Position numbers and translations under genes: made by a program. Shown here one piece after another: positions 1 to 64,000 of a stretch of 64,000 nt of DNA (its first letter is position 1; the number at the start of each line of letters is the position of its first letter). Source of the stretch: a virus. The notes under the pieces are model-generated. The model was not told the origin of the DNA. It did not search any database and saw nothing but the letters and a program-made list of their open reading frames with translations. The stretch lies in IMG/VR virus record IMGVR_UViG_3300020180_000010, positions 1-64,000 of that record; one strand, 5' to 3'.

Positions 1-85
1 ACATTGGTTTCTGAATGGAAACGAAATAAAATGCTCTGATAATGAAGAATTTATCCGTATTGTACCGATGATAGCAATTTTGTAA
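1..85 (+). CDS. 3' end of a HREDGPA-repeat family protein (truncated by window edge)
   Basis: Frame from base 2 reads HWFLNGNEIKCSDNEEFIRIVPMIAIL*, matching the tail of 47445..47984 (WFLNGNEINCFDNEEFTRLIKMIAIW). Confidence 0.85.
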   Translation, partial: HWFLNGNEIKCSDNEEFIRIVPMIAIL

Positions 86-134
86 ATATATTGTAACTGA
101 AGTTATTATAATAATACATTAAAAATTATGCGTT

Positions 135-428
135 TTAAGCTATCGGATGTTCTAGCTTGGCTGAATTTATTTCAATTTTACAGCCAGTATATCCGTTAAT
201 CATCTTCAGAACCAAATCAGATCTGGATTTCTGATCACAAAACATTGCTATTTCGTGCAATCCGTGCGGTAGGAAATGGACTTTGCTCATCGCCATACGG
301 TAGGCAATGAGCAAAGCCGCTTCTTTAGTCGTGACGACTCTAAAATCAGAGGATCCGCCCTGATCTGCCAAACTTACGATCCATACTTCCATTGCGGGTC
401 CAATATTCATTTGTTCGGATCTCGTCAA
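135..428 (-). CDS. hypothetical protein
   Basis: 97 aa ORF overlapping the neighbouring stop by 4 nt; no motif recognised. Confidence 0.6.
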   Translation of the reverse strand: MTRSEQMNIGPAMEVWIVSLADQGGSSDFRVVTTKEAALLIAYRMAMSKVHFLPHGLHEIAMFCDQKSRSDLVLKMINGYTGCKIEINSAKLEHPIA

Positions 429-775
429 TATTTAGTATAAAATATTCTATCAAAATCTAAATGGTCTAATTGGAGCGTTAACCCGGGCGGGCCATAACGA
501 TTCATTTCTACTGAAATCAACCCTTTTTTAATAAAGAGGACAAAATCAACCTCTTCCCTATTAAATCCATCCTGAAGATTCCGTACAATTAATAAACGTC
601 TGCCTGTTAGTCGGATTCTTTCTGGGTAGGAAGGATCCGCTAGGATCCGAGCATCAAATTCTGCCCCGTCTATCGTTTCATCAATAGATATTTGGACTTT
701 TAGCGTCATCAGTGCTGACGCGGATATATCGTGATTCAGCACAATAACGGCGGGAGACCTGTTTCCAAAGCCCAT
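425..775 (-). CDS. hypothetical protein
   Basis: 116 aa ORF, divergent from dut. Confidence 0.7.
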   Translation of the reverse strand: MGFGNRSPAVIVLNHDISASALMTLKVQISIDETIDGAEFDARILADPSYPERIRLTGRRLLIVRNLQDGFNREEVDFVLFIKKGLISVEMNRYGPPGLTLQLDHLDFDRIFYTKY

Positions 776-844
776 ACCTACATCACGTTTTATTCGTAAT
801 GAAGCGAAGCGACGATAAACGCTCCGGGCCGGGTCGGTTCAGTT

Positions 845-1345
845 ATGAACTGGCCCGTATTTCATTTTGCACTTCGTTACGACATTTCTGATCAACCTCA
901 ATTTCTACCCAGACAGGGTGAACCCCTCGCAACCGGTTGGGACGTATTCGCCGCGCCGGTAGATCGTAACCCAATAATACTGCGAGCTGGACAGTATGTA
1001 AAAATACCATTGGGTATCAGGGCATTCAGTCCAGATAGTTGGTGGTTACAACTAAATCCCCGCAGTAGCACTTTTGCTAAAAAATCACTCCATGCACTGT
1101 ATGGAGTCATTGATAGTTCCTATGAAGGGGAACTTACGTTTGTTGCTCAGTATCAGCCAGACGTCAGGTCTCTAGGTACTGATCTGGTTATTAATTTTGG
1201 TGACGCGGTGGGTCAATTAATACCGGTCCCGCGTCAACAAATGTCTGTCGTACAGATTACCAATACTGAATTCGACGATATGTGCCGGGAGCGTGGCGCC
1301 GTTAGGGGCGCCGGAGGATTCGGTAGCACCACGGGTGGCCAATAA
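845..1345 (+). CDS. dut: trimeric dUTPase
   Basis: Motifs ATGWD, PRSS, GVIDSSYEGE, GDAVGQL, RGAGGFGS. Confidence 0.92.
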   Translation: MNWPVFHFALRYDISDQPQFLPRQGEPLATGWDVFAAPVDRNPIILRAGQYVKIPLGIRAFSPDSWWLQLNPRSSTFAKKSLHALYGVIDSSYEGELTFVAQYQPDVRSLGTDLVINFGDAVGQLIPVPRQQMSVVQITNTEFDDMCRERGAVRGAGGFGSTTGGQ

Positions 1346-1557
1346 TGAATGGCCGTGCCGAGACGGATGACCAAAAAGAAATGGTCATGGCGAGGATCCT
1401 GGCGGCCTGGAAGACCCAGCCATCTCTTCGTTTAGGTCAATTGATTTGGGGATCTAATCACCTTAGATCGGGCCCGGATCTATTTTATGTTGAGGACTTT
1501 AAATTGGTCGAACGTATAGAAGATCAGGTCACAACAACAACAACCAAAAATGCGTAA
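1345..1557 (+). CDS. small phage protein (WKxxPxLRLGQL type, YihD/DUF1040-like)
   Basis: AWKTQPSLRLGQLI...DLFYVED pattern. Confidence 0.6.
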   Translation: MNGRAETDDQKEMVMARILAAWKTQPSLRLGQLIWGSNHLRSGPDLFYVEDFKLVERIEDQVTTTTTKNA

Positions 1558-1762
1558 TTATAATCGTACCAAGTTTACTGATGATGAATTACGCAATGCT
1601 GGAATCCCGACCCGAAAACAGCAAAGACTACTCAGATCTCTTAAAGATGGATCTGATTTGTTCGTCACGACCATTCTATATGGATGCTTCGCGGTACCGT
1701 TAGCATGTATCGCGTATACATGGATTCTGGCGTTTCTGAAGCTACTTGGTAAGGAACCATGA
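1550..1762 (+). CDS. small membrane protein
   Basis: C-terminal hydrophobic helix; coupled to neighbours. Confidence 0.6.
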   Translation: MRNYNRTKFTDDELRNAGIPTRKQQRLLRSLKDGSDLFVTTILYGCFAVPLACIAYTWILAFLKLLGKEP

Positions 1763-1980
1763 AAACTTATTTTGATATACAGTTGGAGTCAAGATTGCCC
1801 GCGACTATCAAATATAGGATTCTGGCCGAGTCTCCTCAAGAAGCCCTTCAGATGCTCTTGAAGGGAACTATCAATCCGATAGAAGTAAAATATAAACTAA
1901 ATGCCCGGCGCGACATCAAAGCAACCATCTACGCTGCCGGAAGCAATTTAGTAAAACTGGTCAAGCACTTTATAAGATGA
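1759..1980 (+). CDS. hypothetical protein
   Basis: AAGGA RBS, ATGA overlaps. Confidence 0.7.
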   Translation: MKTYFDIQLESRLPATIKYRILAESPQEALQMLLKGTINPIEVKYKLNARRDIKATIYAAGSNLVKLVKHFIR

Positions 1981-2285
1981 TCCGGATATCGGTAGATCTG
2001 GCCTGGTGTGACATGAGTAATAATGAGCATAAATTCTTAGTAACGGATTGTAGGTCAGAGAAGCCAGTCTACACTTCTGTTTATATTAATTTTGATACAA
2101 GGGTTCCTCTGGATTGTGGGAAAATAGCAGCTATATATTATATTTTTCCAGAAGATAAAGAAGAGCTGATTTACCAATACTGTGTAGAAAATAGTATTGA
2201 TTTTACTATTCTTGAAGAATTCGCTATGATTCCGGAATTTGCTGATTTATTTTTACGATTAAAACGTTTTAGTCCCTTAGCATGA
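1977..2285 (+). CDS. hypothetical protein with shared C-terminal motif (RFSPLA)
   Basis: 102 aa ORF, ATGA-coupled. Confidence 0.7.
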   Translation: MIRISVDLAWCDMSNNEHKFLVTDCRSEKPVYTSVYINFDTRVPLDCGKIAAIYYIFPEDKEELIYQYCVENSIDFTILEEFAMIPEFADLFLRLKRFSPLA

Positions 2286-2294
2286 AAGTTAACC

Positions 2295-2918
2295 ATGAGC
2301 TTACAATATTACGTCTTGGATTCCGAAACTAATGGATTGAAATGCGGGTTTCATGAACTGACAGAAATTTGCTGTATAAGAGTCCAGGATCGTATGCAAT
2401 TAGCACGAAACATCATTGCTAAATATCCTGAACGATCCAGCCTTCAAGCATTACAGATAACTGGTAAGACCATGGCTGATCTTCAGTACGGCCACCCGCA
2501 GCATCAAGTCGTGATGGATTTTAATAAGTTTTTTGAGTCAGATGGATTGACTCCCGACCATAGATGTATAATCGCACACAATGCTTTGTTTGATAGGAAA
2601 TTTCTTCATAACCTATGGTCTCAAAATAATATAAGATTTCCGGCAGCCCTGTGGGTCGACACGATTCCTATCGTCAGGACAATATTTAAAAACGAAGGCA
2701 TGGTAAAACCCAAGACAAATCTTACCGATACTTGTAACAATTTAGGAATAAAAAAGGTTGCCGGGACTCACAATGCCGTTTCTGACGCACGTAACCTTTA
2801 TTTCGTATGGGAAAAGGTAAAGGAGCGAGTGGATCATTTAGAATATATTAAACCGTATCCTCATCTATTAAGCTCCGATACTACGACTGATCAATCAGAA
2901 GAAATCGACCATGAATAA
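2295..2918 (+). CDS. DEDDh 3'-5' exonuclease (DnaQ-like)
   Basis: LDSETNG, AHNALFD, HNAVSD motifs. Confidence 0.9.
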   Translation: MSLQYYVLDSETNGLKCGFHELTEICCIRVQDRMQLARNIIAKYPERSSLQALQITGKTMADLQYGHPQHQVVMDFNKFFESDGLTPDHRCIIAHNALFDRKFLHNLWSQNNIRFPAALWVDTIPIVRTIFKNEGMVKPKTNLTDTCNNLGIKKVAGTHNAVSDARNLYFVWEKVKERVDHLEYIKPYPHLLSSDTTTDQSEEIDHE

Positions 2919-3285
2919 TATCATTTATGGTTTAACGTCTCTATTATGTTATAGTTTGATTATGGAGTTAGGGAAAGATCTTAATCTAAAGCAAAATTTT
3001 AAATTCTTTACAATGCACGCATTATCGCTAATCGTAATGCTCGTTGGATCGTTTGTCTTGTACAGTTCATTAAAAGTCTACGCTATATGCGGATGTTTAT
3101 CTGTAATGTGGGGATGTTTCGAGCTTCTCTATCATAATAAATCAAAAGAAACCGCGACACATATGTTCGTAACTTTACTTCTTGTTTGGTTTTTCTGGGC
3201 GCCATGCGCAGCGTTCATTATATTTTTTAATTCTTATTTTAAAGAATATAGTGAGCGTTATATTCAGAATAAACCACCAACGTGA
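2911..3285 (+). CDS. multi-pass membrane protein
   Basis: About four hydrophobic segments. Confidence 0.7.
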   Translation: MNNIIYGLTSLLCYSLIMELGKDLNLKQNFKFFTMHALSLIVMLVGSFVLYSSLKVYAICGCLSVMWGCFELLYHNKSKETATHMFVTLLLVWFFWAPCAAFIIFFNSYFKEYSERYIQNKPPT

Positions 3286-3940
3286 CGTTAGGGTGGTTGT
3301 TTTGTTAAAACAAACGATCGAAGCATTCTATATAAAATACAAAGGATATTTGGAAACAGTACAGGCCTATACTATGGAATCTGGCCTCGCAGATGTCATG
3401 CAGGCATGTCGTATGAAGCCTCTAAATCATTATATTTCGCCTCTTCCGGTTTCTGCCAGGCTTGAACGGCATTGGTGTGATGAATCACGTTGTTCGATCC
3501 TTATAAAGAAGAGAAAAATTAAAACCGTACAGAATGATTTATCCGTTCCGGCAAATATCAGTACCACGGATATGTTTTGTAATTTATCTATATTTGATTT
3601 GCCTAAAATTAGCCAATCCGTATATATAGGTGTGGGTACGGATGAGTCAGACCGACATGTATTCATATTATCTTTTTTAGGAGATGATATGTTTATTAGA
3701 TCCCGATTATACGTTGATGGGAATTGGCAGAAGGTTTCGCCGATCGTTATGACGATACCTTTGGTTCGGGAGCTGCTCCGGGGAGACCGTCATAATGCTT
3801 CGATCGTTGGTAATGAATCTACCGTGCCGGATTTGCCATTTATTTGGCAATATCAATATACCGTGCCGATTCCGATACCCGATGAATTCAAAGCCACGAT
3901 AATGTCAAGTTTTCCGTTTTTATTTCGTTACTTATGTTAA
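3182..3940 (+). CDS. hypothetical protein (true start probably near 3293-3302)
   Basis: Long ORF; its 5' part overlaps the upstream gene. Confidence 0.7.
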   Translation: MFGFSGRHAQRSLYFLILILKNIVSVIFRINHQRDVRVVVLLKQTIEAFYIKYKGYLETVQAYTMESGLADVMQACRMKPLNHYISPLPVSARLERHWCDESRCSILIKKRKIKTVQNDLSVPANISTTDMFCNLSIFDLPKISQSVYIGVGTDESDRHVFILSFLGDDMFIRSRLYVDGNWQKVSPIVMTIPLVRELLRGDRHNASIVGNESTVPDLPFIWQYQYTVPIPIPDEFKATIMSSFPFLFRYLC

Positions 3941-3959
3941 AATTTAAGGAGATTCTGGT

Positions 3960-4181
3960 TTGAAGAAAGAGAAAAGAGACCGTTTGGAAATGGACGGAGT
4001 TGTTCAGGATACATCAAAGGGTAAATTTACCGTCGAGATAACAGATCTTCACAAAGTAAAATGTACCTTGTCTGGTAAAATAAGACAGAATGCTGTCCGG
4101 ATCCTTGTAGGGGATCGCGTTAGGGTGGAGCTGTCTCAGTACGATACTCTTCAAGGAAGAATCGTATATAGATTCGGATGA
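3960..4181 (+). CDS. infA: translation initiation factor IF-1
   Basis: SGKIRQNAVRILVGDRVRVELSQYD...GRIVYR; AAGGAG RBS before TTG. Confidence 0.93.
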   Translation: MKKEKRDRLEMDGVVQDTSKGKFTVEITDLHKVKCTLSGKIRQNAVRILVGDRVRVELSQYDTLQGRIVYRFG

Positions 4182-4184
4182 TTC

Positions 4185-4463
4185 ATGAATATGAAATTCA
4201 TTCATTACATTACCTTAATAAGTATGTTGTTGTTGTGTTGCAATAACAATACCTCCAGGGAAGATTTTGGGATCAGCGGTGCAGATCCCTTGTCATCCAA
4301 GGATGCTTCAACAGACGTTGATATCGGGGCCTGTCATGTTGGCTTCGCTGCCTGCGAAGCACCGTGTTTAAATTCCACACTCAACACGTCTTCCAGAAAA
4401 GAATGTCTGAACACCTGTGTTTACAAATTTAGAGTCTGTACACAATGTCCTCTGGTGGATTGA
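4185..4463 (+). CDS. Cys-rich putative lipoprotein
   Basis: Signal peptide ending LLLC/C, DASTDVD linker, CxxxxxxCxxxC patterns. Confidence 0.65.
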   Translation: MNMKFIHYITLISMLLLCCNNNTSREDFGISGADPLSSKDASTDVDIGACHVGFAACEAPCLNSTLNTSSRKECLNTCVYKFRVCTQCPLVD

Positions 4464-4473
4464 ATCATAATTA

Positions 4474-4782
4474 ATGAGTTTATTAAAAGTATTTAAAGAA
4501 GTCGAAGCGTTGATCTCTTCCGGCTATGATGGGCCATTATCCGGCGAAGCTGTAGAATCTTTGTTCAGGGCGGTGCGACAGCATCAGGTAGAGCGTGAAG
4601 AAGATTGGGAAGATGACTACGCGGATGCCGTAGCGGTGCTGGAGCGTGCCGCCCGAACAAGCGATAGTCTGGCTTCCTGGTCCGGAGCCAGTGGAAACTG
4701 GACATTACAATCCGCCTCTATCAATACAAATAAAGCTTTGAAAATACTACTACTGGTGGGAAAGCATGACGATGGCAAGTAA
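4474..4782 (+). CDS. hypothetical protein
   Basis: 102 aa ORF in operon. Confidence 0.65.
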   Translation: MSLLKVFKEVEALISSGYDGPLSGEAVESLFRAVRQHQVEREEDWEDDYADAVAVLERAARTSDSLASWSGASGNWTLQSASINTNKALKILLLVGKHDDGK

Positions 4783-5068
4783 TCGAATAAAAAACGGCAT
4801 ACGTACGAATAAGAAAGAACTTACGTTAGAAGAACGTATTGATAAACTTTTAAAATTCGGAGTTGATAGACCTGAAAAATGGTCTGCTGTTGAAAATTAT
4901 ATAGAACCGGATCTTTATACAAAATATGCGGGTGATCTTTTTAATCCAGTTTGCTTTGATGACCTGCTGAAACATCATCAGGATGAAACTAAATTTTTAT
5001 TTGAGGTAATAAGAGAATTGGTCAGGCGTCTTGACGGATCAATGACTGATTTCAACTATCATGAATAA
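4766..5068 (+). CDS. hypothetical protein
   Basis: 100 aa ORF in operon. Confidence 0.65.
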   Translation: MTMASNRIKNGIRTNKKELTLEERIDKLLKFGVDRPEKWSAVENYIEPDLYTKYAGDLFNPVCFDDLLKHHQDETKFLFEVIRELVRRLDGSMTDFNYHE

Positions 5069-5112
5069 ATGATCAGTAGCTAAAAAAGCAATCGTACCAA
5101 ATAGTTACGGGA

Positions 5113-6480
5113 TCACGACGCCCATGTCAGGCGATCCGTACTTGCGAATGCGCGGCACCGCCGGATGACGCAGTTTATCTGTTCCACGGCTCCGGACTGG
5201 TAGCGCTGCCACATCGAGAGATTCGAGTCGGTATTCGCGACGTTGCCGAAAGTTCCCGCAGCCCACGTTCCGAGCGTGGTCACTGAACCCTTGTTGACGC
5301 GGACCTTGAGCGCCGCGGACTTAGCCACGTTTCCGGCCTCGACCCACACCTCGACGAGGTCGTACTCGTTCCACGACGGGAAGTTGGTCGGGCACGTCAC
5401 CGACACGCCCCCCACGTTGAACGTGGCGACCATCGTCGCCATGTTGACCTTGAGGGCTGCGCTAGCCACTCCGTCGATGACTTCAAAGATGGTCTTGGTG
5501 CCGCTCGAAAAGGCGGAGCGCGGCGCGAGCATCCACGCCTCGAACGACATACGCAGGTGCCCGCTCGGAATCCACGAGTTGGGGTTCATGCCTCCCGGGT
5601 TGAAGCGGAACGCTTCGGGGTCGCGCGTGTTCGAGGCGCCGGTGGTCGGAATCGGCGAGACGCTATGCCATTGGGATACCTCGACCATGAAGGCGTCCAT
5701 GATGACCGTACCGATCGCCGCGTTGAAGAAGTGTCCCTGGTTGAAGTTGGTACCGGGTGACGAGACGGGCCCGCCGCGGTACTTCGCCCACGCTGTCGAC
5801 AAAGCGCCTCCGAGGTACAGGACGTTCATGAACGACGTGCCGCCGCCAGCCGGTAGTGTCCCGGAGGGTGTCCGGTGCCAAACGGACGCGAAGATCGAAG
5901 ACGAGTTCACGCCGAAGAAATCGAGCTTGGAGTAGCTACCGAGGTTCGCGAAGCTGACCTGGCGCGAGTTAGTCCCGTCACCGAGCAGGCTGATGCCTGA
6001 GTCCGCGTACGTGTCGCCACCACCGCCAGCATTGCCGAGCAGGTCGAAGCGCGTCGAGCGCGTGAAGTAGTTGGTACTCGTCGCCTCAAGGATCATTCCG
6101 ACGAGGCGGTCGCCGTTGTAGTCTAGTACCGGCATCGAACCAAGACGCAGTAGCCCAGGCGACATGCCTCCTCCAAAGAATACGTTGTTCGATATTCCCG
6201 CATAAGGCAGATAGCACTTACCTCCTCCTTGCGTCGATGCGTACCAAGGCGACGTGTTATTAGCGCCAGCGTAGGAGCCGCTGATACCTGCCGCGTATCC
6301 AGGCGTGCCGAGGTACGGGTGGAAGTCGAAGAGCGGTGTAGGATCTCCAAATGAGTGAGTCCGCGCACCCATTCCCATTCCACTCGGGGAACACTGGATT
6401 CGTGCCATCGCAGCCATCGCAGCCGGTCCATTTAGAATTCTATTCACGTACGCACCGACCAGCGAATCTCCGATTGCCAA
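5113..6480 (-). CDS. virion fibre/spike protein, head-spike-fibre/lectin-like, GC-rich (start probably a downstream ATG)
   Basis: GMILEATSTN and SPIPTTGASNTRDPE resemble the GLLIE..TN and SYIPT....TRxxD motifs of phage spike fibres; 63% GC in 5281-5340. Confidence 0.6.
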   Translation of the reverse strand: MAIGDSLVGAYVNRILNGPAAMAAMARIQCSPSGMGMGARTHSFGDPTPLFDFHPYLGTPGYAAGISGSYAGANNTSPWYASTQGGGKCYLPYAGISNNVFFGGGMSPGLLRLGSMPVLDYNGDRLVGMILEATSTNYFTRSTRFDLLGNAGGGGDTYADSGISLLGDGTNSRQVSFANLGSYSKLDFFGVNSSSIFASVWHRTPSGTLPAGGGTSFMNVLYLGGALSTAWAKYRGGPVSSPGTNFNQGHFFNAAIGTVIMDAFMVEVSQWHSVSPIPTTGASNTRDPEAFRFNPGGMNPNSWIPSGHLRMSFEAWMLAPRSAFSSGTKTIFEVIDGVASAALKVNMATMVATFNVGGVSVTCPTNFPSWNEYDLVEVWVEAGNVAKSAALKVRVNKGSVTTLGTWAAGTFGNVANTDSNLSMWQRYQSGAVEQINCVIRRCRAFASTDRLTWAS

Positions 6481-7484
6481 TTGATAGTCGTCGCGGCGAC
6501 GCCCGTAACTACGAATTCAATTGTAACGTTATCTCCGTTGAGTTGGAAGGCTGTGCTGTAGCCCGCGACACTTACGTGCGAGACTGTCAGCGCTGGTGCT
6601 ACTTTTACCGTTGTGGTGCCGCCGTGACGCTCGTAAGCTACCTTGTATTCGGCCCAGAAGAGATCTCCCGTCGCGACGTTGAAACCCTGAATGATGCCGT
6701 AGGCTGTTATGCTCTGGCCGTTCGTGAGAACGAGAGAGTCAATGACACCGGGCGTCGCGTTAGTAGTTTGAGCAGTTTTGTGGCGCGAGCGAATGCGGGA
6801 GTTGCCGCTGCTTTGGTTCCAGTCGGTCTCGGACGACGAGAGGATAACGATGCCGCTTGATCCGGTGATGGTTGTTACGACGTTCGCCGCCGTAGTTCCG
6901 GTGACGTCTCCAGTAAGGGTCTGGGCAGCTTGATTGGCAGTCGGTAAGATACCTGTTACGTAGTTAGCTCCACCGGCAAGATTGATAGATGACCAGGATG
7001 GAGAGGTCCCGGCTGAAAGGGTATTTCCGGTGGTTCCGGAAGCCAAACGTACCCAATTCGTTCCGTTGAAATAAATTATATCGCCAGCAGCCTGACTTGA
7101 AATACTCAAATCAATAGGGTATCCCCATGATGGATTGGCTCCGGTTCCACCCGTGATAAGTGCTTTGCCTAAAGTACCGGCAGGCAGCCTCGTCCATACG
7201 GTTCCGTTAAAATAAAATACATCTCCCTGAGCTTCTCCCGATACCTCAAAAGCTGATGCCGCGGCAACTGTCCAGTTGCTATTGTCGATTCCACCGACTA
7301 ATTGATACATGGTTGTGCTGGACCGAACCCAAGCCAGCATCCCATCTTCTCTAAAATAATCAGGTAAAGCATTCCGAGCAGTCAAATCCGCAACAGAATG
7401 AAGTCCGCCTTTTATATCTGATTGCCGGGCCTGTTCAAACGGACCACCCGGAGCAACGGTTCCACCGAGAACAATATCACTCAT
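6444..7484 (-). CDS. virion fibre protein, paralog of the N-terminus of 27265..31059
   Basis: VADLTARNALP..R..GML.WV motif; QGDVFYFNGTVW and AGDIIYFNGTNW repeats; NLAGGANYVTG linker. Confidence 0.7.
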   Translation of the reverse strand: MSDIVLGGTVAPGGPFEQARQSDIKGGLHSVADLTARNALPDYFREDGMLAWVRSSTTMYQLVGGIDNSNWTVAAASAFEVSGEAQGDVFYFNGTVWTRLPAGTLGKALITGGTGANPSWGYPIDLSISSQAAGDIIYFNGTNWVRLASGTTGNTLSAGTSPSWSSINLAGGANYVTGILPTANQAAQTLTGDVTGTTAANVVTTITGSSGIVILSSSETDWNQSSGNSRIRSRHKTAQTTNATPGVIDSLVLTNGQSITAYGIIQGFNVATGDLFWAEYKVAYERHGGTTTVKVAPALTVSHVSVAGYSTAFQLNGDNVTIEFVVTGVAATTINWQSEIRWSVRT

Positions 7485-8956
7485 TAGCTTACCGTTATTG
7501 TGAATGTAGATGTGAGTAAATTATCTGATCGCCATACATCGTAACTCCTAGTTACACCGTTTCTAGTTATCTGCACTGTTGTGGTGAGGGTGAACGGGAT
7601 AACGAATCCTGTGATCGCATCCTTTATCAATACAGTGCCGGAATTATATTGAGAATGCGAAGGCCAGAGAAAATTTACATATTGAGTCGCAGGACTGAAA
7701 GTCCTTGTCTGACCCCTACCGGTTTGTAATGAATCGCTGAATCCAGATTGCAACGTAACATTAAACACATCTGTACCACTAACGATAGAAGTACTCTTTA
7801 CTCCATAGTAAACATCACTCGTCCATTGTATTGTCCAGGAAGCATTCCTGGTGAATGGAGTACTGAAAGCACTAAGAGTAGCCGTGACGGTTGGATCCGC
7901 GCCTTCTGCCGAAGGATACTGTGTGCCGTTTCGTTTTATTGATCCGGCGAGTGTCGCCGCGGTATACGCGGAAGGAGTGACGCTCCACGAACCAGGGCCG
8001 ATATCTCCCGGATCAGTAGATCCGCCGTAAGTATTGGCAGCACTGGCTGTGGTGGGCGGGCCCGAAACATATGCGGCGGTGGCGGTGATCCCGGTAACAG
8101 TATCGCCTCTCCTATAAAGGAGAGTTCCGCCATCTGGAGATGATTTTCCCCAGGAAGTAATAGCAAAATCAGGATCAATATCAGCTTGTCTGAGACGTCT
8201 TGATCGGCGGTTCGATGCCGGGTCCTCTACTATTACGGCTCCAGCTATAGCGGCTCGGCCCGGGACCATTATTTCTATCGAGATGGCAGTCACGCCTACT
8301 ACGACGGTTCCGATGCTAGTATAATTTAGAAGTGCCCCGGCGTTAATGGTTCCTTCGGATACCGATACAAAGAAACCAGGAGTAAAATCAGTCGGAATGG
8401 AAAGGTCAGGGGTTCGGGTCCAGGCTCCTGAGGAGGCTATCCAGATTCCATTTTCTGCCGGAAGGGTTTGATTCATCGCCACGACCCTGTCACCCGTTAC
8501 CGTAGTGACGGAATCAACCGTAACGAGACCAGAAAGGCTTAGATTTGTAGTAGATGCGAGTCTTGCTATGTTTTTAACAGCAGTATAGTTATCCTGGGGA
8601 CCCCAGGCAGACCCATCCCAACTTAATGATTGGCCAATTATTGGCAAAGTATCCAGAACAGGTCTTCCCTGCAACCCTACAACAATTTGATTTATGGTAT
8701 TACCGTTTAAATCAGTACCGGGAGTAAAAAAACTACCAGTTCCGCCGGTTGCGATAGTTATGAACTGTTCTATATGATCTAGCCTGTTTCGAACAGTCGA
8801 GTATACAGAACTTGGTTTTACGCCTAATTCTGCTTCCACCGCCACGATAGCATCACGCAGAACATTTACTAATGCCGCGTCGACTGAACTAACCAGATTA
8901 ACTACATCTGGTAAAGATGCCGATGAATCAATGCCGTTGGGATAGATAGTGCTCAA
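7484..8956 (-). CDS. virion structural protein, paralog of 31061..32332
   Basis: Shared YP..D..LP.V, ELGVKPSSVYSTVRNRLD, NQIVVGLQ.RPV and C-terminal RSDN motifs. Confidence 0.75.
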   Translation of the reverse strand: MSTIYPNGIDSSASLPDVVNLVSSVDAALVNVLRDAIVAVEAELGVKPSSVYSTVRNRLDHIEQFITIATGGTGSFFTPGTDLNGNTINQIVVGLQGRPVLDTLPIIGQSLSWDGSAWGPQDNYTAVKNIARLASTTNLSLSGLVTVDSVTTVTGDRVVAMNQTLPAENGIWIASSGAWTRTPDLSIPTDFTPGFFVSVSEGTINAGALLNYTSIGTVVVGVTAISIEIMVPGRAAIAGAVIVEDPASNRRSRRLRQADIDPDFAITSWGKSSPDGGTLLYRRGDTVTGITATAAYVSGPPTTASAANTYGGSTDPGDIGPGSWSVTPSAYTAATLAGSIKRNGTQYPSAEGADPTVTATLSAFSTPFTRNASWTIQWTSDVYYGVKSTSIVSGTDVFNVTLQSGFSDSLQTGRGQTRTFSPATQYVNFLWPSHSQYNSGTVLIKDAITGFVIPFTLTTTVQITRNGVTRSYDVWRSDNLLTSTFTITVS

Positions 8957-8971
8957 TTCATTATTATTTTA

Positions 8972-8979
8972 AATTATGC
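8972..8979 (-). promoter_or_regulatory. candidate late-promoter element GCATAATT
   Basis: Same 8-mer lies 15-16 nt upstream of the first gene of both fibre cassettes (also 32349..32356). Confidence 0.4.
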
Positions 8980-8992
8980 CTGTATAACATAA

Positions 8993-9769
8993 TCAAAACA
9001 ATAGATCCGGAACGCGTGTCGGTACCCAAATATCATGAGTTGTATCCCAATCTATATAACTACTGTCGACCCAAACGTGGCCATTATTAGCCCAGGTCGA
9101 CCCCCAAGAATTTCTAATCCAGTATTGCCGTGTACCGTTTGTATGCCGGTATCCAGTAATGATCATTGCGTGAAGGCCATCATAATGGTCTGGTCTTGAA
9201 AAGACTTGATTCGGAAAGGCATTTTGAAAAGACTTTCCGACTCCAGTTGCAAAAACAACCGGATGTTGTGCTGAAAGAGCCGTTTCGATATCATTCAGTC
9301 TATCATTGCCGTTTGAGTCGATTCGGTAAAAATCCTCAATAGTATTATCATTGGCAGTTTTATAAGCAGATAAAGAAGGTTGAACAAATACCTTCATCGG
9401 GTCATATGGCCACGCGTCCTCTGGACATATCCCGAGACGTTTTAATGAATCGAATGCATTATGAATGTATGTTCCGTTATCTTGATCAGTTTGCTTATTG
9501 TACATCCTAGAATTCCAATATAGAAACATCCTGGAAAGCTGAACAACTGGCCTTCCTTCCAGTCCTAACAGGATCTCCAACGCGTCACTCGTTGCGTTAC
9601 AAACACAACTACCAATCTGATACTGATTACTAATTGGTGTCGATTCATTCAGAATGACTTCATTCTGAACCGTTGCTCCGGCTTGTTTTAATAATGGTGA
9701 CGATATACTTTTGAATGACTTATATGTAAGTCCGGGTGGGGAAGGCAGATATCCTGATGTTTTAAACAT
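8993..9769 (-). CDS. papain-like C1 cysteine peptidase
   Basis: NQYQIGSCVCNA, GLHAMIITGY, IRNSWG catalytic motifs. Confidence 0.92.
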   Translation of the reverse strand: MFKTSGYLPSPPGLTYKSFKSISSPLLKQAGATVQNEVILNESTPISNQYQIGSCVCNATSDALEILLGLEGRPVVQLSRMFLYWNSRMYNKQTDQDNGTYIHNAFDSLKRLGICPEDAWPYDPMKVFVQPSLSAYKTANDNTIEDFYRIDSNGNDRLNDIETALSAQHPVVFATGVGKSFQNAFPNQVFSRPDHYDGLHAMIITGYRHTNGTRQYWIRNSWGSTWANNGHVWVDSSYIDWDTTHDIWVPTRVPDLLF

Positions 9770-9774
9770 TTATT

Positions 9775-10104
9775 TTATTTCTTGTAATTAGATGAATAGG
9801 CGGGGCAAATACCAGTCGTGGTGACGGTATCGATTTGATCGCAATTAGTTATGATGGATAAACATTTTGGATAAACAGAAACTCCATTATCTTGGGTTTC
9901 GCGACAAAATTGCGCAAAAGACTTTCCACGTTTTGTCGGGTTGCCCAGCTCACAACGTAGATCATTAAGGTTCTTTTGTGCTGCTTCGCAATATTCCTGA
10001 TCCCGCACGATCGGCGTCGGGATAGGTCCGATAGGGCTGGAATTATTATGATTGCCAGCGCAATTAGGAAGTAATATTAAAAACAATAAAATTCTACATA
10101 TCAT
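9775..10104 (-). CDS. Cys-rich putative lipoprotein
   Basis: Internal start MICRILLFLILLPNC-AG gives a signal peptide with lipobox-like Cys. Confidence 0.65.
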   Translation of the reverse strand: MICRILLFLILLPNCAGNHNNSSPIGPIPTPIVRDQEYCEAAQKNLNDLRCELGNPTKRGKSFAQFCRETQDNGVSVYPKCLSIITNCDQIDTVTTTGICPAYSSNYKK

Positions 10105-10216
10105 CCGACACCCTAACTCTATAGAATAAAAATCATATTTTATCTTTTGAATGAATTGTCGAGAAGAATACCCTACGGCCAAGGCATTTGGAATGAAATC
10201 GTAGAATTCAGGAGAA

Positions 10217-10470
10217 TTGTACAGAACCGGCATCACAACAGGCTCCAAGCCTGTATTGGGAGGAGTATATAGTTTTTACGAAACTCATGGCCTTCCTTTG
10301 GACATATTGGTTGGGTTCCGGATTGGCTAGATATTTATGTCCAAGCCAAACAAGCTGGAATGAAACATAAAAGAATTGTTTCAAAAATGGAAGAAGCCAT
10401 ACAAGACTCTTTCGGAGCCGTGACTGCACAACACGTTACATTGGTTTTAAACGAGAAATTCGGAGAATAG
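10217..10470 (+). pseudogene. frameshifted small gene with an AlaRS-like FYETHGLPLD motif
   Basis: Frame A LYRTGITTGSKPVLGGVYSFYETHGLPLDIL; the -1 frame continues GWVPDWLDIY...KFGE* and ends 1 nt before the vWA start. Confidence 0.5.
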
Positions 10471-10471
10471 A

Positions 10472-11167
10472 ATGAAAGAAAACTTTACGTCAATCAATGT
10501 AGTTTTGGACCGTAGCGGTTCTATGAAAGAACTCGCGAACGATACCATCGGTAGTTTTAATGCCCTTCTGAAAGATCAGAAGGAATTACCATATGAAGCG
10601 GTATTTACGCTCTGTACCTTTAATACCGATTATCATTTGGTACATGATTCGGTTCCACTGAAAGATATCCCGGATCTTGATGATAAATCATATCGTTGTA
10701 GTGGCGGGACATCCCTGTTGGATGCTGTCGGAGCGACCATCACATCCGTAGGTAATAAATTAGCGCGGATGCCGGAATCGGATCGCCCGAGCAAAGTTAT
10801 CTTCCTAATCATTACGGATGGTGAAGAGAATTCGAGCCATGAATTTACGAAAGAACAAGTATCCAGTATGGTTCAGCATCAGCGGGACCATTATAAGTGG
10901 GAATTTGTTTTCATGGGTGCGAACATCGATGCGTTCAAAAATGGGACTTCGTTGGGAGTAGATAGTCGCAATACAATGAATTATTCCGCCACGTCAGTCG
11001 GAACGAAGGGTCTTTACGGACAGGTATCAAATTCTCTTAGAAGCTATAGAGGCGGAAATAGCGGGCCTCAGGTTGATTTCTTTAATCAACCAGAAGAAAA
11101 CAAGACTGATTCTAAAGATCTTAATGTAGTTCCGAGCAAAAATCCTCAGGATCAGAATAATAACTGA
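10472..11167 (+). CDS. von Willebrand factor A domain protein
   Basis: MIDAS motif DRSGSM, GGTSLLDA, ITDGEEN. Confidence 0.9.
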   Translation: MKENFTSINVVLDRSGSMKELANDTIGSFNALLKDQKELPYEAVFTLCTFNTDYHLVHDSVPLKDIPDLDDKSYRCSGGTSLLDAVGATITSVGNKLARMPESDRPSKVIFLIITDGEENSSHEFTKEQVSSMVQHQRDHYKWEFVFMGANIDAFKNGTSLGVDSRNTMNYSATSVGTKGLYGQVSNSLRSYRGGNSGPQVDFFNQPEENKTDSKDLNVVPSKNPQDQNNN

Positions 11168-12208
11168 ATGATCATTGCGAAGAAGGGTCTGGTGTTTGAT
11201 GACGTGCTGTTTATTCCGAAGCACTCAAAAATCAGATCAAGAAGCCAAGTTGACCTGACTGTCAGGTTAAAACAGTTTAGATTCGCCACGCCCATCATAC
11301 CTGCGAACATGGTATCGATCATGGGTCCGGATATGATTGAGTTTCTATACAAAAATCATAGCATGGCGTTGATGCACCGATTCTCATCATTTGAAGACCA
11401 ATTGACAATGGTAGAGTCGATGGCACAGAAATACCAGGATATCATGATGTATCTTGGTGTTTCGCTGGGTGTTCAGGAGCATGATAAAAAGGCCGCGAGA
11501 CAGTTTTTCCTATCCGGAGTCCGGATATTTTGCATTGATATCGCGCATGGAGACTCCGAACATTGCATCGAGATGTGTAGATTCGTAAAGAAAAATTATC
11601 CCGATACATTGTTGATTGCGGGAAACATCGCCACGGCCGGGGGTGCGGCACGCCTGTGGAAAGCTGGCGCGGATGTAGTGAAGTGCGGCATCGGAAATGG
11701 TGCCAGTTGTAGTACGAGGATCGAGACTGGTAATGGGTTTCCTCAGATGAGCGCCATTTCCAATGTTGCGGAAGAGAAGGCGAAGCAGGAAGAAAAGTTA
11801 AAAAGAAAACTATATTTTATTGCTGATGGTGGGATCCGGTCAGCCGGGGATGCTGCGAAAGCTTTGGCATTTGCAGATATGGTGATGATTGGTGGGATGT
11901 TTGCTGGAACGGATCAGGCAAACGGGGATACAGTACAACATAACGGAAAAACTCATAAACGTTATGAAGGCTCGTCTACCCATAAGGACAAACATATAGA
12001 GGGGGTGAAGGGATTTGTGGAGTACCGAGGGTCCGCACAAACAATTTTAGATAAATTGACTCAAGGGATCAGATCTTCATGTTCTTATCAAGGAGTATCG
12101 AATCTTGATGATTTCAAAAAGAATCCTGAATTTGTACAGATGACATCGGCAGGATTGGTGGAATCGCATCCACATTCAGTAAAAGTTGTATTCGGTACGG
12201 ATGTTTAA
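11168..12208 (+). CDS. IMP dehydrogenase/GMP reductase family enzyme, no CBS domains
   Basis: FDDVLFIP, PANM, DIAHG, GIGNGASCSTR, ADGGIR; IMPDH versus GMPR not resolvable by eye. Confidence 0.9.
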   Translation: MIIAKKGLVFDDVLFIPKHSKIRSRSQVDLTVRLKQFRFATPIIPANMVSIMGPDMIEFLYKNHSMALMHRFSSFEDQLTMVESMAQKYQDIMMYLGVSLGVQEHDKKAARQFFLSGVRIFCIDIAHGDSEHCIEMCRFVKKNYPDTLLIAGNIATAGGAARLWKAGADVVKCGIGNGASCSTRIETGNGFPQMSAISNVAEEKAKQEEKLKRKLYFIADGGIRSAGDAAKALAFADMVMIGGMFAGTDQANGDTVQHNGKTHKRYEGSSTHKDKHIEGVKGFVEYRGSAQTILDKLTQGIRSSCSYQGVSNLDDFKKNPEFVQMTSAGLVESHPHSVKVVFGTDV

Positions 12209-12214
12209 TGCCTC

Positions 12215-12385
12215 ATGCGTACTTATTATCTTATATGTTCTACAATAATATTTTGTCTTTGCAGTTATAACAACCTATTCGTTTATATGTACCATGGAGA
12301 CGTGGCTCCGTTTTTGGTATCGGTTTTTGCATTAGCATTTACGTTGGTTTTATTAGTATTTTTGGATGACGCGACGGAAGAATAG
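12215..12385 (+). CDS. small two-helix membrane protein (56 aa, not in ORF track)
   Basis: MRTYYLICSTIIFCLC...APFLVSVFALAFTLVLLVFLDDATEE fills the gap. Confidence 0.55.
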   Translation: MRTYYLICSTIIFCLCSYNNLFVYMYHGDVAPFLVSVFALAFTLVLLVFLDDATEE

Positions 12386-12394
12386 AGCGGGGAT

Positions 12395-12817
12395 ATGAAC
12401 ATGATGGGTAATTATGTTATTCGTTTCAGTGACGGAACTTATTATAAATGGGCAGATCCGTATGGAGACGATAATAGTACTGATGATTTAAAACTGACTG
12501 CGAGGTTTGACTTGAAACGTGCTCAGGGATTCGCGGATACTTTTTACGGAGCCTCCAATGAAGGGGAATACAAAATTGTGAAGATTCGGAAAGTAAAAAC
12601 GAAACAAATAACTTTCCAAGCCTACTACCCTACAGGTAAATATGGAGTTTGGTGCGAGAGTAGGAGGAAATGCCATCAAAATGAAAATTCTTGGTTACTA
12701 TCATCCGACACTTCATTTTCAGGCACTTACGACGAAGCTGTAAAGAGGGCCGATGAAATGTGTCGCAGTAATAAATTTTTTCATTATTACGCCAAACCTC
12801 TTGAGTCGTTTCTATGA
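12395..12817 (+). CDS. hypothetical protein
   Basis: 140 aa ORF. Confidence 0.7.
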   Translation: MNMMGNYVIRFSDGTYYKWADPYGDDNSTDDLKLTARFDLKRAQGFADTFYGASNEGEYKIVKIRKVKTKQITFQAYYPTGKYGVWCESRRKCHQNENSWLLSSDTSFSGTYDEAVKRADEMCRSNKFFHYYAKPLESFL

Positions 12818-13215
12818 AGAAATATAAACCTACAAAAGTTACGACTGCTCTTTTAGAGACTCATAACCGTTTCAATATACGAGTCAGTCGTTGCCGTTAT
12901 GGCAGGGGAGTATTTGCAGGACAGGATTTTCAAAAAGGTGAATTGATAGAAGTGTGCCCGATGTTGATCGTGGATGATTACAGCGCAACCATGGCGTGGG
13001 TAGCCGGGCAATCAGATTTTGAAAGATATTTTTTTGATTTTGACGGAGTTTTTGGGATCGCACTCGGATACGGCTCACTATATAATCATTCCAAAACTCC
13101 AAATGCTCTATATATTGATAATTCGAAGGGAAATGAATTGATTATTTATGCAAGCAAAAATATCAAAAAGGGATATCAGGTATTTATTGATTACGGTTAC
13201 GAACCAAAGAAATAA
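12814..13215 (+). CDS. minimal SET-domain lysine methyltransferase
   Basis: GRGVFA...KGELIE, YNHSKTPNA, IKKG...IDYG. Confidence 0.9.
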   Translation: MKKYKPTKVTTALLETHNRFNIRVSRCRYGRGVFAGQDFQKGELIEVCPMLIVDDYSATMAWVAGQSDFERYFFDFDGVFGIALGYGSLYNHSKTPNALYIDNSKGNELIIYASKNIKKGYQVFIDYGYEPKK

Positions 13216-13234
13216 TATTTTGCTATAAAATTAA

Positions 13235-13474
13235 ATGGTTCGGATCCAAAAGAATCGCAACAGAAGTAAAATCGAGACTGTATTTCCGATAATTGATTGG
13301 TATTTTGAAAACGGCAACGATATGATACTGTTCTGGATACCCGACACAACAATCAATATAAATCAACTGTACTCTATATCTAGATTATTTGCCAATAGCT
13401 ACTTAGAAATAGACGATATAGCGAATAGATCTGGATTTCAGATCAGAATTGAAACGAGAGCATCAGATGATTAA
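13235..13474 (+). CDS. hypothetical protein
   Basis: 79 aa ORF. Confidence 0.55.
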   Translation: MVRIQKNRNRSKIETVFPIIDWYFENGNDMILFWIPDTTININQLYSISRLFANSYLEIDDIANRSGFQIRIETRASDD

Positions 13475-13640
13475 AATGAAACCCTATGATGTTTTGGCGT
13501 TGTATTTATTTTTGGCATTTTTATCTTTTGCGGTATTTACAGATAGTTGGTGGCCCGTGATCGGAACCGTTATAGGGTTCGGCCTCGGCACTTTAATTAG
13601 TTATCGACATAATAAAAGCTCAGAAGAACCTCCAAAATAA
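13449..13640 (+). CDS. small two-helix membrane protein
   Basis: Two hydrophobic segments; stop overlaps the thyA start. Confidence 0.6.
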   Translation: MKREHQMIKMKPYDVLALYLFLAFLSFAVFTDSWWPVIGTVIGFGLGTLISYRHNKSSEEPPK

Positions 13641-14494
13641 TGTATGTTCTGCAAGATTTTGATGATAGTTTAGAGCGGATTATTAATCATGGCATTAGAA
13701 AACCCAACCGAACCGGTATCGATACCGTAAGTTCGTTTGGCCTACATTGTAGGTACATGATAGGTGACGCTTTCCCTATACCGACTAAACGTAGAACTGT
13801 TTATAAATCTATTTTTGCCGAATTGCTATGGATGATATCGGGTTCGACAGATGTCAATGACCTTGAAAAAATGGGAAGCAGAATCTGGACTGCTTGGCGC
13901 GATTCTGAATTTGAAAAGAGAAACGGTTACGATGCAGGTGAACTAGGCCCGATCTATGGCTGGAGTTTTCGCCATTTTGGTGCTCCGTATTCCTCACGAA
14001 AAGGACCCGCTGGAGGTGCGGACCAGGTTCAATACATAATTGATGAATTGAATCGAGACAGATTCTCCCGAAGAGCCCTGATAAATCTTTGGGATCCGAA
14101 CGTCATGACGACAGATCAGGTAAAACTTCCGACTTGTCATTATAGCTTTCAGGTTCTACTGGATACTCAGGATCGTTTAACCGGAATCCTGACTCAACGT
14201 TCAGGTGATTGGTTGCCAGGAGTCAGTGCAAATATCTATTTCTATTCGGCTCTCATGTACATGTTTGCGCAACAATTAAACGCAACTCCGTATGAACTGA
14301 TTCATAATGTCGCGGATGCACATGTATATGTTAATCAATTTGATGCGGCGAGAGAATATCTATCGAGACCCGCAATCGATTCACCAAAATTAATACTTAA
14401 TAAAGCAAAATCGATATTTGATTACAAACTAGAAGATTTTGTTATCCAGGATTATTTCCCTGGAGAAAAAATTACAGTTCCGGTGGCGGTTTAA
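13640..14494 (+). CDS. thyA: thymidylate synthase
   Basis: NRTG, ELLW, LGPIYG, SRR, LPTCH, QRSGD...N, DAHVY. Confidence 0.95.
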   Translation: MYVLQDFDDSLERIINHGIRKPNRTGIDTVSSFGLHCRYMIGDAFPIPTKRRTVYKSIFAELLWMISGSTDVNDLEKMGSRIWTAWRDSEFEKRNGYDAGELGPIYGWSFRHFGAPYSSRKGPAGGADQVQYIIDELNRDRFSRRALINLWDPNVMTTDQVKLPTCHYSFQVLLDTQDRLTGILTQRSGDWLPGVSANIYFYSALMYMFAQQLNATPYELIHNVADAHVYVNQFDAAREYLSRPAIDSPKLILNKAKSIFDYKLEDFVIQDYFPGEKITVPVAV

Positions 14495-14760
14495 TGAAAA
14501 GTAAATCTGTTTATGTGAACGGCCTTTTAAGACGAAAAGGATCTCAACCTTATCATGACTATAGCGAAGTGGATGGAGAAATAATTTTTCGATTTAAAAT
14601 AAAAAGATCAGATGAGGTTACGTTTCATCATTACCGAGACGGTATTCTTCATTATGAAGAAATTATAGATGTGTACGATACTCCGCCCGGCACTCCTATC
14701 AGAATTGCGAATCGTTACGTTAATAATCATGTAGATGATAAATTAATGAATTTAATATAA
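14494..14760 (+). CDS. hypothetical protein with shared C-terminal motif (KLMNLI)
   Basis: 88 aa ORF coupled to the thyA stop. Confidence 0.65.
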   Translation: MKSKSVYVNGLLRRKGSQPYHDYSEVDGEIIFRFKIKRSDEVTFHHYRDGILHYEEIIDVYDTPPGTPIRIANRYVNNHVDDKLMNLI

Positions 14761-14799
14761 CGGAGAAACAAGACGTAGGTATTATGATATATTGGTACG

Positions 14800-14839
14800 G
14801 AACCCAGAGAGGGTTCTATAATTGGCACACGGAGAGTGT
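14800..14839 (+). promoter_or_regulatory. twin-hairpin leader, copy 1
   Basis: GAACCC-AGAGA-GGGTTC then ACAC-GGAGA-GTGT just before ATG 14843. Confidence 0.7.
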
Positions 14840-14842
14840 ATT

Positions 14843-15844
14843 ATGAGTTATACATTTCAGTATTGCGTTTGTATTGGTCGTTTTCAGCCATTCCATAATG
14901 GCCACCATGAGTTGGTCAGGGAGGCTTTGAGTCAAGCCGAGACTGTTTTGATTGTTATCGGGAGTACTGATAAGGCCCCGAACATTCAAAACCCTTGGAC
15001 AGCGGATCAGCGCGAGGCGATGATTCTTTCGGCCCTGACGGATCAAGAGAAGGAACGAGTCAAATTCGTTCAAGTTCGTGATTTCTGGTATACTCAGAAC
15101 CGTTGGTTAACGGAAGTCCAGCGGCGCGTATACGATGCTACGGATGGCATTGATGATGATAAAATTTGCGATGTTGGAGAAGTAAGTTATTTTCCTCAGT
15201 GGAAATTCTTCAAGATGCGCAACATCGATAGAATGCCACACGCGACTACGATTCGCGATCTTTACTTTACCATGGATAATGCTTATAAAAACCATGTCAG
15301 TCCAGGCGTGGTGAATTATCTTGAAGAATTCAAAAAGACTGTTTCCTTTAAAAACTTGAAGGAAGAGTATGAGCATATCCGGAACTACCGGGCAGCCTGG
15401 ACCGGAGCACCGTTCCCTCCGACATTCGTTACAGTTGACTCCGTAGTTATCCGGAGCGGGCACGTCCTGACGGTCCGCCGTAAGGGGAATCCTGGTCGTG
15501 GTTTGATTGCTCTTCCGGGCGGTTTTTTAAACCAGAATGAAACGATTCTAGATGGTGCGCTCCGGGAATTGAAGGAAGAAACTGGTATAAAAGTCTCAAA
15601 GGAAGAATTGGAAAAGGCTGTGATTGAATCGAAGGTGTTTGATTATCCTGACCGATCCCTTAGAGGCCGGACCATCACCCATGCTTATTTAATTGATCTC
15701 GGTAGTGGAAACCTTCCACTTGTCAAGGGATCCGATGATGCCGATAAGGCATGGTGGATGTCTTTGAGCGATTTCTATACTATAGAAGATAGATTTTTTG
15801 AAGACCATTGGCAGATCATATCATATTTCTGTAGCAGATTCTGA
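14843..15844 (+). CDS. nadM: bifunctional NMN adenylyltransferase / Nudix hydrolase (NadM-Nudix, NatV-like)
   Basis: GRFQPFHNGH, NPWT, Nudix box GG...ET...GALRELKEETG, GSDDA, FEDH. Confidence 0.95.
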   Translation: MSYTFQYCVCIGRFQPFHNGHHELVREALSQAETVLIVIGSTDKAPNIQNPWTADQREAMILSALTDQEKERVKFVQVRDFWYTQNRWLTEVQRRVYDATDGIDDDKICDVGEVSYFPQWKFFKMRNIDRMPHATTIRDLYFTMDNAYKNHVSPGVVNYLEEFKKTVSFKNLKEEYEHIRNYRAAWTGAPFPPTFVTVDSVVIRSGHVLTVRRKGNPGRGLIALPGGFLNQNETILDGALRELKEETGIKVSKEELEKAVIESKVFDYPDRSLRGRTITHAYLIDLGSGNLPLVKGSDDADKAWWMSLSDFYTIEDRFFEDHWQIISYFCSRF

Positions 15845-15892
15845 TCTATCTTGTGCAGATGTTTTGGTTAATGTAAGGCAAGTCTTTTTAAA

Positions 15893-15933
15893 TCTTCCCA
15901 GTGAGGGAAGAGTCTGAATAATACGGAGAGTAT
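15893..15933 (+). promoter_or_regulatory. twin-hairpin leader, copy 2
   Basis: TCTTCCC-AGTGA-GGGAAGA then ATAC-GGAGA-GTAT just before ATG 15935. Confidence 0.7.
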
Positions 15934-15934
15934 C

Positions 15935-17344
15935 ATGAAAACGAATCGTTTTAGTTATCTTTTTGACACGGATTCTTATAAAGTAAGCCATTACAAGCAG
16001 TACCCGCCCGCCACAACAAGTATGTTTTCATATATTGAAAGCCGAGGTGGAGAGTACGATGAGACCGTATTTTTTGGTTTACAGTATTACCTTAAAGAAT
16101 ACCTTACACATCGTGTAACGGTGGAAGAGGTTGAGCAGGCGAAGAATCTTTTCGCACTCCACGGCGAGCCATTCAATTACGAAGGTTGGCTCTATATAGC
16201 AAAAGAGCTTGGCGGTAAGTTGCCAGTACGGATCCGCGCGGTTCCGGAAGGCATGGCCGTTCCGACCCATAACATTTTAGTTAGTATCGAATCAACTGAT
16301 CCAAAAGTATTCTGGATAGTCTCGTGGCTAGAAACCATGTTACTTCGTATCTGGTATCCAATCACCGTATCCACTAGAAGTCACTTTATCAAAAGCATCA
16401 TTATGGATGCATTGACTAAATCATCGGATGATCCTGAGGGTGAGATTAGTTTCAAACTTCATGACTTCGGTTCTCGTGGCGTCAGCAGTCAGGAATCGGC
16501 CATGATCGGCGGTGCGGCTCACCTTGTTAACTTCATGGGAAGCGATACGGTGGCTGGTGTTTTGATGGCTAATCTTTACTACAATATTCCGATGGCAGGA
16601 TTCAGTATTCCTGCGGCTGAACACAGTAGCATTACTTCTTGGGGAAAAGAAAATGAAGTTGAAGCCTATCGTAACATGCTTAAGCAGTTTGCAAAACCCG
16701 GAGCACTGGTTGCGTGCGTCTCTGACTCTTATGATTTATGGAACGCTTGCACTAATCTTTGGGGAGATGTTCTGCGTCAGGAAGTGATTGATTCTGGTGC
16801 AGTCGTGATCATTCGGCCTGACTCTGGATATCCTCCGCAAGTTGTCTGCAAGTGTGCCAGCCTTCTTGCTGAAAAATTTAGTTATACCGTTAATAGCAAG
16901 GGCTATAAGGTTATTAATAACGTTCGAATTATTCAGGGCGATGGCATAAATGAAGATTCGATTCAGATCATTTTGAATGACCTGTTGAAGGCGGGTTTCA
17001 GTGCAACCAATATTGCATTCGGTATGGGAGGAGCCCTTTTACAGACGGTGAATCGCGATACACAGAAATTCGCAATGAAGTGCAGCCATATATTCCGTAC
17101 CGTTGACGGTAAGTCAGTATCTGTTGATGTCTTCAAAAATCCCATTACTGACCCTGGAAAAGCAAGCAAGGCTGGTCGTCTGGACCTTGCTTTTACGGAT
17201 GATCGTGGGTTCGAAACGGTTACGTTGTCTGATGACGAGTTTGCCAGCCAGCACAGCGTCATGCATACGGTTTATTTGAACGGTGAACTATTAAATGAAA
17301 CGACATTTGATGAGGTCCGCACGCGAGCTAAGAACTTTAAATGA
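15935..17344 (+). CDS. nadV: nicotinamide phosphoribosyltransferase
   Basis: TDSYKVSH, LHDFGSRG, IPAAEHS, VSDSYD, RPDSG, QGDG, FGMGG. Confidence 0.96.
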   Translation: MKTNRFSYLFDTDSYKVSHYKQYPPATTSMFSYIESRGGEYDETVFFGLQYYLKEYLTHRVTVEEVEQAKNLFALHGEPFNYEGWLYIAKELGGKLPVRIRAVPEGMAVPTHNILVSIESTDPKVFWIVSWLETMLLRIWYPITVSTRSHFIKSIIMDALTKSSDDPEGEISFKLHDFGSRGVSSQESAMIGGAAHLVNFMGSDTVAGVLMANLYYNIPMAGFSIPAAEHSSITSWGKENEVEAYRNMLKQFAKPGALVACVSDSYDLWNACTNLWGDVLRQEVIDSGAVVIIRPDSGYPPQVVCKCASLLAEKFSYTVNSKGYKVINNVRIIQGDGINEDSIQIILNDLLKAGFSATNIAFGMGGALLQTVNRDTQKFAMKCSHIFRTVDGKSVSVDVFKNPITDPGKASKAGRLDLAFTDDRGFETVTLSDDEFASQHSVMHTVYLNGELLNETTFDEVRTRAKNFK

Positions 17345-17853
17345 TTAATTTTAACGAGACCACAGATAATACGCCAGAACAACTGATAGAAATTTTTGAA
17401 TGGGTACGGAGAGAAGCTCTCCAATCAACCTGTTTGAGAGCCCGATGCGGTACCGTAATCCTGCGCCCCGGATACGGTACCGTGCAGGAACGTATCATCG
17501 GCGCCGGATACAATTCTCCAGCCGGGAAAGAACCTGAACGTTGTTCTAGAAAACATGAGATTGATCCGAGTTTCAAGTCAGATAGAACTTGTTGCGTTCA
17601 CGCGGAGCAACGAGCCATTATGGATGCCCTGAGAACCAATCCTGATTATTTATCTAAATCAATTTTGTATTTCGGACGGGTTGATGATCAGGGTAATCTA
17701 AAAACATCAGGAAAGCCATACTGCACTATTTGCAGTAAAATGGCTCTTGACGTCGGGATAGGCTCGTGGGTCCTGAGCCATGATACGGGATTCAGAGAAT
17801 ACCCGTCACAATTTTATAATGATTTATCTTTTCAATACAAAAGAGACAAATAG
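17341..17853 (+). CDS. dCMP deaminase-like zinc deaminase
   Basis: STC, GYN, HAEQRA, PYCTIC. Confidence 0.85.
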   Translation: MINFNETTDNTPEQLIEIFEWVRREALQSTCLRARCGTVILRPGYGTVQERIIGAGYNSPAGKEPERCSRKHEIDPSFKSDRTCCVHAEQRAIMDALRTNPDYLSKSILYFGRVDDQGNLKTSGKPYCTICSKMALDVGIGSWVLSHDTGFREYPSQFYNDLSFQYKRDK

Positions 17854-17860
17854 AATCGAA

Positions 17861-18295
17861 ATGTCTTTTGCATTGGTTCCGATAGAATATGAATCGGTAA
17901 TATATTATACCGATACCTCTCGAAACCTTATTTCCATATTTGTTTCGGCAAACATAAAGCAAATTCAGGAGAGCCGAATCATTATGTCGATCGCGCCTCC
18001 TAATCCACATTCACTTCCTGATGACTTGGTAAGTTGCTACGTTGGAAATTATGTCGAGACCGTTAGAAACGAAGATACAGCCATTGCTATTTTTGCATCT
18101 TACGTATTGAATGATTTATGGGTTGGTAAAAAGTTCAAAGATGATTCCCCTATCGTTATAGAAAATATAACATTTTCATTATCTGGCGCGAAACATTATA
18201 TCGATCCTAACTGTATAGAGCATAATAAAGCTAAATTTGTACAGAAGTACAATGAGATTCACAGAAAAATAGAAAGGTTATTGGCTCTGGCATGA
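17861..18295 (+). CDS. hypothetical protein with shared C-terminal motif (RLLALA)
   Basis: ATG 17861 avoids overlap with the deaminase; ATGA-coupled to folA. Confidence 0.7.
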   Translation: MSFALVPIEYESVIYYTDTSRNLISIFVSANIKQIQESRIIMSIAPPNPHSLPDDLVSCYVGNYVETVRNEDTAIAIFASYVLNDLWVGKKFKDDSPIVIENITFSLSGAKHYIDPNCIEHNKAKFVQKYNEIHRKIERLLALA

Positions 18296-18792
18296 AAAAA
18301 ATCGTCATGATTGCTGCGGTGAGTCAAGATGGAGTAATAGGAGTCAACGGGACCATTCCATGGAAACATAAAGCGGATATGCTGAGATTCAAGTCCCTAA
18401 CAACCGGTAATACAGTAATTATGGGCCGGAAGACATTTGAATCGATCGGCAGGGCCCTTCCGAACCGGATGAATATAGTCCTGAGTCGGGCTCTTTTACA
18501 GACTTACATTCCTACGGTTTACCAATGCCGCACACTAGAGGATGCAGTGAGTCAGGCTGACGGAACTGCATTTTTGATTGGTGGAGCGGAGATTTATAGG
18601 CTCGGAATGGCCATGGCGGATGAGATTGATCTGACGATCGTTCCGGAAACCATCGGGTCTGTACCGGACAGGTCGACGGAGTTCGGCCCTGTATACTTCC
18701 CTTGGATTAATCCGACATTATTTAAGATAGTGAAGGATCTGAAAGATCCAGATAGCCAATTAAGACATTTGACGTATAATCGAGCCGAGTAA
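18292..18792 (+). CDS. folA: dihydrofolate reductase
   Basis: GVIG..G.IPW...D..RF, MGRKTFESI, LPNR, IGGAEIY. Confidence 0.95.
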   Translation: MKKIVMIAAVSQDGVIGVNGTIPWKHKADMLRFKSLTTGNTVIMGRKTFESIGRALPNRMNIVLSRALLQTYIPTVYQCRTLEDAVSQADGTAFLIGGAEIYRLGMAMADEIDLTIVPETIGSVPDRSTEFGPVYFPWINPTLFKIVKDLKDPDSQLRHLTYNRAE

Positions 18793-18795
18793 GAT

Positions 18796-19194
18796 GTGGC
18801 TATGAAGGACCGGATGTTCATTCAATCTTCTAATGGTTTAGTGTTTCGTTTGGGTCATGATAACGTTGTTTCGATGTCATCACGTGAAGTGCCTAATTGC
18901 TTGACATTCGAGCTTAACGAAATCCCTACAATTCAATTCAGGCCAGACGGAAGTTTTGACGTACTGTCTTCGCTGAGAGATGCCGCGGAATGTCTTTTCT
19001 GGGCCGCCATGCACCTAAAAGCATCGATGGATGATCGTACAGAGCTTGATCAATCGATCTGGATATTTGTTGGACAGCATCATCTGATGCTTTTTGAATC
19101 CGAACGGCCGTACTGGTCAGGGATCGAAACGGATCAGCTTGATCAAGTATTTGGATTGGTTGAGTCGTTCTGGAAACTAAAAAATATAAAATAA
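18796..19194 (+). CDS. hypothetical protein with shared C-terminal motif (KLKNIK)
   Basis: 132 aa ORF. Confidence 0.7.
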   Translation: MAMKDRMFIQSSNGLVFRLGHDNVVSMSSREVPNCLTFELNEIPTIQFRPDGSFDVLSSLRDAAECLFWAAMHLKASMDDRTELDQSIWIFVGQHHLMLFESERPYWSGIETDQLDQVFGLVESFWKLKNIK

Positions 19195-19198
19195 TGCA

Positions 19199-19585
19199 TC
19201 ATCGGTACGGATTGAACCTACAGAGGTAACATATAAAAGTATCGTCTGGCTGATTCGGTTCGGCCATCATTGCAAACTCTTTGCACCGATTGCACGCCAT
19301 CCCGACATTTCGGCTATAAAGGCGAACAATATGGCGATGTGTTAAGAAATAAACAGTTGATCCGATATACCGATCCGAAATCTCGTAATCTTTTATATTA
19401 TAATAATCTAATTTTACTGAATCTTTAAGACTCATGAGCGAGGGCACGTATATAAAATACCCTCCTTCAAATACTGATATTATCTGAAACTTTTTTGTTT
19501 CATCATAATCAGGTGTATCCGCAAGAACAATATGTGAGTCACGAATTTTACAAATCACGTCATCTGATACATGATAAGAAGTCAT
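19199..19585 (-). CDS. hypothetical protein with C-terminal zinc finger
   Basis: CNRC...AEPNQPDDTFICYLCR. Confidence 0.7.
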   Translation of the reverse strand: MTSYHVSDDVICKIRDSHIVLADTPDYDETKKFQIISVFEGGYFIYVPSLMSLKDSVKLDYYNIKDYEISDRYIGSTVYFLTHRHIVRLYSRNVGMACNRCKEFAMMAEPNQPDDTFICYLCRFNPYR

Positions 19586-19595
19586 GACGGTTTGA

Positions 19596-20105
19596 TTATT
19601 TAGAAGCCTGCCCCGTTATAGTGGTGATGGGTGATTCTGCGACCTTTACCGTGGGTTCATTATAAACGTATACGTTTATTCCAGATTCTATTAATTCTTT
19701 CGTTGCCGCGGCTTCAAATCCAGTAGTTCCGAACATATCTTCGGTTATGTGTACGGTTGCGGATTCGTATTTTGCCAACGCACCAACTTTTTTGATAGCA
19801 TTTTCAAATGCTTTCGTATCTAGCCCGTTCTTGTCCAGAACCAGAATATTCACAACCCATACATCGCTCTGAACCAATAACGACTGAATCTCACCTAACT
19901 TAAAATTAGTCCGGTTGGCATACCAAGTCTTTGCTTCAGTTCTGACTTTTCCCCATTTCTTAGTCAGTACTTTACAAAGAAAAGTATCTAACTTTACATC
20001 GGTATCGATAGGATTGAGAATCAATCTCAACCCAGAATTTTCTGGATTAGCTACGGTTCCTTTAATGTTTCTAAATTTGCCCTTTGGATTAAATTTTGTC
20101 ATCAC
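19596..20105 (-). CDS. macrodomain-fold protein (Poa1p/TARG1-like) with degenerate active site
   Basis: IKGTVANP..SG, KKW, FKLGEIQ..V.SDVWVVN, ATVHI follow the family order; GD and PRIGCG motifs are lost. Confidence 0.6.
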   Translation of the reverse strand: MMTKFNPKGKFRNIKGTVANPENSGLRLILNPIDTDVKLDTFLCKVLTKKWGKVRTEAKTWYANRTNFKLGEIQSLLVQSDVWVVNILVLDKNGLDTKAFENAIKKVGALAKYESATVHITEDMFGTTGFEAAATKELIESGINVYVYNEPTVKVAESPITTITGQASK

Positions 20106-20115
20106 TCTAAATATA

Positions 20116-20718
20116 TCACGTCAAAATCATTGATTCGATATGGTCCCATTTTTGTTTCAAGGTACTTCTGTCGTGCTGGCTCGTATCCAGATGTACCGTT
20201 CTGAATCCTGCTCGTTCCCCAGCTTCAAGGTTTTCTTGCCGATCATCCACGTATACAGAACCACTAAATGAAGGATTTTCCATCAAAAAACTTTGAAAGT
20301 ATATTTTTTGAGGTTTTCTCGCACCAATATCACAGCTTATATGATGTTTGCAAAAATAAAATATTTCACTTAAATGCTGGTCTATAGTGGATCGGTGTTC
20401 CGTGCCCATGTTCGATAACAACGCTACATCAATACCGTTCGTGGTAATGAGATTCTTGACACGTTCGATAGAATAGAGATTTGGTTTCAAAACCTCTTGC
20501 CACGACCACATAACTGATTCTATCTGATACGGTTCCAAATAAAACTTAGATTTAAATTCTCTATGAATATTATTATGCCCGATATCATGTCCTGATTGTA
20601 TTGAGCAGATCCAATCTATAATTTGATTATTATCTAGACCAGTAAAAGCTACCATTTTATTAACAAAAGGCCTAAGATCGATATCACACAATACATTTCC
20701 GATGTCTAACGCGAGCAT
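20116..20718 (-). CDS. HAD-superfamily phosphatase
   Basis: LDIGNVL, LSN, KP..IY, VDDR.EN. Confidence 0.88.
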   Translation of the reverse strand: MLALDIGNVLCDIDLRPFVNKMVAFTGLDNNQIIDWICSIQSGHDIGHNNIHREFKSKFYLEPYQIESVMWSWQEVLKPNLYSIERVKNLITTNGIDVALLSNMGTEHRSTIDQHLSEIFYFCKHHISCDIGARKPQKIYFQSFLMENPSFSGSVYVDDRQENLEAGERAGFRTVHLDTSQHDRSTLKQKWDHIESMILT

Positions 20719-21716
20719 TGTTTCTCCAAGTGTTCGTGAAGGTAATAGGTATTAGGGTCATGATTCAGTCGGTACGGCTCTGGATCCAGGTAATTTATCT
20801 GGTTGGTATTTTTCCTCGTCAGTACGATCTCCCCGATACCTTGCCGCTGAACAAAAAATCCATTCAGTACCGTATCCATATTAGCAGGGCTGCTGTATAC
20901 GAGACAATGTTTTTTATTATAAAAGGCATCCGCTACTAATGATGTTTCGCCGTGACTCAATACTAGATAGCAATTAGATATCATGTCAGCATATTCTTGG
21001 CTTTCAGCAGGAAAGTGCGGAATCGTATCACCATCCACGCCATTGAATTTTTCATAACTGAATGGACTAAATAACACGGCATCACCCAACGTTACTGCGT
21101 ATGACATGAACAGTTTATCGTTATGAAGAACCGTACAGACAACTTTTGGATCACATTTTACCGTAGATACGACATGATACGGCCGGATCCATCGGTACTC
21201 TGGCTTCAGGTCAGGTCTGAATTCTGAATCACACAGATAAGAATAAACAAAATTAAACTTAGCTGGTCCGCGTACCTTCTCAAACGAATGAAATGTTCTA
21301 TTTAGTCTGAAATAATGAAAATATTTTTTATTTATTTGTAATGATTTGCTAACTTTATCAGTTATGGCGCGGTAAAGTAATTTAGAACTTACGTTCCAGT
21401 ACGGAATATTTAATTGATTCGCAATGATAGCGGCATGATGATCAAGATCATTTATAATAAGATGAGGTGCGTATATTTTAATTTCATCTTTTAGACGATT
21501 GAATCCGATCCTTTCATTTAGAGGAAGGTTTGTTTCATAAAAGTCTAAAAAACTATCCATGGTGTAATCGGCTCCGATGGTCGGAGCGGAGCTGCTGAAT
21601 GCAGCTATTCTTAATTCATGTCGTTTCAGTATATCGGATTCATAGAATGCTTTTATGAACCTGGATAACTGAACAGAAGAAGAAGTGCTGTTATCGGCGA
21701 CGTAAAGAAATTTCAC
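20706..21716 (-). CDS. divergent GT-B fold glycosyltransferase-like protein
   Basis: PHLIINDLD and LSHGETSLVADAFYNKK resemble the PDxIIxD and HGGxxTxxEAxxxGKP signatures. Confidence 0.5.
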   Translation of the reverse strand: MKFLYVADNSTSSSVQLSRFIKAFYESDILKRHELRIAAFSSSAPTIGADYTMDSFLDFYETNLPLNERIGFNRLKDEIKIYAPHLIINDLDHHAAIIANQLNIPYWNVSSKLLYRAITDKVSKSLQINKKYFHYFRLNRTFHSFEKVRGPAKFNFVYSYLCDSEFRPDLKPEYRWIRPYHVVSTVKCDPKVVCTVLHNDKLFMSYAVTLGDAVLFSPFSYEKFNGVDGDTIPHFPAESQEYADMISNCYLVLSHGETSLVADAFYNKKHCLVYSSPANMDTVLNGFFVQRQGIGEIVLTRKNTNQINYLDPEPYRLNHDPNTYYLHEHLEKQCSR

Positions 21717-22321
21717 TTATTAATTCTTTTAGCCAGTTCTACCAGTTTAGTAAATACGCTTACTGTCGCGTGGACGTCTGATTCAGCATTGTGGGCTTTG
21801 CCGATCCGTTTGACTCCCAGGTCTTTAATAAGACCATTCAGGTGGTAGCTCTGTCGTTCCTGACCCGTAACGTAATCCAGAAAAGCCGCTATTTGCATCG
21901 TATCAAGATACATCCGGCCGAATGGAAACGTTTCTGACTGATCATGTCGCTTCCAAAGATTTTGTAGGAATCCTTTATCGAAGGTAATGTTTTGTCCCAC
22001 CAGGACTCTTTCTGTACTGGTCATACCGTCTTGCATTAGGAATGATTCTACCTCAACCAAAACTTTAGAAGGATCCTGATAAACAATTCTGCTGGTATTG
22101 GTTTCTTTATTTTCTGGTCTAAACCCAGCTTTAAGGTCTTCCAGACGATGACCGTTAATCCGAAGGGCTTCCGGTTCCGCAGTTGAGAGATCCATTGGCT
22201 TTAAAAAGAATGTTTTTTGAACCTGATCGGAAAGTCGGAATAAGGATAACTCTATAATCTCATGAATACGATCGTCAATGCCGGTTGTTTCGACGTCCGT
22301 TACGTACAGTATATTAGCCAT
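21713..22321 (-). CDS. DEDDh 3'-5' exonuclease
   Basis: DVETTG, GQNITFD, HNAESD; start moved to MANILYV. Confidence 0.9.
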   Translation of the reverse strand: MANILYVTDVETTGIDDRIHEIIELSLFRLSDQVQKTFFLKPMDLSTAEPEALRINGHRLEDLKAGFRPENKETNTSRIVYQDPSKVLVEVESFLMQDGMTSTERVLVGQNITFDKGFLQNLWKRHDQSETFPFGRMYLDTMQIAAFLDYVTGQERQSYHLNGLIKDLGVKRIGKAHNAESDVHATVSVFTKLVELAKRINK

Positions 22322-22332
22322 AATACCCGTGG

Positions 22333-22527
22333 CTATGGATACGTATCTTCTCGACAATCGGGTGTCGGTCTATCCGGTTCAGGTTCACAAATTAATTCAC
22401 TACTAATCATCGCGACTCGATAATTAAAATTATCTTTATTTATTTGTCGGGCCAGATTCAGACGTTCTGATTCGGTCAGAACCGTTGCGGTCAGAACCGT
22501 TGCGGTCAGATTAATTTTTTTAGACAT
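22333..22527 (-). CDS. hypothetical protein
   Basis: 64 aa ORF containing an in-frame LTATV duplication. Confidence 0.45.
   Translation of the reverse strand: MSKKINLTATVLTATVLTESERLNLARQINKDNFNYRVAMISSELICEPEPDRPTPDCREDTYP
22473..22510. repeat. 15-bp tandem repeat x2.5
   Basis: CGGTCAGAACCGTTG repeated exactly. Confidence 0.9.
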
Positions 22528-22838
22528 GATTTTAGATGACCGATGCCTTTCCAGTCTGATTTGAAGTGACGTACTAAAAAAGTCAATCCTTCCGGAGTAT
22601 GCAAATATGAACGCATAGCCAGAGTAAGTTTGGATCCTTCGATAGTTTCGATAATTTTATTATCACGCATTAATCTCCAATTCTCTCCTTTATTAGAGAG
22701 CTGGATTCTTCTGACTCTCAGAACCGGATCACAAATATCATCTTCTTCTTTATAGAGTTCAAATTCGTATCTTCCGGCGCCAATTTTACCACTTTGAGTT
22801 CTGGTTGATTCAAAATCACCTATATCATTTTTCTTCAT
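22506..22838 (-). CDS. hypothetical protein
   Basis: 110 aa ORF, ATGA-coupled. Confidence 0.7.
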   Translation of the reverse strand: MKKNDIGDFESTRTQSGKIGAGRYEFELYKEEDDICDPVLRVRRIQLSNKGENWRLMRDNKIIETIEGSKLTLAMRSYLHTPEGLTFLVRHFKSDWKGIGHLKSCLKKLI

Positions 22839-24046
22839 TTAAATATCCCGTCTGCCGCGACCACTCCCGATACCACGGCTCCCATCAATCCAACGATTCC
22901 CGCACTCTCTCCAGCTACTGATAAATTATTCATTTCTGTAGTAAAATCATCCTCCAATTTAACCTTTGGAGCCAATGGTAGAATCATCGGAACATAAAAA
23001 TATCCTTTATTAATAAAATTAGGAATAATCAGATCTATTTCTCGGCACGTATCGACCAACCAATCAAATTCCTGAATAACTGATATTTTACTTTTTTTAG
23101 TCATGATGGTTTGCACTCGTTCCCTAGAAACCCGATCATTTGATAATAAAAATGCCAGTTTTCCTAGTCTTGCGTTCTGCTCAACGCCTGAACCTTCAAA
23201 ACGTCTTGAGCCTATAATTTGAAACGAAACCTTATCAGTTTTCCATCTGTTTTCATTAGATCGGAATGCAGATATCGCCAGATCAACATGATCTTCCGGA
23301 ATAACTGTACCGTTCCAACTTACCGGGCCAATCTGCAAACCTTCTTTCATTATGGTGCAGTTTGAACGGCGAAAATCTTTCATATATGTTGTCGGGAGTT
23401 CTGCATGGATTCCGAATGTCGCGGTGTCGTTATGGTCTATTATTCCGAATCTACTGAATTGTTCCGTAGCCCATCTCCAGCCACTACGACCAACTGATAT
23501 GAGAATATTTTTAGCATGAAAATCACCTTCTTGAGTCGTCAAGACAAAAGAAGTTTTTTGTTTATGAATTCTGAATACTTCATTATCAAAACTAAATTTA
23601 ATACTAGGATCTTCGAGATCCGTAGCTAATTGTTTTGATAATAAATGAATTTCTTTAGGATAAAGTTGATAATAATTATTTAATTGATATTCGAATGAAT
23701 TATGACTTAATCGTTTTTGAGCCGTTACGAGTATATTTTTATCTTTTATTAGATTAAAGTCAATTATATTTCCAATATAATTACGACACCAAGTAGCGGC
23801 GGATTTGGCTTTTTTATTTCCACAGATCTGAGCGACGCGCAGGGTATCGGTTTCATAGAATTTACCGTCTGAATTCGGTAGCGCTCCGAGCCATCCTTCG
23901 AGCTGTCTCCGGCGTTTCGCCGGAGGTCTTCCGGAATCCAGAACAATTATTTTAAGATTTTTATACTGTCTGGATAGTCTCAGGGCAGCAAAGCTTCCTG
24001 CCAATCCTGCTCCAATAATCGCAACATCATAATTTTGATTCATCAA
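22835..24046 (-). CDS. FAD-dependent oxidoreductase
   Basis: DVAIIGAGLAG, SDGK, VGRSG, VAGESAG...AVVSG. Confidence 0.8.
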   Translation of the reverse strand: MMNQNYDVAIIGAGLAGSFAALRLSRQYKNLKIIVLDSGRPPAKRRRQLEGWLGALPNSDGKFYETDTLRVAQICGNKKAKSAATWCRNYIGNIIDFNLIKDKNILVTAQKRLSHNSFEYQLNNYYQLYPKEIHLLSKQLATDLEDPSIKFSFDNEVFRIHKQKTSFVLTTQEGDFHAKNILISVGRSGWRWATEQFSRFGIIDHNDTATFGIHAELPTTYMKDFRRSNCTIMKEGLQIGPVSWNGTVIPEDHVDLAISAFRSNENRWKTDKVSFQIIGSRRFEGSGVEQNARLGKLAFLLSNDRVSRERVQTIMTKKSKISVIQEFDWLVDTCREIDLIIPNFINKGYFYVPMILPLAPKVKLEDDFTTEMNNLSVAGESAGIVGLMGAVVSGVVAADGIFK

Positions 24047-24127
24047 TTCCCATCAAAGATAAGCTGAAAGGTTGGTCTGACCGAGCCCATTCAGCCCTAC
24101 TATATCGTTTGATTAGAATTGTTATGA

Positions 24128-24763
24128 TTAAGTTTGAATCATTTTTATGTCCTGATCAATCAGGTTATCCATGATATCATAATAGTCTTGCTCATAATAA
24201 GGCCTCTCTCCTGCACGGAAACGAGCCAATAAATCTTTAAAATAACCACTCATGTCACCAAATGGCCACATATAATAATAGTATGATGTTCTGAATTGTT
24301 CAGAGTAATTAGCAACGTGACTATCAAAATTTATTTTATTGCCTTGCAATTCTAGACGATACAATACGTATAATGAAAAAGAATAAGCTTTCTTTTCATA
24401 ATACATTCTGTAATAAGCCGGTACTGGACTCAGACAGATCCCCAACCATACTAGACTCCAGAACCAACTTATCATGAATATCGGTATAGCGAATAAGAAC
24501 ATACATTGTGGGAAAAGATACAGAAATGCAAATGAGAATCCAGGCAATCTATTGTAATCCATGATATGGATAAGTTCATGCATGAATATAGTTTTGGCCG
24601 TTACGGGGTATGTCCGGACAAAATTTTCTGAAGGAAAATAAATTGTATTGCCGATGGTTGTAGTGTAGCGAGTCATGAAAGATTTATTAAAAAATAAAAT
24701 CTTGCTAAGAATCAGCATAAACAAAGATTTATCTTTAAATTTAATTTTATAATCTGGCAACAT
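24128..24763 (-). CDS. membrane zinc metallopeptidase-like protein
   Basis: TTTIGNTIYFP, HELIH (HExxH), two hydrophobic helices, E.KAY. Confidence 0.65.
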   Translation of the reverse strand: MLPDYKIKFKDKSLFMLILSKILFFNKSFMTRYTTTIGNTIYFPSENFVRTYPVTAKTIFMHELIHIMDYNRLPGFSFAFLYLFPQCMFLFAIPIFMISWFWSLVWLGICLSPVPAYYRMYYEKKAYSFSLYVLYRLELQGNKINFDSHVANYSEQFRTSYYYYMWPFGDMSGYFKDLLARFRAGERPYYEQDYYDIMDNLIDQDIKMIQT

Positions 24764-24820
24764 GTTACCCGTATACGTTAAAGTTAGTTGTGCCGTACTG
24801 TCTTTTGCCGAATCATATGA

Positions 24821-27265
24821 TTATGAACTCGTTACAACGGTCCCGTATAGGTAACTCATGTAAATTCCGTTGAATGGACTTCCGTTGAGATTGCTCCATG
24901 TTCCTAGAGTTGATGAGGCCGGGACGCTAGAACTTGCAATTAATGGAGATATGGCGGATGCTTGTGCATCGAATTCTATTTCAGATGAACCTGTTATTTT
25001 TCCACCATTAGTCACGACAACATTCGCACCATGGTCTACTTGCAAACCAAAAGTATTACCATTACCGAAAGGCCCGTTCAGTTTTACTTTACCGACACTG
25101 TTGATAAAAATACCATCACCATTGAATACAGCTGGCGATTCAACGTATATACTTCTAGATCCGGTTATCTTAAATTTGTTGTTCACCATAACCGGATACA
25201 AAATACTATCGACCGCACCGCCTATACTTACCACTCTTCCGATACCATCTAAAGTAAAATGAGTATTGTGGCACGTATGGGTAAGTTTTACGTTACGATA
25301 AATGATCAGTTCCGCACCAGAGAAAGATGTATGGACCGCGTGAAAATCAGAACCAGACTTATGTATATTTCCTATTATGTGACAATTTGAGAATAATACA
25401 GATGTAATTTCATTGAATATTATTTCGTTATTTATTCTTAAATTAACTAATCTTAGTGCCGGTATATTGGAACCTGAAACATCTAAATTGTCTCCTGTTT
25501 CAAACGAAATAGATATAGCTCCCCCGGAGAACACTGCTTCATCTACAATTTTCAGTGCAGTGCTGGCTGCTGGGGGCGTTACGGTATTACCATTACCATC
25601 ATTCCAATATCCAACATTTCCAGATCCTACGGTGCCCGCAACTATACGGGCCTTTACTGTATTACCAGTATTTCTTACTTCGTATCCAATATAATTACTA
25701 AAATTAACAGTATTCGCTACATCATCTACCGTACCTAAAGTGTTTCCGGTAAAATCCGTGTGAGTCGCCGCGGATGCTCCGGTAGTGAATGATTCAGAGA
25801 CAGTTGTATTGTCGCCTCTTATTTCTAATGTTGGTACAGGATGACTATTATCCCTACCAATATCCGCTACTCTTATGGTTAAGGCAATATTATCACTGTA
25901 CGTATCTGTTAAATTTATCACAGTTGATTTAGATAACTCACCACCGATACGCCTTTCCCATTCATCTATTGATGCAAGGGCTGTTCCGGACGACGCGCCC
26001 GATGCCTCATTATCTCCGGCAACGTTATCTATGTACCAAGTAGCTTGAGCTTGCCATTTTTTTGAAGGAATATGTAATCTTGTCCAAGATTTATTATTGG
26101 ATGATGTTACGATCCTGAACGGCTCCGCCGTAAGTAAAACATCCGGATAGCTAAAATAAGCATCCAGCGACTCTACCCATGCCAATTCCCCACCCGTATA
26201 AGCTGAATCATTCAGTGCTGCCAGTGCTGTGAGGTTAGCTACATTCACTACACCTCCACCGCCACCTCCGGATGCCAATGCGTACCAGGCCCCGCCTTGT
26301 CGTGTATAAAGACCATTCGATGCTCCGGATCCATCGGTCCGCATGAATACTGAGCCATTATTTTCGGAAGTCGCCGGTACTCCGGTTCCGCTGGATACGG
26401 TCGGTGGAGAACTCAAACCTACACCGAATTTAAGTGCATCGGCACTTGTAGTACCGATATTCATAACCGTCGTTGTATTGGTTATGAACCTTGCTCCGGC
26501 GTGACCTTGTAATGTATTTATACCGGCATTGTTATAATTTATAGCCTGATTCGATGCAGATGTCAGTGTACCACCCGTTACAGCGGATAAGCTAACAAGA
26601 GATCCGGTCAAACCTGCCTGTGCGGCAGAGGATGTATCGTTTGTAGCGGTATTACCTATGGCCCAGGCGCCGGTTTGCCAGATGCGCCCGCCTACTGGTG
26701 TCCCGGTGACAAAATCGATACGACCGTGATTAGATGTTCCGGTCCCGGCCCGGAGTGATAAATTCCCACCCGTACTGGTGGTGCCGGTAGCATTCTGTGC
26801 TTGAATAGTTAGATTTTGGGCCGTGACGGAAGCAGTACTGTCGTCTGTTTGGTTTAAAGTCGGACTAGTCGTGGCGATATTCCATCTTATCGTTGCCGCA
26901 GTAGTGGCGATGCTTAAAATCCCACCACTTCCGGTCAACGACACAACTTGCTGACTCGAACTGGATCCCGTCAGGTCTCCACCGGCACTAAAAGCTCCGC
27001 TTCCTGTAACAGAATACCAAGCTCCACCCTGGCGAGAATACACAGCATCGGATGCGCCGGTTCCGTCAGACCTCAACCATACCGATCCGTTTGGGTCGGA
27101 TGCCGTGGGAGCCCCGGTACCGCTGGTTATGACGGGTCCTCCAGATGTTCCGATGGTATGGGTTACGGCCCGGACTTCTCCGGTCGTGATGATGGTTTGG
27201 GACCCGAAATTAGGAGTTACGAGGGACCCAGATATTGTGATGGGGCCAAGAATATTATAAGCCAT
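24821..27265 (-). CDS. virion fibre protein
   Basis: GTGAP...NGSV.LR.DG modules, GGDLTGSSSSQQVV linker, beta-helix-like C-terminus. Confidence 0.75.
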   Translation of the reverse strand: MAYNILGPITISGSLVTPNFGSQTIITTGEVRAVTHTIGTSGGPVITSGTGAPTASDPNGSVWLRSDGTGASDAVYSRQGGAWYSVTGSGAFSAGGDLTGSSSSQQVVSLTGSGGILSIATTAATIRWNIATTSPTLNQTDDSTASVTAQNLTIQAQNATGTTSTGGNLSLRAGTGTSNHGRIDFVTGTPVGGRIWQTGAWAIGNTATNDTSSAAQAGLTGSLVSLSAVTGGTLTSASNQAINYNNAGINTLQGHAGARFITNTTTVMNIGTTSADALKFGVGLSSPPTVSSGTGVPATSENNGSVFMRTDGSGASNGLYTRQGGAWYALASGGGGGGVVNVANLTALAALNDSAYTGGELAWVESLDAYFSYPDVLLTAEPFRIVTSSNNKSWTRLHIPSKKWQAQATWYIDNVAGDNEASGASSGTALASIDEWERRIGGELSKSTVINLTDTYSDNIALTIRVADIGRDNSHPVPTLEIRGDNTTVSESFTTGASAATHTDFTGNTLGTVDDVANTVNFSNYIGYEVRNTGNTVKARIVAGTVGSGNVGYWNDGNGNTVTPPAASTALKIVDEAVFSGGAISISFETGDNLDVSGSNIPALRLVNLRINNEIIFNEITSVLFSNCHIIGNIHKSGSDFHAVHTSFSGAELIIYRNVKLTHTCHNTHFTLDGIGRVVSIGGAVDSILYPVMVNNKFKITGSRSIYVESPAVFNGDGIFINSVGKVKLNGPFGNGNTFGLQVDHGANVVVTNGGKITGSSEIEFDAQASAISPLIASSSVPASSTLGTWSNLNGSPFNGIYMSYLYGTVVTSS

Positions 27266-30200
27266 TACAGAACACTCCAGGTTGAGCCGGTGTACGTGAC
27301 CTGCACGGCTGCATAGTTTTGATTAATTACATACGTCGCGCTACCATCAATATTGGCGCTCGTGGGACTGATCGTGATGGTGTTGGTCGCGGCTCCACCC
27401 ACCGTATCTTTTATTAAATATGTATCGCCGGTTGCAGGTGACGCAGGAATCGTTATAGTGATGTTTGTACTGAGCGTTCCCACGGCAATAATATCATCCG
27501 TACCCAATACGGCATAGTCAGCAGTTATACTGGTGACGTGTCTCCGCACACCTCTCACGATAATGAATTTATTATCAGCTGCCGAAACAACAGTATTTCC
27601 ATTAACTTGAAGCTCTACCGTACCGTTCAGAATAGTTCCGGTACCACCTTTGAGTAAAAGCTTGCCGCCTACGCTAGAGGTTCCGGTTGCGTTTTGTGCC
27701 CGGATTATTAAATTTTGAGCCGTGGCACTATTTGTTGTATTGTCTGCTTGTGATAATGTTGGTGCGGAGGTTCCGGTGACCCACTGTACCAATGCTCCGG
27801 TACTGGCAATGCTTAGAGTCCCGGCTGAACCGGTCAGCGATACTACTTGCTGACTTGAACTGGACCCGGTTAGGTCACCACCAGCGGTAAACCCACCCCC
27901 GCCGCCTAATGCATACCAAGCTCCACCCTGCCGCGTATACACGCCATCACTTCCGCTGGATCCGTCAGTCCTGAGAAAAACAGATCCGTTCGGATCAGAT
28001 GCAGAAGGCGTTCCGGTACCTTTGGATATGATGGGCCCGCCCGAACCTACCGTATGAGTGGCTCCCAGGACGTCTCCGGTCGTGACGATATTTTGTGAAC
28101 CAAAATCTGGACTTATTTTGGTACCGGCAATCGCCGCGGATGCCGATACATTTGCATTCGCTATTAATGCATACGAAAGTGCAGAGCTTCCGGAGACTTG
28201 CAAAACATGCCCGGTCGTGAGGGAACCGGCTGCCGGGACCGTGGCACCGTTGACCTTTGCTACGACGCTTGCTCCGGTGTTTCCCGTAACATCCCCGGCC
28301 ATGGTTTGACTGACTTGATTTGCCGCTGGTAACGATCCTGTTACGTAATTAGCTCCACCGGCAAGATTAAGCGCTGAATAACTAAGAGCACTTGATCCCG
28401 TAACATAAAGACCATTTCCTGTGGTGAGGGATCCCGCGGCCGGAACAGTAGCGCTGTTTATCTTGATAACTGTAGGATTGGGATAAGTTCCGGATAGATC
28501 ACCACCGGCGGTACCCGTTGGAGCACCACCGCTAGATAGGGTTACCGTAACATGGTCATTTGAAGAATCATCAACAATAGAAGTAACGGCCGAGCCGGTG
28601 ATGTTGATACTTTTTCTCGCCGCTACTAGAGTGCCGGTGTTTTTGACCGAAACATTTGATTGGTAGATTTTATTTAGTGTTCCGAGAAATCCAGACTGAG
28701 TCCCGTATTGAGTATCCGTATACAGATAAACGTTTAATATTGATCCGGATACGCCAGAGATGCATCCATTCGGAAGAACTACACCTGGATCCAGGTACAG
28801 ATTAACAATGATGGTGCTACCGCCACCCCAGGTAAGTAATTTAGCAGAATTAGCTAATGAAAATGATCCTTTTATATACAGATTCAGGACATCAGTTGGT
28901 GAACTGGTATCCATCAAGATTAAAAACTGTGAAGAACCGCTGTCAGCTTTTACATTTTCTAATGTTATGGATCTGGAATAAGCGTCAGTCCCCTCAACCG
29001 GATATGCAATGGAACTGATCGGCGCTCCAGAACCAAAAGAAATAGTTAAATCTTTTATTAATTTAACATTTCTTATAAGTGCGCCCGACGCCATAGTTAA
29101 TGTAGAGTTGTATGGAGAGCTTAAGCTTCTGGTCAGGCCGATCAGATCTAAGAAACCCTGACCTTCATAAACTCCAGATGTAACGGTTCCCGTTTCTATA
29201 TATATTTGTCTGTTACCACGAAAATTCTTAACATTTGCCCACAGAGGGTCCCAAGTATTATAGATGTCGCTGGATGCCGGGGCAAAATTTACAAAGTAAA
29301 ATACAGGGCTAGTATTGAGCGGAATAACATTAAGCGTTCCTAAGAAACCAGCCTGTACCGAAGCAAATGAAGCGCCGCGGGCAACGTAAACATTTACGGT
29401 AGATCCGGATACTCCGGCAAGTTTTCCAATACCAATATTAACACCGGATTCGAGGTAAAGATTAAGTGTTCTGGATGTCGTCCCGACATTAATGAGATAA
29501 GCTCCGCTCGCATGAGTTTCGCTGAACGGACCTCTTATCCGGATCGTAGTATTCTTATCAATACGTATGGATGCTGGGTCCGAAGATATTCCGGTATTTA
29601 CAAATGCGCAATTTTCAATTAAACAAAAATCAGAAGTAGCGCCGGAACTAAAAAGAACCGATCCGTGTCCGGTTGGACTTCCACCAGTATCGATATCTGA
29701 TATGTTTAAATTTTTTAATGATAATGGAGATTTTAATGGCATTCCCCACGGAACCGAAAGATCTTCCCGAACATCCGTGCCATCAGCAAAGCCATTGACT
29801 TCAATACCATGAAGGTCAGCAGAAGCAGTATTGACTGCACTGATTCCGGAAACACTGTCGATCAATAATGATCTGATTCCACCGGCACCGGATCCAGAAA
29901 GAGCAGTCAAGGCAGTAGAAAAAGATGTATATACGTTTCCAGTTGCGGAACCGCCTTCTCGATACGAAACAGCCGTGGGAAGTGAACCCACACCACTATT
30001 TACCGTTACGGTGACCTGATCATTTACAGAATCGTCAACGATCGAGGCCACTGCCGTACCGGTGATGTTGATGCTTTTACGAGCCCCGACTAGAGTCCCG
30101 GTATTTTTAACCGAAACATTAGTTCTGTATATTTTATTTAGCGTACCGAGGAATCCAGATTGTGCTCCGAATTGAGTATCGGTGTAAAGATAAACGTTTA

Positions 30201-31059
30201 GTGTTGAACCGACTGCGCCGGTTATTACACCTGCCGGAATCACGATACTCGGATCATCTATGAAGATATTTTTAGTTGATGATGATGTCCAACTGAGTAA
30301 TCTAGCAGAATTTCTTAATGAAAATGTACCTTTGAGGTAGAGATTTACGGTTCCGCTGGAGCCAGATTCTTCAGAAAGCACAGCAACGGCTGACGCACTC
30401 GTGGCATCAAAATTTTCCAAAACAATCGATGCCCGATCAATATCATCGCCATATGCTGGAGTGATGGAATCAGTATTGAGCATCAATGGGGTACCAGACC
30501 CATACGATATAGATAGATTTCTAACTGATCTAACGTTTCTTATAATGGCGGTGTTATGAAACGTCAGAACAGAATAGAATGGAGTAGTTGATGTTCTTTC
30601 GGTTCCGACCAGGTCTACCAGGCCATCCGCACCTACGTAGGTACCGGTCCCTACCGACCCTGTAGGATAGACGTTAGAAGTATCTGTTTCGATATAAACC
30701 TGTCTATTACCAGGCGTATTCTGAACTTCAGTCCATAATGATGTAAAATCTCCATACACGTTACCAACATTCGTGGCACCGGGAGCAAACAAGAACGAAG
30801 TCTGGATGGAGCTGGTATTTGACTGGATCGCAGGTTCCCAATCGGCGTCAGTACCGACCCACGGACCAGCTTTTAATTGATACCAATCACCCGTACTGAT
30901 CTCAACCACGACCATCTTTTCAATGCGCCGCTCATCCGTAATGGCGTTTCGGGCCGCAGGGTTCGCCACGACACGGAAACCGCCAAATTGATCATAATCA
31001 TACGTGATGGGGAATGTTCCGGCCGAGGCCAGACTACCACCAACTTCGATATCCGCCAT
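27265..31059 (-). CDS. large modular virion fibre protein
   Basis: 1264 aa Gly/Ser/Thr-rich; GGDLSGTYPNP, internal duplications, C-terminal IKD..G.A.TN.ITI..NIDG knob. Confidence 0.78.
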   Translation of the reverse strand: MADIEVGGSLASAGTFPITYDYDQFGGFRVVANPAARNAITDERRIEKMVVVEISTGDWYQLKAGPWVGTDADWEPAIQSNTSSIQTSFLFAPGATNVGNVYGDFTSLWTEVQNTPGNRQVYIETDTSNVYPTGSVGTGTYVGADGLVDLVGTERTSTTPFYSVLTFHNTAIIRNVRSVRNLSISYGSGTPLMLNTDSITPAYGDDIDRASIVLENFDATSASAVAVLSEESGSSGTVNLYLKGTFSLRNSARLLSWTSSSTKNIFIDDPSIVIPAGVITGAVGSTLNVYLYTDTQFGAQSGFLGTLNKIYRTNVSVKNTGTLVGARKSINITGTAVASIVDDSVNDQVTVTVNSGVGSLPTAVSYREGGSATGNVYTSFSTALTALSGSGAGGIRSLLIDSVSGISAVNTASADLHGIEVNGFADGTDVREDLSVPWGMPLKSPLSLKNLNISDIDTGGSPTGHGSVLFSSGATSDFCLIENCAFVNTGISSDPASIRIDKNTTIRIRGPFSETHASGAYLINVGTTSRTLNLYLESGVNIGIGKLAGVSGSTVNVYVARGASFASVQAGFLGTLNVIPLNTSPVFYFVNFAPASSDIYNTWDPLWANVKNFRGNRQIYIETGTVTSGVYEGQGFLDLIGLTRSLSSPYNSTLTMASGALIRNVKLIKDLTISFGSGAPISSIAYPVEGTDAYSRSITLENVKADSGSSQFLILMDTSSPTDVLNLYIKGSFSLANSAKLLTWGGGSTIIVNLYLDPGVVLPNGCISGVSGSILNVYLYTDTQYGTQSGFLGTLNKIYQSNVSVKNTGTLVAARKSINITGSAVTSIVDDSSNDHVTVTLSSGGAPTGTAGGDLSGTYPNPTVIKINSATVPAAGSLTTGNGLYVTGSSALSYSALNLAGGANYVTGSLPAANQVSQTMAGDVTGNTGASVVAKVNGATVPAAGSLTTGHVLQVSGSSALSYALIANANVSASAAIAGTKISPDFGSQNIVTTGDVLGATHTVGSGGPIISKGTGTPSASDPNGSVFLRTDGSSGSDGVYTRQGGAWYALGGGGGFTAGGDLTGSSSSQQVVSLTGSAGTLSIASTGALVQWVTGTSAPTLSQADNTTNSATAQNLIIRAQNATGTSSVGGKLLLKGGTGTILNGTVELQVNGNTVVSAADNKFIIVRGVRRHVTSITADYAVLGTDDIIAVGTLSTNITITIPASPATGDTYLIKDTVGGAATNTITISPTSANIDGSATYVINQNYAAVQVTYTGSTWSVL

Positions 31060-31060
31060 T

Positions 31061-32332
31061 TTAACCCACCACTATAGAAAGGCTTGTTCCGGTTAGCCGG
31101 TTGTCTGAACGAAATACTTTATATTCATTAACTACCGTATATGCATTCGTAATATTCAATGTCGCGACGACTGACTTGGGTACAGGAAACCCATTCAGAG
31201 TCCATGCAGGTGTACCGTAATCAGTCGGAATTATCTGGTAAACATACTGATTACCGGGGCTCACGACAAAGCTTCTCAGTCGATCCGTTCGGACTTCTGA
31301 ATCAGGAGACCCGGTAACGAATGCCGCGTTGACCGTCTCGCCTCCTCCGACATTTCCCAATCGCCAATAAATTCTCCTTGTCCACAGGAGAGTCCTGTCA
31401 GACGTGAATGTATTTGTTTTGGTTGCGGTGAGACGTACCGTAAGAGTTGGATCGGCGTCATGATCCGTACCATCACGCCTGACCGTTCCGGAGGTATTGC
31501 CACTCGCAAAAGGTGTCGTGAATGGAGTCCAAGCACCAAGATTGATATCTCCGCCACCTGAGCTTCCGCCATAGATATTGGTAATGGTAGCGGTCGTGGG
31601 AGGACCAGAAATATACGTAGCGGTGGCGTGGGGAGAGCTTCCGAGGGAAACCGTCTGGCCACGTTCATATGTTCCGGGAGCCGGAGAAGTTACGGAGAAT
31701 GAATTAATGGCGAAATTAGGAACGATATCAGCCTGGGTGATCTCTTTCCAAAGCAAACCTCCCGAACCATCTTCGGTCAAAACTGCATTCGCAACATTTG
31801 TTAATGCTGGATAGACTGTAAATGGGATCCAATCGGATCCGTCCCATTTTAAATATTGCCCAGAAGTAGGCGCGGTGGTGCTGAGAGGTCTTCCCAGGAG
31901 CGCAATTACGGTTTGGGACGTATTGTTTCCGGACAGGTCTCCACCAGCGGTGAAGCTGATCGGAGGAGTTGTAGGGGTCCAGGCAGCCCCGCTCCAACTA
32001 AGGGATTGCCCGGTAGTAGGAGTGACGTTTGCTACAGGTCTGCTTTGCAAACCAACTACGATTTGATTCGTGATGGTTCCGGAGAGATCATTTCCCGGAA
32101 CGAATACGTTTCCTTCTCCGCCTATTGCGTTGATAATTAGATTTTCTAATGTATCGAGGCGATTCCGAACAGTAGAATAGACGGAGCTGGGTTTTACTCC
32201 AAGCTCGAATTCGATCGCAATGATAGCTTCTCGAAGATTATTAACGACTTGAGCGCTGATCGGATCTATAAGATCAGTAACTTCTGGCAAAGAAATAGGT
32301 GAATCTAATGATTGAGGGTAGAGAGTCGCCAT
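31061..32332 (-). CDS. virion structural protein, paralog of 7484..8956
   Basis: ELGVKPSSVYSTVRNRLD identical to the paralog; GQxLxWxG repeats. Confidence 0.75.
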   Translation of the reverse strand: MATLYPQSLDSPISLPEVTDLIDPISAQVVNNLREAIIAIEFELGVKPSSVYSTVRNRLDTLENLIINAIGGEGNVFVPGNDLSGTITNQIVVGLQSRPVANVTPTTGQSLSWSGAAWTPTTPPISFTAGGDLSGNNTSQTVIALLGRPLSTTAPTSGQYLKWDGSDWIPFTVYPALTNVANAVLTEDGSGGLLWKEITQADIVPNFAINSFSVTSPAPGTYERGQTVSLGSSPHATATYISGPPTTATITNIYGGSSGGGDINLGAWTPFTTPFASGNTSGTVRRDGTDHDADPTLTVRLTATKTNTFTSDRTLLWTRRIYWRLGNVGGGETVNAAFVTGSPDSEVRTDRLRSFVVSPGNQYVYQIIPTDYGTPAWTLNGFPVPKSVVATLNITNAYTVVNEYKVFRSDNRLTGTSLSIVVG

Positions 32333-32348
32333 CTCACCCTAAATCTGC

Positions 32349-32356
32349 AATTATGC
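32349..32356 (-). promoter_or_regulatory. candidate late-promoter element GCATAATT
   Basis: Same 8-mer and similar spacing as 8972..8979. Confidence 0.4.
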
Positions 32357-32377
32357 AGTTTAATTCAAGAATTGAAT

Positions 32378-32761
32378 CTATTCTAAATATTGAAATCTTT
32401 TATATTGATCGAATCTATCAACAATTTCTGTATCAGAATTTGCTGCCAACATCACTACATAACTACTATTAACAATTCCTTCTGTATCTGAAGGCGTAAA
32501 TAGTGACGAATAGATATATTTATCTTTATTTCTATCAATGAATCCCAGAATAACTTGTTTTAATTTAGGATCATCATAATTAATAGTCATGCTCCAGACA
32601 TCCATAATGATGGCCGGGAACATATTCATTATAGACTGGAAAGAAGGCTTTACTCTGAATAGAGATTCACTAATTTCATTAGAAAATTTTATTTTTCCAG
32701 TATCGTAGAGATTCCAAGCATCAAATTCACTTAGATCCAAATAATTCTTGATATTGCTCAC
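32378..32761 (-). CDS. hypothetical protein with shared C-terminal motif (RFQYLE)
   Basis: 127 aa AT-rich ORF. Confidence 0.7.
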   Translation of the reverse strand: MSNIKNYLDLSEFDAWNLYDTGKIKFSNEISESLFRVKPSFQSIMNMFPAIIMDVWSMTINYDDPKLKQVILGFIDRNKDKYIYSSLFTPSDTEGIVNSSYVVMLAANSDTEIVDRFDQYKRFQYLE

Positions 32762-32894
32762 TAGTCAACTCTACTGAATTAATTATGTTTTTGAGGTTAT
32801 TAAGCTGATCCTTCGCAACAATCGTAATGATGTAGGTATCGTGATCAGTCCTGGTAGACTCGATGTAACTTTGATCCGGAAATACAACCTTCAT
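32727..32894 (-). CDS. small hypothetical protein (55 aa, not in ORF track)
   Basis: MKVVFPDQSYIE...VELTSEQYQELFGSK, ATGA-coupled to the upstream stop. Confidence 0.6.
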   Translation of the reverse strand: MKVVFPDQSYIESTRTDHDTYIITIVAKDQLNNLKNIINSVELTSEQYQELFGSK

Positions 32895-33421
32895 TTAATT
32901 TCTTTCATGATCGGGCTTAATCGGCTCATCATGGTTTCTAGAGATCTCGTGAGATCGGCTATTTTTTTAGGATTGGTAAAATTAGAGATATCGAACACGG
33001 GCTTTTTACTATTATGGGATTGAGAGGGGTTGGCGGAACCTTCGGAACGTGCGACCAATAATATTTCTTCAAGTTGTTTTTCAAGCTGTTTCTGCATATC
33101 TTGATTTGCATTTTTTGATTTTTCAGACTTAGATTCCGTCATGAATCGGCCAATCGTTTCGATATCCGTCAGGCATAATCCACTCCAAATGACTTGATGT
33201 TGGATCGAATATATTGGAAACTGCTGGCTATCTCGGGCTGAATCTATAAATCCCTGAATAAATTCCGGACCAACTACGATCGCATCCAGAAAATCAAGCT
33301 CAATATCTTCGTCACGATCTCCCTCGATAAATGTCTCCAAAAGTTCAATAAAAAGATCAGTACCTTTTTCTTTGGTCAGTAGGATCCCTCCCAACTTACT
33401 CGAAACCATTATTTTTTTCAT
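32891..33421 (-). CDS. STAS-like (DUF4325-type) protein
   Basis: LTKEKG..LF...IELDFLDAIVVGPEFI pattern. Confidence 0.5.
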   Translation of the reverse strand: MKKIMVSSKLGGILLTKEKGTDLFIELLETFIEGDRDEDIELDFLDAIVVGPEFIQGFIDSARDSQQFPIYSIQHQVIWSGLCLTDIETIGRFMTESKSEKSKNANQDMQKQLEKQLEEILLVARSEGSANPSQSHNSKKPVFDISNFTNPKKIADLTRSLETMMSRLSPIMKEIK

Positions 33422-33428
33422 GAAATCT

Positions 33429-34253
33429 TTAGATATTGGACCGTATCGGAATTAACGTCGCATCGGGGCGCGTCAACACCTCTACATGGTCTTGATGTAC
33501 GTATATCGTGTGTTCAAAATGAGCCGAGACGTCCTCTGTATATACTGTCCAATTATCGCTAGCTACCCTGGTACGATTTGATCCGATTGCAAACAAAGGT
33601 TCGATCGCTATGGTTAGCCCTTTTTGGGCCCTTATTCCGTCATTAATTTCTGATCGATTTGATACAAAAGGCAAAGAGTGAGGCCGGTTCCAATCCAACC
33701 CGTGCCCACCATATTCCGTAATGACGCTAAATCCGTCTTCTCTTCCGCATTTAAATATAGTATTACCGATACTTCCCAATCTTTTCCCGACCTGAACTTC
33801 TCTTATGGCAAGCTCCAGAGCTGTTTTGGTTGATTGGATCAATTGAACATGATTGTCTTGTTTTGGTTCGCCATAAATACAAGTAATGGCCGCATCGGAT
33901 ATCGCGCCTTCATACGTAGCGCCGAGATCAAAGCTAACGACATCACCTTCTTTTAAAGAATTGTTGGTCGGGATGCCGTGAACCAATTGTCGATTAACCG
34001 ATATACAGACACCGGCTGGAAAATCTTTATAATATTTAAATGTAGGTGTGCATCCCTGACTGATGATGAATTGTTCTGCCAAACCATTCATTTCAAGCAA
34101 TGAAAGAGGCGATTTTTCTTTCACGAGACTGGAGAGTAGTTGGAGGGCCTGTGCAACAGTTTTCCCCGCAATACGCTGTTTGGAAAGCCAATCCTCATCC
34201 TTCAACTTAATGAGGGATGAGGATATGGAATTATTGCGTTCTGGAATTTTCAT
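33429..34253 (-). CDS. map: type I methionine aminopeptidase
   Basis: CISVN..VHGIP, FDLG, SDAA, GHG, IAIEP, SAHFEHT. Confidence 0.95.
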   Translation of the reverse strand: MKIPERNNSISSSLIKLKDEDWLSKQRIAGKTVAQALQLLSSLVKEKSPLSLLEMNGLAEQFIISQGCTPTFKYYKDFPAGVCISVNRQLVHGIPTNNSLKEGDVVSFDLGATYEGAISDAAITCIYGEPKQDNHVQLIQSTKTALELAIREVQVGKRLGSIGNTIFKCGREDGFSVITEYGGHGLDWNRPHSLPFVSNRSEINDGIRAQKGLTIAIEPLFAIGSNRTRVASDNWTVYTEDVSAHFEHTIYVHQDHVEVLTRPDATLIPIRSNI

Positions 34254-34495
34254 TTCTTAGCGGTGTTATTATTTTTAGAACGCACCTTGAGTCCGCCACA
34301 GGGACTCTCTTCTGATGCATTGAATTCAGTTTCCAGGTCTAACTGGAGAACCGACTCGACAATCTTTTCATCGAACAATTTGATTGTCTTCTGTACCGCG
34401 CGAGAAATCTCTTTAGAAAGATGTGGAAACGGGGCAACTTGCTGTTCTTGGAGGAAATTCCTCACAATTATCAATGCGGCTAAATTCTTAAGCAT
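34250..34495 (-). CDS. hypothetical protein
   Basis: 81 aa ORF coupled to map. Confidence 0.65.
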   Translation of the reverse strand: MLKNLAALIIVRNFLQEQQVAPFPHLSKEISRAVQKTIKLFDEKIVESVLQLDLETEFNASEESPCGGLKVRSKNNNTAKK

Positions 34496-34549
34496 TGATG
34501 TTTTGTTCTATTGAGCCGCGTCTCATGCAGATATGTTGTAAATGCCGAA

Positions 34550-34831
34550 TCATGGCGAGGGTTGCATGTCCCTTGCTTGGTCGCGCTGGGCTTCCGGGGC
34601 CTGGACAACTTTTCTTGTAAAAGTTCCATCATTATTAATTGAGTCTGCTTCTGTCAGGCCGTACTTCATGAAAAGTTGCAAAACAACATTTCTATAGGAA
34701 AGATCCGCAGCTTCCTGTTCGGCATTTGCCCGTTGAACATCTTTTTCAGCAAGTTGCTTTTTTGCAAATGCTCGTTCAAGTTTGAACATATCTTCTTCTG
34801 CCATTTTTTCTTGATTCGGTGTCTTTTCCAT
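34550..34831 (-). CDS. small coiled-coil protein
   Basis: Helical heptad pattern, then KYGL..DSI..DG. Confidence 0.65.
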   Translation of the reverse strand: MEKTPNQEKMAEEDMFKLERAFAKKQLAEKDVQRANAEQEAADLSYRNVVLQLFMKYGLTEADSINNDGTFTRKVVQAPEAQRDQARDMQPSP

Positions 34832-34843
34832 CGTGACCTTTCT

Positions 34844-36142
34844 TTACAATATTTCTGAGGCTTCCGTAGCTAGGGGACTACGCTCACCTTTCATGAACGT
34901 GATATGTCCGGCTAATTCTGATGTTTTAAACTTTTCGACAACATAAGTCAGACCATTGTTCATTGAGTCGAGACTTGAGTTATCGATCTGCTCTATATCT
35001 CCCGTCATGACAATTTTGGAATCTTTTCCAGCTCTGGTCAAAATTGTTTTTGTTTCCTCTTTTGATAGATTCTGACTCTCGTCCAGCAGAATATAGGCAT
35101 TTGGAATACTTCTGCCGCGAATGTATGTTATGGCGTCCATTTCTATGTAGCCTTTTTTAACCAGCATTTCGTATCCGATACGCCAATTTTCACGATTTTT
35201 TTGCGTGAAGCAAAATTCCATACTATCCATGACCGAGCCCATCCAGGGCATTATTTTTTCCTGCAAAGATCCCGGAAGATACCCGATATCTTTTCCTACG
35301 GGTTGTATAGGTTTAAGAATAATGAATTTATCATATTTTCTTTTATTTATGACGTTATCTAGGCCCGCCGCGACTGCCGCGAGTGTTTTCCCGGACCCGG
35401 CTCTACCTAACATCGTCACAAGATTGACCTTTGGGTCCATCAAAAGGCTAAAAGCAAAGGCTTGTTCCTTATTCTTGCTAATTAGGTCCCAAGGCGATTG
35501 TGGATTAATGATTCTGACCTTATTACCTATACGACGTCCGATGCTGATACCCTGCGCATCTTCACCTTTCCCATCCACAAAATGAACGCATTCGTGCGGA
35601 TTCAGCTGAACGGGCAATTGATTCAGATCAAGCTGACCATTCTGTTCTAATAGAGTTCCGAGTGCCAGATTATTAATCGTACGGAATCCCTGGTAAATTT
35701 CAGAATTAGCGCAGCTATGATGCTGATAATCTTCAGCCGATAGTCCCATAGACCTGGCTCGGACTCGAAGATTAATATCATTGGATACGAATATAATAGG
35801 CGTTTTCTTTTTTAGATTAAGATATGAAGCAGCTGTCGCGAGGATCCGGTTGTCTCCGTACTGGTCATCCTGGCCCAAGGCTTCATAGGCCGCGGTATCG
35901 ACTTTTAGAGTCGTGCCGTTGGTGAGCCTGACTCCACGATGCAAGTCGCCTGTTTGTGAAATTTGATCCAATTCTCGAATCACCAATCGAGCATTTTTGC
36001 TGGCTTGTGATATGCCTTTTTTAAGTTTATCAAGCTCATCCAGAACCGTAATCGGGACGATACAATCATGACCGATAAAGTTATTAAGAAAGCCCGGGTC
36101 ATTAACGAGAACCGAAGTATCCAGAACGTATGTTTTACGCAT
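34844..36142 (-). CDS. phoH: PIN-PhoH family ATPase
   Basis: N-terminal PIN (VLDTSVL, ELD, DNRIL, SNDINLR); GRAGSGKT, GYLPG, YIRGRS, DESQN, GDIEQID. Confidence 0.92.
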   Translation of the reverse strand: MRKTYVLDTSVLVNDPGFLNNFIGHDCIVPITVLDELDKLKKGISQASKNARLVIRELDQISQTGDLHRGVRLTNGTTLKVDTAAYEALGQDDQYGDNRILATAASYLNLKKKTPIIFVSNDINLRVRARSMGLSAEDYQHHSCANSEIYQGFRTINNLALGTLLEQNGQLDLNQLPVQLNPHECVHFVDGKGEDAQGISIGRRIGNKVRIINPQSPWDLISKNKEQAFAFSLLMDPKVNLVTMLGRAGSGKTLAAVAAGLDNVINKRKYDKFIILKPIQPVGKDIGYLPGSLQEKIMPWMGSVMDSMEFCFTQKNRENWRIGYEMLVKKGYIEMDAITYIRGRSIPNAYILLDESQNLSKEETKTILTRAGKDSKIVMTGDIEQIDNSSLDSMNNGLTYVVEKFKTSELAGHITFMKGERSPLATEASEIL

Positions 36143-36504
36143 TAAGAATCCTCAAATATAGAGGTGAATCCGACTTGCATTTCTAAGTATAATTGTTTTT
36201 TTGGATCAATCTGACTGTGATCGTGTTTGAGAATAAATGTTGGTTGCCTCCAAGTTGCTATGATTTGATTGTCACAAAACACCTCTACCCCGCCATCCGG
36301 ATCATCCCGAATAACTAAGTCATATTCGTTTTGAAGCTGGCGAAGTTTCCTTCGCGTCTCGATCGATAATGGAAATTCCTCAGGATCCCAAAAGTCTAGA
36401 TTGATATTTAGAGCTTCAATAACATGGCGAATGAATCGAAATTTCTCTTCAGATTTAGCATCCTCTACGTTTGTAGAGACTGCCAAGAGAACTTTATAAT
36501 CCAT
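36142..36504 (-). CDS. hypothetical protein
   Basis: 120 aa ORF coupled to phoH. Confidence 0.7.
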   Translation of the reverse strand: MDYKVLLAVSTNVEDAKSEEKFRFIRHVIEALNINLDFWDPEEFPLSIETRRKLRQLQNEYDLVIRDDPDGGVEVFCDNQIIATWRQPTFILKHDHSQIDPKKQLYLEMQVGFTSIFEDS

Positions 36505-36571
36505 CTATCTGGATATCAAAAAATGTAGAAATATCGACGACAATCATGTAACAATATAGCAAACGGATTAT

Positions 36572-36861
36572 TTACGTGATTGATCGGTATCTGGAGCAAT
36601 AAAATTCATTATGACGTATTATTGACGGTTCTGTATCCGTCGCGGCATCCATAACACTAATAATGTAAAAAGGTACGCTGGTCCGACCTAAATAATATAC
36701 CCTTGTTTCTATTTCGCTATTTATGAAAAATGGCTCACAATCCTTTTCTTTACATGAAAAGTCGCGATTGTTTTTATTACTTGAATGTTATTTTTTAGAC
36801 TGTCATGTAGATTTATATTGTCCTGAACAATATTAGATTGCTTTAATGCATAAACGTCCAT
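36572..36861 (-). pseudogene. frameshifted hypothetical gene ending in the shared motif (RYRSIT)
   Basis: ATG overlaps the upstream TAA; 46 codons in one frame, with the -1 frame open 36787..36572; one added base restores about 96 aa. Confidence 0.5.
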
Positions 36862-37229
36862 TATAGTAGATTTTTGTATTTTAAACAATAAGTCGTATTA
36901 GGATTTATAAGGAATTTCTGGTATCCATAAGTATTTGCTATAAGAATTTTAGACGAATGATTATGTGCAGAACTATACAACCAATACAAATATTTTTGTA
37001 TTAGCCCAGAAAATGAATATCTAACTAAAAAGATCAAATTATCAGATTTGCAATAAGATGAAGCTATAAACGATGTACTTTCTTCGTTTGCTTCAAAATC
37101 CCAGACACTTGCTTCAAAATCCCAGACACTTATTTCGTGACCGTATTCTTTAATAATTTCAGAAAATTTCTCCAGAGCAATATTTAGACCAGGGTATTTA
37201 TTATTATTCACCATCCACGGCCTATCCAC
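36861..37229 (-). CDS. hypothetical protein with shared C-terminal motif (KYKNLL)
   Basis: 122 aa AT-rich ORF with an SVWDFEA duplication. Confidence 0.65.
   Translation of the reverse strand: MDRPWMVNNNKYPGLNIALEKFSEIIKEYGHEISVWDFEASVWDFEANEESTSFIASSYCKSDNLIFLVRYSFSGLIQKYLYWLYSSAHNHSSKILIANTYGYQKFLINPNTTYCLKYKNLL
37088..37131. repeat. 21-bp exact tandem duplication
   Basis: TTGCTTCAAAATCCCAGACAC x2. Confidence 0.9.
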
Positions 37230-37396
37230 TTCATCATCGGCTGCCCTGTATGGTCTTTTAAGACATTCCCATGATTATCCCGGACAAATTCCAATGGTGA
37301 CCTGGCGCCGCAGTAAAAACATATAAACCCAGGATGAGAGTGCCCTCTGAAAAAACATCGTAATCTATTATAAAGCTTAGTCAGGAACTTAATCAT
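37208..37396 (-). CDS. small Cys/His protein
   Basis: C...GH...CFYCG; coupled to the nrdA stop. Confidence 0.55.
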   Translation of the reverse strand: MIKFLTKLYNRLRCFFRGHSHPGFICFYCGARSPLEFVRDNHGNVLKDHTGQPMMKWIGRGW

Positions 37397-39807
37397 CCGC
37401 TACAAGCTTCGCAATTTTCAGGATTCTCCAGCGAACACACGAGAGCTTCCAAATTCTCTTCTTTGGTCCGACCTTCGGTCCGGAGACCTTCAGTCCTGAT
37501 AACCTGGGATTCAATATCACGATCTACCGTTACTTTACTGGCTTCTTTCGGTGCATTGGTTCGGGTATAATAAACAAGCGTTTTAAGTCCCTTTTTCCAA
37601 GCATAAAAGAATGCAGAAGTCATTTTTCCAAAATTAGGATCTTTAACATAAAGATTCATGCTCTGCGATTGACAAATAAATGGCCCACGATCCGCAGCCA
37701 GATCAATGATCACCTTCTGTGATATCTCCCATACTGTACGATAGAGTTCCTTTAACTCAGCCGAAATACTAGGAATCATTTGGATCGAGCCATTCGATGC
37801 AATGATGGTTTGCCGCATCTCGTCATCCCAAAGATTCAGTTCAATAAGATCTTCTACAAGATACTTATTCACCTGGATAAATTCTCCAGATAAAGTTGAA
37901 CGTTTATAGATGTTACTAGTTATGGGTTCGAAACATTCAGTATTACCAAGGATCTGAGATGTTGATGCGGTGGGCATCAATGCAATGCTTAGACTATTTC
38001 TCAATCCATGCTTTTTGATTTTGTTTCGTAATGCATTCCAATCCCATTGATCAGACGGAACGACTCCCCACATGTCTGGCTGAAGAATACCTTTACTTGC
38101 AGGTGAACCTTCGTAAGAATCATACGGACCTGATTGTTTCGATAGATCCGCAGACGTGTCAAGAGCTGCAAAGAGCATAGTTTCGGATATCTTACGGTTA
38201 AGTTCTCTGGATTCAGAGCTTCCCCAAGGATATCGCATCATTGCAAAAACATCAGCCAGTCCCTGGATTCCTATTCCCATAGGTCTGTCACGCATATTTG
38301 AACGCTGTGCCGTTTCTACAGGATAGAATTCATTGTCTATTACTTTATTAAGATTCTCCGTCAAAGCTTTCGTTATATCATAAAGCTTTTGAAAATTAAA
38401 CGTTCGCTTATGTTTCTTTCCTTCTACACATGAAGGCAATGAAATGGATGCCAGATTACAAACGCTTGTATGGTTAGGATCGGAATGCTGAAATATTTCA
38501 ATGCAAAGATTTGATGATTTTATCGTGCCGAGATTTTGTTGATTTGATTTCTTGTTTCCAGCGTCTTTGGCAGCTAGGTAGGGCTGCCCTGTCTCGATCT
38601 GGGACTCCAGAATTGCAGTCCAAAGCTCTTGAGCCTTGACGGTTCGCTCGGCCCGACCTTCGGCTTCGTAACGTAGATAAAGACCTTCAAAGTCTTCTCC
38701 CGAAACATCCGAAAGACCTGGACATTTATTCGGGCACATTAGAGACCATTCCTGATCCTGTTCAACACGTTTGAAAAACAGGTCCGGAGCCCAGATAGCT
38801 AGATTGAGATCGCGACAACGAAGCTCTTCTTTTCCGTTGTTTTTTCTCAAATCAAGAAAATCAAAAATATCTGCATGCCATGGTTCCAAATAAACCGCAA
38901 TACTACCTTTTCGTTTTCCTCCACCCTGGTCAATATACCTGGCAGTTTCGTTATAGTTTCTCAACATCGGAACGATACCGTTGGATACTCCTCCGGTTCC
39001 GTAGATGGGAGAGCCTTTGGCCCGTACGTCATGAATATGGATTCCGATCCCTCCTGCGGATTGGGAAATTAATGCACATTCTTTAATCGTATCGTAAATG
39101 CCTGTTACAGAGTCATCTTTATTGCTGACTAGAAAACAACTTGAAAGTTGATTCTTTGGTGTTCCGGCATTGAATAGTGTCGGAGTAGCGTGGGTAGCAC
39201 GCATACAACTGAGCATTTCATACGTACTGAGAACAGATTCGATATCATTTCTATGGATCTCGATCGCTACCCTCATCCACATATGTTGTGGCCGCTCAAT
39301 AATTTGTTGGCCGGTATGCCTTCCATCTTTCCATATATTGTTTTTCAGTAAATATGAACGTTCAAGCGTCTTGAATCCAAAATAATCAAAAAGATAATCA
39401 CGATTATAATCAATAGAGCTATTCAGAACGCTGGCGTGTTTCTTGGCTATCGCGTACAATTGTTCCGATACGAATGATCTTTTATTTCCAAAAGAATCAA
39501 CACCATTGTATAGTATCTCTACCGCCTCTGAAAATGTATTAGGCGTTTCTTTATGCAGTGCTGAAATGGCGAGTCTCAAGGCAAGTTTATCGTATTCGGG
39601 ATGTTTTGTAGACAGAGAATAAGCAGTCTCGACTGCCAGGCGATCCAGCTCTCTGCTGGTCACGCCATCATAAACGCCTTGAATTACTTTCTGCGCAACA
39701 AGTACCGAATCCACACATTTTAGATCTTTAGCTTTTCCTGATATTCTTTTAGATATTTTTTCAAATTTAACTTGCTCTTTTCGCCCATCTCGTTTAATTA
39801 CAAACAT
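37393..39807 (-). CDS. nrdA: class Ia ribonucleotide reductase alpha subunit with ATP cone
   Basis: VIKRDG, ERPQ, TPTLFNAG, SSCF, SNLCIE, VCNLAS, PTAST, YY, C-terminal CEAC. Confidence 0.97.
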   Translation of the reverse strand: MFVIKRDGRKEQVKFEKISKRISGKAKDLKCVDSVLVAQKVIQGVYDGVTSRELDRLAVETAYSLSTKHPEYDKLALRLAISALHKETPNTFSEAVEILYNGVDSFGNKRSFVSEQLYAIAKKHASVLNSSIDYNRDYLFDYFGFKTLERSYLLKNNIWKDGRHTGQQIIERPQHMWMRVAIEIHRNDIESVLSTYEMLSCMRATHATPTLFNAGTPKNQLSSCFLVSNKDDSVTGIYDTIKECALISQSAGGIGIHIHDVRAKGSPIYGTGGVSNGIVPMLRNYNETARYIDQGGGKRKGSIAVYLEPWHADIFDFLDLRKNNGKEELRCRDLNLAIWAPDLFFKRVEQDQEWSLMCPNKCPGLSDVSGEDFEGLYLRYEAEGRAERTVKAQELWTAILESQIETGQPYLAAKDAGNKKSNQQNLGTIKSSNLCIEIFQHSDPNHTSVCNLASISLPSCVEGKKHKRTFNFQKLYDITKALTENLNKVIDNEFYPVETAQRSNMRDRPMGIGIQGLADVFAMMRYPWGSSESRELNRKISETMLFAALDTSADLSKQSGPYDSYEGSPASKGILQPDMWGVVPSDQWDWNALRNKIKKHGLRNSLSIALMPTASTSQILGNTECFEPITSNIYKRSTLSGEFIQVNKYLVEDLIELNLWDDEMRQTIIASNGSIQMIPSISAELKELYRTVWEISQKVIIDLAADRGPFICQSQSMNLYVKDPNFGKMTSAFFYAWKKGLKTLVYYTRTNAPKEASKVTVDRDIESQVIRTEGLRTEGRTKEENLEALVCSLENPENCEACSG

Positions 39808-39838
39808 TTGTTTCCCGCTAATTAAGTTAAATCATAAG

Positions 39839-39863
39839 ATCGAGCGGTTATGAACTGCTCGAT
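39839..39863. other. 11-bp stem-loop between nrdB and nrdA
   Basis: ATCGAGCGGTT-ATG-AACTGCTCGAT; weak U-tract. Confidence 0.45.
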
Positions 39864-39877
39864 AAAACAGAATCAGA

Positions 39878-40837
39878 TTAAAAATCGCTATCGAAATTGA
39901 TTTTATTTTCAGTAGAGGTGTTTCCGACACCAGCTTTTCTATACTGGCTGACTCTTTTCTCGAAGAAATTTGATTTTCCCTCTAGAGAAATCAGTTCCAT
40001 AAAATCAAATGGATTCTGAGAATTGAATATTTTATTACAACCTAACTGTACAGCCAGTCTGTCTGCAACAAATTCTACATACTGAGTCATGAGTTTGCTA
40101 TTCATTCCGATCAATTCAGTCGGGATGGCATCGGTACAGAATTCACGTTCTAAACTTACTGCATCCTGAATTATTTTATGTACAGTGGTTTCTGGTAAAC
40201 GTTGCCCCATCGAGTACAGCAGACATGCAAAATCAGTATGCATACCTTCATCACGTGATATCAATTCATTGGAAAAACTCAATCCGGGCATGAGTCCACG
40301 TTTTTTTAGCCAATAAATTGAACAGAATGAAGAGGAGAAAAAGATACCCTCTACCGCAGCGAACGCGACCAATCGTTCCTGGAACGATTCTGAACTATCG
40401 ATCCATTTGAGAGCCCATTCGGCTTTCTTCTTTACGATGGGTATTTGATCGATCGCATTGAATAATTTTTCTTTTTCTTCGGTATTCTGTATATAGGTAT
40501 CGATCAATAAAGAATAAGTTTCAGAATGAATTCCTTCCATCATCAATTGGAATCCATAAAAAGCTCTTGCTTCGGGCAGCGTTACATCGTGATAAAAACG
40601 CATCGCAAGATTCTCTCCAACGATACCGTCAGAAGCAGCAAAGAAAGCCAGTACGTAGGATATAAAGTGACGTTCATTATCTGTGAGACGGTGCCAATCC
40701 AGCATATCTCCCGAAAGATCTATTTCCTCGGCGGTCCAAAACATAGCTTCGGTTATTTTGTAAGCCTTCCAGATATCATTATTTTGAATAGGAAATAAAA
40801 CAAAACGTTTACTGTTTTTGGTATGAAGATCACTCAT
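39878..40837 (-). CDS. nrdB: class Ia ribonucleotide reductase beta subunit
   Basis: [37 protein letters not shown]. Confidence 0.97.
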
Positions 40838-40863
40838 GTTTCCTTATCAAGCTAAGATATGGT

Positions 40864-41493
40864 TCAGATGCGTATCTGATGTCGGATCATGTCGACCGCG
40901 CTATCGAGGGCCTTGACACAATTTGGTCTGGATATTTGTAGTTTTTTGCAGATCTTAGTAATGGAGAGAGGTTTATCTCCATTGAGACCAAACGCCAGAG
41001 TAACGATTGAGCGTTGTTCCGATTCTAGTTTCTGCACAACGTCGCGAACGGCTTCTTGTGTTTGACTGGTTTCGAGAATCAGGTCTGGACAGTATCGGGT
41101 CTCCACCATCACGGGAATCGTCGACTCTTTATGAGGAGTGATGGCTTTTGCATATTTTAATGGATATCTAATAGTCGTGTGTCGGTTAGCGGATCTGGCA
41201 ATACGTGTGTCAATGTATCGATGTGCCCAAAAGAAAAAAGATCCTTTTTTTGCGTTATAATTTTTCATCGATTTAAGAAGGGCTTCAAAACCTTCTTGAT
41301 TCAAGTCATCGTAATTAGAAAATTTCTTATACCGACTCGTTCTCATCGTTACAAGATAGCGAAACTTTGCCATACACAATTCTTCATGAGATTTTAACTT
41401 ATTTAGAATAGTTTTGTTTGGATTGGTAATGGCTTTTTTACGTAAATCATAAAGTTTCTGCATAAGTGTCTGCGCTTCGGTTTCGGTCAACAT
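40864..41493 (-). CDS. sigma70-family RNA polymerase sigma factor
   Basis: Region 2 DDLNQEG..ALL..M..Y..KG.F..WA; region 4 AFGL..KPLS..I...L.ISR. Confidence 0.88.
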   Translation of the reverse strand: MLTETEAQTLMQKLYDLRKKAITNPNKTILNKLKSHEELCMAKFRYLVTMRTSRYKKFSNYDDLNQEGFEALLKSMKNYNAKKGSFFFWAHRYIDTRIARSANRHTTIRYPLKYAKAITPHKESTIPVMVETRYCPDLILETSQTQEAVRDVVQKLESEQRSIVTLAFGLNGDKPLSITKICKKLQISRPNCVKALDSAVDMIRHQIRI

Positions 41494-41510
41494 GATTTGT
41501 CCTTATGAAT

Positions 41511-41532
41511 AAAAAACGCGGGATAGCCCGCG
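41511..41532 (-). terminator. intrinsic terminator directly upstream of the sigma gene
   Basis: CGCGGG-CTAT-CCCGCG-TTTTTT on the minus strand. Confidence 0.8.
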
Positions 41533-41555
41533 GTCTTTCTGAGTCATGATCAGGT

Positions 41556-41567
41556 ATTATCGTCAAT
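41556..41567 (-). promoter_or_regulatory. candidate phage promoter ATTGACGATAAT
   Basis: Identical intergenic 12-mer at 56286..56297. Confidence 0.45.
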
Positions 41568-41575
41568 GATCTTGA

Positions 41576-41776
41576 TTATTTTCTATTCATCTCTTCATCT
41601 AACATTTCAATTACTTGTTCCAATGAAGATCTGACCAATTCAGGATCATCAATCGTTGTAATGAAACGTAATATTTTTATTACTTTGACAAGCATCACGG
41701 CTCGTTGGCTGGAATCTTTTACGATTTCAGCCACGACCCCCGCCGCTGTAATTATCCCGAGCCCAGCCTTGACCAC
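41576..41776 (-). CDS. small hypothetical protein (start uncertain)
   Basis: Fills the gap in the operon. Confidence 0.5.
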   Translation of the reverse strand: MVKAGLGIITAAGVVAEIVKDSSQRAVMLVKVIKILRFITTIDDPELVRSSLEQVIEMLDEEMNRK

Positions 41777-41954
41777 GCAACTGGAACGAAGTTATTGAAA
41801 GGATCCTTTTAGGAGGAGGGGTTGGTTCATGATTATTATTTGCTTCGGCACATTCAGGACAAACCTCCAACGGAGGGTCCTGGATGGACTGCCGTACTTC
41901 AAACGTCCCGTGTACTGAACATTCATATTCGTAAATCATTCGTCTCTCATACAT
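41727..41954 (-). CDS. FmdB-family zinc-ribbon protein
   Basis: YEYEC..HG.FE..Q...D......CPEC...KRILS..SF.L.G.GW. Confidence 0.85.
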   Translation of the reverse strand: MYERRMIYEYECSVHGTFEVRQSIQDPPLEVCPECAEANNNHEPTPPPKRILSITSFQLRGQGWARDNYSGGGRG

Positions 41955-41990
41955 AACAAATAATTAGTTGGTAAAAATCAGGCAAATATG

Positions 41991-42287
41991 TTATCTTCGA
42001 CGTCTTTCGGCAGCGCTTAAATTGCTATGATATTTGGCCTCACCGATCAGATTTGCTAGGACATTTTCGTTTCGACCAGCTTCTCGTTTGAGATCACTTA
42101 TATCTTTTTGCATTTTATTTGTCATTTCATGTCCGGTCAATTCTACAATTCCCTTGCCGGACCCGCCGGATATTAATCTTTTAGATTCTCCATTGCATTC
42201 TGGGCACGGTGGCACCGGAGCGGTAATGCTGTAAAACTGCTCAAATTCTTTCTGACAAACCAAACATTCATGAACATAAGTAGGCAT
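41991..42287 (-). CDS. FmdB-family zinc-ribbon protein
   Basis: MPTY..EC..C..EFE...CPEC....KRLIS. Confidence 0.85.
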   Translation of the reverse strand: MPTYVHECLVCQKEFEQFYSITAPVPPCPECNGESKRLISGGSGKGIVELTGHEMTNKMQKDISDLKREAGRNENVLANLIGEAKYHSNLSAAERRRR

Positions 42288-42295
42288 GCATCAAC

Positions 42296-42351
42296 TATAT
42301 CCGATAGGATCGGTTTATATCCGATAGGATCGACTTATATTCGACAGGAGT
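42296..42351. repeat. intergenic 20-bp tandem repeat, about 3 copies
   Basis: TATATCCGATAGGATCGGTT / TATATCCGATAGGATCGACT / TATATTCGACAGGAGT. Confidence 0.85.
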
Positions 42352-42362
42352 ATTATTATAGA

Positions 42363-42536
42363 TTAGCTATCTAATAATTTAAAAATTCTAGAAACAACTT
42401 CATCTGAAGAAAGAACAGGTTTATGCCTACAGCTTCCATCTGATTCAATATTAGTCCCGCCCTTTAAATAACATAATTCGCATGGTAGTTTGCTAGCAAT
42501 ATTAAATAATTTTTGTTTTAATTTACATTTATTCAT
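42363..42536 (-). CDS. small hypothetical protein (57 aa, not in ORF track)
   Basis: MNKCKLKQKL...PCELC...SCRH...RIFKLLDS. Confidence 0.5.
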   Translation of the reverse strand: MNKCKLKQKLFNIASKLPCELCYLKGGTNIESDGSCRHKPVLSSDEVVSRIFKLLDS

Positions 42537-42546
42537 TAAAAATAAA

Positions 42547-43176
42547 TTACCAAATTGGAATCATTTTTATCAAACGGAGAAATTCTTCATTATTAGAACA
42601 ATTTATTATTTTGCCATGGTAAAACCATTCTTCTGTACCATGGTAAAACCATTCTTCTGTACCGCTGGCATATTCGCAAGCTGGTCCATCTTCTCGATGA
42701 CGTTTGCCATTGAGATACCAGCGTTTAGTGCCATCGGCATATTCAATAGCAGGCCCGTCTTCTCTATGAAGATTGCCATTGAGATACCAATGTTTATCGC
42801 AATTAACATATTCAACAGCCGGACCATCTTCTCTATGAAGTTCACCATCAAGATACCATTTTTTAATACCATTATCAAATTCAATAGCTGGTCCATCTTC
42901 TCTATGAATCTCACCATTCCGATACCATATTTTAGTACCATGGGCATATTCGCAAGCAGGCCCATCTTCTCTATGAAGATTGCCATTGAGATACCAATGT
43001 TTATCGCCATTAACATATTCAACAGCCGGTCCATCTTCTCGATGAAGCTTGCAGTTTAAACACCATTTTTTAGTACCATCGGCATATTCGCAAGCTGGTC
43101 CATCTTCTCTATGAAGCTCACCATTTAGATACCAATGTTTATCGCCATTGGCATGTTCGACAATTTTTATTGACAT
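42547..43176 (-). CDS. HREDGPA 23-aa repeat protein (MORN-variant/YwqK-like)
   Basis: 7 HREDGPA units; tail NEEFLRLIKMIPIW; 24-bp duplication at 42614..42663. Confidence 0.85.
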   Translation of the reverse strand: MSIKIVEHANGDKHWYLNGELHREDGPACEYADGTKKWCLNCKLHREDGPAVEYVNGDKHWYLNGNLHREDGPACEYAHGTKIWYRNGEIHREDGPAIEFDNGIKKWYLDGELHREDGPAVEYVNCDKHWYLNGNLHREDGPAIEYADGTKRWYLNGKRHREDGPACEYASGTEEWFYHGTEEWFYHGKIINCSNNEEFLRLIKMIPIW

Positions 43177-43185
43177 GTGATATTT

Positions 43186-43359
43186 TTATTTTAAATGAAG
43201 ATTTTTCCCGATCATTATGAATTCAATATCCTGTGACCAATTCTTTTTAATGAATTGTTTATATTTCTCAGAAATTACTTCAAACGTAACGAATACTTTG
43301 CCAGTATTTTCATCCGTTTCCACACGAATCGCCTGAGCAACGGTTTCGTATTCTGACAT
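43186..43359 (-). CDS. small hypothetical protein (57 aa, not in ORF track)
   Basis: MSEYETVAQAIRVE...NLHLK; TGATG-coupled to dnaB. Confidence 0.65.
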   Translation of the reverse strand: MSEYETVAQAIRVETDENTGKVFVTFEVISEKYKQFIKKNWSQDIEFIMIGKNLHLK

Positions 43360-44741
43360 CAGAATATTTCTCCCGAGATATCATCAGCTCCTGATATTTC
43401 TCCGGCGTCATCTTGAGGATCATTCTGAAGTCCACAGCAAGCGAAATTCTTAATCAATCTACCTCGTACATTCTCACCGTCACGGTTTTTAATGATATGT
43501 ACGATCATGTCGGGATGCATATTCTCTTCTGGACGCTTTTCAATCTGAAGCGCAACATTTGCGTTCTGAATAATTAATGCAGATCTGCCGATCCTATGGG
43601 CACCGATTTTATCATCTTGAGCCGTATCTTTTCCTTTTTGCATACGATTCAGCTGGACCGCGCTCAACACACATACATTGTAAACACGTGCGAATTCATG
43701 AAGCGAGCCTGATATGGCTCCAAGCTTCAGCCAATCATCCATATCCCCATGGTGTTCCATGAGTCCCAAATAATCCACTACCACAACATCAGGATGGAAT
43801 CTTGCCTTTACATCATTGAAAATTGTTTCGATGCCCTCAATAGTCGCGCCACGCGGAATATCAACGATCTCAAATTCATTCGGGTAACGTTTGATAAATG
43901 CCAATGCCTGACGGACCCGCTCATGCTGGTCTTTTGTCAGAGTACCGTCACGTATCGATCTATACGGAACATCTGCAAGCCTCGAAACAATGCGATTCAA
44001 ACATTGTTCATAAGGCATTTCTAAGGAGAAAAATAGAATATTGTATCCGGTTTTGAATTCAGTGCTACTGATAGTATTTTGCTGTAGCCACATCTGGATG
44101 GCAAAATTCATCAGGAGCATGCTTTTACCGCTCCCGCTTTCGCCCGCTACCAGGAAAAGCTCCGCAGGTCTCAATCCATTTGTTTGGAAATCTAGAAAAT
44201 TATAACCCGTAAGTATCCCTCTACCAAAATTCGGGTCTCTCTGCTTGGCAGAGTAACGATCAACGAAATCCTTAATCGAGTCCTTGAGAGTCTTTTGATT
44301 AAAAGGACTACTTTTGTATAAAGTCTTGATTTTTTCAGTAACGGAATGGATCGCGCTGAGATTTTTTAACGGATCCCCATGAAGTTTTTCATCACTGAAT
44401 ACATTGTCACGCAGCGATAGGAGAAGAGATTCAGCATAACGATCTTTTATTTGCTTCAGATCATGTTTGAATTCTTTATCATTGAGCGGAACCGATTCAA
44501 CCGCAGTCCAGGTTTGTTTTAGATAATCTGCTCTTTGCTGATTATCTTGCCCAGTAAACTCAATCAGAGTACGGAGGGTCGGAAGATCTTTGTAAACTTT
44601 GATATATTGACATACCTGCTTTGCAAAGAGGTACGTATCGGTCTGAAAAACGAACTCTCCGCATTCAGATATGAATTCCGACGCGTTCTTTTTATTCGAA
44701 ATAAGTGTCGCGAGGATCCTTAAATCAAGCTGATCAGTCAT
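43359..44741 (-). CDS. dnaB: DnaB-like replicative helicase
   Basis: TGY..LD, GESGSGKS, FSLEM, VDYLGL, QLNR, KNRDG. Confidence 0.93.
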   Translation of the reverse strand: MTDQLDLRILATLISNKKNASEFISECGEFVFQTDTYLFAKQVCQYIKVYKDLPTLRTLIEFTGQDNQQRADYLKQTWTAVESVPLNDKEFKHDLKQIKDRYAESLLLSLRDNVFSDEKLHGDPLKNLSAIHSVTEKIKTLYKSSPFNQKTLKDSIKDFVDRYSAKQRDPNFGRGILTGYNFLDFQTNGLRPAELFLVAGESGSGKSMLLMNFAIQMWLQQNTISSTEFKTGYNILFFSLEMPYEQCLNRIVSRLADVPYRSIRDGTLTKDQHERVRQALAFIKRYPNEFEIVDIPRGATIEGIETIFNDVKARFHPDVVVVDYLGLMEHHGDMDDWLKLGAISGSLHEFARVYNVCVLSAVQLNRMQKGKDTAQDDKIGAHRIGRSALIIQNANVALQIEKRPEENMHPDMIVHIIKNRDGENVRGRLIKNFACCGLQNDPQDDAGEISGADDISGEIF

Positions 44742-44949
44742 ACTGATCCAGTCTGCTCAGGAGCTAGTCTCGTCAAATACCTTTTAGGTATTGATTCCTA
44801 AGCGCAACGTGCTGGCTGGCGTGACATCCTGGACATATAATTAGGCCGTACCGCGAGAGACAGTGAGTGAGTGCTTTGAGGTTCCGTCATCAGTATGATC
44901 TTTTGCAGATCCAATATCCAGATTTCTCATTGTAGTGATTTTTCTTTAA

Positions 44950-45450
44950 TTACCAAATTGGAATCATTTTTATCAAACGGAGAAATTCTTCATTATTAGA
45001 ACAATTTATTATTTTGCCATGGTAATACCATTGTGTAGCGCCATACTTATGGTCAATAGCTGGTCCGTCCTCTCTATGAAATTTACCTTCAAAAAACCAT
45101 TCTTTGTCACCATTGGCATATTCAACAGCTGGACCATCTTCTCTATGACGCCTACCATTTAGATACCAATATTTGCTACCATCGATATATTCGCAAGCTG
45201 GTCCATCTTCTCTATGAAGCTCACAATTTAGATACCAATGTTTATCGCCATTATACAGTTCAATGGCCGGTCCGTCTTCTCGATGACGTTTGCCGTTCAG
45301 ATACCAGCGTTTAGTGCCATCGGCATATTCAATAGCAGGCCCATCTTCTCTATGAAGTTGACTATTTAGATACCAATATTTGCTACCATCGACTCTTTCA
45401 AATAGCTGACTGCTGCTGCTACTACTTTTATCTTTTCTATGAAGTTTCAT
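44950..45450 (-). CDS. HREDGPA repeat protein
   Basis: 5 units; last 76 bp identical to 42547..42622. Confidence 0.85.
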   Translation of the reverse strand: MKLHRKDKSSSSSSQLFERVDGSKYWYLNSQLHREDGPAIEYADGTKRWYLNGKRHREDGPAIELYNGDKHWYLNCELHREDGPACEYIDGSKYWYLNGRRHREDGPAVEYANGDKEWFFEGKFHREDGPAIDHKYGATQWYYHGKIINCSNNEEFLRLIKMIPIW

Positions 45451-46205
45451 TTTTTGTTATGCATTGTTTTCCTAAAGTCCTCACCAAAAACCGGCACAAC
45501 CTTTACGTATCCCTTCATCAGTGAATCAATGCTTTGTTTGATTGGCCCGGAGAATGTTTCTACAACATTCGGAGAATTTGTACACATGAATGTTGGGAGC
45601 CTATTTTGAGATCGGGTACGGAAGATGTTTTCAAGAGTTCTTCCGAAAAGATCCGATGCATTATCTGTAGGCATGAATCTGGAATCAAATTCATCAATTA
45701 CAAGAAAATCAACTGTAGTTAGTTCTCTCCTTGCTATGTATTTTTCAGATTCTTCCTTAGAAAGCATAGTTGAAACGATATCACTAAGAGTTGTATAAAG
45801 ACCAGAATAACCTTTTAATGTTGAAGTTTTAATGATATTCGTAACTACGGAGCTTTTTCCTACTCCGTGCAGTCCTGCGAAACATAAAGACATTCCTTTT
45901 GTATAAATACCAGGAAGATCTTTGATAATTTCGTAATATTTTTCTTTTAGTTTTGCCTCGCCTTGGAATGATTTCATATCCAGGTCCCAATACTCAACCG
46001 GGACGTTAGATTCGGCGTATCTACGGATTGCGATGGTTCGGTATAGGCAAGATTTGCAGAGACCGTCATTGAGATTATCGGTTATTTTTGTTTTGGTTAC
46101 GGAGCAATCTGGACAAAGCTGGATTATTTGAAATATCTTTTCCAGAATCTTTCTGGGCGGGATATTGTTGAGAGCGCGACTTCTGGTTAAAGTTTGGGAC
46201 ACCAT
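45447..46205 (-). CDS. DnaC/IstB-like AAA+ helicase loader
   Basis: CPDC...CKSC zinc site, GLHGVGKS, FLVIDE, R....PT..TN, GEDFR. Confidence 0.85.
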   Translation of the reverse strand: MVSQTLTRSRALNNIPPRKILEKIFQIIQLCPDCSVTKTKITDNLNDGLCKSCLYRTIAIRRYAESNVPVEYWDLDMKSFQGEAKLKEKYYEIIKDLPGIYTKGMSLCFAGLHGVGKSSVVTNIIKTSTLKGYSGLYTTLSDIVSTMLSKEESEKYIARRELTTVDFLVIDEFDSRFMPTDNASDLFGRTLENIFRTRSQNRLPTFMCTNSPNVVETFSGPIKQSIDSLMKGYVKVVPVFGEDFRKTMHNKK

Positions 46206-46785
46206 ATTGTACCTGCTGAACCTGCATCATTTCATGAGACGTGAGGTTATTACGGATCTCTTCACGATCAATCTCGTTTAATTGCTTACGAAGATCTGCC
46301 AATCGCTCCAATTGCGCCCGGCTTCGGTTCCCGGTCCTGGCTAGACTATTGAACTCATTTTGAAGTTCTTCCCTGGTCTCAGCCAGTTTGTTCGGGACCT
46401 CTGATTCTGAATTTTCAAATAAATCATCAAAAAGGTTTTCTGGAGAGTCGTTAGACTGTGACCTCACGACCTCCACTCCTTCTTGATCAAACTCATCTAC
46501 CCACATTTCTTCTTGTGGGGTTAGTGTCGGTCCCAATAAAGAGGACATGCCTGCATCACGAGCCTGACTCTCTCTAGGGTTGTGATGCGTTTCAGATTGA
46601 GTCGAAGAGATTTCCGACTGAACCTTTACTGCCAAGACATCCTGTTTAGTTTTTAGTATGATAAATGTTCCACCATCGTGAGCCGCCAGAACAGACTCTT
46701 GGTCTGTCCAGGTACGCACGACACCTTCAAACACAACACCGTTACCGAACATCACCTTTACACGTTGACCCGCCAATGGTTTCAT
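46075..46785 (-). CDS. hypothetical protein with possible N-terminal Sm-like fold
   Basis: GQRVKVMFGNGVVFEGVVRTWTD resembles the Sm1 motif. Confidence 0.55.
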   Translation of the reverse strand: MKPLAGQRVKVMFGNGVVFEGVVRTWTDQESVLAAHDGGTFIILKTKQDVLAVKVQSEISSTQSETHHNPRESQARDAGMSSLLGPTLTPQEEMWVDEFDQEGVEVVRSQSNDSPENLFDDLFENSESEVPNKLAETREELQNEFNSLARTGNRSRAQLERLADLRKQLNEIDREEIRNNLTSHEMMQVQQVQYGVPNFNQKSRSQQYPAQKDSGKDISNNPALSRLLRNQNKNNR

Positions 46786-47381
46786 TTAAGTTTCTCCAAT
46801 ATTGAAAAATCAAAGCCAAGAGCCTTTAATTTTTGACATGCTTCTAAATATTTAGGATCGGCTCCATCATCCTGAGCCGCCATAACTAAAAAAGCCAAGC
46901 TTCCGTAGGTTTCACAGCTAGGAAGATTTAGATTCGATAATGCTTCCAAACACGGTGGTGGAAGAAAAGAGTCACGCCGGACTTCTTTCCTGGCCATGTA
47001 TTTAAATTTGAAATCTGTAATGAAAATATTATTGGCCAGAAAACCTATCGCGGTGATACGTTTATTCGTTCCGACAATTTTCGTATCGAAGATCCAATCA
47101 ATATATTCTTTCAAGGTTACGGGATCCGTACTGAGGGACGCGGCGACTCGACTCAATTGATACACTTCATAAGATTTTGACGGAGCCGCGTTAAACTTGA
47201 ACGAATAATCAACTCCATATTGATCTTTATATCGCTTGACGAAATAACCAATCAGATGGGCGGCCTTCCATTTAGAAGGTTCTAATGTATTAATTTCAGA
47301 GAATTTATCAAAGAATTTTTTGTAATGAATGGAAGGTGTAGAAGTGAAGTCCGCGTCATCTGCATTAGATTTCTTTTTCAT
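46782..47381 (-). CDS. hypothetical protein, possible replication initiator
   Basis: Helical protein upstream of the loader and helicase; function inferred from position only. Confidence 0.6.
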   Translation of the reverse strand: MKKKSNADDADFTSTPSIHYKKFFDKFSEINTLEPSKWKAAHLIGYFVKRYKDQYGVDYSFKFNAAPSKSYEVYQLSRVAASLSTDPVTLKEYIDWIFDTKIVGTNKRITAIGFLANNIFITDFKFKYMARKEVRRDSFLPPPCLEALSNLNLPSCETYGSLAFLVMAAQDDGADPKYLEACQKLKALGFDFSILEKLK

Positions 47382-47444
47382 TTAAATAATTTCTATACGT
47401 TAAAATAGCACGGTGAGACGCTTGAAGTCGAAGAGATCATAACT

Positions 47445-47984
47445 TCACCAAATTGCTATCATTTTTATCAGGCGGGTGAATTCTTCATTATCAAAACAAT
47501 TTATTTCGTTTCCATTCAGAAACCATTGTTTATGACCATTAACATATTCAACAGCCGGACCATCTTCTCGATGACGTTTACCGTTTTGGTACCAAAATTT
47601 GTTACCATCGATATATTCGCAAGCTGGTCCATCTTCTCGATGATGAATGCCATTCAGATACCACTCTTTACCACCTTTGTAATTTTCAATGGCCGGTCCG
47701 TCTTCTCGATGACGTTTGCCATTGAGATACCAATGTTTATCGCCATTAACATATTCAACTCGATGAAGCCTACCATTTAGATACCAATATTTGCTACCAT
47801 CGACATATTCGCAAGCTGGTCCATCTTCTCTATGAAGATTGCCATTGAGACACCAATGTTTATCGCCATTAACATATTCAACAGCCGGACCATCTTCTCG
47901 ATGAAGCCTACCATTTAGATACCAATGTTTATCGCCATTGACAAATTCAACACTCGGGTCTTCATGTTTATAAAATAAATTCAT
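47445..47984 (-). CDS. HREDGPA repeat protein
   Basis: 5 full units plus one with a 15-bp deletion; tail NEEFTRLIKMIAIW. Confidence 0.85.
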   Translation of the reverse strand: MNLFYKHEDPSVEFVNGDKHWYLNGRLHREDGPAVEYVNGDKHWCLNGNLHREDGPACEYVDGSKYWYLNGRLHRVEYVNGDKHWYLNGKRHREDGPAIENYKGGKEWYLNGIHHREDGPACEYIDGNKFWYQNGKRHREDGPAVEYVNGHKQWFLNGNEINCFDNEEFTRLIKMIAIW

Positions 47985-48010
47985 TATTGTATAGATTTAT
48001 TTATTTTTTA

Positions 48011-48403
48011 CTAAACAATACTGATAAGTTTTTCATAATCCTGTGGTACATGACGTTGTATTAGAGGTCCGGCGTTATAAATGATAATTTTATCAGAATT
48101 CAATAATTCAAATGTTGATTCGGCATTTTCTGCAAAAACCACCGGCATACCATAAATATATTGCCATGACAAATACCATGGATACATAATAGAAATTATT
48201 GTTTCGTGCCCAAATGTTATATTATTTAGACTTAAAACCCTAAGAGATTCCATTGAGTTTAGAGGATATTTCTTGTAAGATACAAATAAACTTTTATTAT
48301 CAGTATAGGTACGGTGATAGTCTGATATGAATTCATATTCATCGATAAGCTCGGCACCTCTGGCAAACATTTTGGTAAGAAAAATTATTTTTTCTTGTTC
48401 CAC
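48011..48403 (-). CDS. hypothetical protein with shared C-terminal motif (KLISIV)
   Basis: 130 aa AT-rich ORF. Confidence 0.65.
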   Translation of the reverse strand: MEQEKIIFLTKMFARGAELIDEYEFISDYHRTYTDNKSLFVSYKKYPLNSMESLRVLSLNNITFGHETIISIMYPWYLSWQYIYGMPVVFAENAESTFELLNSDKIIIYNAGPLIQRHVPQDYEKLISIV

Positions 48404-49881
48404 TTTACGTCAAAACCTTCTTCTGATTTATAGACTTTATATCTTATTTTAGAGTGTTTATCGAGCCACTTGCAATTATCGGCAAAATCAACCACCGCCG
48501 CAAAACGTTTGCCAGGAAACTTACGGATGACCCGACCGATCCTTTGGATCGATTTTATGCTTGATTTACCAGCACACGCGATCACCAGTCCTGATAGGGA
48601 GGGCAGGTCGACCCCTATCTCGAAGATCTTTGAGGCCAAGATGCATTTGATCTTACCCTCGGTTAATTGCTTCTTCACCGCCTCACGCTCCTCCGCTGAA
48701 TCTGAACCATCCAGAATCGCACATGGTAACTCCTGACGAATCATGTCATACAATATTCTACCGTGAGATAAATTGTTAAACAGAACAAGTGTCTGGTATC
48801 CCTGATCAACAATCTGTTTCGTTGCCTTCAGAACCAATTCATTCCGTACAGGATTCTCCACTACGTATTTTTTATATACTGATTGATAATTGTTCTGTAT
48901 CTCTCCATCATATTCCGGAACTGTCATGAACCTGATTATAGGCCTGGCAAGCAATCCCCTCTCGATAAGATAACTTGCCGGAATATTAACTATATATTTT
49001 CCAAGGATCCCTTCAACCAACAAATCTGCATTGTCTTCCCTCCAAGGAGACCCGGATAATCCATAAATATATTCTGATGATTTTAAATGCTTGTATATTT
49101 TCTGAATAGTTTCACACGCACAAACATGACACTCATCAAACTGATGAACCTTTGCAGTTTCGATCATTTTGATAATATCATTCTTTTTATCAAGATTCAG
49201 TGTCTCATCATCTTGCTCCGAATCAACCAGAATCTCATTCTTTTTCAATCCTAATGCTTGACCGATTGTCCAGATACTAGCGATGGTCACGTTACGGATG
49301 TTACAGTGCCCATCACCTACCATTCCGACGTTTTCTGTTCCGAGCAATTCTGAATAAAGATTATAAAATTGATAAAGAAGATCTTTTCCAATTACATAAA
49401 TAACTGTAGATCGGTTCAGATCACATGTAATTAGAAGTGAAATTAATGATTTTCCTGAACCTGTAGCGGATTTAATTATCCCACGATCATGCAGTCGAAC
49501 CTGATCCAAAACTGCTAATTGATAATCATATGGTTCTTTCCCAATAGCTTTTAATTTTAATAAAATATTGTCAAGATCAGGTTTAACACTTGATTTAGCT
49601 GGACGCTGATCCTGAACGGTATACTGGATATTCTGTTCAGAATAGAACTGCTGTATCCTGGGAACTAAACCCGTTGGAAATTTTAGATCTCCTGTAAGTA
49701 TTTTCCGTACACCATCCCAACGTTGGAATTTACCAGACTTATCAACGAATCCTTTAAAAGCTCGGCTATACTGGGCGCCCGGAACTCGAAATGATAGGAG
49801 CTGATCCAATCTGATCAATAGCTCAGGATCATCTTCAGATTGTATCTGGCTATAATTTCCCAGTATAACGATTTGACGCAT
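48385..49881 (-). CDS. SF2 DNA helicase (UvsW-like)
   Basis: YDYQ, ATGSGKS, DECH, SGSP, GVDLP, QRIGR. Confidence 0.92.
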   Translation of the reverse strand: MRQIVILGNYSQIQSEDDPELLIRLDQLLSFRVPGAQYSRAFKGFVDKSGKFQRWDGVRKILTGDLKFPTGLVPRIQQFYSEQNIQYTVQDQRPAKSSVKPDLDNILLKLKAIGKEPYDYQLAVLDQVRLHDRGIIKSATGSGKSLISLLITCDLNRSTVIYVIGKDLLYQFYNLYSELLGTENVGMVGDGHCNIRNVTIASIWTIGQALGLKKNEILVDSEQDDETLNLDKKNDIIKMIETAKVHQFDECHVCACETIQKIYKHLKSSEYIYGLSGSPWREDNADLLVEGILGKYIVNIPASYLIERGLLARPIIRFMTVPEYDGEIQNNYQSVYKKYVVENPVRNELVLKATKQIVDQGYQTLVLFNNLSHGRILYDMIRQELPCAILDGSDSAEEREAVKKQLTEGKIKCILASKIFEIGVDLPSLSGLVIACAGKSSIKSIQRIGRVIRKFPGKRFAAVVDFADNCKWLDKHSKIRYKVYKSEEGFDVKWNKKK

Positions 49882-49914
49882 ATATAATTATATGCGGCGA
49901 TTTCCATTATATCG

Positions 49915-51168
49915 TCATGTGGAACGTTTGCCGCCTGTCGGAAGCCCACGCCTCAAAGTAATCCCTTTTCTGATCTCATCGCTCATATTTACTACAGTCT
50001 CGCGTGGAAATGTCGCGGGCTTTTCTTCCTGTTGTTGTTGCTTTGAAATTTTACTTTCTTGACTTAACAAATATTCAGGATTAATTGATTTAAAAGAAAA
50101 AGATGAATCCATAGCCCTGATAACAATTCCTTCTCGTAAAATATTAGAATTGATTTTAGACTTATCGTTACTAAGGCCAACGTAATACTTAATATCATTA
50201 ATAAGCGGAACATTTGTCTGAATCACCGGAACCATATTTAATTCTAACTCAGAAGTTATTGCCCATAGACTTTCATAATCAACATATTTTTTCTCATCTA
50301 TATCATAAATGGAAAATACTCTCATTTGATATTCAGGTAGACCGTAAACATTACCCTGAATCTTCGGACCAAAAATTTCTCCCTGGATAGCAATATTTTT
50401 ATTAAGTTTAATTAATTTTCTTTCCAAATCATATTTGGTCATGATTTGGCAAATCGGATGTGTCTTATTAGAGCTCTTATTTGAATTATAAATAATTTGA
50501 TTACGCGAACATGCCAGGAAACAATATTTATTTCCAAATAACCCTGATAACCAATTACCATTTAACTTACGATAAATATAAGTACAGGATGATCCTTCAC
50601 ATTTTTCAGCGATGTAACAGGCCGTGCCTTCCTTATCAAAGAGAAGACCTCCCATCTTCTGCACTCTCGTTTCATCTGTTTTCGGAACATATGATGGAAA
50701 AGATCCTGTCTTGACTGGTTTGATACGAAATATTTTCCACTTTAACCAACCATAATAACTCTCGATCCAGCTTCGCTTTTCCTGAAGCTCTTCTTCAATA
50801 TCATTATCAAGTTCATATTTTGAAATACCAAGGATTTCCGTCAAATCATCGCCAATCCGTGCCTTATCAATATCAAAAGAAGGATTGACTTCTTTTACAA
50901 TTGATAGAGGAAAAGCAATTCCCTGTGAAATTTGTTTGCGAATTTTTATTGTTTTGATTCTAAATTTTTTAGGACGTAGAAACTCGAACACCGGAACTTC
51001 CGGAAGGACCGAGTCTATCTCACAATAGACCGCTAGATCTCCAACTTTAAATTCATCCTTCTTTACTACTAGTTCCCAGCCAAGAATCGTCGCACATTCA
51101 ATTTTATCTGCATCCTGAATAGGTTTTAATTCTTTAATCGTTTCTATATATGCTAATGCTCTTTTCAT
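49915..51168 (-). CDS. ATP-dependent RNA ligase (DRB0094/Rnl5-like)
   Basis: N-terminal PI.DADKIE...W..VV.K..F..GD; PKTDE.R.Q; EKCEGSS; QGE; REGIV; FKSIN. Confidence 0.88.
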   Translation of the reverse strand: MKRALAYIETIKELKPIQDADKIECATILGWELVVKKDEFKVGDLAVYCEIDSVLPEVPVFEFLRPKKFRIKTIKIRKQISQGIAFPLSIVKEVNPSFDIDKARIGDDLTEILGISKYELDNDIEEELQEKRSWIESYYGWLKWKIFRIKPVKTGSFPSYVPKTDETRVQKMGGLLFDKEGTACYIAEKCEGSSCTYIYRKLNGNWLSGLFGNKYCFLACSRNQIIYNSNKSSNKTHPICQIMTKYDLERKLIKLNKNIAIQGEIFGPKIQGNVYGLPEYQMRVFSIYDIDEKKYVDYESLWAITSELELNMVPVIQTNVPLINDIKYYVGLSNDKSKINSNILREGIVIRAMDSSFSFKSINPEYLLSQESKISKQQQQEEKPATFPRETVVNMSDEIRKGITLRRGLPTGGKRST

Positions 51169-51179
51169 AATATTTTGCC

Positions 51180-51992
51180 TTATATTTCAGTAATGGACTC
51201 TGGGCGTGATGATTCTGTCACGATAGTTTCTTCGAGCATAGAATCTATATCTGATTCTTTAGGCAAAGATTCTAATCTATTAAAAATACCTTCAGTAGCA
51301 TCGTCCCAACAATAAATGCTAGGATAACTTTCCTTATAGTCAGATAAAAATGTTATCAGGTCATCTGGATCGCTATGATCCACATGAACCTGACCAACAG
51401 GGCAAATCAGCTTCCCTTCAAGTTTGTTTGTTTTGGTGAGTCGAAGCAAATCATTAAAACTCTCCTGAAGAACCGTAGAAACGTGAGCATAACTTTTACG
51501 TTTTTCTGAATCAAGACAGAAAGGAAGGAATGCGTCGCAGTGTTTAAAAAATGAAATATATGGAAAATTTCCATTGAAATTATATATTGATGGCCCGGTA
51601 AATCCTAAGAAAGGATCCGGGCCGGTTTTTTTACGAAGAGTAGATAAGAATCTCTCGACTTCGACGGAATATCCTCGCCATTCATCTTCCGTTAGTAAGA
51701 TATGGCCATCCGAACCTTCTTTTTGACAAGAAAGAATCTGCTGAATTTCCGCAGCCCAGGTTGATGGTCGGGAGAAATTCCAGGTATAGATTTTCAATCC
51801 AGCTTCATGACACTGATCTATAAATTTAGATGAAAGTGGCATGTACCATTGATTAAGTCGGTAGGCATCACCGCTCTTTACAGCGATCCATCCTATGTGG
51901 TGATCTAAACATTTTTGTATAATTAATGATGAATTACCATTCTCGCATTTTGCGATATTTTTAATCCAAATTCCTAATTTTTGTTCTTGCAT
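51180..51992 (-). CDS. glycoside-hydrolase-like TIM-barrel protein, possibly degenerate
   Basis: GIWI....CENG...VKSGD...GLKIYTW...DG.IL..E.EW pattern. Confidence 0.5.
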   Translation of the reverse strand: MQEQKLGIWIKNIAKCENGNSSLIIQKCLDHHIGWIAVKSGDAYRLNQWYMPLSSKFIDQCHEAGLKIYTWNFSRPSTWAAEIQQILSCQKEGSDGHILLTEDEWRGYSVEVERFLSTLRKKTGPDPFLGFTGPSIYNFNGNFPYISFFKHCDAFLPFCLDSEKRKSYAHVSTVLQESFNDLLRLTKTNKLEGKLICPVGQVHVDHSDPDDLITFLSDYKESYPSIYCWDDATEGIFNRLESLPKESDIDSMLEETIVTESSRPESITEI

Positions 51993-52016
51993 ACGTTTTC
52001 TCTAAACAAATTCAAT

Positions 52017-52058
52017 AAAAACAAAAACCGACCAGACTATGTTAATAATCTGGTCGGT
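52017..52058 (-). terminator. intrinsic terminator after the tubulin gene
   Basis: ACCGACCAGA...TCTGGTCGGT followed by TTTTGTTTTT on the minus strand. Confidence 0.8.
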
Positions 52059-52093
52059 CAGCCCGGCCTCGCCTGCAATCCTATTCAGTTATA

Positions 52094-53452
52094 TCATTTT
52101 CGCTTATCGACAACTGATCCCATGAGCTTGCCGAAATTTGAACTCTTGGCGGCAATTTTTTCGCGAATCTTCTGCGCTTCCGATACCGTCTCATTCTTTC
52201 CCGTATCTAACTGTAAAGACAAGTTCCGCTGACTGTCTCGATTCTTAATCGTTTCGGTATGCTGCGCTACTTCAGCTTTCAGTTGTGTAATTCTGGATCC
52301 AGGAAGTCCCAATCCGCTAAATATCGAATAAACCTTCACACAGTCTTCATCCGACTCAACTGTATAGATTCCCTTGAACACGCCTTTTGGCGTTCCGCAT
52401 TGCTCATTAATCATTTCAAGGGCATAATTCACCGCAACGTTCGGAATCTGCCTCCAAACACGTTCCGGCGCAACAAACATCACTCCTACGTATTTTGATT
52501 GCTTCAAATCAAACCCACTTGCGAGAAGATTTGAATTCAAATTCTCAATAACAGCCTCGGCAATCGCAGTATTCTCCGTATATTGAGTTACTTTCATTTC
52601 ACCATAAATGGAAAGTCCCTCGCCATCAATAAATAATTTAGCCATTTCCGTAGGATCGAGCCCCTTCACCCCAGATGGCATACTAGACAGTGTATTGAAT
52701 ACCTCGATCGGCTCGACAATGGCTCGGTTAGCCATAGGATAAAAATCAAGCTGATTAATGTCTTGATAAATCGTTTCGATTTTAGCGTTATCCACTACGA
52801 TGAGATTGCTTACCTTCTTGGTTTCGGTAAGTTTAGCTAGTTTGCTGAGAGTTTCGAGAGAATTGCTTTTGGTTTGAGCATCCTCGGTACTCATGGGCAG
52901 CACCGTTATCACGATCAAGGGCTTCCCTAGTCCTGACAGGATATCCACGAGCGTTTCGCACGAACCTGCGCCGGAGCCTCCTCCCAAAGAAAGGCACAGG
53001 ATATTGACTTGGGAGGCCCCTAATCTGGAATGCAGAAGTTCAGTGATTTGGGGCCGATACATTTCGGCTGCCGCGCGACCAATTTCCAATTCCTTCGCCG
53101 CACCACCGAGAGAATAATCCAATAGAAGCTTGTTAGCTTCTGGAATCTTGATGAATTTCAAATCTTGAGATGCGGTATTCAGTACAACAGTATCGTAGCC
53201 TTCATTATATAGACATTCGGCGAGTCTTGAGCCGCCCTGACCGCTCCCTATGACTCCGAACGCGATGCTACGTGTTTTCTTTTCTACAATCTTCATATCA
53301 TTTTTCTTTTTATCAGCCAATTTCGCTTTAAGTGAGCTAAGTTTGGCTTCGTCTACATTGGGTTCGGTATTCTCCGGAACCTTTACATCTGAAATATCAT
53401 CCATCAAAACCTCTGCGTCATTATGATCAGTAATTTCGTTTCTTACAGACAT
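52094..53452 (-). CDS. tubulin/FtsZ-superfamily GTPase
   Basis: GSGQGGSRLA, NTA.QD, GGAAK, signature SLGGGSGAG, VDN, LDPTE. Confidence 0.9.
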   Translation of the reverse strand: MSVRNEITDHNDAEVLMDDISDVKVPENTEPNVDEAKLSSLKAKLADKKKNDMKIVEKKTRSIAFGVIGSGQGGSRLAECLYNEGYDTVVLNTASQDLKFIKIPEANKLLLDYSLGGAAKELEIGRAAAEMYRPQITELLHSRLGASQVNILCLSLGGGSGAGSCETLVDILSGLGKPLIVITVLPMSTEDAQTKSNSLETLSKLAKLTETKKVSNLIVVDNAKIETIYQDINQLDFYPMANRAIVEPIEVFNTLSSMPSGVKGLDPTEMAKLFIDGEGLSIYGEMKVTQYTENTAIAEAVIENLNSNLLASGFDLKQSKYVGVMFVAPERVWRQIPNVAVNYALEMINEQCGTPKGVFKGIYTVESDEDCVKVYSIFSGLGLPGSRITQLKAEVAQHTETIKNRDSQRNLSLQLDTGKNETVSEAQKIREKIAAKSSNFGKLMGSVVDKRK

Positions 53453-53469
53453 ATATCTCTTTCTCTAAA

Positions 53470-54429
53470 TCAGAGGCGTAAAAACCATAGATTATTACGG
53501 TACCACTCAACAGTTATTTCGAGACCTCGCCTGAGCTTTATCGTCGGTTCCCAGCCAAGACTTTTAAGTTTATTGCAATCAAGAGAATATCTGAAATCAT
53601 GACCTGCACGATCCGGAACGAACGTTAATAAATCAGTATAATCCTTATCCATAACCTTGCTCAGGAGATGTAGGAGTTCAATATTTGAAAGCTCTTGATT
53701 AGTTCCGACATTATAAATCTCATTCTCAAAACCATTATTCATTATAAACTGAACCGCTGCACAGTTATCCTGCACATGAATCCATGACCTGACCTGACTT
53801 CCCTTTCCGTAAATCGGAATCTTTTCATTATTTATAATGCATTTTATAATCTTTGGAATTAATTTATCCACAGATTGTCTTGGTCCATAATTATTTGATG
53901 ATCTTATTATATTGTATGGTAGTCCATACGTATGGTAAGCTGCCTGGATCAGAAGTTCTGCTGCGGCTTTGCTTGCGGCATACGGATTTCTAGGATTGAG
54001 GGGAGCCGTTTCATCCCAACTTTTTTGGGAATCATCGGTCAAGTGCCCATAAACCTCATCCGTAGATTGATAAATGAATTTTTCCACTTTCCATCTGACA
54101 CATGAATTCAGAAGTGTCTGGGTTCCCAGGACATTTGATCTGATAAATTCATTCGGATCCAATATAGAATCATCAACATGTGTATGAGCCGCGCCATGCA
54201 GGACAATGTCTGGGCGTTCCAACTCCATCACGACATTGATAAAATGTTGATCCGCTACGTCTCCAATATAAAATTTATGATTTTTATTCGCGTAGATATT
54301 ATTCAGAACATTTGTCTTCGTAACTTTATCAATGCTGACAAATGTATATGGTTGTTTTTCGTATACGGATTTTCTAACAAAATTAGAATATATGAATCCG
54401 CCGGTACCGGTAATCAGGACTTTCTTCAT
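53470..54429 (-). CDS. rmlB: dTDP-glucose 4,6-dehydratase
   Basis: AAHTHVD.SI, NV.GT, STDEVYG, PYAASKA, SNNYGP.Q, DRAGHD.RY. Confidence 0.9.
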   Translation of the reverse strand: MKKVLITGTGGFIYSNFVRKSVYEKQPYTFVSIDKVTKTNVLNNIYANKNHKFYIGDVADQHFINVVMELERPDIVLHGAAHTHVDDSILDPNEFIRSNVLGTQTLLNSCVRWKVEKFIYQSTDEVYGHLTDDSQKSWDETAPLNPRNPYAASKAAAELLIQAAYHTYGLPYNIIRSSNNYGPRQSVDKLIPKIIKCIINNEKIPIYGKGSQVRSWIHVQDNCAAVQFIMNNGFENEIYNVGTNQELSNIELLHLLSKVMDKDYTDLLTFVPDRAGHDFRYSLDCNKLKSLGWEPTIKLRRGLEITVEWYRNNLWFLRL

Positions 54430-55262
54430 GAAGATATTAATCCGTAATTCTTAATTTTTAAGTAAAGATCTTCGTCAATCTCATAACGGCCACTCCAGAT
54501 AGAATAAAAATATTTAATATTTTGATGAAGAAATAATCTATTTACTGGATTTTGTTTCAGAGTAACGGATTCACCATGAGTCATGTTGGTTTGCCCGCAC
54601 ATGATACATTTAAGTTTTAGATTTTTACTTATCTGGAGTGTCAGATCAACATCGTCATAACACCAGATAAACTTATTATCCCAGGCTTGACCGGTTCCCC
54701 TTAGTTTGCCGATTTCCATAAGAATTCTGGCTTTTGTTAACAGGCATGCACCCGTAAGAACTTGAAATTCACGATTTTGTCTAGCATGATCATCTACTGG
54801 CGATCCTGCCTTCAAATGTTTCGGAAGATTTCTTAGAGACTCGAATACAGTTCCGCAGAATTGAATTGATTCAGGATTACACCCAGGGTAGGAAAGTCTC
54901 GCCCCTACCGCTCCCACATCATCCATGTGGGATAAACTAACCATTCTATTTAATGATCTACCATCTTCCATCATGACATCATTATTTAGGAAAAGTACAA
55001 AATCATCCGGATCTGGATTGGTCTGATTGAATAGATAATTGCAGCCTTCTGCAAAATTCATTTTATTATCTGGATACTCAAAAACCTTTATATTTGGATC
55101 GTTCCAATTTTTAACTTTCTCAACCGTACCATCGGTACAACCGTTGCTTTTTATGCACCATTGGAAATCATGTCCGGTCTCTTTAAGATTAAGCAGTAAT
55201 CCTGGCTTTAAACGATCCAGCATATCGAAGCCATTCCAACTTAACGTATAAATGTAGATCAT
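54426..55262 (-). CDS. GT2 glycosyltransferase
   Basis: NGCTDGT, NFAEGCN, FLNND, GACLL, DVDL. Confidence 0.88.
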   Translation of the reverse strand: MIYIYTLSWNGFDMLDRLKPGLLLNLKETGHDFQWCIKSNGCTDGTVEKVKNWNDPNIKVFEYPDNKMNFAEGCNYLFNQTNPDPDDFVLFLNNDVMMEDGRSLNRMVSLSHMDDVGAVGARLSYPGCNPESIQFCGTVFESLRNLPKHLKAGSPVDDHARQNREFQVLTGACLLTKARILMEIGKLRGTGQAWDNKFIWCYDDVDLTLQISKNLKLKCIMCGQTNMTHGESVTLKQNPVNRLFLHQNIKYFYSIWSGRYEIDEDLYLKIKNYGLISS

Positions 55263-56272
55263 AAACCTGCCGAGATCGTTCCGAACAACTGCACACTGCT
55301 TGCCGTATCGACTCCCAAACCTGCTCCAATATAAAGATTTTTCATAAAAAGAATATGCTGTCCTACATTGTATTGAACCGGAATCAATATAGCTGAGGCT
55401 CGTTTTTCATTCAAGCCGTAACCGATTCCCAGGCCCAGAACCGTAATATCCGGCTGATCACGATATCTGCCATAACTCATTATATTTATCATTAATAATG
55501 GTGCGGCTTCAGCAGTCGGAACGGATATATTAGCGCCGAGTCCCATTCCTAGATATAATCTTGGATTCCAAAATGAAAAATGAGATTCCGGAACTTCTTG
55601 AAGAAATTTAGATTCTTGAATCTCAACCGGGTATTCTTGATCGTTCGATCTAATTATAAATTTATTATACGCGTATTCTTTACCACTGGAATCTTTTCCC
55701 ACGACTGTCGTTAGTTTATAAGCTCTCGGATAAACCTGAATATCCCAAGGGTTTTGTTTCCATGCACTGAATCCTACGCTTCCGAACGGGACGGATTTAT
55801 CTTGGAATTTTTCTGAAAGATTAAGTTTCTGTTGATTCTGTCCATATCCATAATTCAATTCTGGACATTTCCCATCAACGCACGGAACTGGAGGATTTGT
55901 CGGATCAATTCTCGGAACCGTATTATCTGACGGTAGGTTATCAGCTCGAAATCCTTTATTAGCAATGATTGCAGAATTTATGCTATGTAGATTGGCGTTA
56001 AAATCTGAAAGGTCTTTTTTTACCTGGTTAATTTCAAGAGAATGATTTTTTGCAAATGTTTCGATATCTTGTTTGGATGCGTATTGTGATTGGGCTCGTA
56101 GTATATTATCTGCTAATTGTTTTTGTTCGACGATCTGGTCCCGGATCATTTCTTGACGTTGTTTGATTTCAGCTAACCTGACTGCCAAGAAGACACCCGC
56201 CGCTAAAAGTAAGGTCAAACCAAGGAAAATAAGGATTTTATTTAAAGTTGACATGCGTCTACCACGCATCAC
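55259..56272 (-). CDS. membrane-anchored protein with coiled coil and beta-rich C-terminus
   Basis: N-terminal TM helix; terminal alternating strands LYLGMGLG, LGLGIGYG, LYIGAGLG. Confidence 0.7.
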   Translation of the reverse strand: MMRGRRMSTLNKILIFLGLTLLLAAGVFLAVRLAEIKQRQEMIRDQIVEQKQLADNILRAQSQYASKQDIETFAKNHSLEINQVKKDLSDFNANLHSINSAIIANKGFRADNLPSDNTVPRIDPTNPPVPCVDGKCPELNYGYGQNQQKLNLSEKFQDKSVPFGSVGFSAWKQNPWDIQVYPRAYKLTTVVGKDSSGKEYAYNKFIIRSNDQEYPVEIQESKFLQEVPESHFSFWNPRLYLGMGLGANISVPTAEAAPLLMINIMSYGRYRDQPDITVLGLGIGYGLNEKRASAILIPVQYNVGQHILFMKNLYIGAGLGVDTASSVQLFGTISAGL

Positions 56273-56285
56273 TCTTTAGAGGACA

Positions 56286-56297
56286 ATTATCGTCAAT
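56286..56297 (-). promoter_or_regulatory. candidate phage promoter ATTGACGATAAT
   Basis: Identical to 41556..41567. Confidence 0.45.
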
Positions 56298-56326
56298 AAA
56301 CTATTAGACAAGTCAATGTTGTGATT

Positions 56327-57007
56327 TTACCGTAGCCATTTAGCCCGAAATTTAGCTTTTGAGCTAAGATAAAGATCGCTCAGTCCTACAGAACGACTCG
56401 TGACTCGTCCAAAATGCACCACCGGAACCGGAACAATTTTTAACCCGATTCCTAAATCTCTAGCTCGGAACGAAAGATCAGTATCCTCATGATAAGCTTT
56501 TCCGAACTCATTCGTAAATGGCCCGAGTGACCCAGGCATGATAAGATCTTTCCAAACCGAAGCATTTGCTGAAATATTCCATCCAGAAATATAATGGTTC
56601 TTCGTTACGACATGATCGGTCTCAGATATGAATTCTAATGTATCGCTCATATTTCCGATAGTCGGTCCTGCCAGACATCTATCCTGACAAGCTTCTAATA
56701 TCGGCACGGTCCAATCGGAATGGTTAGATTGGACCCTAATATCATTATTTAAAAACATTATAGAATTACCCGTTGCAGCGTTATACCCTGTACCACAACC
56801 ATCTGCGAATCCTAAATTTGTTTCATTCCGAATATAAACAAAATTATCTTTTCGAATCTGATCAAGAGATCTAGTCTGATCAGTACTTCCGTTATCAACG
56901 ATAATTATCTGATGATCCGGAGGAAGATGAAAAAGATCATCCAGACAAGATTTAGTGAAATTATACTGATTCAACACCGGAACAACAATACTTAATTTAT
57001 AAATCAC
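56327..57007 (-). CDS. GT2 glycosyltransferase
   Basis: SIVVPV.N, VDNGSTD, NLGF, FLNND, EDTDLSFR; GTGA-coupled start. Confidence 0.9.
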   Translation of the reverse strand: MIYKLSIVVPVLNQYNFTKSCLDDLFHLPPDHQIIIVDNGSTDQTRSLDQIRKDNFVYIRNETNLGFADGCGTGYNAATGNSIMFLNNDIRVQSNHSDWTVPILEACQDRCLAGPTIGNMSDTLEFISETDHVVTKNHYISGWNISANASVWKDLIMPGSLGPFTNEFGKAYHEDTDLSFRARDLGIGLKIVPVPVVHFGRVTSRSVGLSDLYLSSKAKFRAKWLR

Positions 57008-58074
57008 GTTACCAACTTCATAATTTGATCCGTAACAGAGCGCCACGAATATCGTTCCGTAGATATACCGGCGACTCTAGCTTTCAGAGCAGACAAATTC
57101 GCTACGGCGAAACGTAGCCGATCCACCGCATCATTCAGATCCGGTTCAAACCAATACGTACTTGGTTTGGCTTCATAATACAGAGCCCTTGCTGGTGCCG
57201 GTACTATCTTCCCACCAATCAGAATAGAATTATCATCATTTAAAAAGTCAAGTTGTCCTCCGTATCGAGGAGCCACGACAACATTTCCAGCTACCAATGC
57301 TTCCAAACCAGGTACCCAGTACGCTTCGCAGTGACTCATTGTGAACGTCACGTCACATGCCTTGTAAAGAGAACTGATCTGCGGAATAAATTCGGTTATG
57401 AGTTCCAATTCTGCATGTTCTGGATAATGTTTATAGAAACTAGACAGATCTTTCTGTATATCAATATCAAAGCTCATTGCTGGTCTGGCTAGTGTGGTCT
57501 TCAATACCAAAACAACATCATCACGTTTCGTAAATGCCATCCCGAAACACTTAAGTAACCCAGTAATGTTTTTACGCAAATGTGGCTGAGCAATATTTGC
57601 GAGAATTTTTACTTTTTTCTTTGTTTTGAGAGGATAGGGCTCGGTACATGGAATATCAGCGCCATGAGGGATCACTTTAATATGCTGATCCGGAACGCCT
57701 GAATCAATAAAGATCTGTTTTGAAAAATTAGAAGGTGCTAATATCAAATCAGTATATTTATAATTTTTAGCAAATCCTGTCGGTAATGCATTCTTTCCAG
57801 CAAATTCATAACACCAGATTCCAAATCTATTTTTAGTGCCATGCTTCAAAAACATAGGAAAATTTTTCATAGCTGTATAAGTCAACTGTACTGAATAATC
57901 TTCCGACGATGGCTTACCTTTCAAATAAGGCTTGAGGTCATCCGGAATAAATTCCGTACCATTCGTACTGATCAGATCCACCGAATAACCAGCCCTGATC
58001 AACTCCGTACTGATGCTTCGAGCAACAGTGCTCCAACTATGATTCTTGCCAATATATCCCTGCCATTTAATCAT
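57004..58074 (-). CDS. GT4 glycosyltransferase
   Basis: APSNFSK, VIPHG, RKN, EAYWVPGLEA, GG.LDF; GAGGAG RBS. Confidence 0.88.
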   Translation of the reverse strand: MIKWQGYIGKNHSWSTVARSISTELIRAGYSVDLISTNGTEFIPDDLKPYLKGKPSSEDYSVQLTYTAMKNFPMFLKHGTKNRFGIWCYEFAGKNALPTGFAKNYKYTDLILAPSNFSKQIFIDSGVPDQHIKVIPHGADIPCTEPYPLKTKKKVKILANIAQPHLRKNITGLLKCFGMAFTKRDDVVLVLKTTLARPAMSFDIDIQKDLSSFYKHYPEHAELELITEFIPQISSLYKACDVTFTMSHCEAYWVPGLEALVAGNVVVAPRYGGQLDFLNDDNSILIGGKIVPAPARALYYEAKPSTYWFEPDLNDAVDRLRFAVANLSALKARVAGISTERYSWRSVTDQIMKLVT

Positions 58075-58078
58075 AGTG

Positions 58079-58096
58079 CTCCTCATGAGTGAGGAG
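58079..58096 (-). promoter_or_regulatory. hairpin sequestering the GT4 ribosome binding site
   Basis: CTCCTCA-CTCA-TGAGGAG then CACT-ATG on the minus strand. Confidence 0.55.
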
Positions 58097-58119
58097 GTGA
58101 TGTCGTCAAATGATCTGGA

Positions 58120-61100
58120 CTATAATCCCAGCAAACTAGTCAGCTTGGAAGCATCGACATTTACGAAATTATTATTAAATCCAGACTTTTTCAAATACAC
58201 TTGAATCTGTACTTTTGTATTGAGACTGAGTTTCGTAGGATCTTTCAGTAAATAAGCGAAGTTCATACGCAACAGCCCTGATACATAATCGATATGTAGA
58301 CCCATTCGATGATCCACTATGACTCCTGAGTACCCATCAGTACTGACTCCTGCCAGGTCTGCATAGAATGATTGAATGGATGCCGAGAACCTTACCTGAT
58401 TCTGAGCCGTTGCGGTGAGACTCGGAACAAAGCTGCAATCGGAGAACTTCATCGCCGGATATCCGATCCGAGTCACACCGGACCCCGGTACAACCTCTGC
58501 AACGAAATCTGTAAAGATATTTATGGTCTTCTCTGTCAAAAACAGTATCGTCGGAACCTCTAGTACAATCGTCCCGATCTCCAGATCCATCTTGTATAGA
58601 GACCCATCCTTATTCTGAAGCGTCTCTCCGATAATTAGATTGTTAGGAATGAAGAAGTCATTTCGACCAGGATCCGTCCCGGCCAGAACAGGATATGCTC
58701 CGCATTCAACCTGTTTCGGCTCACAGGACCGGAGTGGAGTCGATACGGCCCCGCTAAATGTACAGGCGACCAATTTGCCCTGACCATTCGTCATGATCAA
58801 ATCATCACTCCAAGTTAATGTCTTGATGATATTTAGAGTGCTGGGAGTGGTAGTGTAGTTCCGAGCAGCAAGACTCGTATCGCTCAATACAATATCCACC
58901 CTTGGATGTAGAATCGTTGCTCTGTTCGCGATATTGTAAGGATAATCGTCAGATCGATCAACCAAACGCTCCAATTGAAGCTTCATTACTTTGAATGGTG
59001 TTCCGATACGGTTTCCAGGTGACGTGGTGATGGGTACCGGAGCAATCTTTTCTACATACTGTGTCAACAGCGACACATCACCCACGCCTACCGTTCCGTT
59101 ACCATCAATATCTGATCTTAGAATTCTCAGATAGGTCTCGCTATCAGTATAGAATTTTCTGATACGTATGTTTGTTCCGTTCTGAACAAATATAATATCA
59201 AAGGTACCGATATTAACTGTATCAAACGATCCCGTCACGACAACTTTGTACGTCAGTATATTCGTGATACCGGTAAATACCGCGCTGGCATCAGTAATCG
59301 TGGCCTCGATACCACTCGGTAAAACCGTGAGTGTACATATACCGCTATAAATAACCGTCAACGTCGTGGCATCGTATATATTGTACGTAACGCCTGAATT
59401 GGTTACGAAATAGTTCGTATCGGTAAGATATTTTGCAATCGTGGGTGACGAACCGACACTCTTCCCTAAGAGTCCCGTCGCGAGTGCCAAATCCGCATCA
59501 TCAACAATTCCATTCCCGTCTACATCTCCGTAGAGCATCGTACATATTTCAGCTTTACCGATTCTGTACTGTATATTTGGAAGTGTAGTGTTGGGGATGA
59601 GTCTAGCGCCGATCAAATCACCATTATTGAATGCAGTTACCAGATTAACATTTATATTAGGATCGGTATTATCATCAATTATTTTGATCAGTAGTTCATT
59701 TTTAAATATAGTTGATTGATTTATTTTTGAAACTATGGTTGCATTCGAGATATCGATACTTTTTACATTTCGATCCTGAATGGTTGCGATGGTAAGTGGT
59801 TCTGTCGTTAGTTTTCGCTGGTCTAGTTCATCTGGCAACAAAAGTTCAATTTTCGGAACTGTTTGTTTTCTAGAAAATACTGGATTTCCGGTTCGCTGAT
59901 CCTGTACCGTACCGGATTCTTCAGTAGCAGCGCTGATCGTTGCGATAAATTTTCTAGTCGTGGTGAATGAGATATTGTTCTGACTCCAATCCTCAATAAT
60001 CCCGGTCATTGGATCGGGTTTAGTTTTAGGTATGGTGATTCCGAACCCAGCATCATACGCCTGACCATCCGAGACTTTTATCGCATCCGACCAAATCTGA
60101 AACCACAGATCTTCTTCTTTAATATCTGCCCATACCGAGCCATTAAATATCGTAACGTGAGAGTCGTTTATTTTATTGGATGCGGCAGCCGTTAATATGT
60201 TACATTTATCTGCGGAACCGGCTCGCTTCAATGTCCAGGCATAATAACTTCCAACGGTCAATCCACCATTCGCAACATTCGTATTACTGAATAGAAAGTC
60301 AATAGGCTGGAGATACCCGTCCAGAGCAGAACCGGCAGTCTGAAGCGTAGCGAAATTTAGAGACGCTTGCGCCAGAGGTATATTGGTGGGCGAAAAATCA
60401 ATCGCCAACTGCGGAACAATATCCGTACTACAGGCTACGCTGGATTGAAGCGCATACAGACTCAATACTAAATCACCTGTCCAGCTTAGATCGCTCGGAG
60501 TTACATCGTTTTCAACAGATAAAAGAACTGTTATCTTTTGAATGTTATTGCTGGTAGCTGCAAATTTCTGCCCAATCTGCGTCACGACATCGTTTCGTGG
60601 TAGCTTCCGAAGCTGACGATAGCTCGTTGATATGCCGAGACTATCAACGTTGTATCCGGGTACTGCTGCTTGTAAGAGCGTGAATAGTGAGCTGTAAGCC
60701 GGGTCAATAAAAAAATCTCTGAAAAATAAATTAGGCTCGATGTCCTGGGCTAATGATTTTGCATCCCTGGATACCGAAACCGGTGATGACTCACGAATCA
60801 GTACTGTACCGCCTAGATTAAATGATTTATCTTCCGCTCCTAATAAATCATTAAACAGTATCGAGACTATATGTATATAATGTTTTGATGTTGTTTGTTT
60901 TTCATTCTTTTTAAATACAAATGTATCGTATTGAATATTATTATTAAGATCCAATCCTATCACGCATACTTTAACGGTTTTCTTTCCAAAAACAGCAGAT
61001 CTGCTCAGTTCTACTTCCAGCTGTACTCCGGTTTGAGTATCAGATGGTTGCTTCTGCGTCAGAATGGGTTTCCCATCCAGCAGACCTACGGTGAGGCTTG

Positions 61101-61281
61101 AGTCGAAAAGAACGGGCTGAGAAAGAACCGCCGGAAGGATTCCGGAACCAAAATGGTTCTGGATGGTGGCGGAATTAATCTGATCGTTAAAAGTTTGTTC
61201 GTCTAGAAGATCATTCGAATCTACCTGTTGTGAATCAAACCACGTATTTTGAAAAGCTGAAACAGGTAGTCTTTTTGTCAT
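58120..61281 (-). CDS. large virion structural protein with two dockerin/EF-hand-like loops
   Basis: WFD.Q.V...DL..EQ N-terminus; GDVDGNGIVDDADL and SDIDGNGTVGVGDV. Confidence 0.65.
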   Translation of the reverse strand: MTKRLPVSAFQNTWFDSQQVDSNDLLDEQTFNDQINSATIQNHFGSGILPAVLSQPVLFDSSLTVGLLDGKPILTQKQPSDTQTGVQLEVELSRSAVFGKKTVKVCVIGLDLNNNIQYDTFVFKKNEKQTTSKHYIHIVSILFNDLLGAEDKSFNLGGTVLIRESSPVSVSRDAKSLAQDIEPNLFFRDFFIDPAYSSLFTLLQAAVPGYNVDSLGISTSYRQLRKLPRNDVVTQIGQKFAATSNNIQKITVLLSVENDVTPSDLSWTGDLVLSLYALQSSVACSTDIVPQLAIDFSPTNIPLAQASLNFATLQTAGSALDGYLQPIDFLFSNTNVANGGLTVGSYYAWTLKRAGSADKCNILTAAASNKINDSHVTIFNGSVWADIKEEDLWFQIWSDAIKVSDGQAYDAGFGITIPKTKPDPMTGIIEDWSQNNISFTTTRKFIATISAATEESGTVQDQRTGNPVFSRKQTVPKIELLLPDELDQRKLTTEPLTIATIQDRNVKSIDISNATIVSKINQSTIFKNELLIKIIDDNTDPNINVNLVTAFNNGDLIGARLIPNTTLPNIQYRIGKAEICTMLYGDVDGNGIVDDADLALATGLLGKSVGSSPTIAKYLTDTNYFVTNSGVTYNIYDATTLTVIYSGICTLTVLPSGIEATITDASAVFTGITNILTYKVVVTGSFDTVNIGTFDIIFVQNGTNIRIRKFYTDSETYLRILRSDIDGNGTVGVGDVSLLTQYVEKIAPVPITTSPGNRIGTPFKVMKLQLERLVDRSDDYPYNIANRATILHPRVDIVLSDTSLAARNYTTTPSTLNIIKTLTWSDDLIMTNGQGKLVACTFSGAVSTPLRSCEPKQVECGAYPVLAGTDPGRNDFFIPNNLIIGETLQNKDGSLYKMDLEIGTIVLEVPTILFLTEKTINIFTDFVAEVVPGSGVTRIGYPAMKFSDCSFVPSLTATAQNQVRFSASIQSFYADLAGVSTDGYSGVIVDHRMGLHIDYVSGLLRMNFAYLLKDPTKLSLNTKVQIQVYLKKSGFNNNFVNVDASKLTSLLGL

Positions 61282-61319
61282 GATGGTCTCGGATCAATGC
61301 GTCGTGCCGATATTGGATC

Positions 61320-64000
61320 TTACTTATAGCTAATAAATACTCTAGAATTGGCTGGTTTTAAAGTTTTGATCAATGCTTCCAACACCTCCCGTACACGATC
61401 GCTATTCCGTACTATATCAAAACTGTCAATAATTCCAAGAGAAAAATCAAATAAACCAAAATCTTTATTTTTTAAGAGTGCAAAATCAGTATTTTTTTCA
61501 AGTAAACTATCTTGATCTAAAAGATATGTTGTGAAAAGATCCGTCGTAACGGGATACGCAGCGTTTATATTTTTATTATAATGAACATCAATAGATTCGC
61601 CAAACGCCAAATATGTTGGCCTGGCCGTATTGCTGATTCTTAAATTATCCAACAAACATCCTGCCATGAATTGACCCGTATGATCCGAACCCACTACAAA
61701 TTCATTTATCGGATCTCTAAAGTTAATATTTGCTGATATGTTGCCTCCTCCCACAAAAGACTGACCCAGAACATAATTTTGACCAAATAATAAACCAGAA
61801 CCGAACAAAATATTACCCCGTTCGAACCCATCCACAAAAAGTCTTATCTGGTCTATATTCTTACCTTGATTAAATCGCCAAACCGCTTTAACTCTATGCC
61901 AAGTACCCTGTGACCAAAATATCGGAACTTGTATTTTATAATCAGTTCCGTTCGCACGTACCAAGAAATTTAAAAACCCATAAGGATCCTTAAATATACT
62001 TAACCTGTCTCCCTTTAATCCATTCGGAACATACGTTACCGAACATAGTTCTTCATGCCGTGGTAATGGCCTTTTTAGCTTTATTGTATTTCCCTGTACG
62101 GTCCCGCCTCCGGTAAAATAATCCATAACCAAACCATTTTTAGGCTTGACACTCAGAACATTCGACGCCGTACCCTTGATTTTGACAGTTGTTGAATTAA
62201 TACTTACGGTCTCTTCTGTCTGGATTCCCGTGGCATCGAAATAAAAACGATACGCTGGATCTTTAAATGTATCGATCAGCGGTGATACCCAGAACTCAAT
62301 CGTCCCGTCTGTCTTTGTATTAAGAATTCCATCATTCTGTACAATAAATGGCTTGTCACGAAGCGATAGACTCTGCCCAAATGTTTCATTTGGACTCCTT
62401 CCGGCCTGGATAACTCCATGCTTTCGAAATACATAATAATCAGCAGCATTGCTGAGAGTCGTTTCATCCAGATGCAACAATACAAGTGTTGTACTGGTTT
62501 TGGAAAGCTGTTTTACCTGATTGTATTGCTTAGTAATGTTTCCATTTATACTTTCTTTGCCGATCTCGCCGATCCTGGTATCGGTCATGATGATTGATTT
62601 TATTTGAATTTCATCAAGAATTGCATTTGCCTGCAATTTACCATTTAGATCAGATCCGAAATAGATGTTACCATGGACCGGATCCATTCGGATCGGTATG
62701 TATGATTCATAATCAAATTCATACTGGCCTTTAGTTAACGCGTATGGTTGTTTAGGCTGATCCGCTCGTTCAAACGTAAAGAACCCGTTCTGTAGACCTG
62801 AACGTTCCGTCGTGACGTTTAGAATCTGATACGTCGCTCCGCTGAACGCGCTGATCGTACCATCCACAACTGCTGTTTTTCGATCTTCAGTTACCGACAG
62901 TACACGGTAATAACCTGCCGGACCTGCCGTAAAGATTTGAATATAGTTACCAACATCAATGCTGGAAAAATTACCATTCGGATCCGTAACAGTATTGCCA
63001 CTTCCGGATAATGTCGTTCCGAGAAATACTTGATAAGAAAAACGAATCACCGGAACCAAAGTGCTATTTTCAGCCGTAGTGATACTGTATCGCTCACGCA
63101 CCGCCACGACACCCGCAGGAATCGCTAAATCAATCGGCTTGACCGTTACAGATATTCCCTGTACTGAATTGTATTTATTTACAGTATAGAGATATGTATT
63201 ACTATTGAAGGTAAGGATCTCGGAAGTCGGTGTGATCCCGACCATTCCGGAAACTGTAATCGTTACCGGAACTGACCAATCTACATTGGACCCGCTCCAA
63301 TTTACCTGAAGTGTTCTGCCGGTATCCGACAATACTGGCTGATCCGGTAGGATTGTACTGGATACGAAGCTTCCAAGATTAACGGTACTGTTATCTGGAC
63401 CGATAACAGTACTCGCGAGTAGTATTTTAAATATCTTGACATCATCCAGACTGATCGGCGGAGGAAGTCTCGTAGCCAAAACATTTTGTGTATCTGACCA
63501 ACAATAATAAGACTGTCGGTTTCGTCTGAAATTCAGACCAAATGATTTGATCCGTACCAAGTCTCCTTGCTTCCCACCATTCAGCAATACAAGATTCGGC
63601 TGTAACGTACCATCGTTCGCCAGTATTCTTTCGATTCGGTAATATGGTATTATAGCTCTTATGCCGGGAATTTCTTGATCCGTATCCTTATAAAGGTAAA
63701 AAAGTAAAGATGTTCCGGTAGGAGGAGGTCTATTCAGTTTCAAATACCCAGCCGCGACCTTCGTAACAACATAATGCGGAGCTGCACCGATCGTCTCGAT
63801 CCGTACCAAATCTCCAACCTCAACTCCAACAATAATGAAATTTGTGGAACTGGATGCGATATATTCTGAATTCGTAACAACACCATCTGTATTGCTGAAA
63901 TAAGAATGTAGAAGTGTTACGGCGATATTCTTATAGGCATCAATTTTGGTGCTAACTGGTATAGTTGTACGGTTTACGCAGTATTGTCCTTGCGTGATGC
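61320..64000 (-). CDS. large virion protein with LamG/ConA-like domains (5' truncated by window edge)
   Basis: GTIEFWVSP, WHRVKAVW, LFVDG, LDNLRIS; frame stays open to the window end. Confidence 0.7.
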   Translation of the reverse strand, partial: ITQGQYCVNRTTIPVSTKIDAYKNIAVTLLHSYFSNTDGVVTNSEYIASSSTNFIIVGVEVGDLVRIETIGAAPHYVVTKVAAGYLKLNRPPPTGTSLLFYLYKDTDQEIPGIRAIIPYYRIERILANDGTLQPNLVLLNGGKQGDLVRIKSFGLNFRRNRQSYYCWSDTQNVLATRLPPPISLDDVKIFKILLASTVIGPDNSTVNLGSFVSSTILPDQPVLSDTGRTLQVNWSGSNVDWSVPVTITVSGMVGITPTSEILTFNSNTYLYTVNKYNSVQGISVTVKPIDLAIPAGVVAVRERYSITTAENSTLVPVIRFSYQVFLGTTLSGSGNTVTDPNGNFSSIDVGNYIQIFTAGPAGYYRVLSVTEDRKTAVVDGTISAFSGATYQILNVTTERSGLQNGFFTFERADQPKQPYALTKGQYEFDYESYIPIRMDPVHGNIYFGSDLNGKLQANAILDEIQIKSIIMTDTRIGEIGKESINGNITKQYNQVKQLSKTSTTLVLLHLDETTLSNAADYYVFRKHGVIQAGRSPNETFGQSLSLRDKPFIVQNDGILNTKTDGTIEFWVSPLIDTFKDPAYRFYFDATGIQTEETVSINSTTVKIKGTASNVLSVKPKNGLVMDYFTGGGTVQGNTIKLKRPLPRHEELCSVTYVPNGLKGDRLSIFKDPYGFLNFLVRANGTDYKIQVPIFWSQGTWHRVKAVWRFNQGKNIDQIRLFVDGFERGNILFGSGLLFGQNYVLGQSFVGGGNISANINFRDPINEFVVGSDHTGQFMAGCLLDNLRISNTARPTYLAFGESIDVHYNKNINAAYPVTTDLFTTYLLDQDSLLEKNTDFALLKNKDFGLFDFSLGIIDSFDIVRNSDRVREVLEALIKTLKPANSRVFISYK

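Follow-up and report, generated by a model that had tools for sequence, protein, structure and literature searches.

The 64,000-nt stretch of viral DNA analyzed here (the window) raises the question of why many of its small, otherwise dissimilar proteins end in much the same six residues, and whether this resemblance marks a signal or a chance pattern. The window is part of a 124,347-base record, a fragment (29% complete) of a phage-G-like jumbo phage, in which 128 genes were called, 82 of them within the window. The comparison set consisted of five related phages, G002 (448 kb, 671 genes, 126,216 residues), G003 (624 genes), G001 (552), G004 (263), and G005 (228), three of which are complete genomes.

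A C-terminal pattern in the phage fragment

The pattern [KR][LMFY]..[LI].$ is present on 10 of the 128 C-termini (8 independent), against 0.37 expected from its internal rate (115 of 39,232 positions), in keeping with the initial annotation, which had put the chance expectation below one. Once two of the three HREDGPA paralogs are removed, 8 of 126 termini match (Poisson log10 p = -8.5). The register is indeed as fixed as had been proposed, with eight matches having one residue after [LI] versus 0–3 at each of 29 other offsets, and none of 20,000 column shuffles of the real termini gave as many as eight (mean 1.26, maximum 7). Enrichment at C-termini over internal positions had been named beforehand as one test that could refute a tag, and it came out in favor of one. 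To correct for the post hoc choice of pattern, three-position patterns built from 55 residue classes were searched exhaustively against sets of internal hexamers; an equally good pattern was found in 3 of 300 control sets (about 1 in 100). With a four-letter alphabet, the bare pattern '+h..h.' occurs 9 times versus 1.33 expected and is equalled by 80 of 500 control sets, and a four-position version (8 versus 0.62) lies near the 1% tail of the controls. In a set of 101 other viral loci with 2,772 distinct C-termini, the pattern is seen 9 times at that offset, as at other offsets; it is no general property of phage proteins.

As an independent test, an 11-column matrix learned solely from G002 was scored against 38,464 internal 11-mers of the present phage. 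Six of its termini (four independent) exceed the 99.9th percentile, with 0.13 expected (p ~1e-5). Written out, the motif of this phage is h-x-[KR]-h-x-[KR]-[LMF]-x-x-[LI]-x-COOH, which is looser than in the relatives, in that R occurs besides K at -6 and K-A is missing at -4/-3.

Individual carriers

All of the termini described below read exactly as listed in the initial annotation, the frameshifted RYRSIT being a separate case. Three HREDGPA/MORN-type repeat proteins are encoded on the minus strand: a 209-aa protein at 42547..43176 (tail ..EEFLRLIKMIPIW, KMIPIW) and a 166-aa paralog at 44950..45450 with the identical tail KMIPIW, both at the 99.97th percentile of the G002 matrix, and a 179-aa paralog at 47445..47984 (KMIAIW), whose terminus ranks first of the 128 in the genome. 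Judged from their sequences, they are assigned to the MORN-type repeat proteins and to Pfam DUF6745 (PF20530), with scores of 44.7 bits for 42547..43176 and 29.2 and 31.2 bits for the others (cut-off, 27); carriers other than these paralogs match no Pfam or PHROG family. The C-terminal piece of a fourth paralog, cut by the contig end at 1..85 on the plus strand, has the tail ..EEFIRIVPMIAIL (PMIAIL), in which P replaces K at -6. The gene at 42547..43176 is the positional ortholog of a tagged MORN-type gene in the relatives (DnaB, a 57-aa gene, then the MORN gene), whose product ends in ..EEFEKLLKLKAFW.

The other carriers are ORFans. On the plus strand, an 88-aa protein at 14494..14760 (KLMNLI; 99.15th percentile of the G002 matrix) has a start overlapping the thymidylate synthase stop. 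A protein of about 144 aa at 17861..18295 (open frame from 17780; RLLALA; 99.97th percentile), for which no match was obtained in the five relatives, is encoded between dCMP deaminase and DHFR, its stop overlapping the DHFR start. A 132-aa protein at 18796..19194 (KLKNIK; 99.99th percentile), matching only itself among 5.8 billion proteins, follows DHFR and closes the plus-strand block, so that no downstream gene is coupled to the end of its gene. On the minus strand, the 130-aa protein at 48011..48403 (KLISIV; 99.80th percentile) is encoded directly downstream of the gene at 48385-49881, which had been annotated as dnaB and is instead that of a UvsW-like helicase, DnaB being encoded at 43359-44741; the equivalent slot in G002 holds a tagged ORFan of 115 aa with the tail KLKSFM.

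The remaining termini are less secure. The 102-aa protein at 1977..2285 (plus strand) ends in ..FLRLKRFSPLA, resembling the MORN-family tail FLRLIKMIPIW, and can be regarded as a weak to moderate member (97.2nd percentile; 99.26th without positions -4 to -2). The termini KYKNLL (122 aa, 36861..37229, minus strand; 93.3rd percentile, rank 35 without positions -4 to -2) and RFQYLE (127 aa, 32378..32761, minus strand; 92.0th percentile, 97.1st without these positions) are weak members and may be chance matches. As for RYRSIT, the last short frame of the 290-base minus-strand stretch 36572..36861 does end so at 36572, but no single open frame spans the stretch: the one opening at 36861 ends HFS-stop, the ORF list contains no ORF of at least 40 aa ending at 36572, and the RYRSIT frame is out of frame with 36861, so that its membership rests on an assumed frameshift. 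Of the proposed members, RFSPLA, KYKNLL, and RFQYLE are thus weak, and RYRSIT depends on a frameshift.

For the seven non-repeat carriers, no homolog was found in the relatives or the protein databases searched. It might be argued that the MORN family alone has a genuine tag here, kept by descent, and that the other seven form a post hoc chance pattern. Consistent with this are the after-the-fact definition of the pattern and the 80 equal control sets in one of the tests, the complete absence of F at -2 in this phage, the lack of orthologs of the seven, the scores of three of them at only the 92nd–97th percentile, and the general richness of the C-termini of this phage in K and R. We nevertheless consider such a restriction improbable, because the matrix derived from G002 recovers the carriers at 18796, 17780, 48011, and 14494 at or above the 99.15th percentile, and three of the four independent termini above the 99.9th percentile are non-MORN, in addition to the sharp register. 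Moreover, apart from the MORN paralogs, only ORFans match (7 of 38 versus 3 of 90 other genes, those three being the paralogs), as in the relatives.

The tag in related phages

All five relatives carry the tag in the same register, with the consensus h-x-[KR]-h-x-K-[LM]-K-A-F-x-stop. In its broad form, [KRNQE][LIMF]..F.$, it is found on 83 of 671 genes in G002, 17 of 624 in G003, 12 of 552 in G001, 7 of 263 in G004, and 13 of 228 in G005, and the form K[LM]..F.$ on 5 of 2,518 genes from 80 unrelated viral loci. The shared C-terminal motif is confirmed as real, and it is much stronger in the relatives than in the present phage. The 126,216 residues of G002 contain K[LM]K[AVSCIG]F at 45 places, and at 43 of them a single residue separates it from the stop. 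In 65 G002 tags, K occupies -6 in 64 and F occupies -2 in 64; the first position of the K-L-K-A-F core can be K or N, and the last tag residue varies (I, L, T, W, K, S). The same 65 tags use GCA 15, GCT 11, GCC 7, and GCG 5 times for Ala, AAA 49 and AAG 15 times for Lys, six codons for Leu, and all three stop codons, and this synonymous variation at conserved positions indicates a constraint on protein rather than on DNA.

Homologs keep the motif at the terminus, so that a further condition named beforehand as refuting a tag, its loss from homologs, also came out in favor of one. In a family of 37 sequences with 30–83% identity, the tail is the best-conserved part, invariant columns including L151, L154, and F157 of the tail, and three more ortholog groups also retain the tag. 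The tag has a dialect that differs between phages: F stands at -2 throughout the five relatives, L or I in each of the eight independent carriers here, and the orthologous MORN gene exhibits the same switch from F to L/I. The portable tag read by one receptor that the initial annotation envisaged is thus partly supported: the comparative evidence agrees well with its core, a C-terminal tag that is constrained as protein, is shared by small accessory proteins of unrelated sequence, and would have a putative reader needing the free end.

Nature of the carriers

The protein bodies of the carriers in this phage are unrelated by blastp, except for the three paralogs, as had been noticed earlier. 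Likewise, 97 carriers fall into 76 blastp clusters, their bodies including MORN repeats, N-terminal zinc ribbons, a 158-aa alpha/beta fold with no match in the PDB, and a 348-aa protein. It is conceivable that no reader is involved and that the carriers are a hidden superfamily, explosively diverged by tandem duplication, whose tail is simply the best-kept structural element, for example, a dimerization helix. Such a history would suit the 46 of 83 tagged G002 genes that have a tagged neighbor (many in tandem arrays), the sizes clustering near 100 aa (median 100), and the weak family links inside arrays. The clearly different architectures, however, speak against common ancestry, a structural helix need not end exactly one residue from the stop, and a proline or linker precedes the tail in several families; we therefore regard a superfamily as a rather doubtful explanation.

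Lineage-specific genes carry the tag more often than others do (68 of 380 versus 15 of 291 in G002; 7 of 38 versus 3 of 90 in the present phage), and a membrane-like segment is found in none of the 74 small G002 proteins with the tag, compared with 38 of 307 without it (Fisher p = 3e-4). This mutual exclusion of tag and transmembrane segment could mean that a short amphipathic tail helix places soluble accessory proteins on a membrane or a phage-built structure. Amphipathic C-terminal helices are known to bring proteins such as MinD and FtsA to the membrane, and like them the tag would be a basic-hydrophobic terminal helix, about 10 residues long and carried by soluble proteins. Hydrophobic residues indeed lie at -11, -8, -5, and -2/-1 with flanking lysines, the tail of family A1 is modeled as a short terminal helix after Pro, and these phages encode a PhuZ-like tubulin, the homolog here being located at 52094-53452. 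Nevertheless, lipid binding should tolerate K/R exchange, other aromatics, and register shifts, much as the MinD and FtsA helices tolerate variation, whereas the tag hardly varies in its K, L, and F residues or in their distance from the end; a compartment signal, in turn, should mark the core replication and transcription enzymes, which are without it. Targeting of this kind thus appears unlikely.

Under another proposal, the tail would bind the scaffold or the interior surface of the HK97-fold shell, and an arsenal of small proteins would be packaged and co-injected, which would make the tag a C-terminal counterpart of the T4 capsid-targeting sequence or of encapsulin cargo-loading peptides. 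The carriers are diverse, small, and fast-evolving with only a terminal tag in common, like the T-even internal proteins described in parts of PMC3012670, a short C-terminal peptide is sufficient to load HK97-fold encapsulin shells according to excerpts of PMC7355545, and the major head protein is 83–84% identical across these phages, so that a conserved docking surface exists. The genomic setting points the other way: the carriers lie in nucleotide-metabolism and replication operons, overlapping ThyA, DHFR, and UvsW-like helicase genes by stops and starts, and not among head genes, and their mostly acidic bodies (net charge -3 to -15 in 9 of 10) would suit DNA-filled heads poorly. In addition, 83 cargo species in one phage would be unprecedented, and a conserved acidic cleavage position was not seen at -24 to -12, upstream of the tag. 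Capsid loading, suggested in the initial annotation, is if anything disfavored by these features, and we consider it an outside chance.

A proposed docking peptide and its candidate reader

We propose, with a probability of about 0.55 and from comparison of sequences, that the hexapeptide is the core of an encoded C-terminal short linear motif of about 11 residues, which phage-G-like jumbo phages would put on soluble, fast-evolving, mostly lineage-specific accessory proteins. The motif would form a short basic-hydrophobic helix at the extreme chain end and dock on a single shared reader able to sense the free C-terminus as well; the existence of a single reader seems quite likely.

Among the individual identities for the reader, an AAA+ unfoldase/ClpP protease is the foremost, although only tentative, candidate. 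The tag might then be a degron for the timely removal of early accessory proteins, or else the docking tail of adaptors. AAA+ proteases recognize the extreme C-terminus, and adaptors dock by a short terminal segment after a flexible region, as stated in portions of a preprint (bioRxiv 10.1101/2022.11.06.515074), and jumbo-phage ClpP and ClpS have been discussed as anti-host tools in sections of PMC7824862. In each of the three complete relatives, two tandem ClpP genes (E 1e-45 to 1e-50) lie in a conserved cluster with a classic AAA ATPase, a cluster absent from the 29%-complete fragment studied. Against a protease, Bacillus phage G encodes ClpP (E = 1e-61), yet K[LMI]..F.$ is found on none of its 740 termini, so that ClpP does not go with the tag; furthermore, natural degrons are usually loose, whereas the tag is nearly invariant. 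A ClpX-type zinc-finger unfoldase was not found, the searches giving weak AAA_2 matches only. The tag is absent from recognizable enzymes and virion proteins, as the initial annotation had remarked, which was counted for the protease.

A bolder and much less probable extension is that the tagged proteins constitute a plug-in adaptor arsenal, each variable body, whether MORN repeats, a zinc ribbon, or a new fold, gripping a different protein of the host or a rival phage and the tail plugging into the phage ClpP/AAA+ or another hub. If true, this would amount to a PROTAC-like system for destroying host defense proteins, with a code readable from sequence and shifting in step within each phage lineage. 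The poxvirus ankyrin/PRANC families share a C-terminal ligase-docking box, and the arsenal would be their bacterial-virus counterpart.

Comparison with known terminal signals

The docking peptide proposed here is worth comparing with other short terminal signals. The beta-clamp motif (QL[S/D]LF type) resembles K-L-K-A-F in having Leu second and Phe fifth in the pentapeptide, but K or N replaces the defining Gln, the carriers are not recognizable DNA enzymes, and neither DnaN-type (PF02768) nor gp45-type (PF09116) clamps were matched in the five records. A ligand of PDZ domains or tail-specific proteases, which would end in a conserved hydrophobic residue, is similarly at odds with the variable last residue; PF03572 was found in none of the five records, and PF13180 (PDZ) gave one sub-threshold match.

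The AAA+ degrons and adaptor tails (ssrA, the MuA-type ClpX motif, and the SspB tail) are akin to the tag in lying at the extreme C-terminus, where a protease unfoldase recognizes them, and the relatives possess ClpP pairs and AAA+ ATPases. The tag differs from them in being gene-encoded, on about one gene in eight, and in its sequence; the ssrA/ClpX degron is added by tmRNA and has a non-polar ALAA-type end that the ClpX channel binds, whereas the last residue here is variable and an LA end occurs in 2 of the 10 carriers. An SspB-type adaptor tail is a short terminal peptide that binds the N-domain of the unfoldase; in family A1 the tail is modeled as a short helix after Pro, and no ClpX-type N-domain was found, the matches being weak AAA_2 ones.

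The T4 capsid-targeting sequence (CTS), as outlined in parts of PMC3012670, is likewise the only common element of diverse small phage proteins and is read by one assembly partner. It is, however, N-terminal, cleaved by the prohead protease, and directs proteins to the scaffolding core, whereas the present tag is strictly C-terminal and its carriers belong to early or metabolic operons. Proteins with the CTS occur inside virions; no cultivated member, phage G included, is known to carry the present tag. Encapsulin cargo-loading peptides, from what is given in excerpts of PMC7355545, are, like the tag, short conserved C-terminal peptides on unrelated proteins, and they are sufficient for docking on an HK97-fold shell. 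Encapsulin cargo is encoded in an operon with the shell gene, whereas the tag carriers are scattered over 1977-48403, a long way from the head gene (120684-121475 of the record); the tag is basic-hydrophobic with a Phe that is invariant in the relatives, unlike the cargo-loading peptide.

The C-terminal pattern within this phage

Genes were called greedily as the longest ORFs and then curated one strand block at a time; five spurious small ORFs were dropped and five overlooked genes included, giving 128. Of the 128 C-termini, 10 fit [KR][LMFY]..[LI].$ vs 0.37 expected from the internal rate (115 of 39,232 positions), in line with the initial annotation, which had estimated less than one chance match. 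The termini listed there all read as written, except that RYRSIT ends a short frame, which can be joined to 36861 only via a frameshift. With the three HREDGPA paralogues counted once, 8 of 126 termini fit, and the fixed register claimed for the tail is borne out, with 8 matches at that offset from the stop vs 0–3 at each of 29 others; per-column shuffles of the termini reached 8 matches in 0 of 20,000 trials. Because the pattern was chosen after looking, internal hexamers were put through the same exhaustive pattern search as controls, and an equally good pattern emerged in 3 of 300 sets. With a four-letter alphabet, the three-position form was equalled by 80 of 500 control sets, and the four-position form sits near the 1% tail of the controls. 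The strongest C-terminal signal overall in this phage is simply an enrichment in K and R, and a mixture-model (EM) motif search, which overfitted, recovered just a broad K/R-rich C-terminal class.

Two general explanations were considered for these matches. A common habit of helix-ended proteins is ruled out by 2,772 C-termini of other phage proteins, among which the pattern occurs nine times at the same offset, as often as at any other. Composition or AT-richness is likewise ruled out, the internal pattern rate being the same in small proteins (0.0028); the AT content of the last 24 nt is 61% vs 60% for whole genes. Taken alone, the tag in this genome is suggestive rather than proven.

The tag in related jumbo phages

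On comparison of sequences, the reality of the tag is settled by five related jumbo-phage genomes. The comparison covered the first 400 kb of each of G001–G003, which are complete, and 200 kb of each of G004 and G005, which are partial. In G002, 81 of 671 termini fit [KR]h..h.$, compared with roughly 7–24 at offsets elsewhere; an additional peak at offset 4 is produced by the same tails. These end in K-[LM]-K-A-F-x, and their logo reads h, x, K/R (78%), h, x, K (81%) or N from −11 to −6, counted back from the stop, and L (81%), K (69%), A (59%) or V or S, F, and mostly I/L/W from −5 to −1. The broad form [KRNQE][LIMF]..F.$ is found at 83 of 671 termini in G002, 12 of 552 in G001, 17 of 624 in G003, 7 of 263 in G004 and 13 of 228 in G005, the last two sharing the tail form [KR][LI]x[KN]Lx[IVAM]F[SLT]; it is found at 0 of 128 in this phage, where position −2 is L or I. 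The initial annotation had proposed to drop the tag if it were not enriched at C-termini; in the relatives such enrichment is found at the same register.

Beyond this group, K[LM]..F.$ ends 5 of 2,518 genes in 80 unrelated viral loci, and two of the five look like true tags in other jumbo contigs. A collection-wide DNA pattern scan, low in yield because one fixed codon choice was required, returned 75 stretches and three further contigs with 2–4 tags. No such K-L-x-x-F tag was found in Bacillus phage G, the nearest cultivated relative (52% identity to the head protein of the present phage, encoded at 120684–121475 of its record and 83–84% identical to those of uncultivated phages of 200–480 kb), so that published phage G virion data cannot decide the question. 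Among the 740 C-termini of the phage G record (loci L297–L321), [KNR]x[FL]x[KNR]$ occurs 24 times vs 3.7 expected, and a hydrophobic (−6), charged (−4), [KNR] (−1) pattern 47 times vs 11.7; these could be another dialect or merely K-rich ends.

The relatives' tag can be followed into this phage at two loci. The gene at 42547–43176 is the positional orthologue of the relatives' tagged MORN-type gene after DnaB and a 57-aa gene, and the orthologous tails give a gapless alignment (..EEFEKLLKLKAFW with ..EEFLRLIKMIPIW). Next to the UvsW-like helicase (48385–49881; 54–58% identity to helicases of uncultivated phages of 200–480 kb), a tagged ORFan occupies the following slot in both this phage and G002. 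Furthermore, a matrix learned from G002 alone places six termini of this phage (four independent) above the 99.9th percentile of internal 11-mers vs 0.13 expected. By this matrix, the MORN paralogues and the carriers starting at 18796 and 17861 are strong members, those at 48011 (99.8th percentile) and 14494 (99.15th) good, that at 1977 moderate, and those at 36861 and 32378 weak.

Constraint on the protein and its terminus

A signal in the DNA (promoter, terminator, palindrome such as AAAGCTTT, or translational coupling) is ruled out by free synonymous variation. Across 65 G002 tags, every synonymous codon of the conserved residues appears, in proportions near genomic usage, and the tags of this phage encode R by CGT, AGG and AGA, and L by TTA, CTG and CTA. 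The same explanation is further ruled out by substitutions that are conservative in amino-acid space (L/M/I, A/V/S and K/N/R in G002), by the use of all three stops with no conservation past them, and by a tag that terminates its gene at a convergent junction (19194). The terminal position is nearly exclusive: of 45 instances of K[LM]K[AVSCIG]F among the 126,216 residues of G002, 43 fall one residue before the stop.

The carrier proteins

As the initial annotation had it, the bodies of the carriers in this phage are unrelated apart from the HREDGPA paralogues, hidden homology among them being rejected by blastp at E below 0.2. In the relatives, 97 carriers with the last 12 residues cut off fall into 76 blastp clusters, including MORN-type repeat proteins, N-terminal zinc-ribbon proteins and others. 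Neither the seven non-repeat carriers here nor, convincingly, 20 carriers from relatives match a Pfam or PHROG family, the sole hits among the latter being a sub-threshold DUF2310 and one PHROG of unknown function. The seven have no blastp match in G001–G005, including that at 17861, unmatched in all five relatives; that at 18796 matches itself alone in a collection of 5.8 billion proteins, and no closer relative of this phage turned up in the metagenome collection, where the best hit was a partial match at 64%. The HREDGPA/MORN-type family is the sole carrier family common to G002 and this phage. It is expanded in G002 (e.g., 43200–44062, 67453, 118904 and 149235), where at least 11 members were found, all tailed, 10 by the F-type pattern and one ending in KLKLLW.

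One conserved carrier family has 59 homologues, all unnamed, and a confident model (pLDDT 84.5) in which the tail forms a short helix following a proline; a fold search with this model against the PDB yielded nothing at E ≤ 0.001. In an alignment of 37 sequences of the family, the tail supplies three of the six invariant columns. Loss of the motif in homologues had been named as evidence against the tag, and it is retained in this family and three other orthologue groups. None of the recognisable enzymes or virion proteins bears the tag, again as first reported. Tagged proteins are soluble (a membrane-like segment in 0 of 74 vs 38 of 307 untagged) with mildly acidic bodies, and occupy operons with early or middle metabolic genes. 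Carriers make up 68 of 380 lineage-specific vs 15 of 291 conserved genes in G002, and 7 of 38 ORFans vs 3 of 90 others here, those three being the MORN paralogues.

Possible readers and comparison with known systems

The near-invariant K, L and F, together with their constant spacing from the end, point to a specific pocket that would sense the carboxylate as well, and count against lipid binding. We tentatively rank first a protease handle, that is, a degron or adaptor tail (probability about 0.3), on account of the soluble carriers, their metabolic operons, the lack of tagged enzymes and virion proteins, the pocket-like constraint and a ClpP/AAA gene cluster; capsid loading, membrane or compartment targeting, and another hub are ranked below it. 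The cluster (G002:C1:221802–231135, also in G001 and G003) contains two tandem ClpP genes, an unknown 463-aa protein and DUF192, together with an FtsK-like ATPase, a topoisomerase and a YjoB/VAT-like classic AAA ATPase, for which over 1,300 homologues exist at E ≤ 1e-10 (74–90% identical among the 120 matches listed). However, the link between tag and protease is weakened by phage G, which has ClpP without the tag, and by the absence of the cluster from this 29%-complete fragment. A co-fold of the AAA ATPase N-domain (residues 1–205) with the 158-aa carrier family scored 0.00 in a run without controls and is evidence neither way. As other readers, no S41 protease, consistent PDZ, or DnaN-type or gp45-type clamp was found. 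T9SS C-terminal domains, RiPP core peptides and nascent-peptide effects were set aside informally, given no signal peptides or modifying enzymes and the usage of all three stops.

In its working, the tag would resemble the capsid targeting sequence of T4, the cargo-loading peptides of encapsulins, degrons and adaptor tails at C-termini, and clamp-binding motifs, but it fails a defining feature of each, though less clearly so for adaptor tails. The main text of the literature searched yielded no description of the core peptide and nothing relevant on a jumbo phage C-terminal motif or MORN repeat; 'C-terminal motif', 'degron' and 'MORN' are all absent from the main text of a comparative jumbo-phage survey (PMC7824862). 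The tag is real, undescribed, and far larger in extent than could be seen from the initial stretch. If one reader recognises the tail, a single undescribed pathway would take in about an eighth of the genes in some 450-kb phages, with members listable from sequence alone. It would also offer a way into the 'dark matter' ORFans of giant phages, a short portable peptide to steer proteins during infection, and a case of tag and reader shifting together between lineages (F vs L/I at −2).

Gene content of the window

The window, bases 1–64,000 of a viral record of 124,347 bases (29% complete by CheckV), encodes nucleotide and NAD metabolism (thymidylate synthase, a NadM-Nudix/NAMPT pair, dCMP deaminase, DHFR, GMP reductase and RNR), as well as an RNase T-like exonuclease, PhoH, RNA ligase, DnaB, an M24 peptidase and a PhuZ-like tubulin. 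The NadM-Nudix and NAMPT pair (14822–17344, +; NAD salvage) recurs at protein identities of up to 79% in many viral contigs that otherwise lack synteny (80 of 174 loci found were kept) and has the look of a cassette in wide exchange. A roughly 5-kb block (5113–10429, −), on the strand opposite to its neighbours and of about 50% G+C vs about 40% elsewhere, looks like a foreign insertion; most of its ORFs lack homologues in the relatives, the exceptions being 6444–7484 and 7484–8956. The PhuZ/tubulin-like protein (52094–53452, −; phrog_4733, E = 1e-9) has 60–65% identity in five of five relatives, so the phage-G-like clade carries a tubulin, yet nothing seen here marks it as a chimallivirus. The M24 (methionine-aminopeptidase-type) peptidase (33429–34253, −) is 56–59% identical in five of five relatives. 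A giant ORF of 2,309 aa (61320–64000, −, continuing to 68249 of the record) is followed in the structural half by ORFs of 1,267, 1,614, 1,441 and 1,636 aa, all five being kept in the relatives at 34–60% identity.

Follow-up and report, generated by a model that had tools for sequence, protein, structure and literature searches.

The window analysed here comprises the first 64,000 nucleotides of the viral record IMGVR_UViG_3300020180_000010, which is 124,347 bases long. It carries two genes for NAD salvage on the plus strand, to which all coordinates below refer. The first, nadM-Nudix (14843..15844), encodes a 333-aa protein with Pfam CTP_transf_like and NUDIX domains, that is, an NMN adenylyltransferase joined to a Nudix domain, and its ATG at 14843 agrees with the starts of its homologues. 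The second, nadV (15935..17344), encodes a nicotinamide phosphoribosyltransferase of 469 aa with NAMPT_N and NAPRTase domains. No extra domain was identified by Pfam in either protein. Together, NadV and NadM-Nudix form the phage pathway (NARP2) by which nicotinamide is converted back to NAD+, and this pathway has been described as countering bacterial immunity that depletes NAD+ (PMC13464706). Among the neighbouring genes only nadM and nadV are common to the loci of relatives; orf88 (14494-14760) and four other nearby ORFs had no homologue in any of the relatives' loci that were fetched. None of the phages in GenBank is near-identical to this one, and distant matches are confined to the nadV coding sequence.

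Each gene is preceded by a leader that can be drawn as two hairpins. At nadM, hairpin 1 (14799..14817) has seven pairs, the outermost being G-T, and hairpin 2 spans 14827..14839, so that the leader reads GGAACCC-AGAGA-GGGTTCT, a 9-base linker, ACAC-GGAGA-GTGT, ATT and the ATG at 14843. At nadV, hairpin 1 (15893..15911) likewise has seven pairs and hairpin 2 spans 15921..15933, giving TCTTCCC-AGTGA-GGGAAGA, a 9-base linker, ATAC-GGAGA-GTAT, a single C and the ATG at 15935. The first-pass annotation had described all four stems as capped by a five-base RGWGA loop on a closing C-G pair, with the second loop serving as the Shine-Dalgarno sequence (14831-14835 and 15925-15929), and both statements match the sequence. 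Its 10-base linker for nadM becomes 9 once the outer G-T pair is counted. The loop starts are exactly 25 bases apart in both leaders here (14806/14831 and 15900/15925), as it had reported, but this figure is not fixed across relatives, where the distance ranges from 21 to 30.

The element is rare within its own genome. On both strands of the complete record there are only seven hairpins with at least four pairs, a closing C-G and an RGWGA loop, and four of the seven are those of the two leaders. The covariance model R1 finds just the two sites in the 124-kb record (50.6 and 49.0 bits), the next best match scoring 12.5 bits (E 0.13), which bears out the earlier observation that the element precedes no other gene here. 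Chance resemblance or a recent duplication was considered and rejected, as the two leaders have different stems in which the changes compensate one another, and orthologues specific to each leader occur in other genomes. Directly 5' of the nadM leader lies a conserved box, TAGGTATTATGATATAT (14776..14792), whose pattern TAGG-N(5-9)-[GT]ATATA occurs once in the record; A+T-rich relatives have a similar box (TAGGCATAACGATATAT) at the equivalent place. The box may serve as a promoter for the cassette, or the leader may extend to include it.

Thermodynamic folding of the single sequences is unremarkable. Fold energies of the leaders are not unusual (z scores of -1.8 and -0.8), hairpin 2 is weak, and in the minimum-energy fold of the nadM leader the Shine-Dalgarno region pairs with early coding sequence instead of forming hairpin 2. 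The opposite strand of the hairpins also folds. Neither hairpin 1 was called as terminator-like, and no run of T lies 3' of either, as an intrinsic terminator would have. Inspection by eye of the leaders and early coding sequence revealed no pseudoknot or kissing partners for the loops.

The expectation that the structure would be conserved in homologous leaders held, with strong compensatory changes in many uncultured phages. In alignment A2, which contains 24 leaders, 91.3% of cells are paired as against 65.2% in shuffles, and in ten of the eleven pairs both partners vary. The alignment has a covariation score of 0.697, compared with 0.213 for shuffled alignments; none of 500 shuffles reached 0.697, and the highest value among slid controls was 0.206. 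For a second set, which comprises 48 model matches in 40 distinct rows, has some leaders in common with A2 and was aligned by fitting to the model, the values were 90.0% paired cells against 66.4% and a covariation score of 0.590 against 0.158 for its shuffles. Across 63 distinct leaders the hairpin-1 loop is AGAGA in 36, AGTGA in 20 and another RNWGA-type sequence in seven, while the hairpin-2 loop is GGAGA in 57, GGTGA in three, and GGAGG and AGAGA in one each, the remaining row being misaligned. Both loops therefore share one consensus, C-RGWGA-G. The AGAGA variant belongs to the nadV leader of locus L008, which has lost the GGAG core and kept the hairpin. Few bases are invariant in the 63 leaders; those of hairpin 1 are chiefly the closing pair and the final two bases of the loop.

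The geometry of the element is similarly constrained. Among 43 distinct leaders the loop-to-loop distance is 21-30 bases (mean 25.4, sd 2.0), with outliers of 33 and 55, and hairpin 2 ends 0-6 bases before the ATG, whereas the linkers between the hairpins, of 5-15 bases, are unrelated in sequence. A negative correlation between stem length and linker length is inherent in how both were measured and was for this reason not used as evidence. G-U pairs number only 17 against nine A-C mismatches in 630 inner cells, and the assignment of the element to a strand therefore rests mainly on its position and on the asymmetry of the loops. In G+C-rich relatives, read by eye, a lower stem and a 5' bulge of about three bases underlie a six-pair upper stem beneath the loop.

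The distribution of the element follows the two genes closely in phages. An exact-pattern scan of IMG/VR returned 47 distinct matches, 26 of which precede nadM, 20 nadV and one something else; when 185,579 prokaryote genomes were scanned for that pattern, 36 matches came up, and only one of these stands before a nadM or nadV homologue. Two further phage records that are 91% and 99% complete each have two model matches, at nadM and at nadV, and the motif is kept separately on nadV even where nadV directly follows nadM. In bacteria the single copy lies ahead of a nadM-pncB operon, and the 14 kb inspected there contain no nadV gene; of 150 other genomes sampled from the same bacterial class, 0 had a match at E up to 0.001. 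A second model match in the bacterial genome, G006, scores 20.3 bits, lies ahead of an ORF with no annotation and a CBS/M50 peptidase gene, and was treated as noise.

The exceptions are also of interest. A complete 452-kb genome with nadV and no nadM (G005) lacks the motif, another (G160) has it on nadM and not on its distant nadV, and in all four records checked that have the motif on nadV, nadM is present elsewhere. Taken with the bacterial nadM-pncB copy, these cases show nadM as a constant companion of the motif, an association that covers few genomes and tracks common descent. In locus L003 there are two extra copies, before an HNH endonuclease gene and a 108-aa ORF, with hairpin 2 lying 20-35 bases from the start codon, and masking of the Shine-Dalgarno sequence therefore cannot be the whole story. 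Neither the class I nor the class II form was present in 29 of 65 nadV leaders and 23 of 49 nadM leaders. When known phages were inspected by eye, the motif was absent from nadV of Vibrio phage nt-1; Acidovorax phage ACP17 has a Shine-Dalgarno hairpin with a different upstream hairpin at nadM and no hairpin at nadV, and Ralstonia phage RsoM2USA has the Shine-Dalgarno hairpin only, at nadV.

Other loop classes occur on the same architecture in more distant phages. Hairpins of the form G-ATAGA-C were found 54 times in 1.1 Mb of loci, 48 of them in nadM or nadV leaders, and a third form, G-GUAGU-C, was found before nadM. Since these lineages keep the architecture and alter the hairpin-1 loop together with its closing pair, whatever reads the leader most likely co-evolves with the genes. 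As judged from the sequences, the loop swaps favour a co-evolving protein reader over a metabolite pocket, although the loop classes could equally track host lineages and hence a host protein.

Taken together, the observations describe a conserved 5' leader RNA of two hairpins that sits on the ribosome-binding sites of both genes and belongs to no Rfam family. The comparison between genomes supports a covarying, RNA-level structure that is specific to the two NAD-salvage genes, and we consider it highly probable that the leader is a functional cis-acting RNA on the nadM and nadV mRNAs. Our preferred explanation, to which we would assign a probability of roughly 0.4, is that it is read by a co-encoded protein. 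The leader would then be a translational operator: a two-sided, dimeric protein would grip both loops and cover the Shine-Dalgarno loop, and the bound protein would keep the 30S subunit off, setting the amount of both enzymes made. NadM-Nudix is the simplest candidate reader, acting on its own mRNA and on that of nadV. The first-pass annotation had also put forward NadV, a candidacy that is weakened because the bacterial copy precedes nadM-pncB without nadV in the 14 kb around it. A search for the RegA family (PF01818) gave no match in five phage records, in a search whose control was also without a match anywhere.

A reader supplied by the host is an unlikely alternative, in which a PyrR-type protein would be the best lead. 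PyrR-type proteins are phosphoribosyltransferase-fold regulators that bind RNA as nucleotide-loaded dimers, and NadV consumes PRPP; on this account, also unlikely, the phage would tie synthesis of its NAD-salvage enzymes to the nucleotide state of the host, presumably by way of PRPP. The PyrR binding site (RF00515) is the only Rfam family that touches the element. It matched the nadV leader with 14.6 bits over 15880-15955 in the 101-base scan and was the sole match when the whole record was scanned (17.9 bits, E 0.35), but these scores are far under the gathering score of 54, and there was no RF00515 match in the nadM leader, in the records of four relatives or in the one bacterial genome that carries the motif. 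The core of the family, CCAGAGAGG, is found in hairpin 1 as CCCAGAGAGGG at nadM and CCCAGTGAGGG at nadV, and the two lower-case, variable positions of its apical consensus CCaGaGAGG are the variable positions of C-[R]-G-[W]-G-A-G. The lower stem, 5' bulge and six-pair upper stem of the G+C-rich relatives are, by eye, also as in the PyrR loop. The hairpins of the phage studied here, on the other hand, have no internal bulge or lower stem, and the PyrR loop is drawn as six bases with a U-G pair whereas the leader has a loop of five bases and only Watson-Crick pairs. The ATAGA and GUAGU forms are incompatible with the PyrR consensus, pyr genes and a terminator or antiterminator are absent from the context, the downstream genes being nadM and nadV, and no Pribosyltran (PF00156) gene was found in the phage records.

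CsrA is a less likely host reader than a PyrR-type protein. The annotation's suggestion of CsrA/RsmA-like recognition of GGA loops is favoured by the GGA in the hairpin-2 loop and by the presence of two sites. CsrA/RsmA sites have GGA in the loops of both sites, and CsrA is disfavoured here by the 56 of 63 hairpin-1 loops (AGAGA or AGTGA) from which GGA is absent. A csrA gene was detected in none of the five phage records searched, the control being positive in three known genomes.

We think it quite improbable that the leader is instead a miniature twin-hairpin riboswitch. On that reading the two similar loops, singly or jointly, would form the binding site for a pathway metabolite, and binding would conceal or expose the Shine-Dalgarno loop, as in guanidine-II, whose two like hairpins dock loop to loop; the candidate ligands, with the same low probability, are NAD+, NMN, nicotinamide, ADP-ribose and PRPP. 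A slightly more specific and still more doubtful version is a new, very small class of phage riboswitch that uses both purine loops jointly to sense NAD+ or its breakdown products ADP-ribose or nicotinamide and switches on the NAD+-rebuilding enzymes only once host immunity drains NAD+. A riboswitch is encouraged as a reading by the element's strict association with a pair of enzymes from a single pathway, seen in many phages with no other common neighbour and once in a bacterium, and no conserved regulator gene lies nearby. There is precedent for the architecture of two like hairpins with a variable linker, here of 5-15 unrelated bases: guanidine-II is built from a pair of stem-loops with near-identical conserved loop caps and a linker variable in length and sequence (PMC5558903, PMC5486947). 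The NAD+-I riboswitch, too, is made up of tandem stem-loops that resemble each other, the second of which holds the ribosome-binding site; there are two of them (PMC7297122, PMC7708056). Invariant bases are few, however, and the exchange of the loop and flipping of the closing pair in other lineages (ATAGA, GUAGU) would be unusual for the pocket of one universal metabolite. The purine-rich loops are moreover unable to form Watson-Crick kissing pairs, and no alternative, switching structure is conserved.

It is possible, but again improbable, that there is no dedicated reader. Hairpin 1 would then be a 5' stabiliser or processing signal and hairpin 2 would present the Shine-Dalgarno sequence and tune two enzymes that are needed in fixed, limited amounts. 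Leaders of the ATAGA type have a -10-like element (TATAAT or TATACT) a few bases 5' of hairpin 1, which would therefore sit at the 5' end of the mRNA, and the unique conserved box directly 5' of the nadM hairpin points the same way. A strong exposed Shine-Dalgarno sequence is also unusual in this record, because a GGAG, GAGG or AGGA core lies upstream in only 33 of 122 crude ORF calls. A stabiliser, however, requires a stem and not a conserved loop and closing pair; it would not be limited to two genes per 300-kb genome, nor persist separately on a nadV that directly follows nadM, and the constrained loop spacing of 21-30 bases also speaks against it.

A site read at the DNA level, either a repressor operator like that of NrtR or a hairpin promoter, can be set aside almost entirely: each hairpin is a DNA inverted repeat whose opposite strand folds too, and NrtR-type control of nadM and nadV occurs in bacteria, but the element is always on the sense strand, stops 0-6 bases short of the ATG, has the Shine-Dalgarno sequence in its second loop, includes G-U pairs, and accompanies a NadM-Nudix without a DNA-binding domain by Pfam. 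NrtR, a Nudix-wHTH repressor, reads its operator as double-stranded DNA, and the arms of that palindromic operator are conserved. In these leaders the arms covary, differ and vary freely with compensation around a conserved, asymmetric centre, the reverse of what an arm-reading dimeric DNA-binding protein predicts.

No description of a two-hairpin nadM/nadV leader was found in the literature, where a search with the motif string returned unrelated papers only, and with no matching Rfam family the leader is uncatalogued as a control element. If it is a dedicated, conserved control RNA on both genes, phages regulate a counter-defence, NARP2, that until now has been regarded as simply expressed. 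Any of the readers considered, whether a moonlighting enzyme repressor, a hijacked host PyrR-type protein or a metabolite, would be new for the control of phage genes. With a length of about 45 bases, clear limits and dozens of variants that carry natural compensatory mutations, the element is directly testable.

Among known systems, an analogy to translational control by a co-encoded protein is the E. coli thrS operator, where a dimeric enzyme in competition with the ribosome uses its two halves to read a pair of hairpins beside the ribosome-binding site. Its hairpins mimic the natural RNA substrate of the enzyme, whereas NadM and NadV have no known RNA substrate, and the comparison is one of analogy only. 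PeSL-type cassettes of T4-type phages place a promoter and stem-loop before many early genes; here there are only two model matches in the record, as in each of two near-complete relatives, and the upstream box occurs once. As to named riboswitches, the annotation had recognised none, and indeed no Rfam family reached threshold when stretches of 5 kb, 91 bases and 101 bases were scanned; neither the NAD+-I (nadA) nor the NAD+-II (pnuC) riboswitch matched there at E up to 10. Guanidine-II resembles the leader in its two small stem-loops, like conserved loops and variable linker, as set out in PMC5558903, but its caps are ACGR tetraloops that pair with each other, while the RGWGA loops are purine-rich, of five bases and without Watson-Crick complementarity. 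NAD+-I (the nadA motif) shares with it the regulation of an NAD gene, tandem stem-loops and a ribosome-binding site in the second domain (PMC6859854, PMC7297122 and PMC7708056). Its conserved bases are located in a ACANCCCC bulge and in an internal loop, and in Acidobacteria it lies upstream of nadA; the leaders have neither the ACANCCCC internal bulge nor the pseudoknot of the NAD+-I/NAD+-II riboswitches, and their conserved bases lie in the terminal loops. The likeness to the PyrR loop is one of detail, apical CCaGaGAGG against C-RGWGA-G with the same variable positions. It extends to a reader that is a dimeric, enzyme-like protein, the UMP-bound PyrR dimer being described in a review as binding ARUCCAGAGAGGYU (PMC7430163). 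In the PyrR system, however, a single loop acts with a terminator and antiterminator on pyr genes, whereas here twin hairpins sit on the ribosome-binding sites of two NAD genes.

Two genes arranged head to tail on the plus strand of the window, nadM-Nudix (14843–15844; Pfam CTP_transf_like and NUDIX) and nadV (15935–17344; Pfam NAMPT_N and NAPRTase), are each preceded by a two-hairpin leader on the same strand. Hairpin 1 of the nadM leader spans 14799–14817 with the loop AGAGA and hairpin 2 spans 14827–14839 with the loop GGAGA, and the corresponding hairpins of the nadV leader lie at 15893–15911 (AGTGA) and 15921–15933 (GGAGA). Both leader sequences are exactly as described in the first-pass annotation, and a C-G pair closes all four hairpins. 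Hairpins with at least four pairs, a closing C-G and an RGWGA loop occur seven times on the two strands of the whole record, and the leaders provide four of these. When the record was scanned with a covariance model derived from 24 homologous leaders, only the nadM and nadV sites were found (50.6 and 49.0 bits; next best 12.5 bits), in agreement with the earlier observation that no other gene carries the element. The box TAGGTATTATGATATAT lies directly 5' of the nadM leader at 14776–14792, its pattern occurring once in the 124-kb record, and A+T-rich relatives have a like box (TAGGCATAACGATATAT) in the same position; candidate roles for it are a promoter specific to the cassette and an additional segment of the leader.

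The record itself (124,347 bases, from an uncultured virus, the window being its first 64 kb) is 29% complete according to CheckV. The gene content of the window, which includes a PhuZ-like tubulin, ribonucleotide reductase, thymidylate synthase, dihydrofolate reductase, RNA ligase and PhoH, fits a fragment of a very large phage genome. A 452-residue protein encoded at 52094–53452 (minus strand) weakly matches the phage tubulin PhuZ (PHROG 4733, E 1e-9), a hint of a jumbo phage that forms a nucleus or uses a spindle. Shine-Dalgarno use is low, with GGAG, GAGG or AGGA present at −20 to −4 in 33 of 122 crude ORF calls, and DNA of this record occurs in microbial-mat metagenome runs. No homologue of any gene adjacent to nadM or nadV in the window was present in the loci of the relatives.

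A search of IMG/VR for NadV returned 80 loci, and the closer relatives carry the twin hairpin on both nadV and nadM with different stem sequences. In an alignment of 24 leaders, 91.3% of cells are paired (65.2% when shuffled), 10 of 11 pairs have changed on both sides, and the covariation score is 0.697 (shuffled 0.213), a value reached by none of 500 shuffles, counts that are not probabilities because the leader sequences are related; sliding the partner columns gave 0.206 at most. A second, model-fitted alignment of 48 matches (40 distinct), which shares part of the first and is not fully independent of it, gave 90.0% paired cells (shuffled 66.4%) and a score of 0.590 (shuffled 0.158). The compensatory changes in both alignments bear out the stem covariation first noticed between the two window leaders, and the same pairs switch repeatedly between A-U, U-A, G-C and C-G. 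The arms vary with compensation around a conserved, asymmetric, purine-rich centre, and every leader lies at the ribosome-binding site and on the sense strand. Across 630 inner cells there is a modest bias towards G-U pairs (17) over A-C mismatches (9). Fold energy does not discriminate between the strands, and it shows hairpin 2 to be only marginally stable. Hairpin 1 has no likeness to a terminator at either the nadM or the nadV leader. Taken together, sequence comparison supports an element that acts at the level of RNA rather than DNA.

Among 63 distinct leaders of this family, hairpin 1 is always closed by C-G and its loop is AGAGA in 36 and AGTGA in 20, with ACTGA, GGAGA, GGTGA, AGCGA and ACAGA making up the other seven. 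Hairpin 2 is almost constant as AC-GGAGA-GU (GGAGA in 57 of 63), its two outer pairs covarying (ACAC/GUGU, AUAC/GUAU, UCAC/GUGA), and both hairpins can therefore be described by one consensus, C-RGWGA-G. One nadV leader has AGAGA in loop 2, so that the hairpin is retained and the GGAG core is gone. In one relative (locus L003) two extra twin-hairpin copies (601–658 and 1053–1105), with GGTGA as the second loop and 20–35 bases between hairpin 2 and the start codon, precede a 108-residue ORF and a gene for an HNH endonuclease, which are inserted immediately ahead of nadM. These cases indicate that the loop of hairpin 2 is not conserved solely as a ribosome-binding site. In L003 the second hairpin of the nadM leader itself is altered. 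For 43 leaders the loop-to-loop distance is 21–30 bases (mean 25.4, sd 2.0; outliers 33 and 55), so the spacing of exactly 25 in the first-pass annotation holds as the family mean and not as a fixed rule; the linkers are 5–15 bases of unrelated sequence, and hairpin 2 ends 0–6 bases before the ATG. In eight G+C-rich loci (L022, L020, L115, L144, L109, L106, L099 and L111) the nadM leader is preceded on its 5' side by another, third hairpin that also covaries, for example GATGGC...GCCATC, GACGG...CCGTC or GTGGC...GCCAC.

The element is specific for its two genes. In each of two near-complete relatives (309 kb, 91% complete; 340 kb, 99%) the model matches exactly twice, once at nadM and once at nadV. 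Scanning 2.9 million viral contigs for the exact pattern yielded 48 stretches comprising 47 distinct matches: 26 before nadM, 20 before nadV and one, without a proper first stem, before an 18-codon ORF. The same pattern occurred 36 times across 185,579 prokaryote genomes, in a single case before a homologue of nadM or nadV. This copy, from a MAG labelled uncultured Terracidiphilus (G006 contig 20, ~8291–10700, minus strand; L184), is followed by nadM-Nudix and, behind it, a gene for nicotinate phosphoribosyltransferase; the setting looks chromosomal, with a phage-type integrase gene ~2 kb upstream. No leader match was found in 150 other sampled genomes of the same bacterial class. The copy may have been acquired from a phage.

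More distant phages with nadV and nadM share the architecture in other forms. In one, hairpin 1 is G-ATAGA-C, and hairpin 2, of 5–7 A/U-rich pairs with the Shine-Dalgarno in a 5-base loop, ends at the ATG; 48 of 54 G-ATAGA-C hairpins on both strands of 1.1 Mb of loci lie within 110 bases before nadM or nadV. In a third clade hairpin 1 before nadM is G-GUAGU-C. Hairpin 1 of these nadM leaders (L038–L081 group) also occurs as GCAGU and GUGGU variants, and after it comes a Shine-Dalgarno hairpin, for example ATTCTAA-GGAGT-TTAGAAT; many of the phages in this group have the stop codon of nadM within their nadV Shine-Dalgarno hairpin. Among the distinct leaders at loci from the NadV search, C-RGWGA-G, ATAGA and neither account for 11, 25 and 29 of 65 nadV leaders and for 12, 14 and 23 of 49 nadM leaders.

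The reading that we favour, with a probability of about 0.4, is that the leader may be an autogenous translational operator. A two-sided protein binder would hold both loops, and two like loops at a constrained distance would fit such a binder; with loop 2 covered, the 30S subunit would be blocked. NadM-Nudix is the candidate binder: it alone among the gene products accompanies the motif in every case, the cases being few and related by descent. All four records with the motif on nadV have nadM elsewhere, one record (G160) has it on nadM and not on its distant nadV, and the bacterial copy heads a nadM-pncB operon, with no nadV seen in the stretch examined. A complete 452-kb phage genome (G005, the record of L006/L013) encodes a NadV 72% identical to that of the window and has neither nadM-Nudix nor the motif, a terminator-like hairpin standing upstream of nadV in place of the leader.

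Binding by a host protein, PyrR-type or other, is unlikely. Of all Rfam families, the PyrR binding site alone overlaps the element. The resemblance is confined to the apex, where it is nonetheless pointed: the two variable positions of the consensus CCaGaGAGG are exactly those that vary in the leader loops, and G+C-rich relatives have a PyrR-like hairpin 1, with an extra lower stem and a 3-base 5' bulge below a 6-pair upper stem. However, at 14.6 bits when a narrow stretch is scanned and 17.9 bits (E 0.35) for the sole match in the record, the family falls well short of its cut-off of 54. The loops differ in size and register, the window hairpins lack the bulge, the nadM leader has no match to the family, and neither the ATAGA nor the GUAGU form agrees with the consensus. 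Moreover, pyr context is absent around the leaders and no PRTase-fold protein is encoded in the phage records. CsrA/RsmA, a candidate in the first-pass annotation, is a weaker option than a PyrR-type protein and is disfavoured, since GGA is absent from 56 of 63 hairpin-1 loops and no csrA gene was found in the five phage records searched.

We rate a twin-hairpin riboswitch lower still, as improbable. Guanidine-II riboswitches have an equal architecture of two like capped hairpins with a free linker (PMC5558903), and the leader also calls to mind the NAD+-I riboswitch, in which two tandem stem-loops resemble each other and the second carries the ribosome-binding site (PMC7297122 and PMC7708056). 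However, no riboswitch model matches, and a pocket for a single universal ligand should have a conserved core, whereas in this family lineages differ in the loop and even in the closing pair on a constant architecture, as in co-evolving RNA-protein pairs. Slightly less probable again is a purely structural role as a 5' stabiliser with an exposed Shine-Dalgarno sequence, which leaves the conserved loops and the two-gene specificity unexplained.

Comparison with Rfam 15 returned no family for the leader, in keeping with the earlier view that it is not a named riboswitch, and no account of a leader RNA on the nadV or nadM of phages emerged from a literature search that took in few subscription journals. 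We class it as a new family within a known type, the cis-acting leader RNA at a ribosome-binding site. It shares its twin-hairpin architecture with guanidine-II, and its tandem stem-loops and ribosome-binding site in the second with NAD+-I, but differs from both in the place of its conserved bases.
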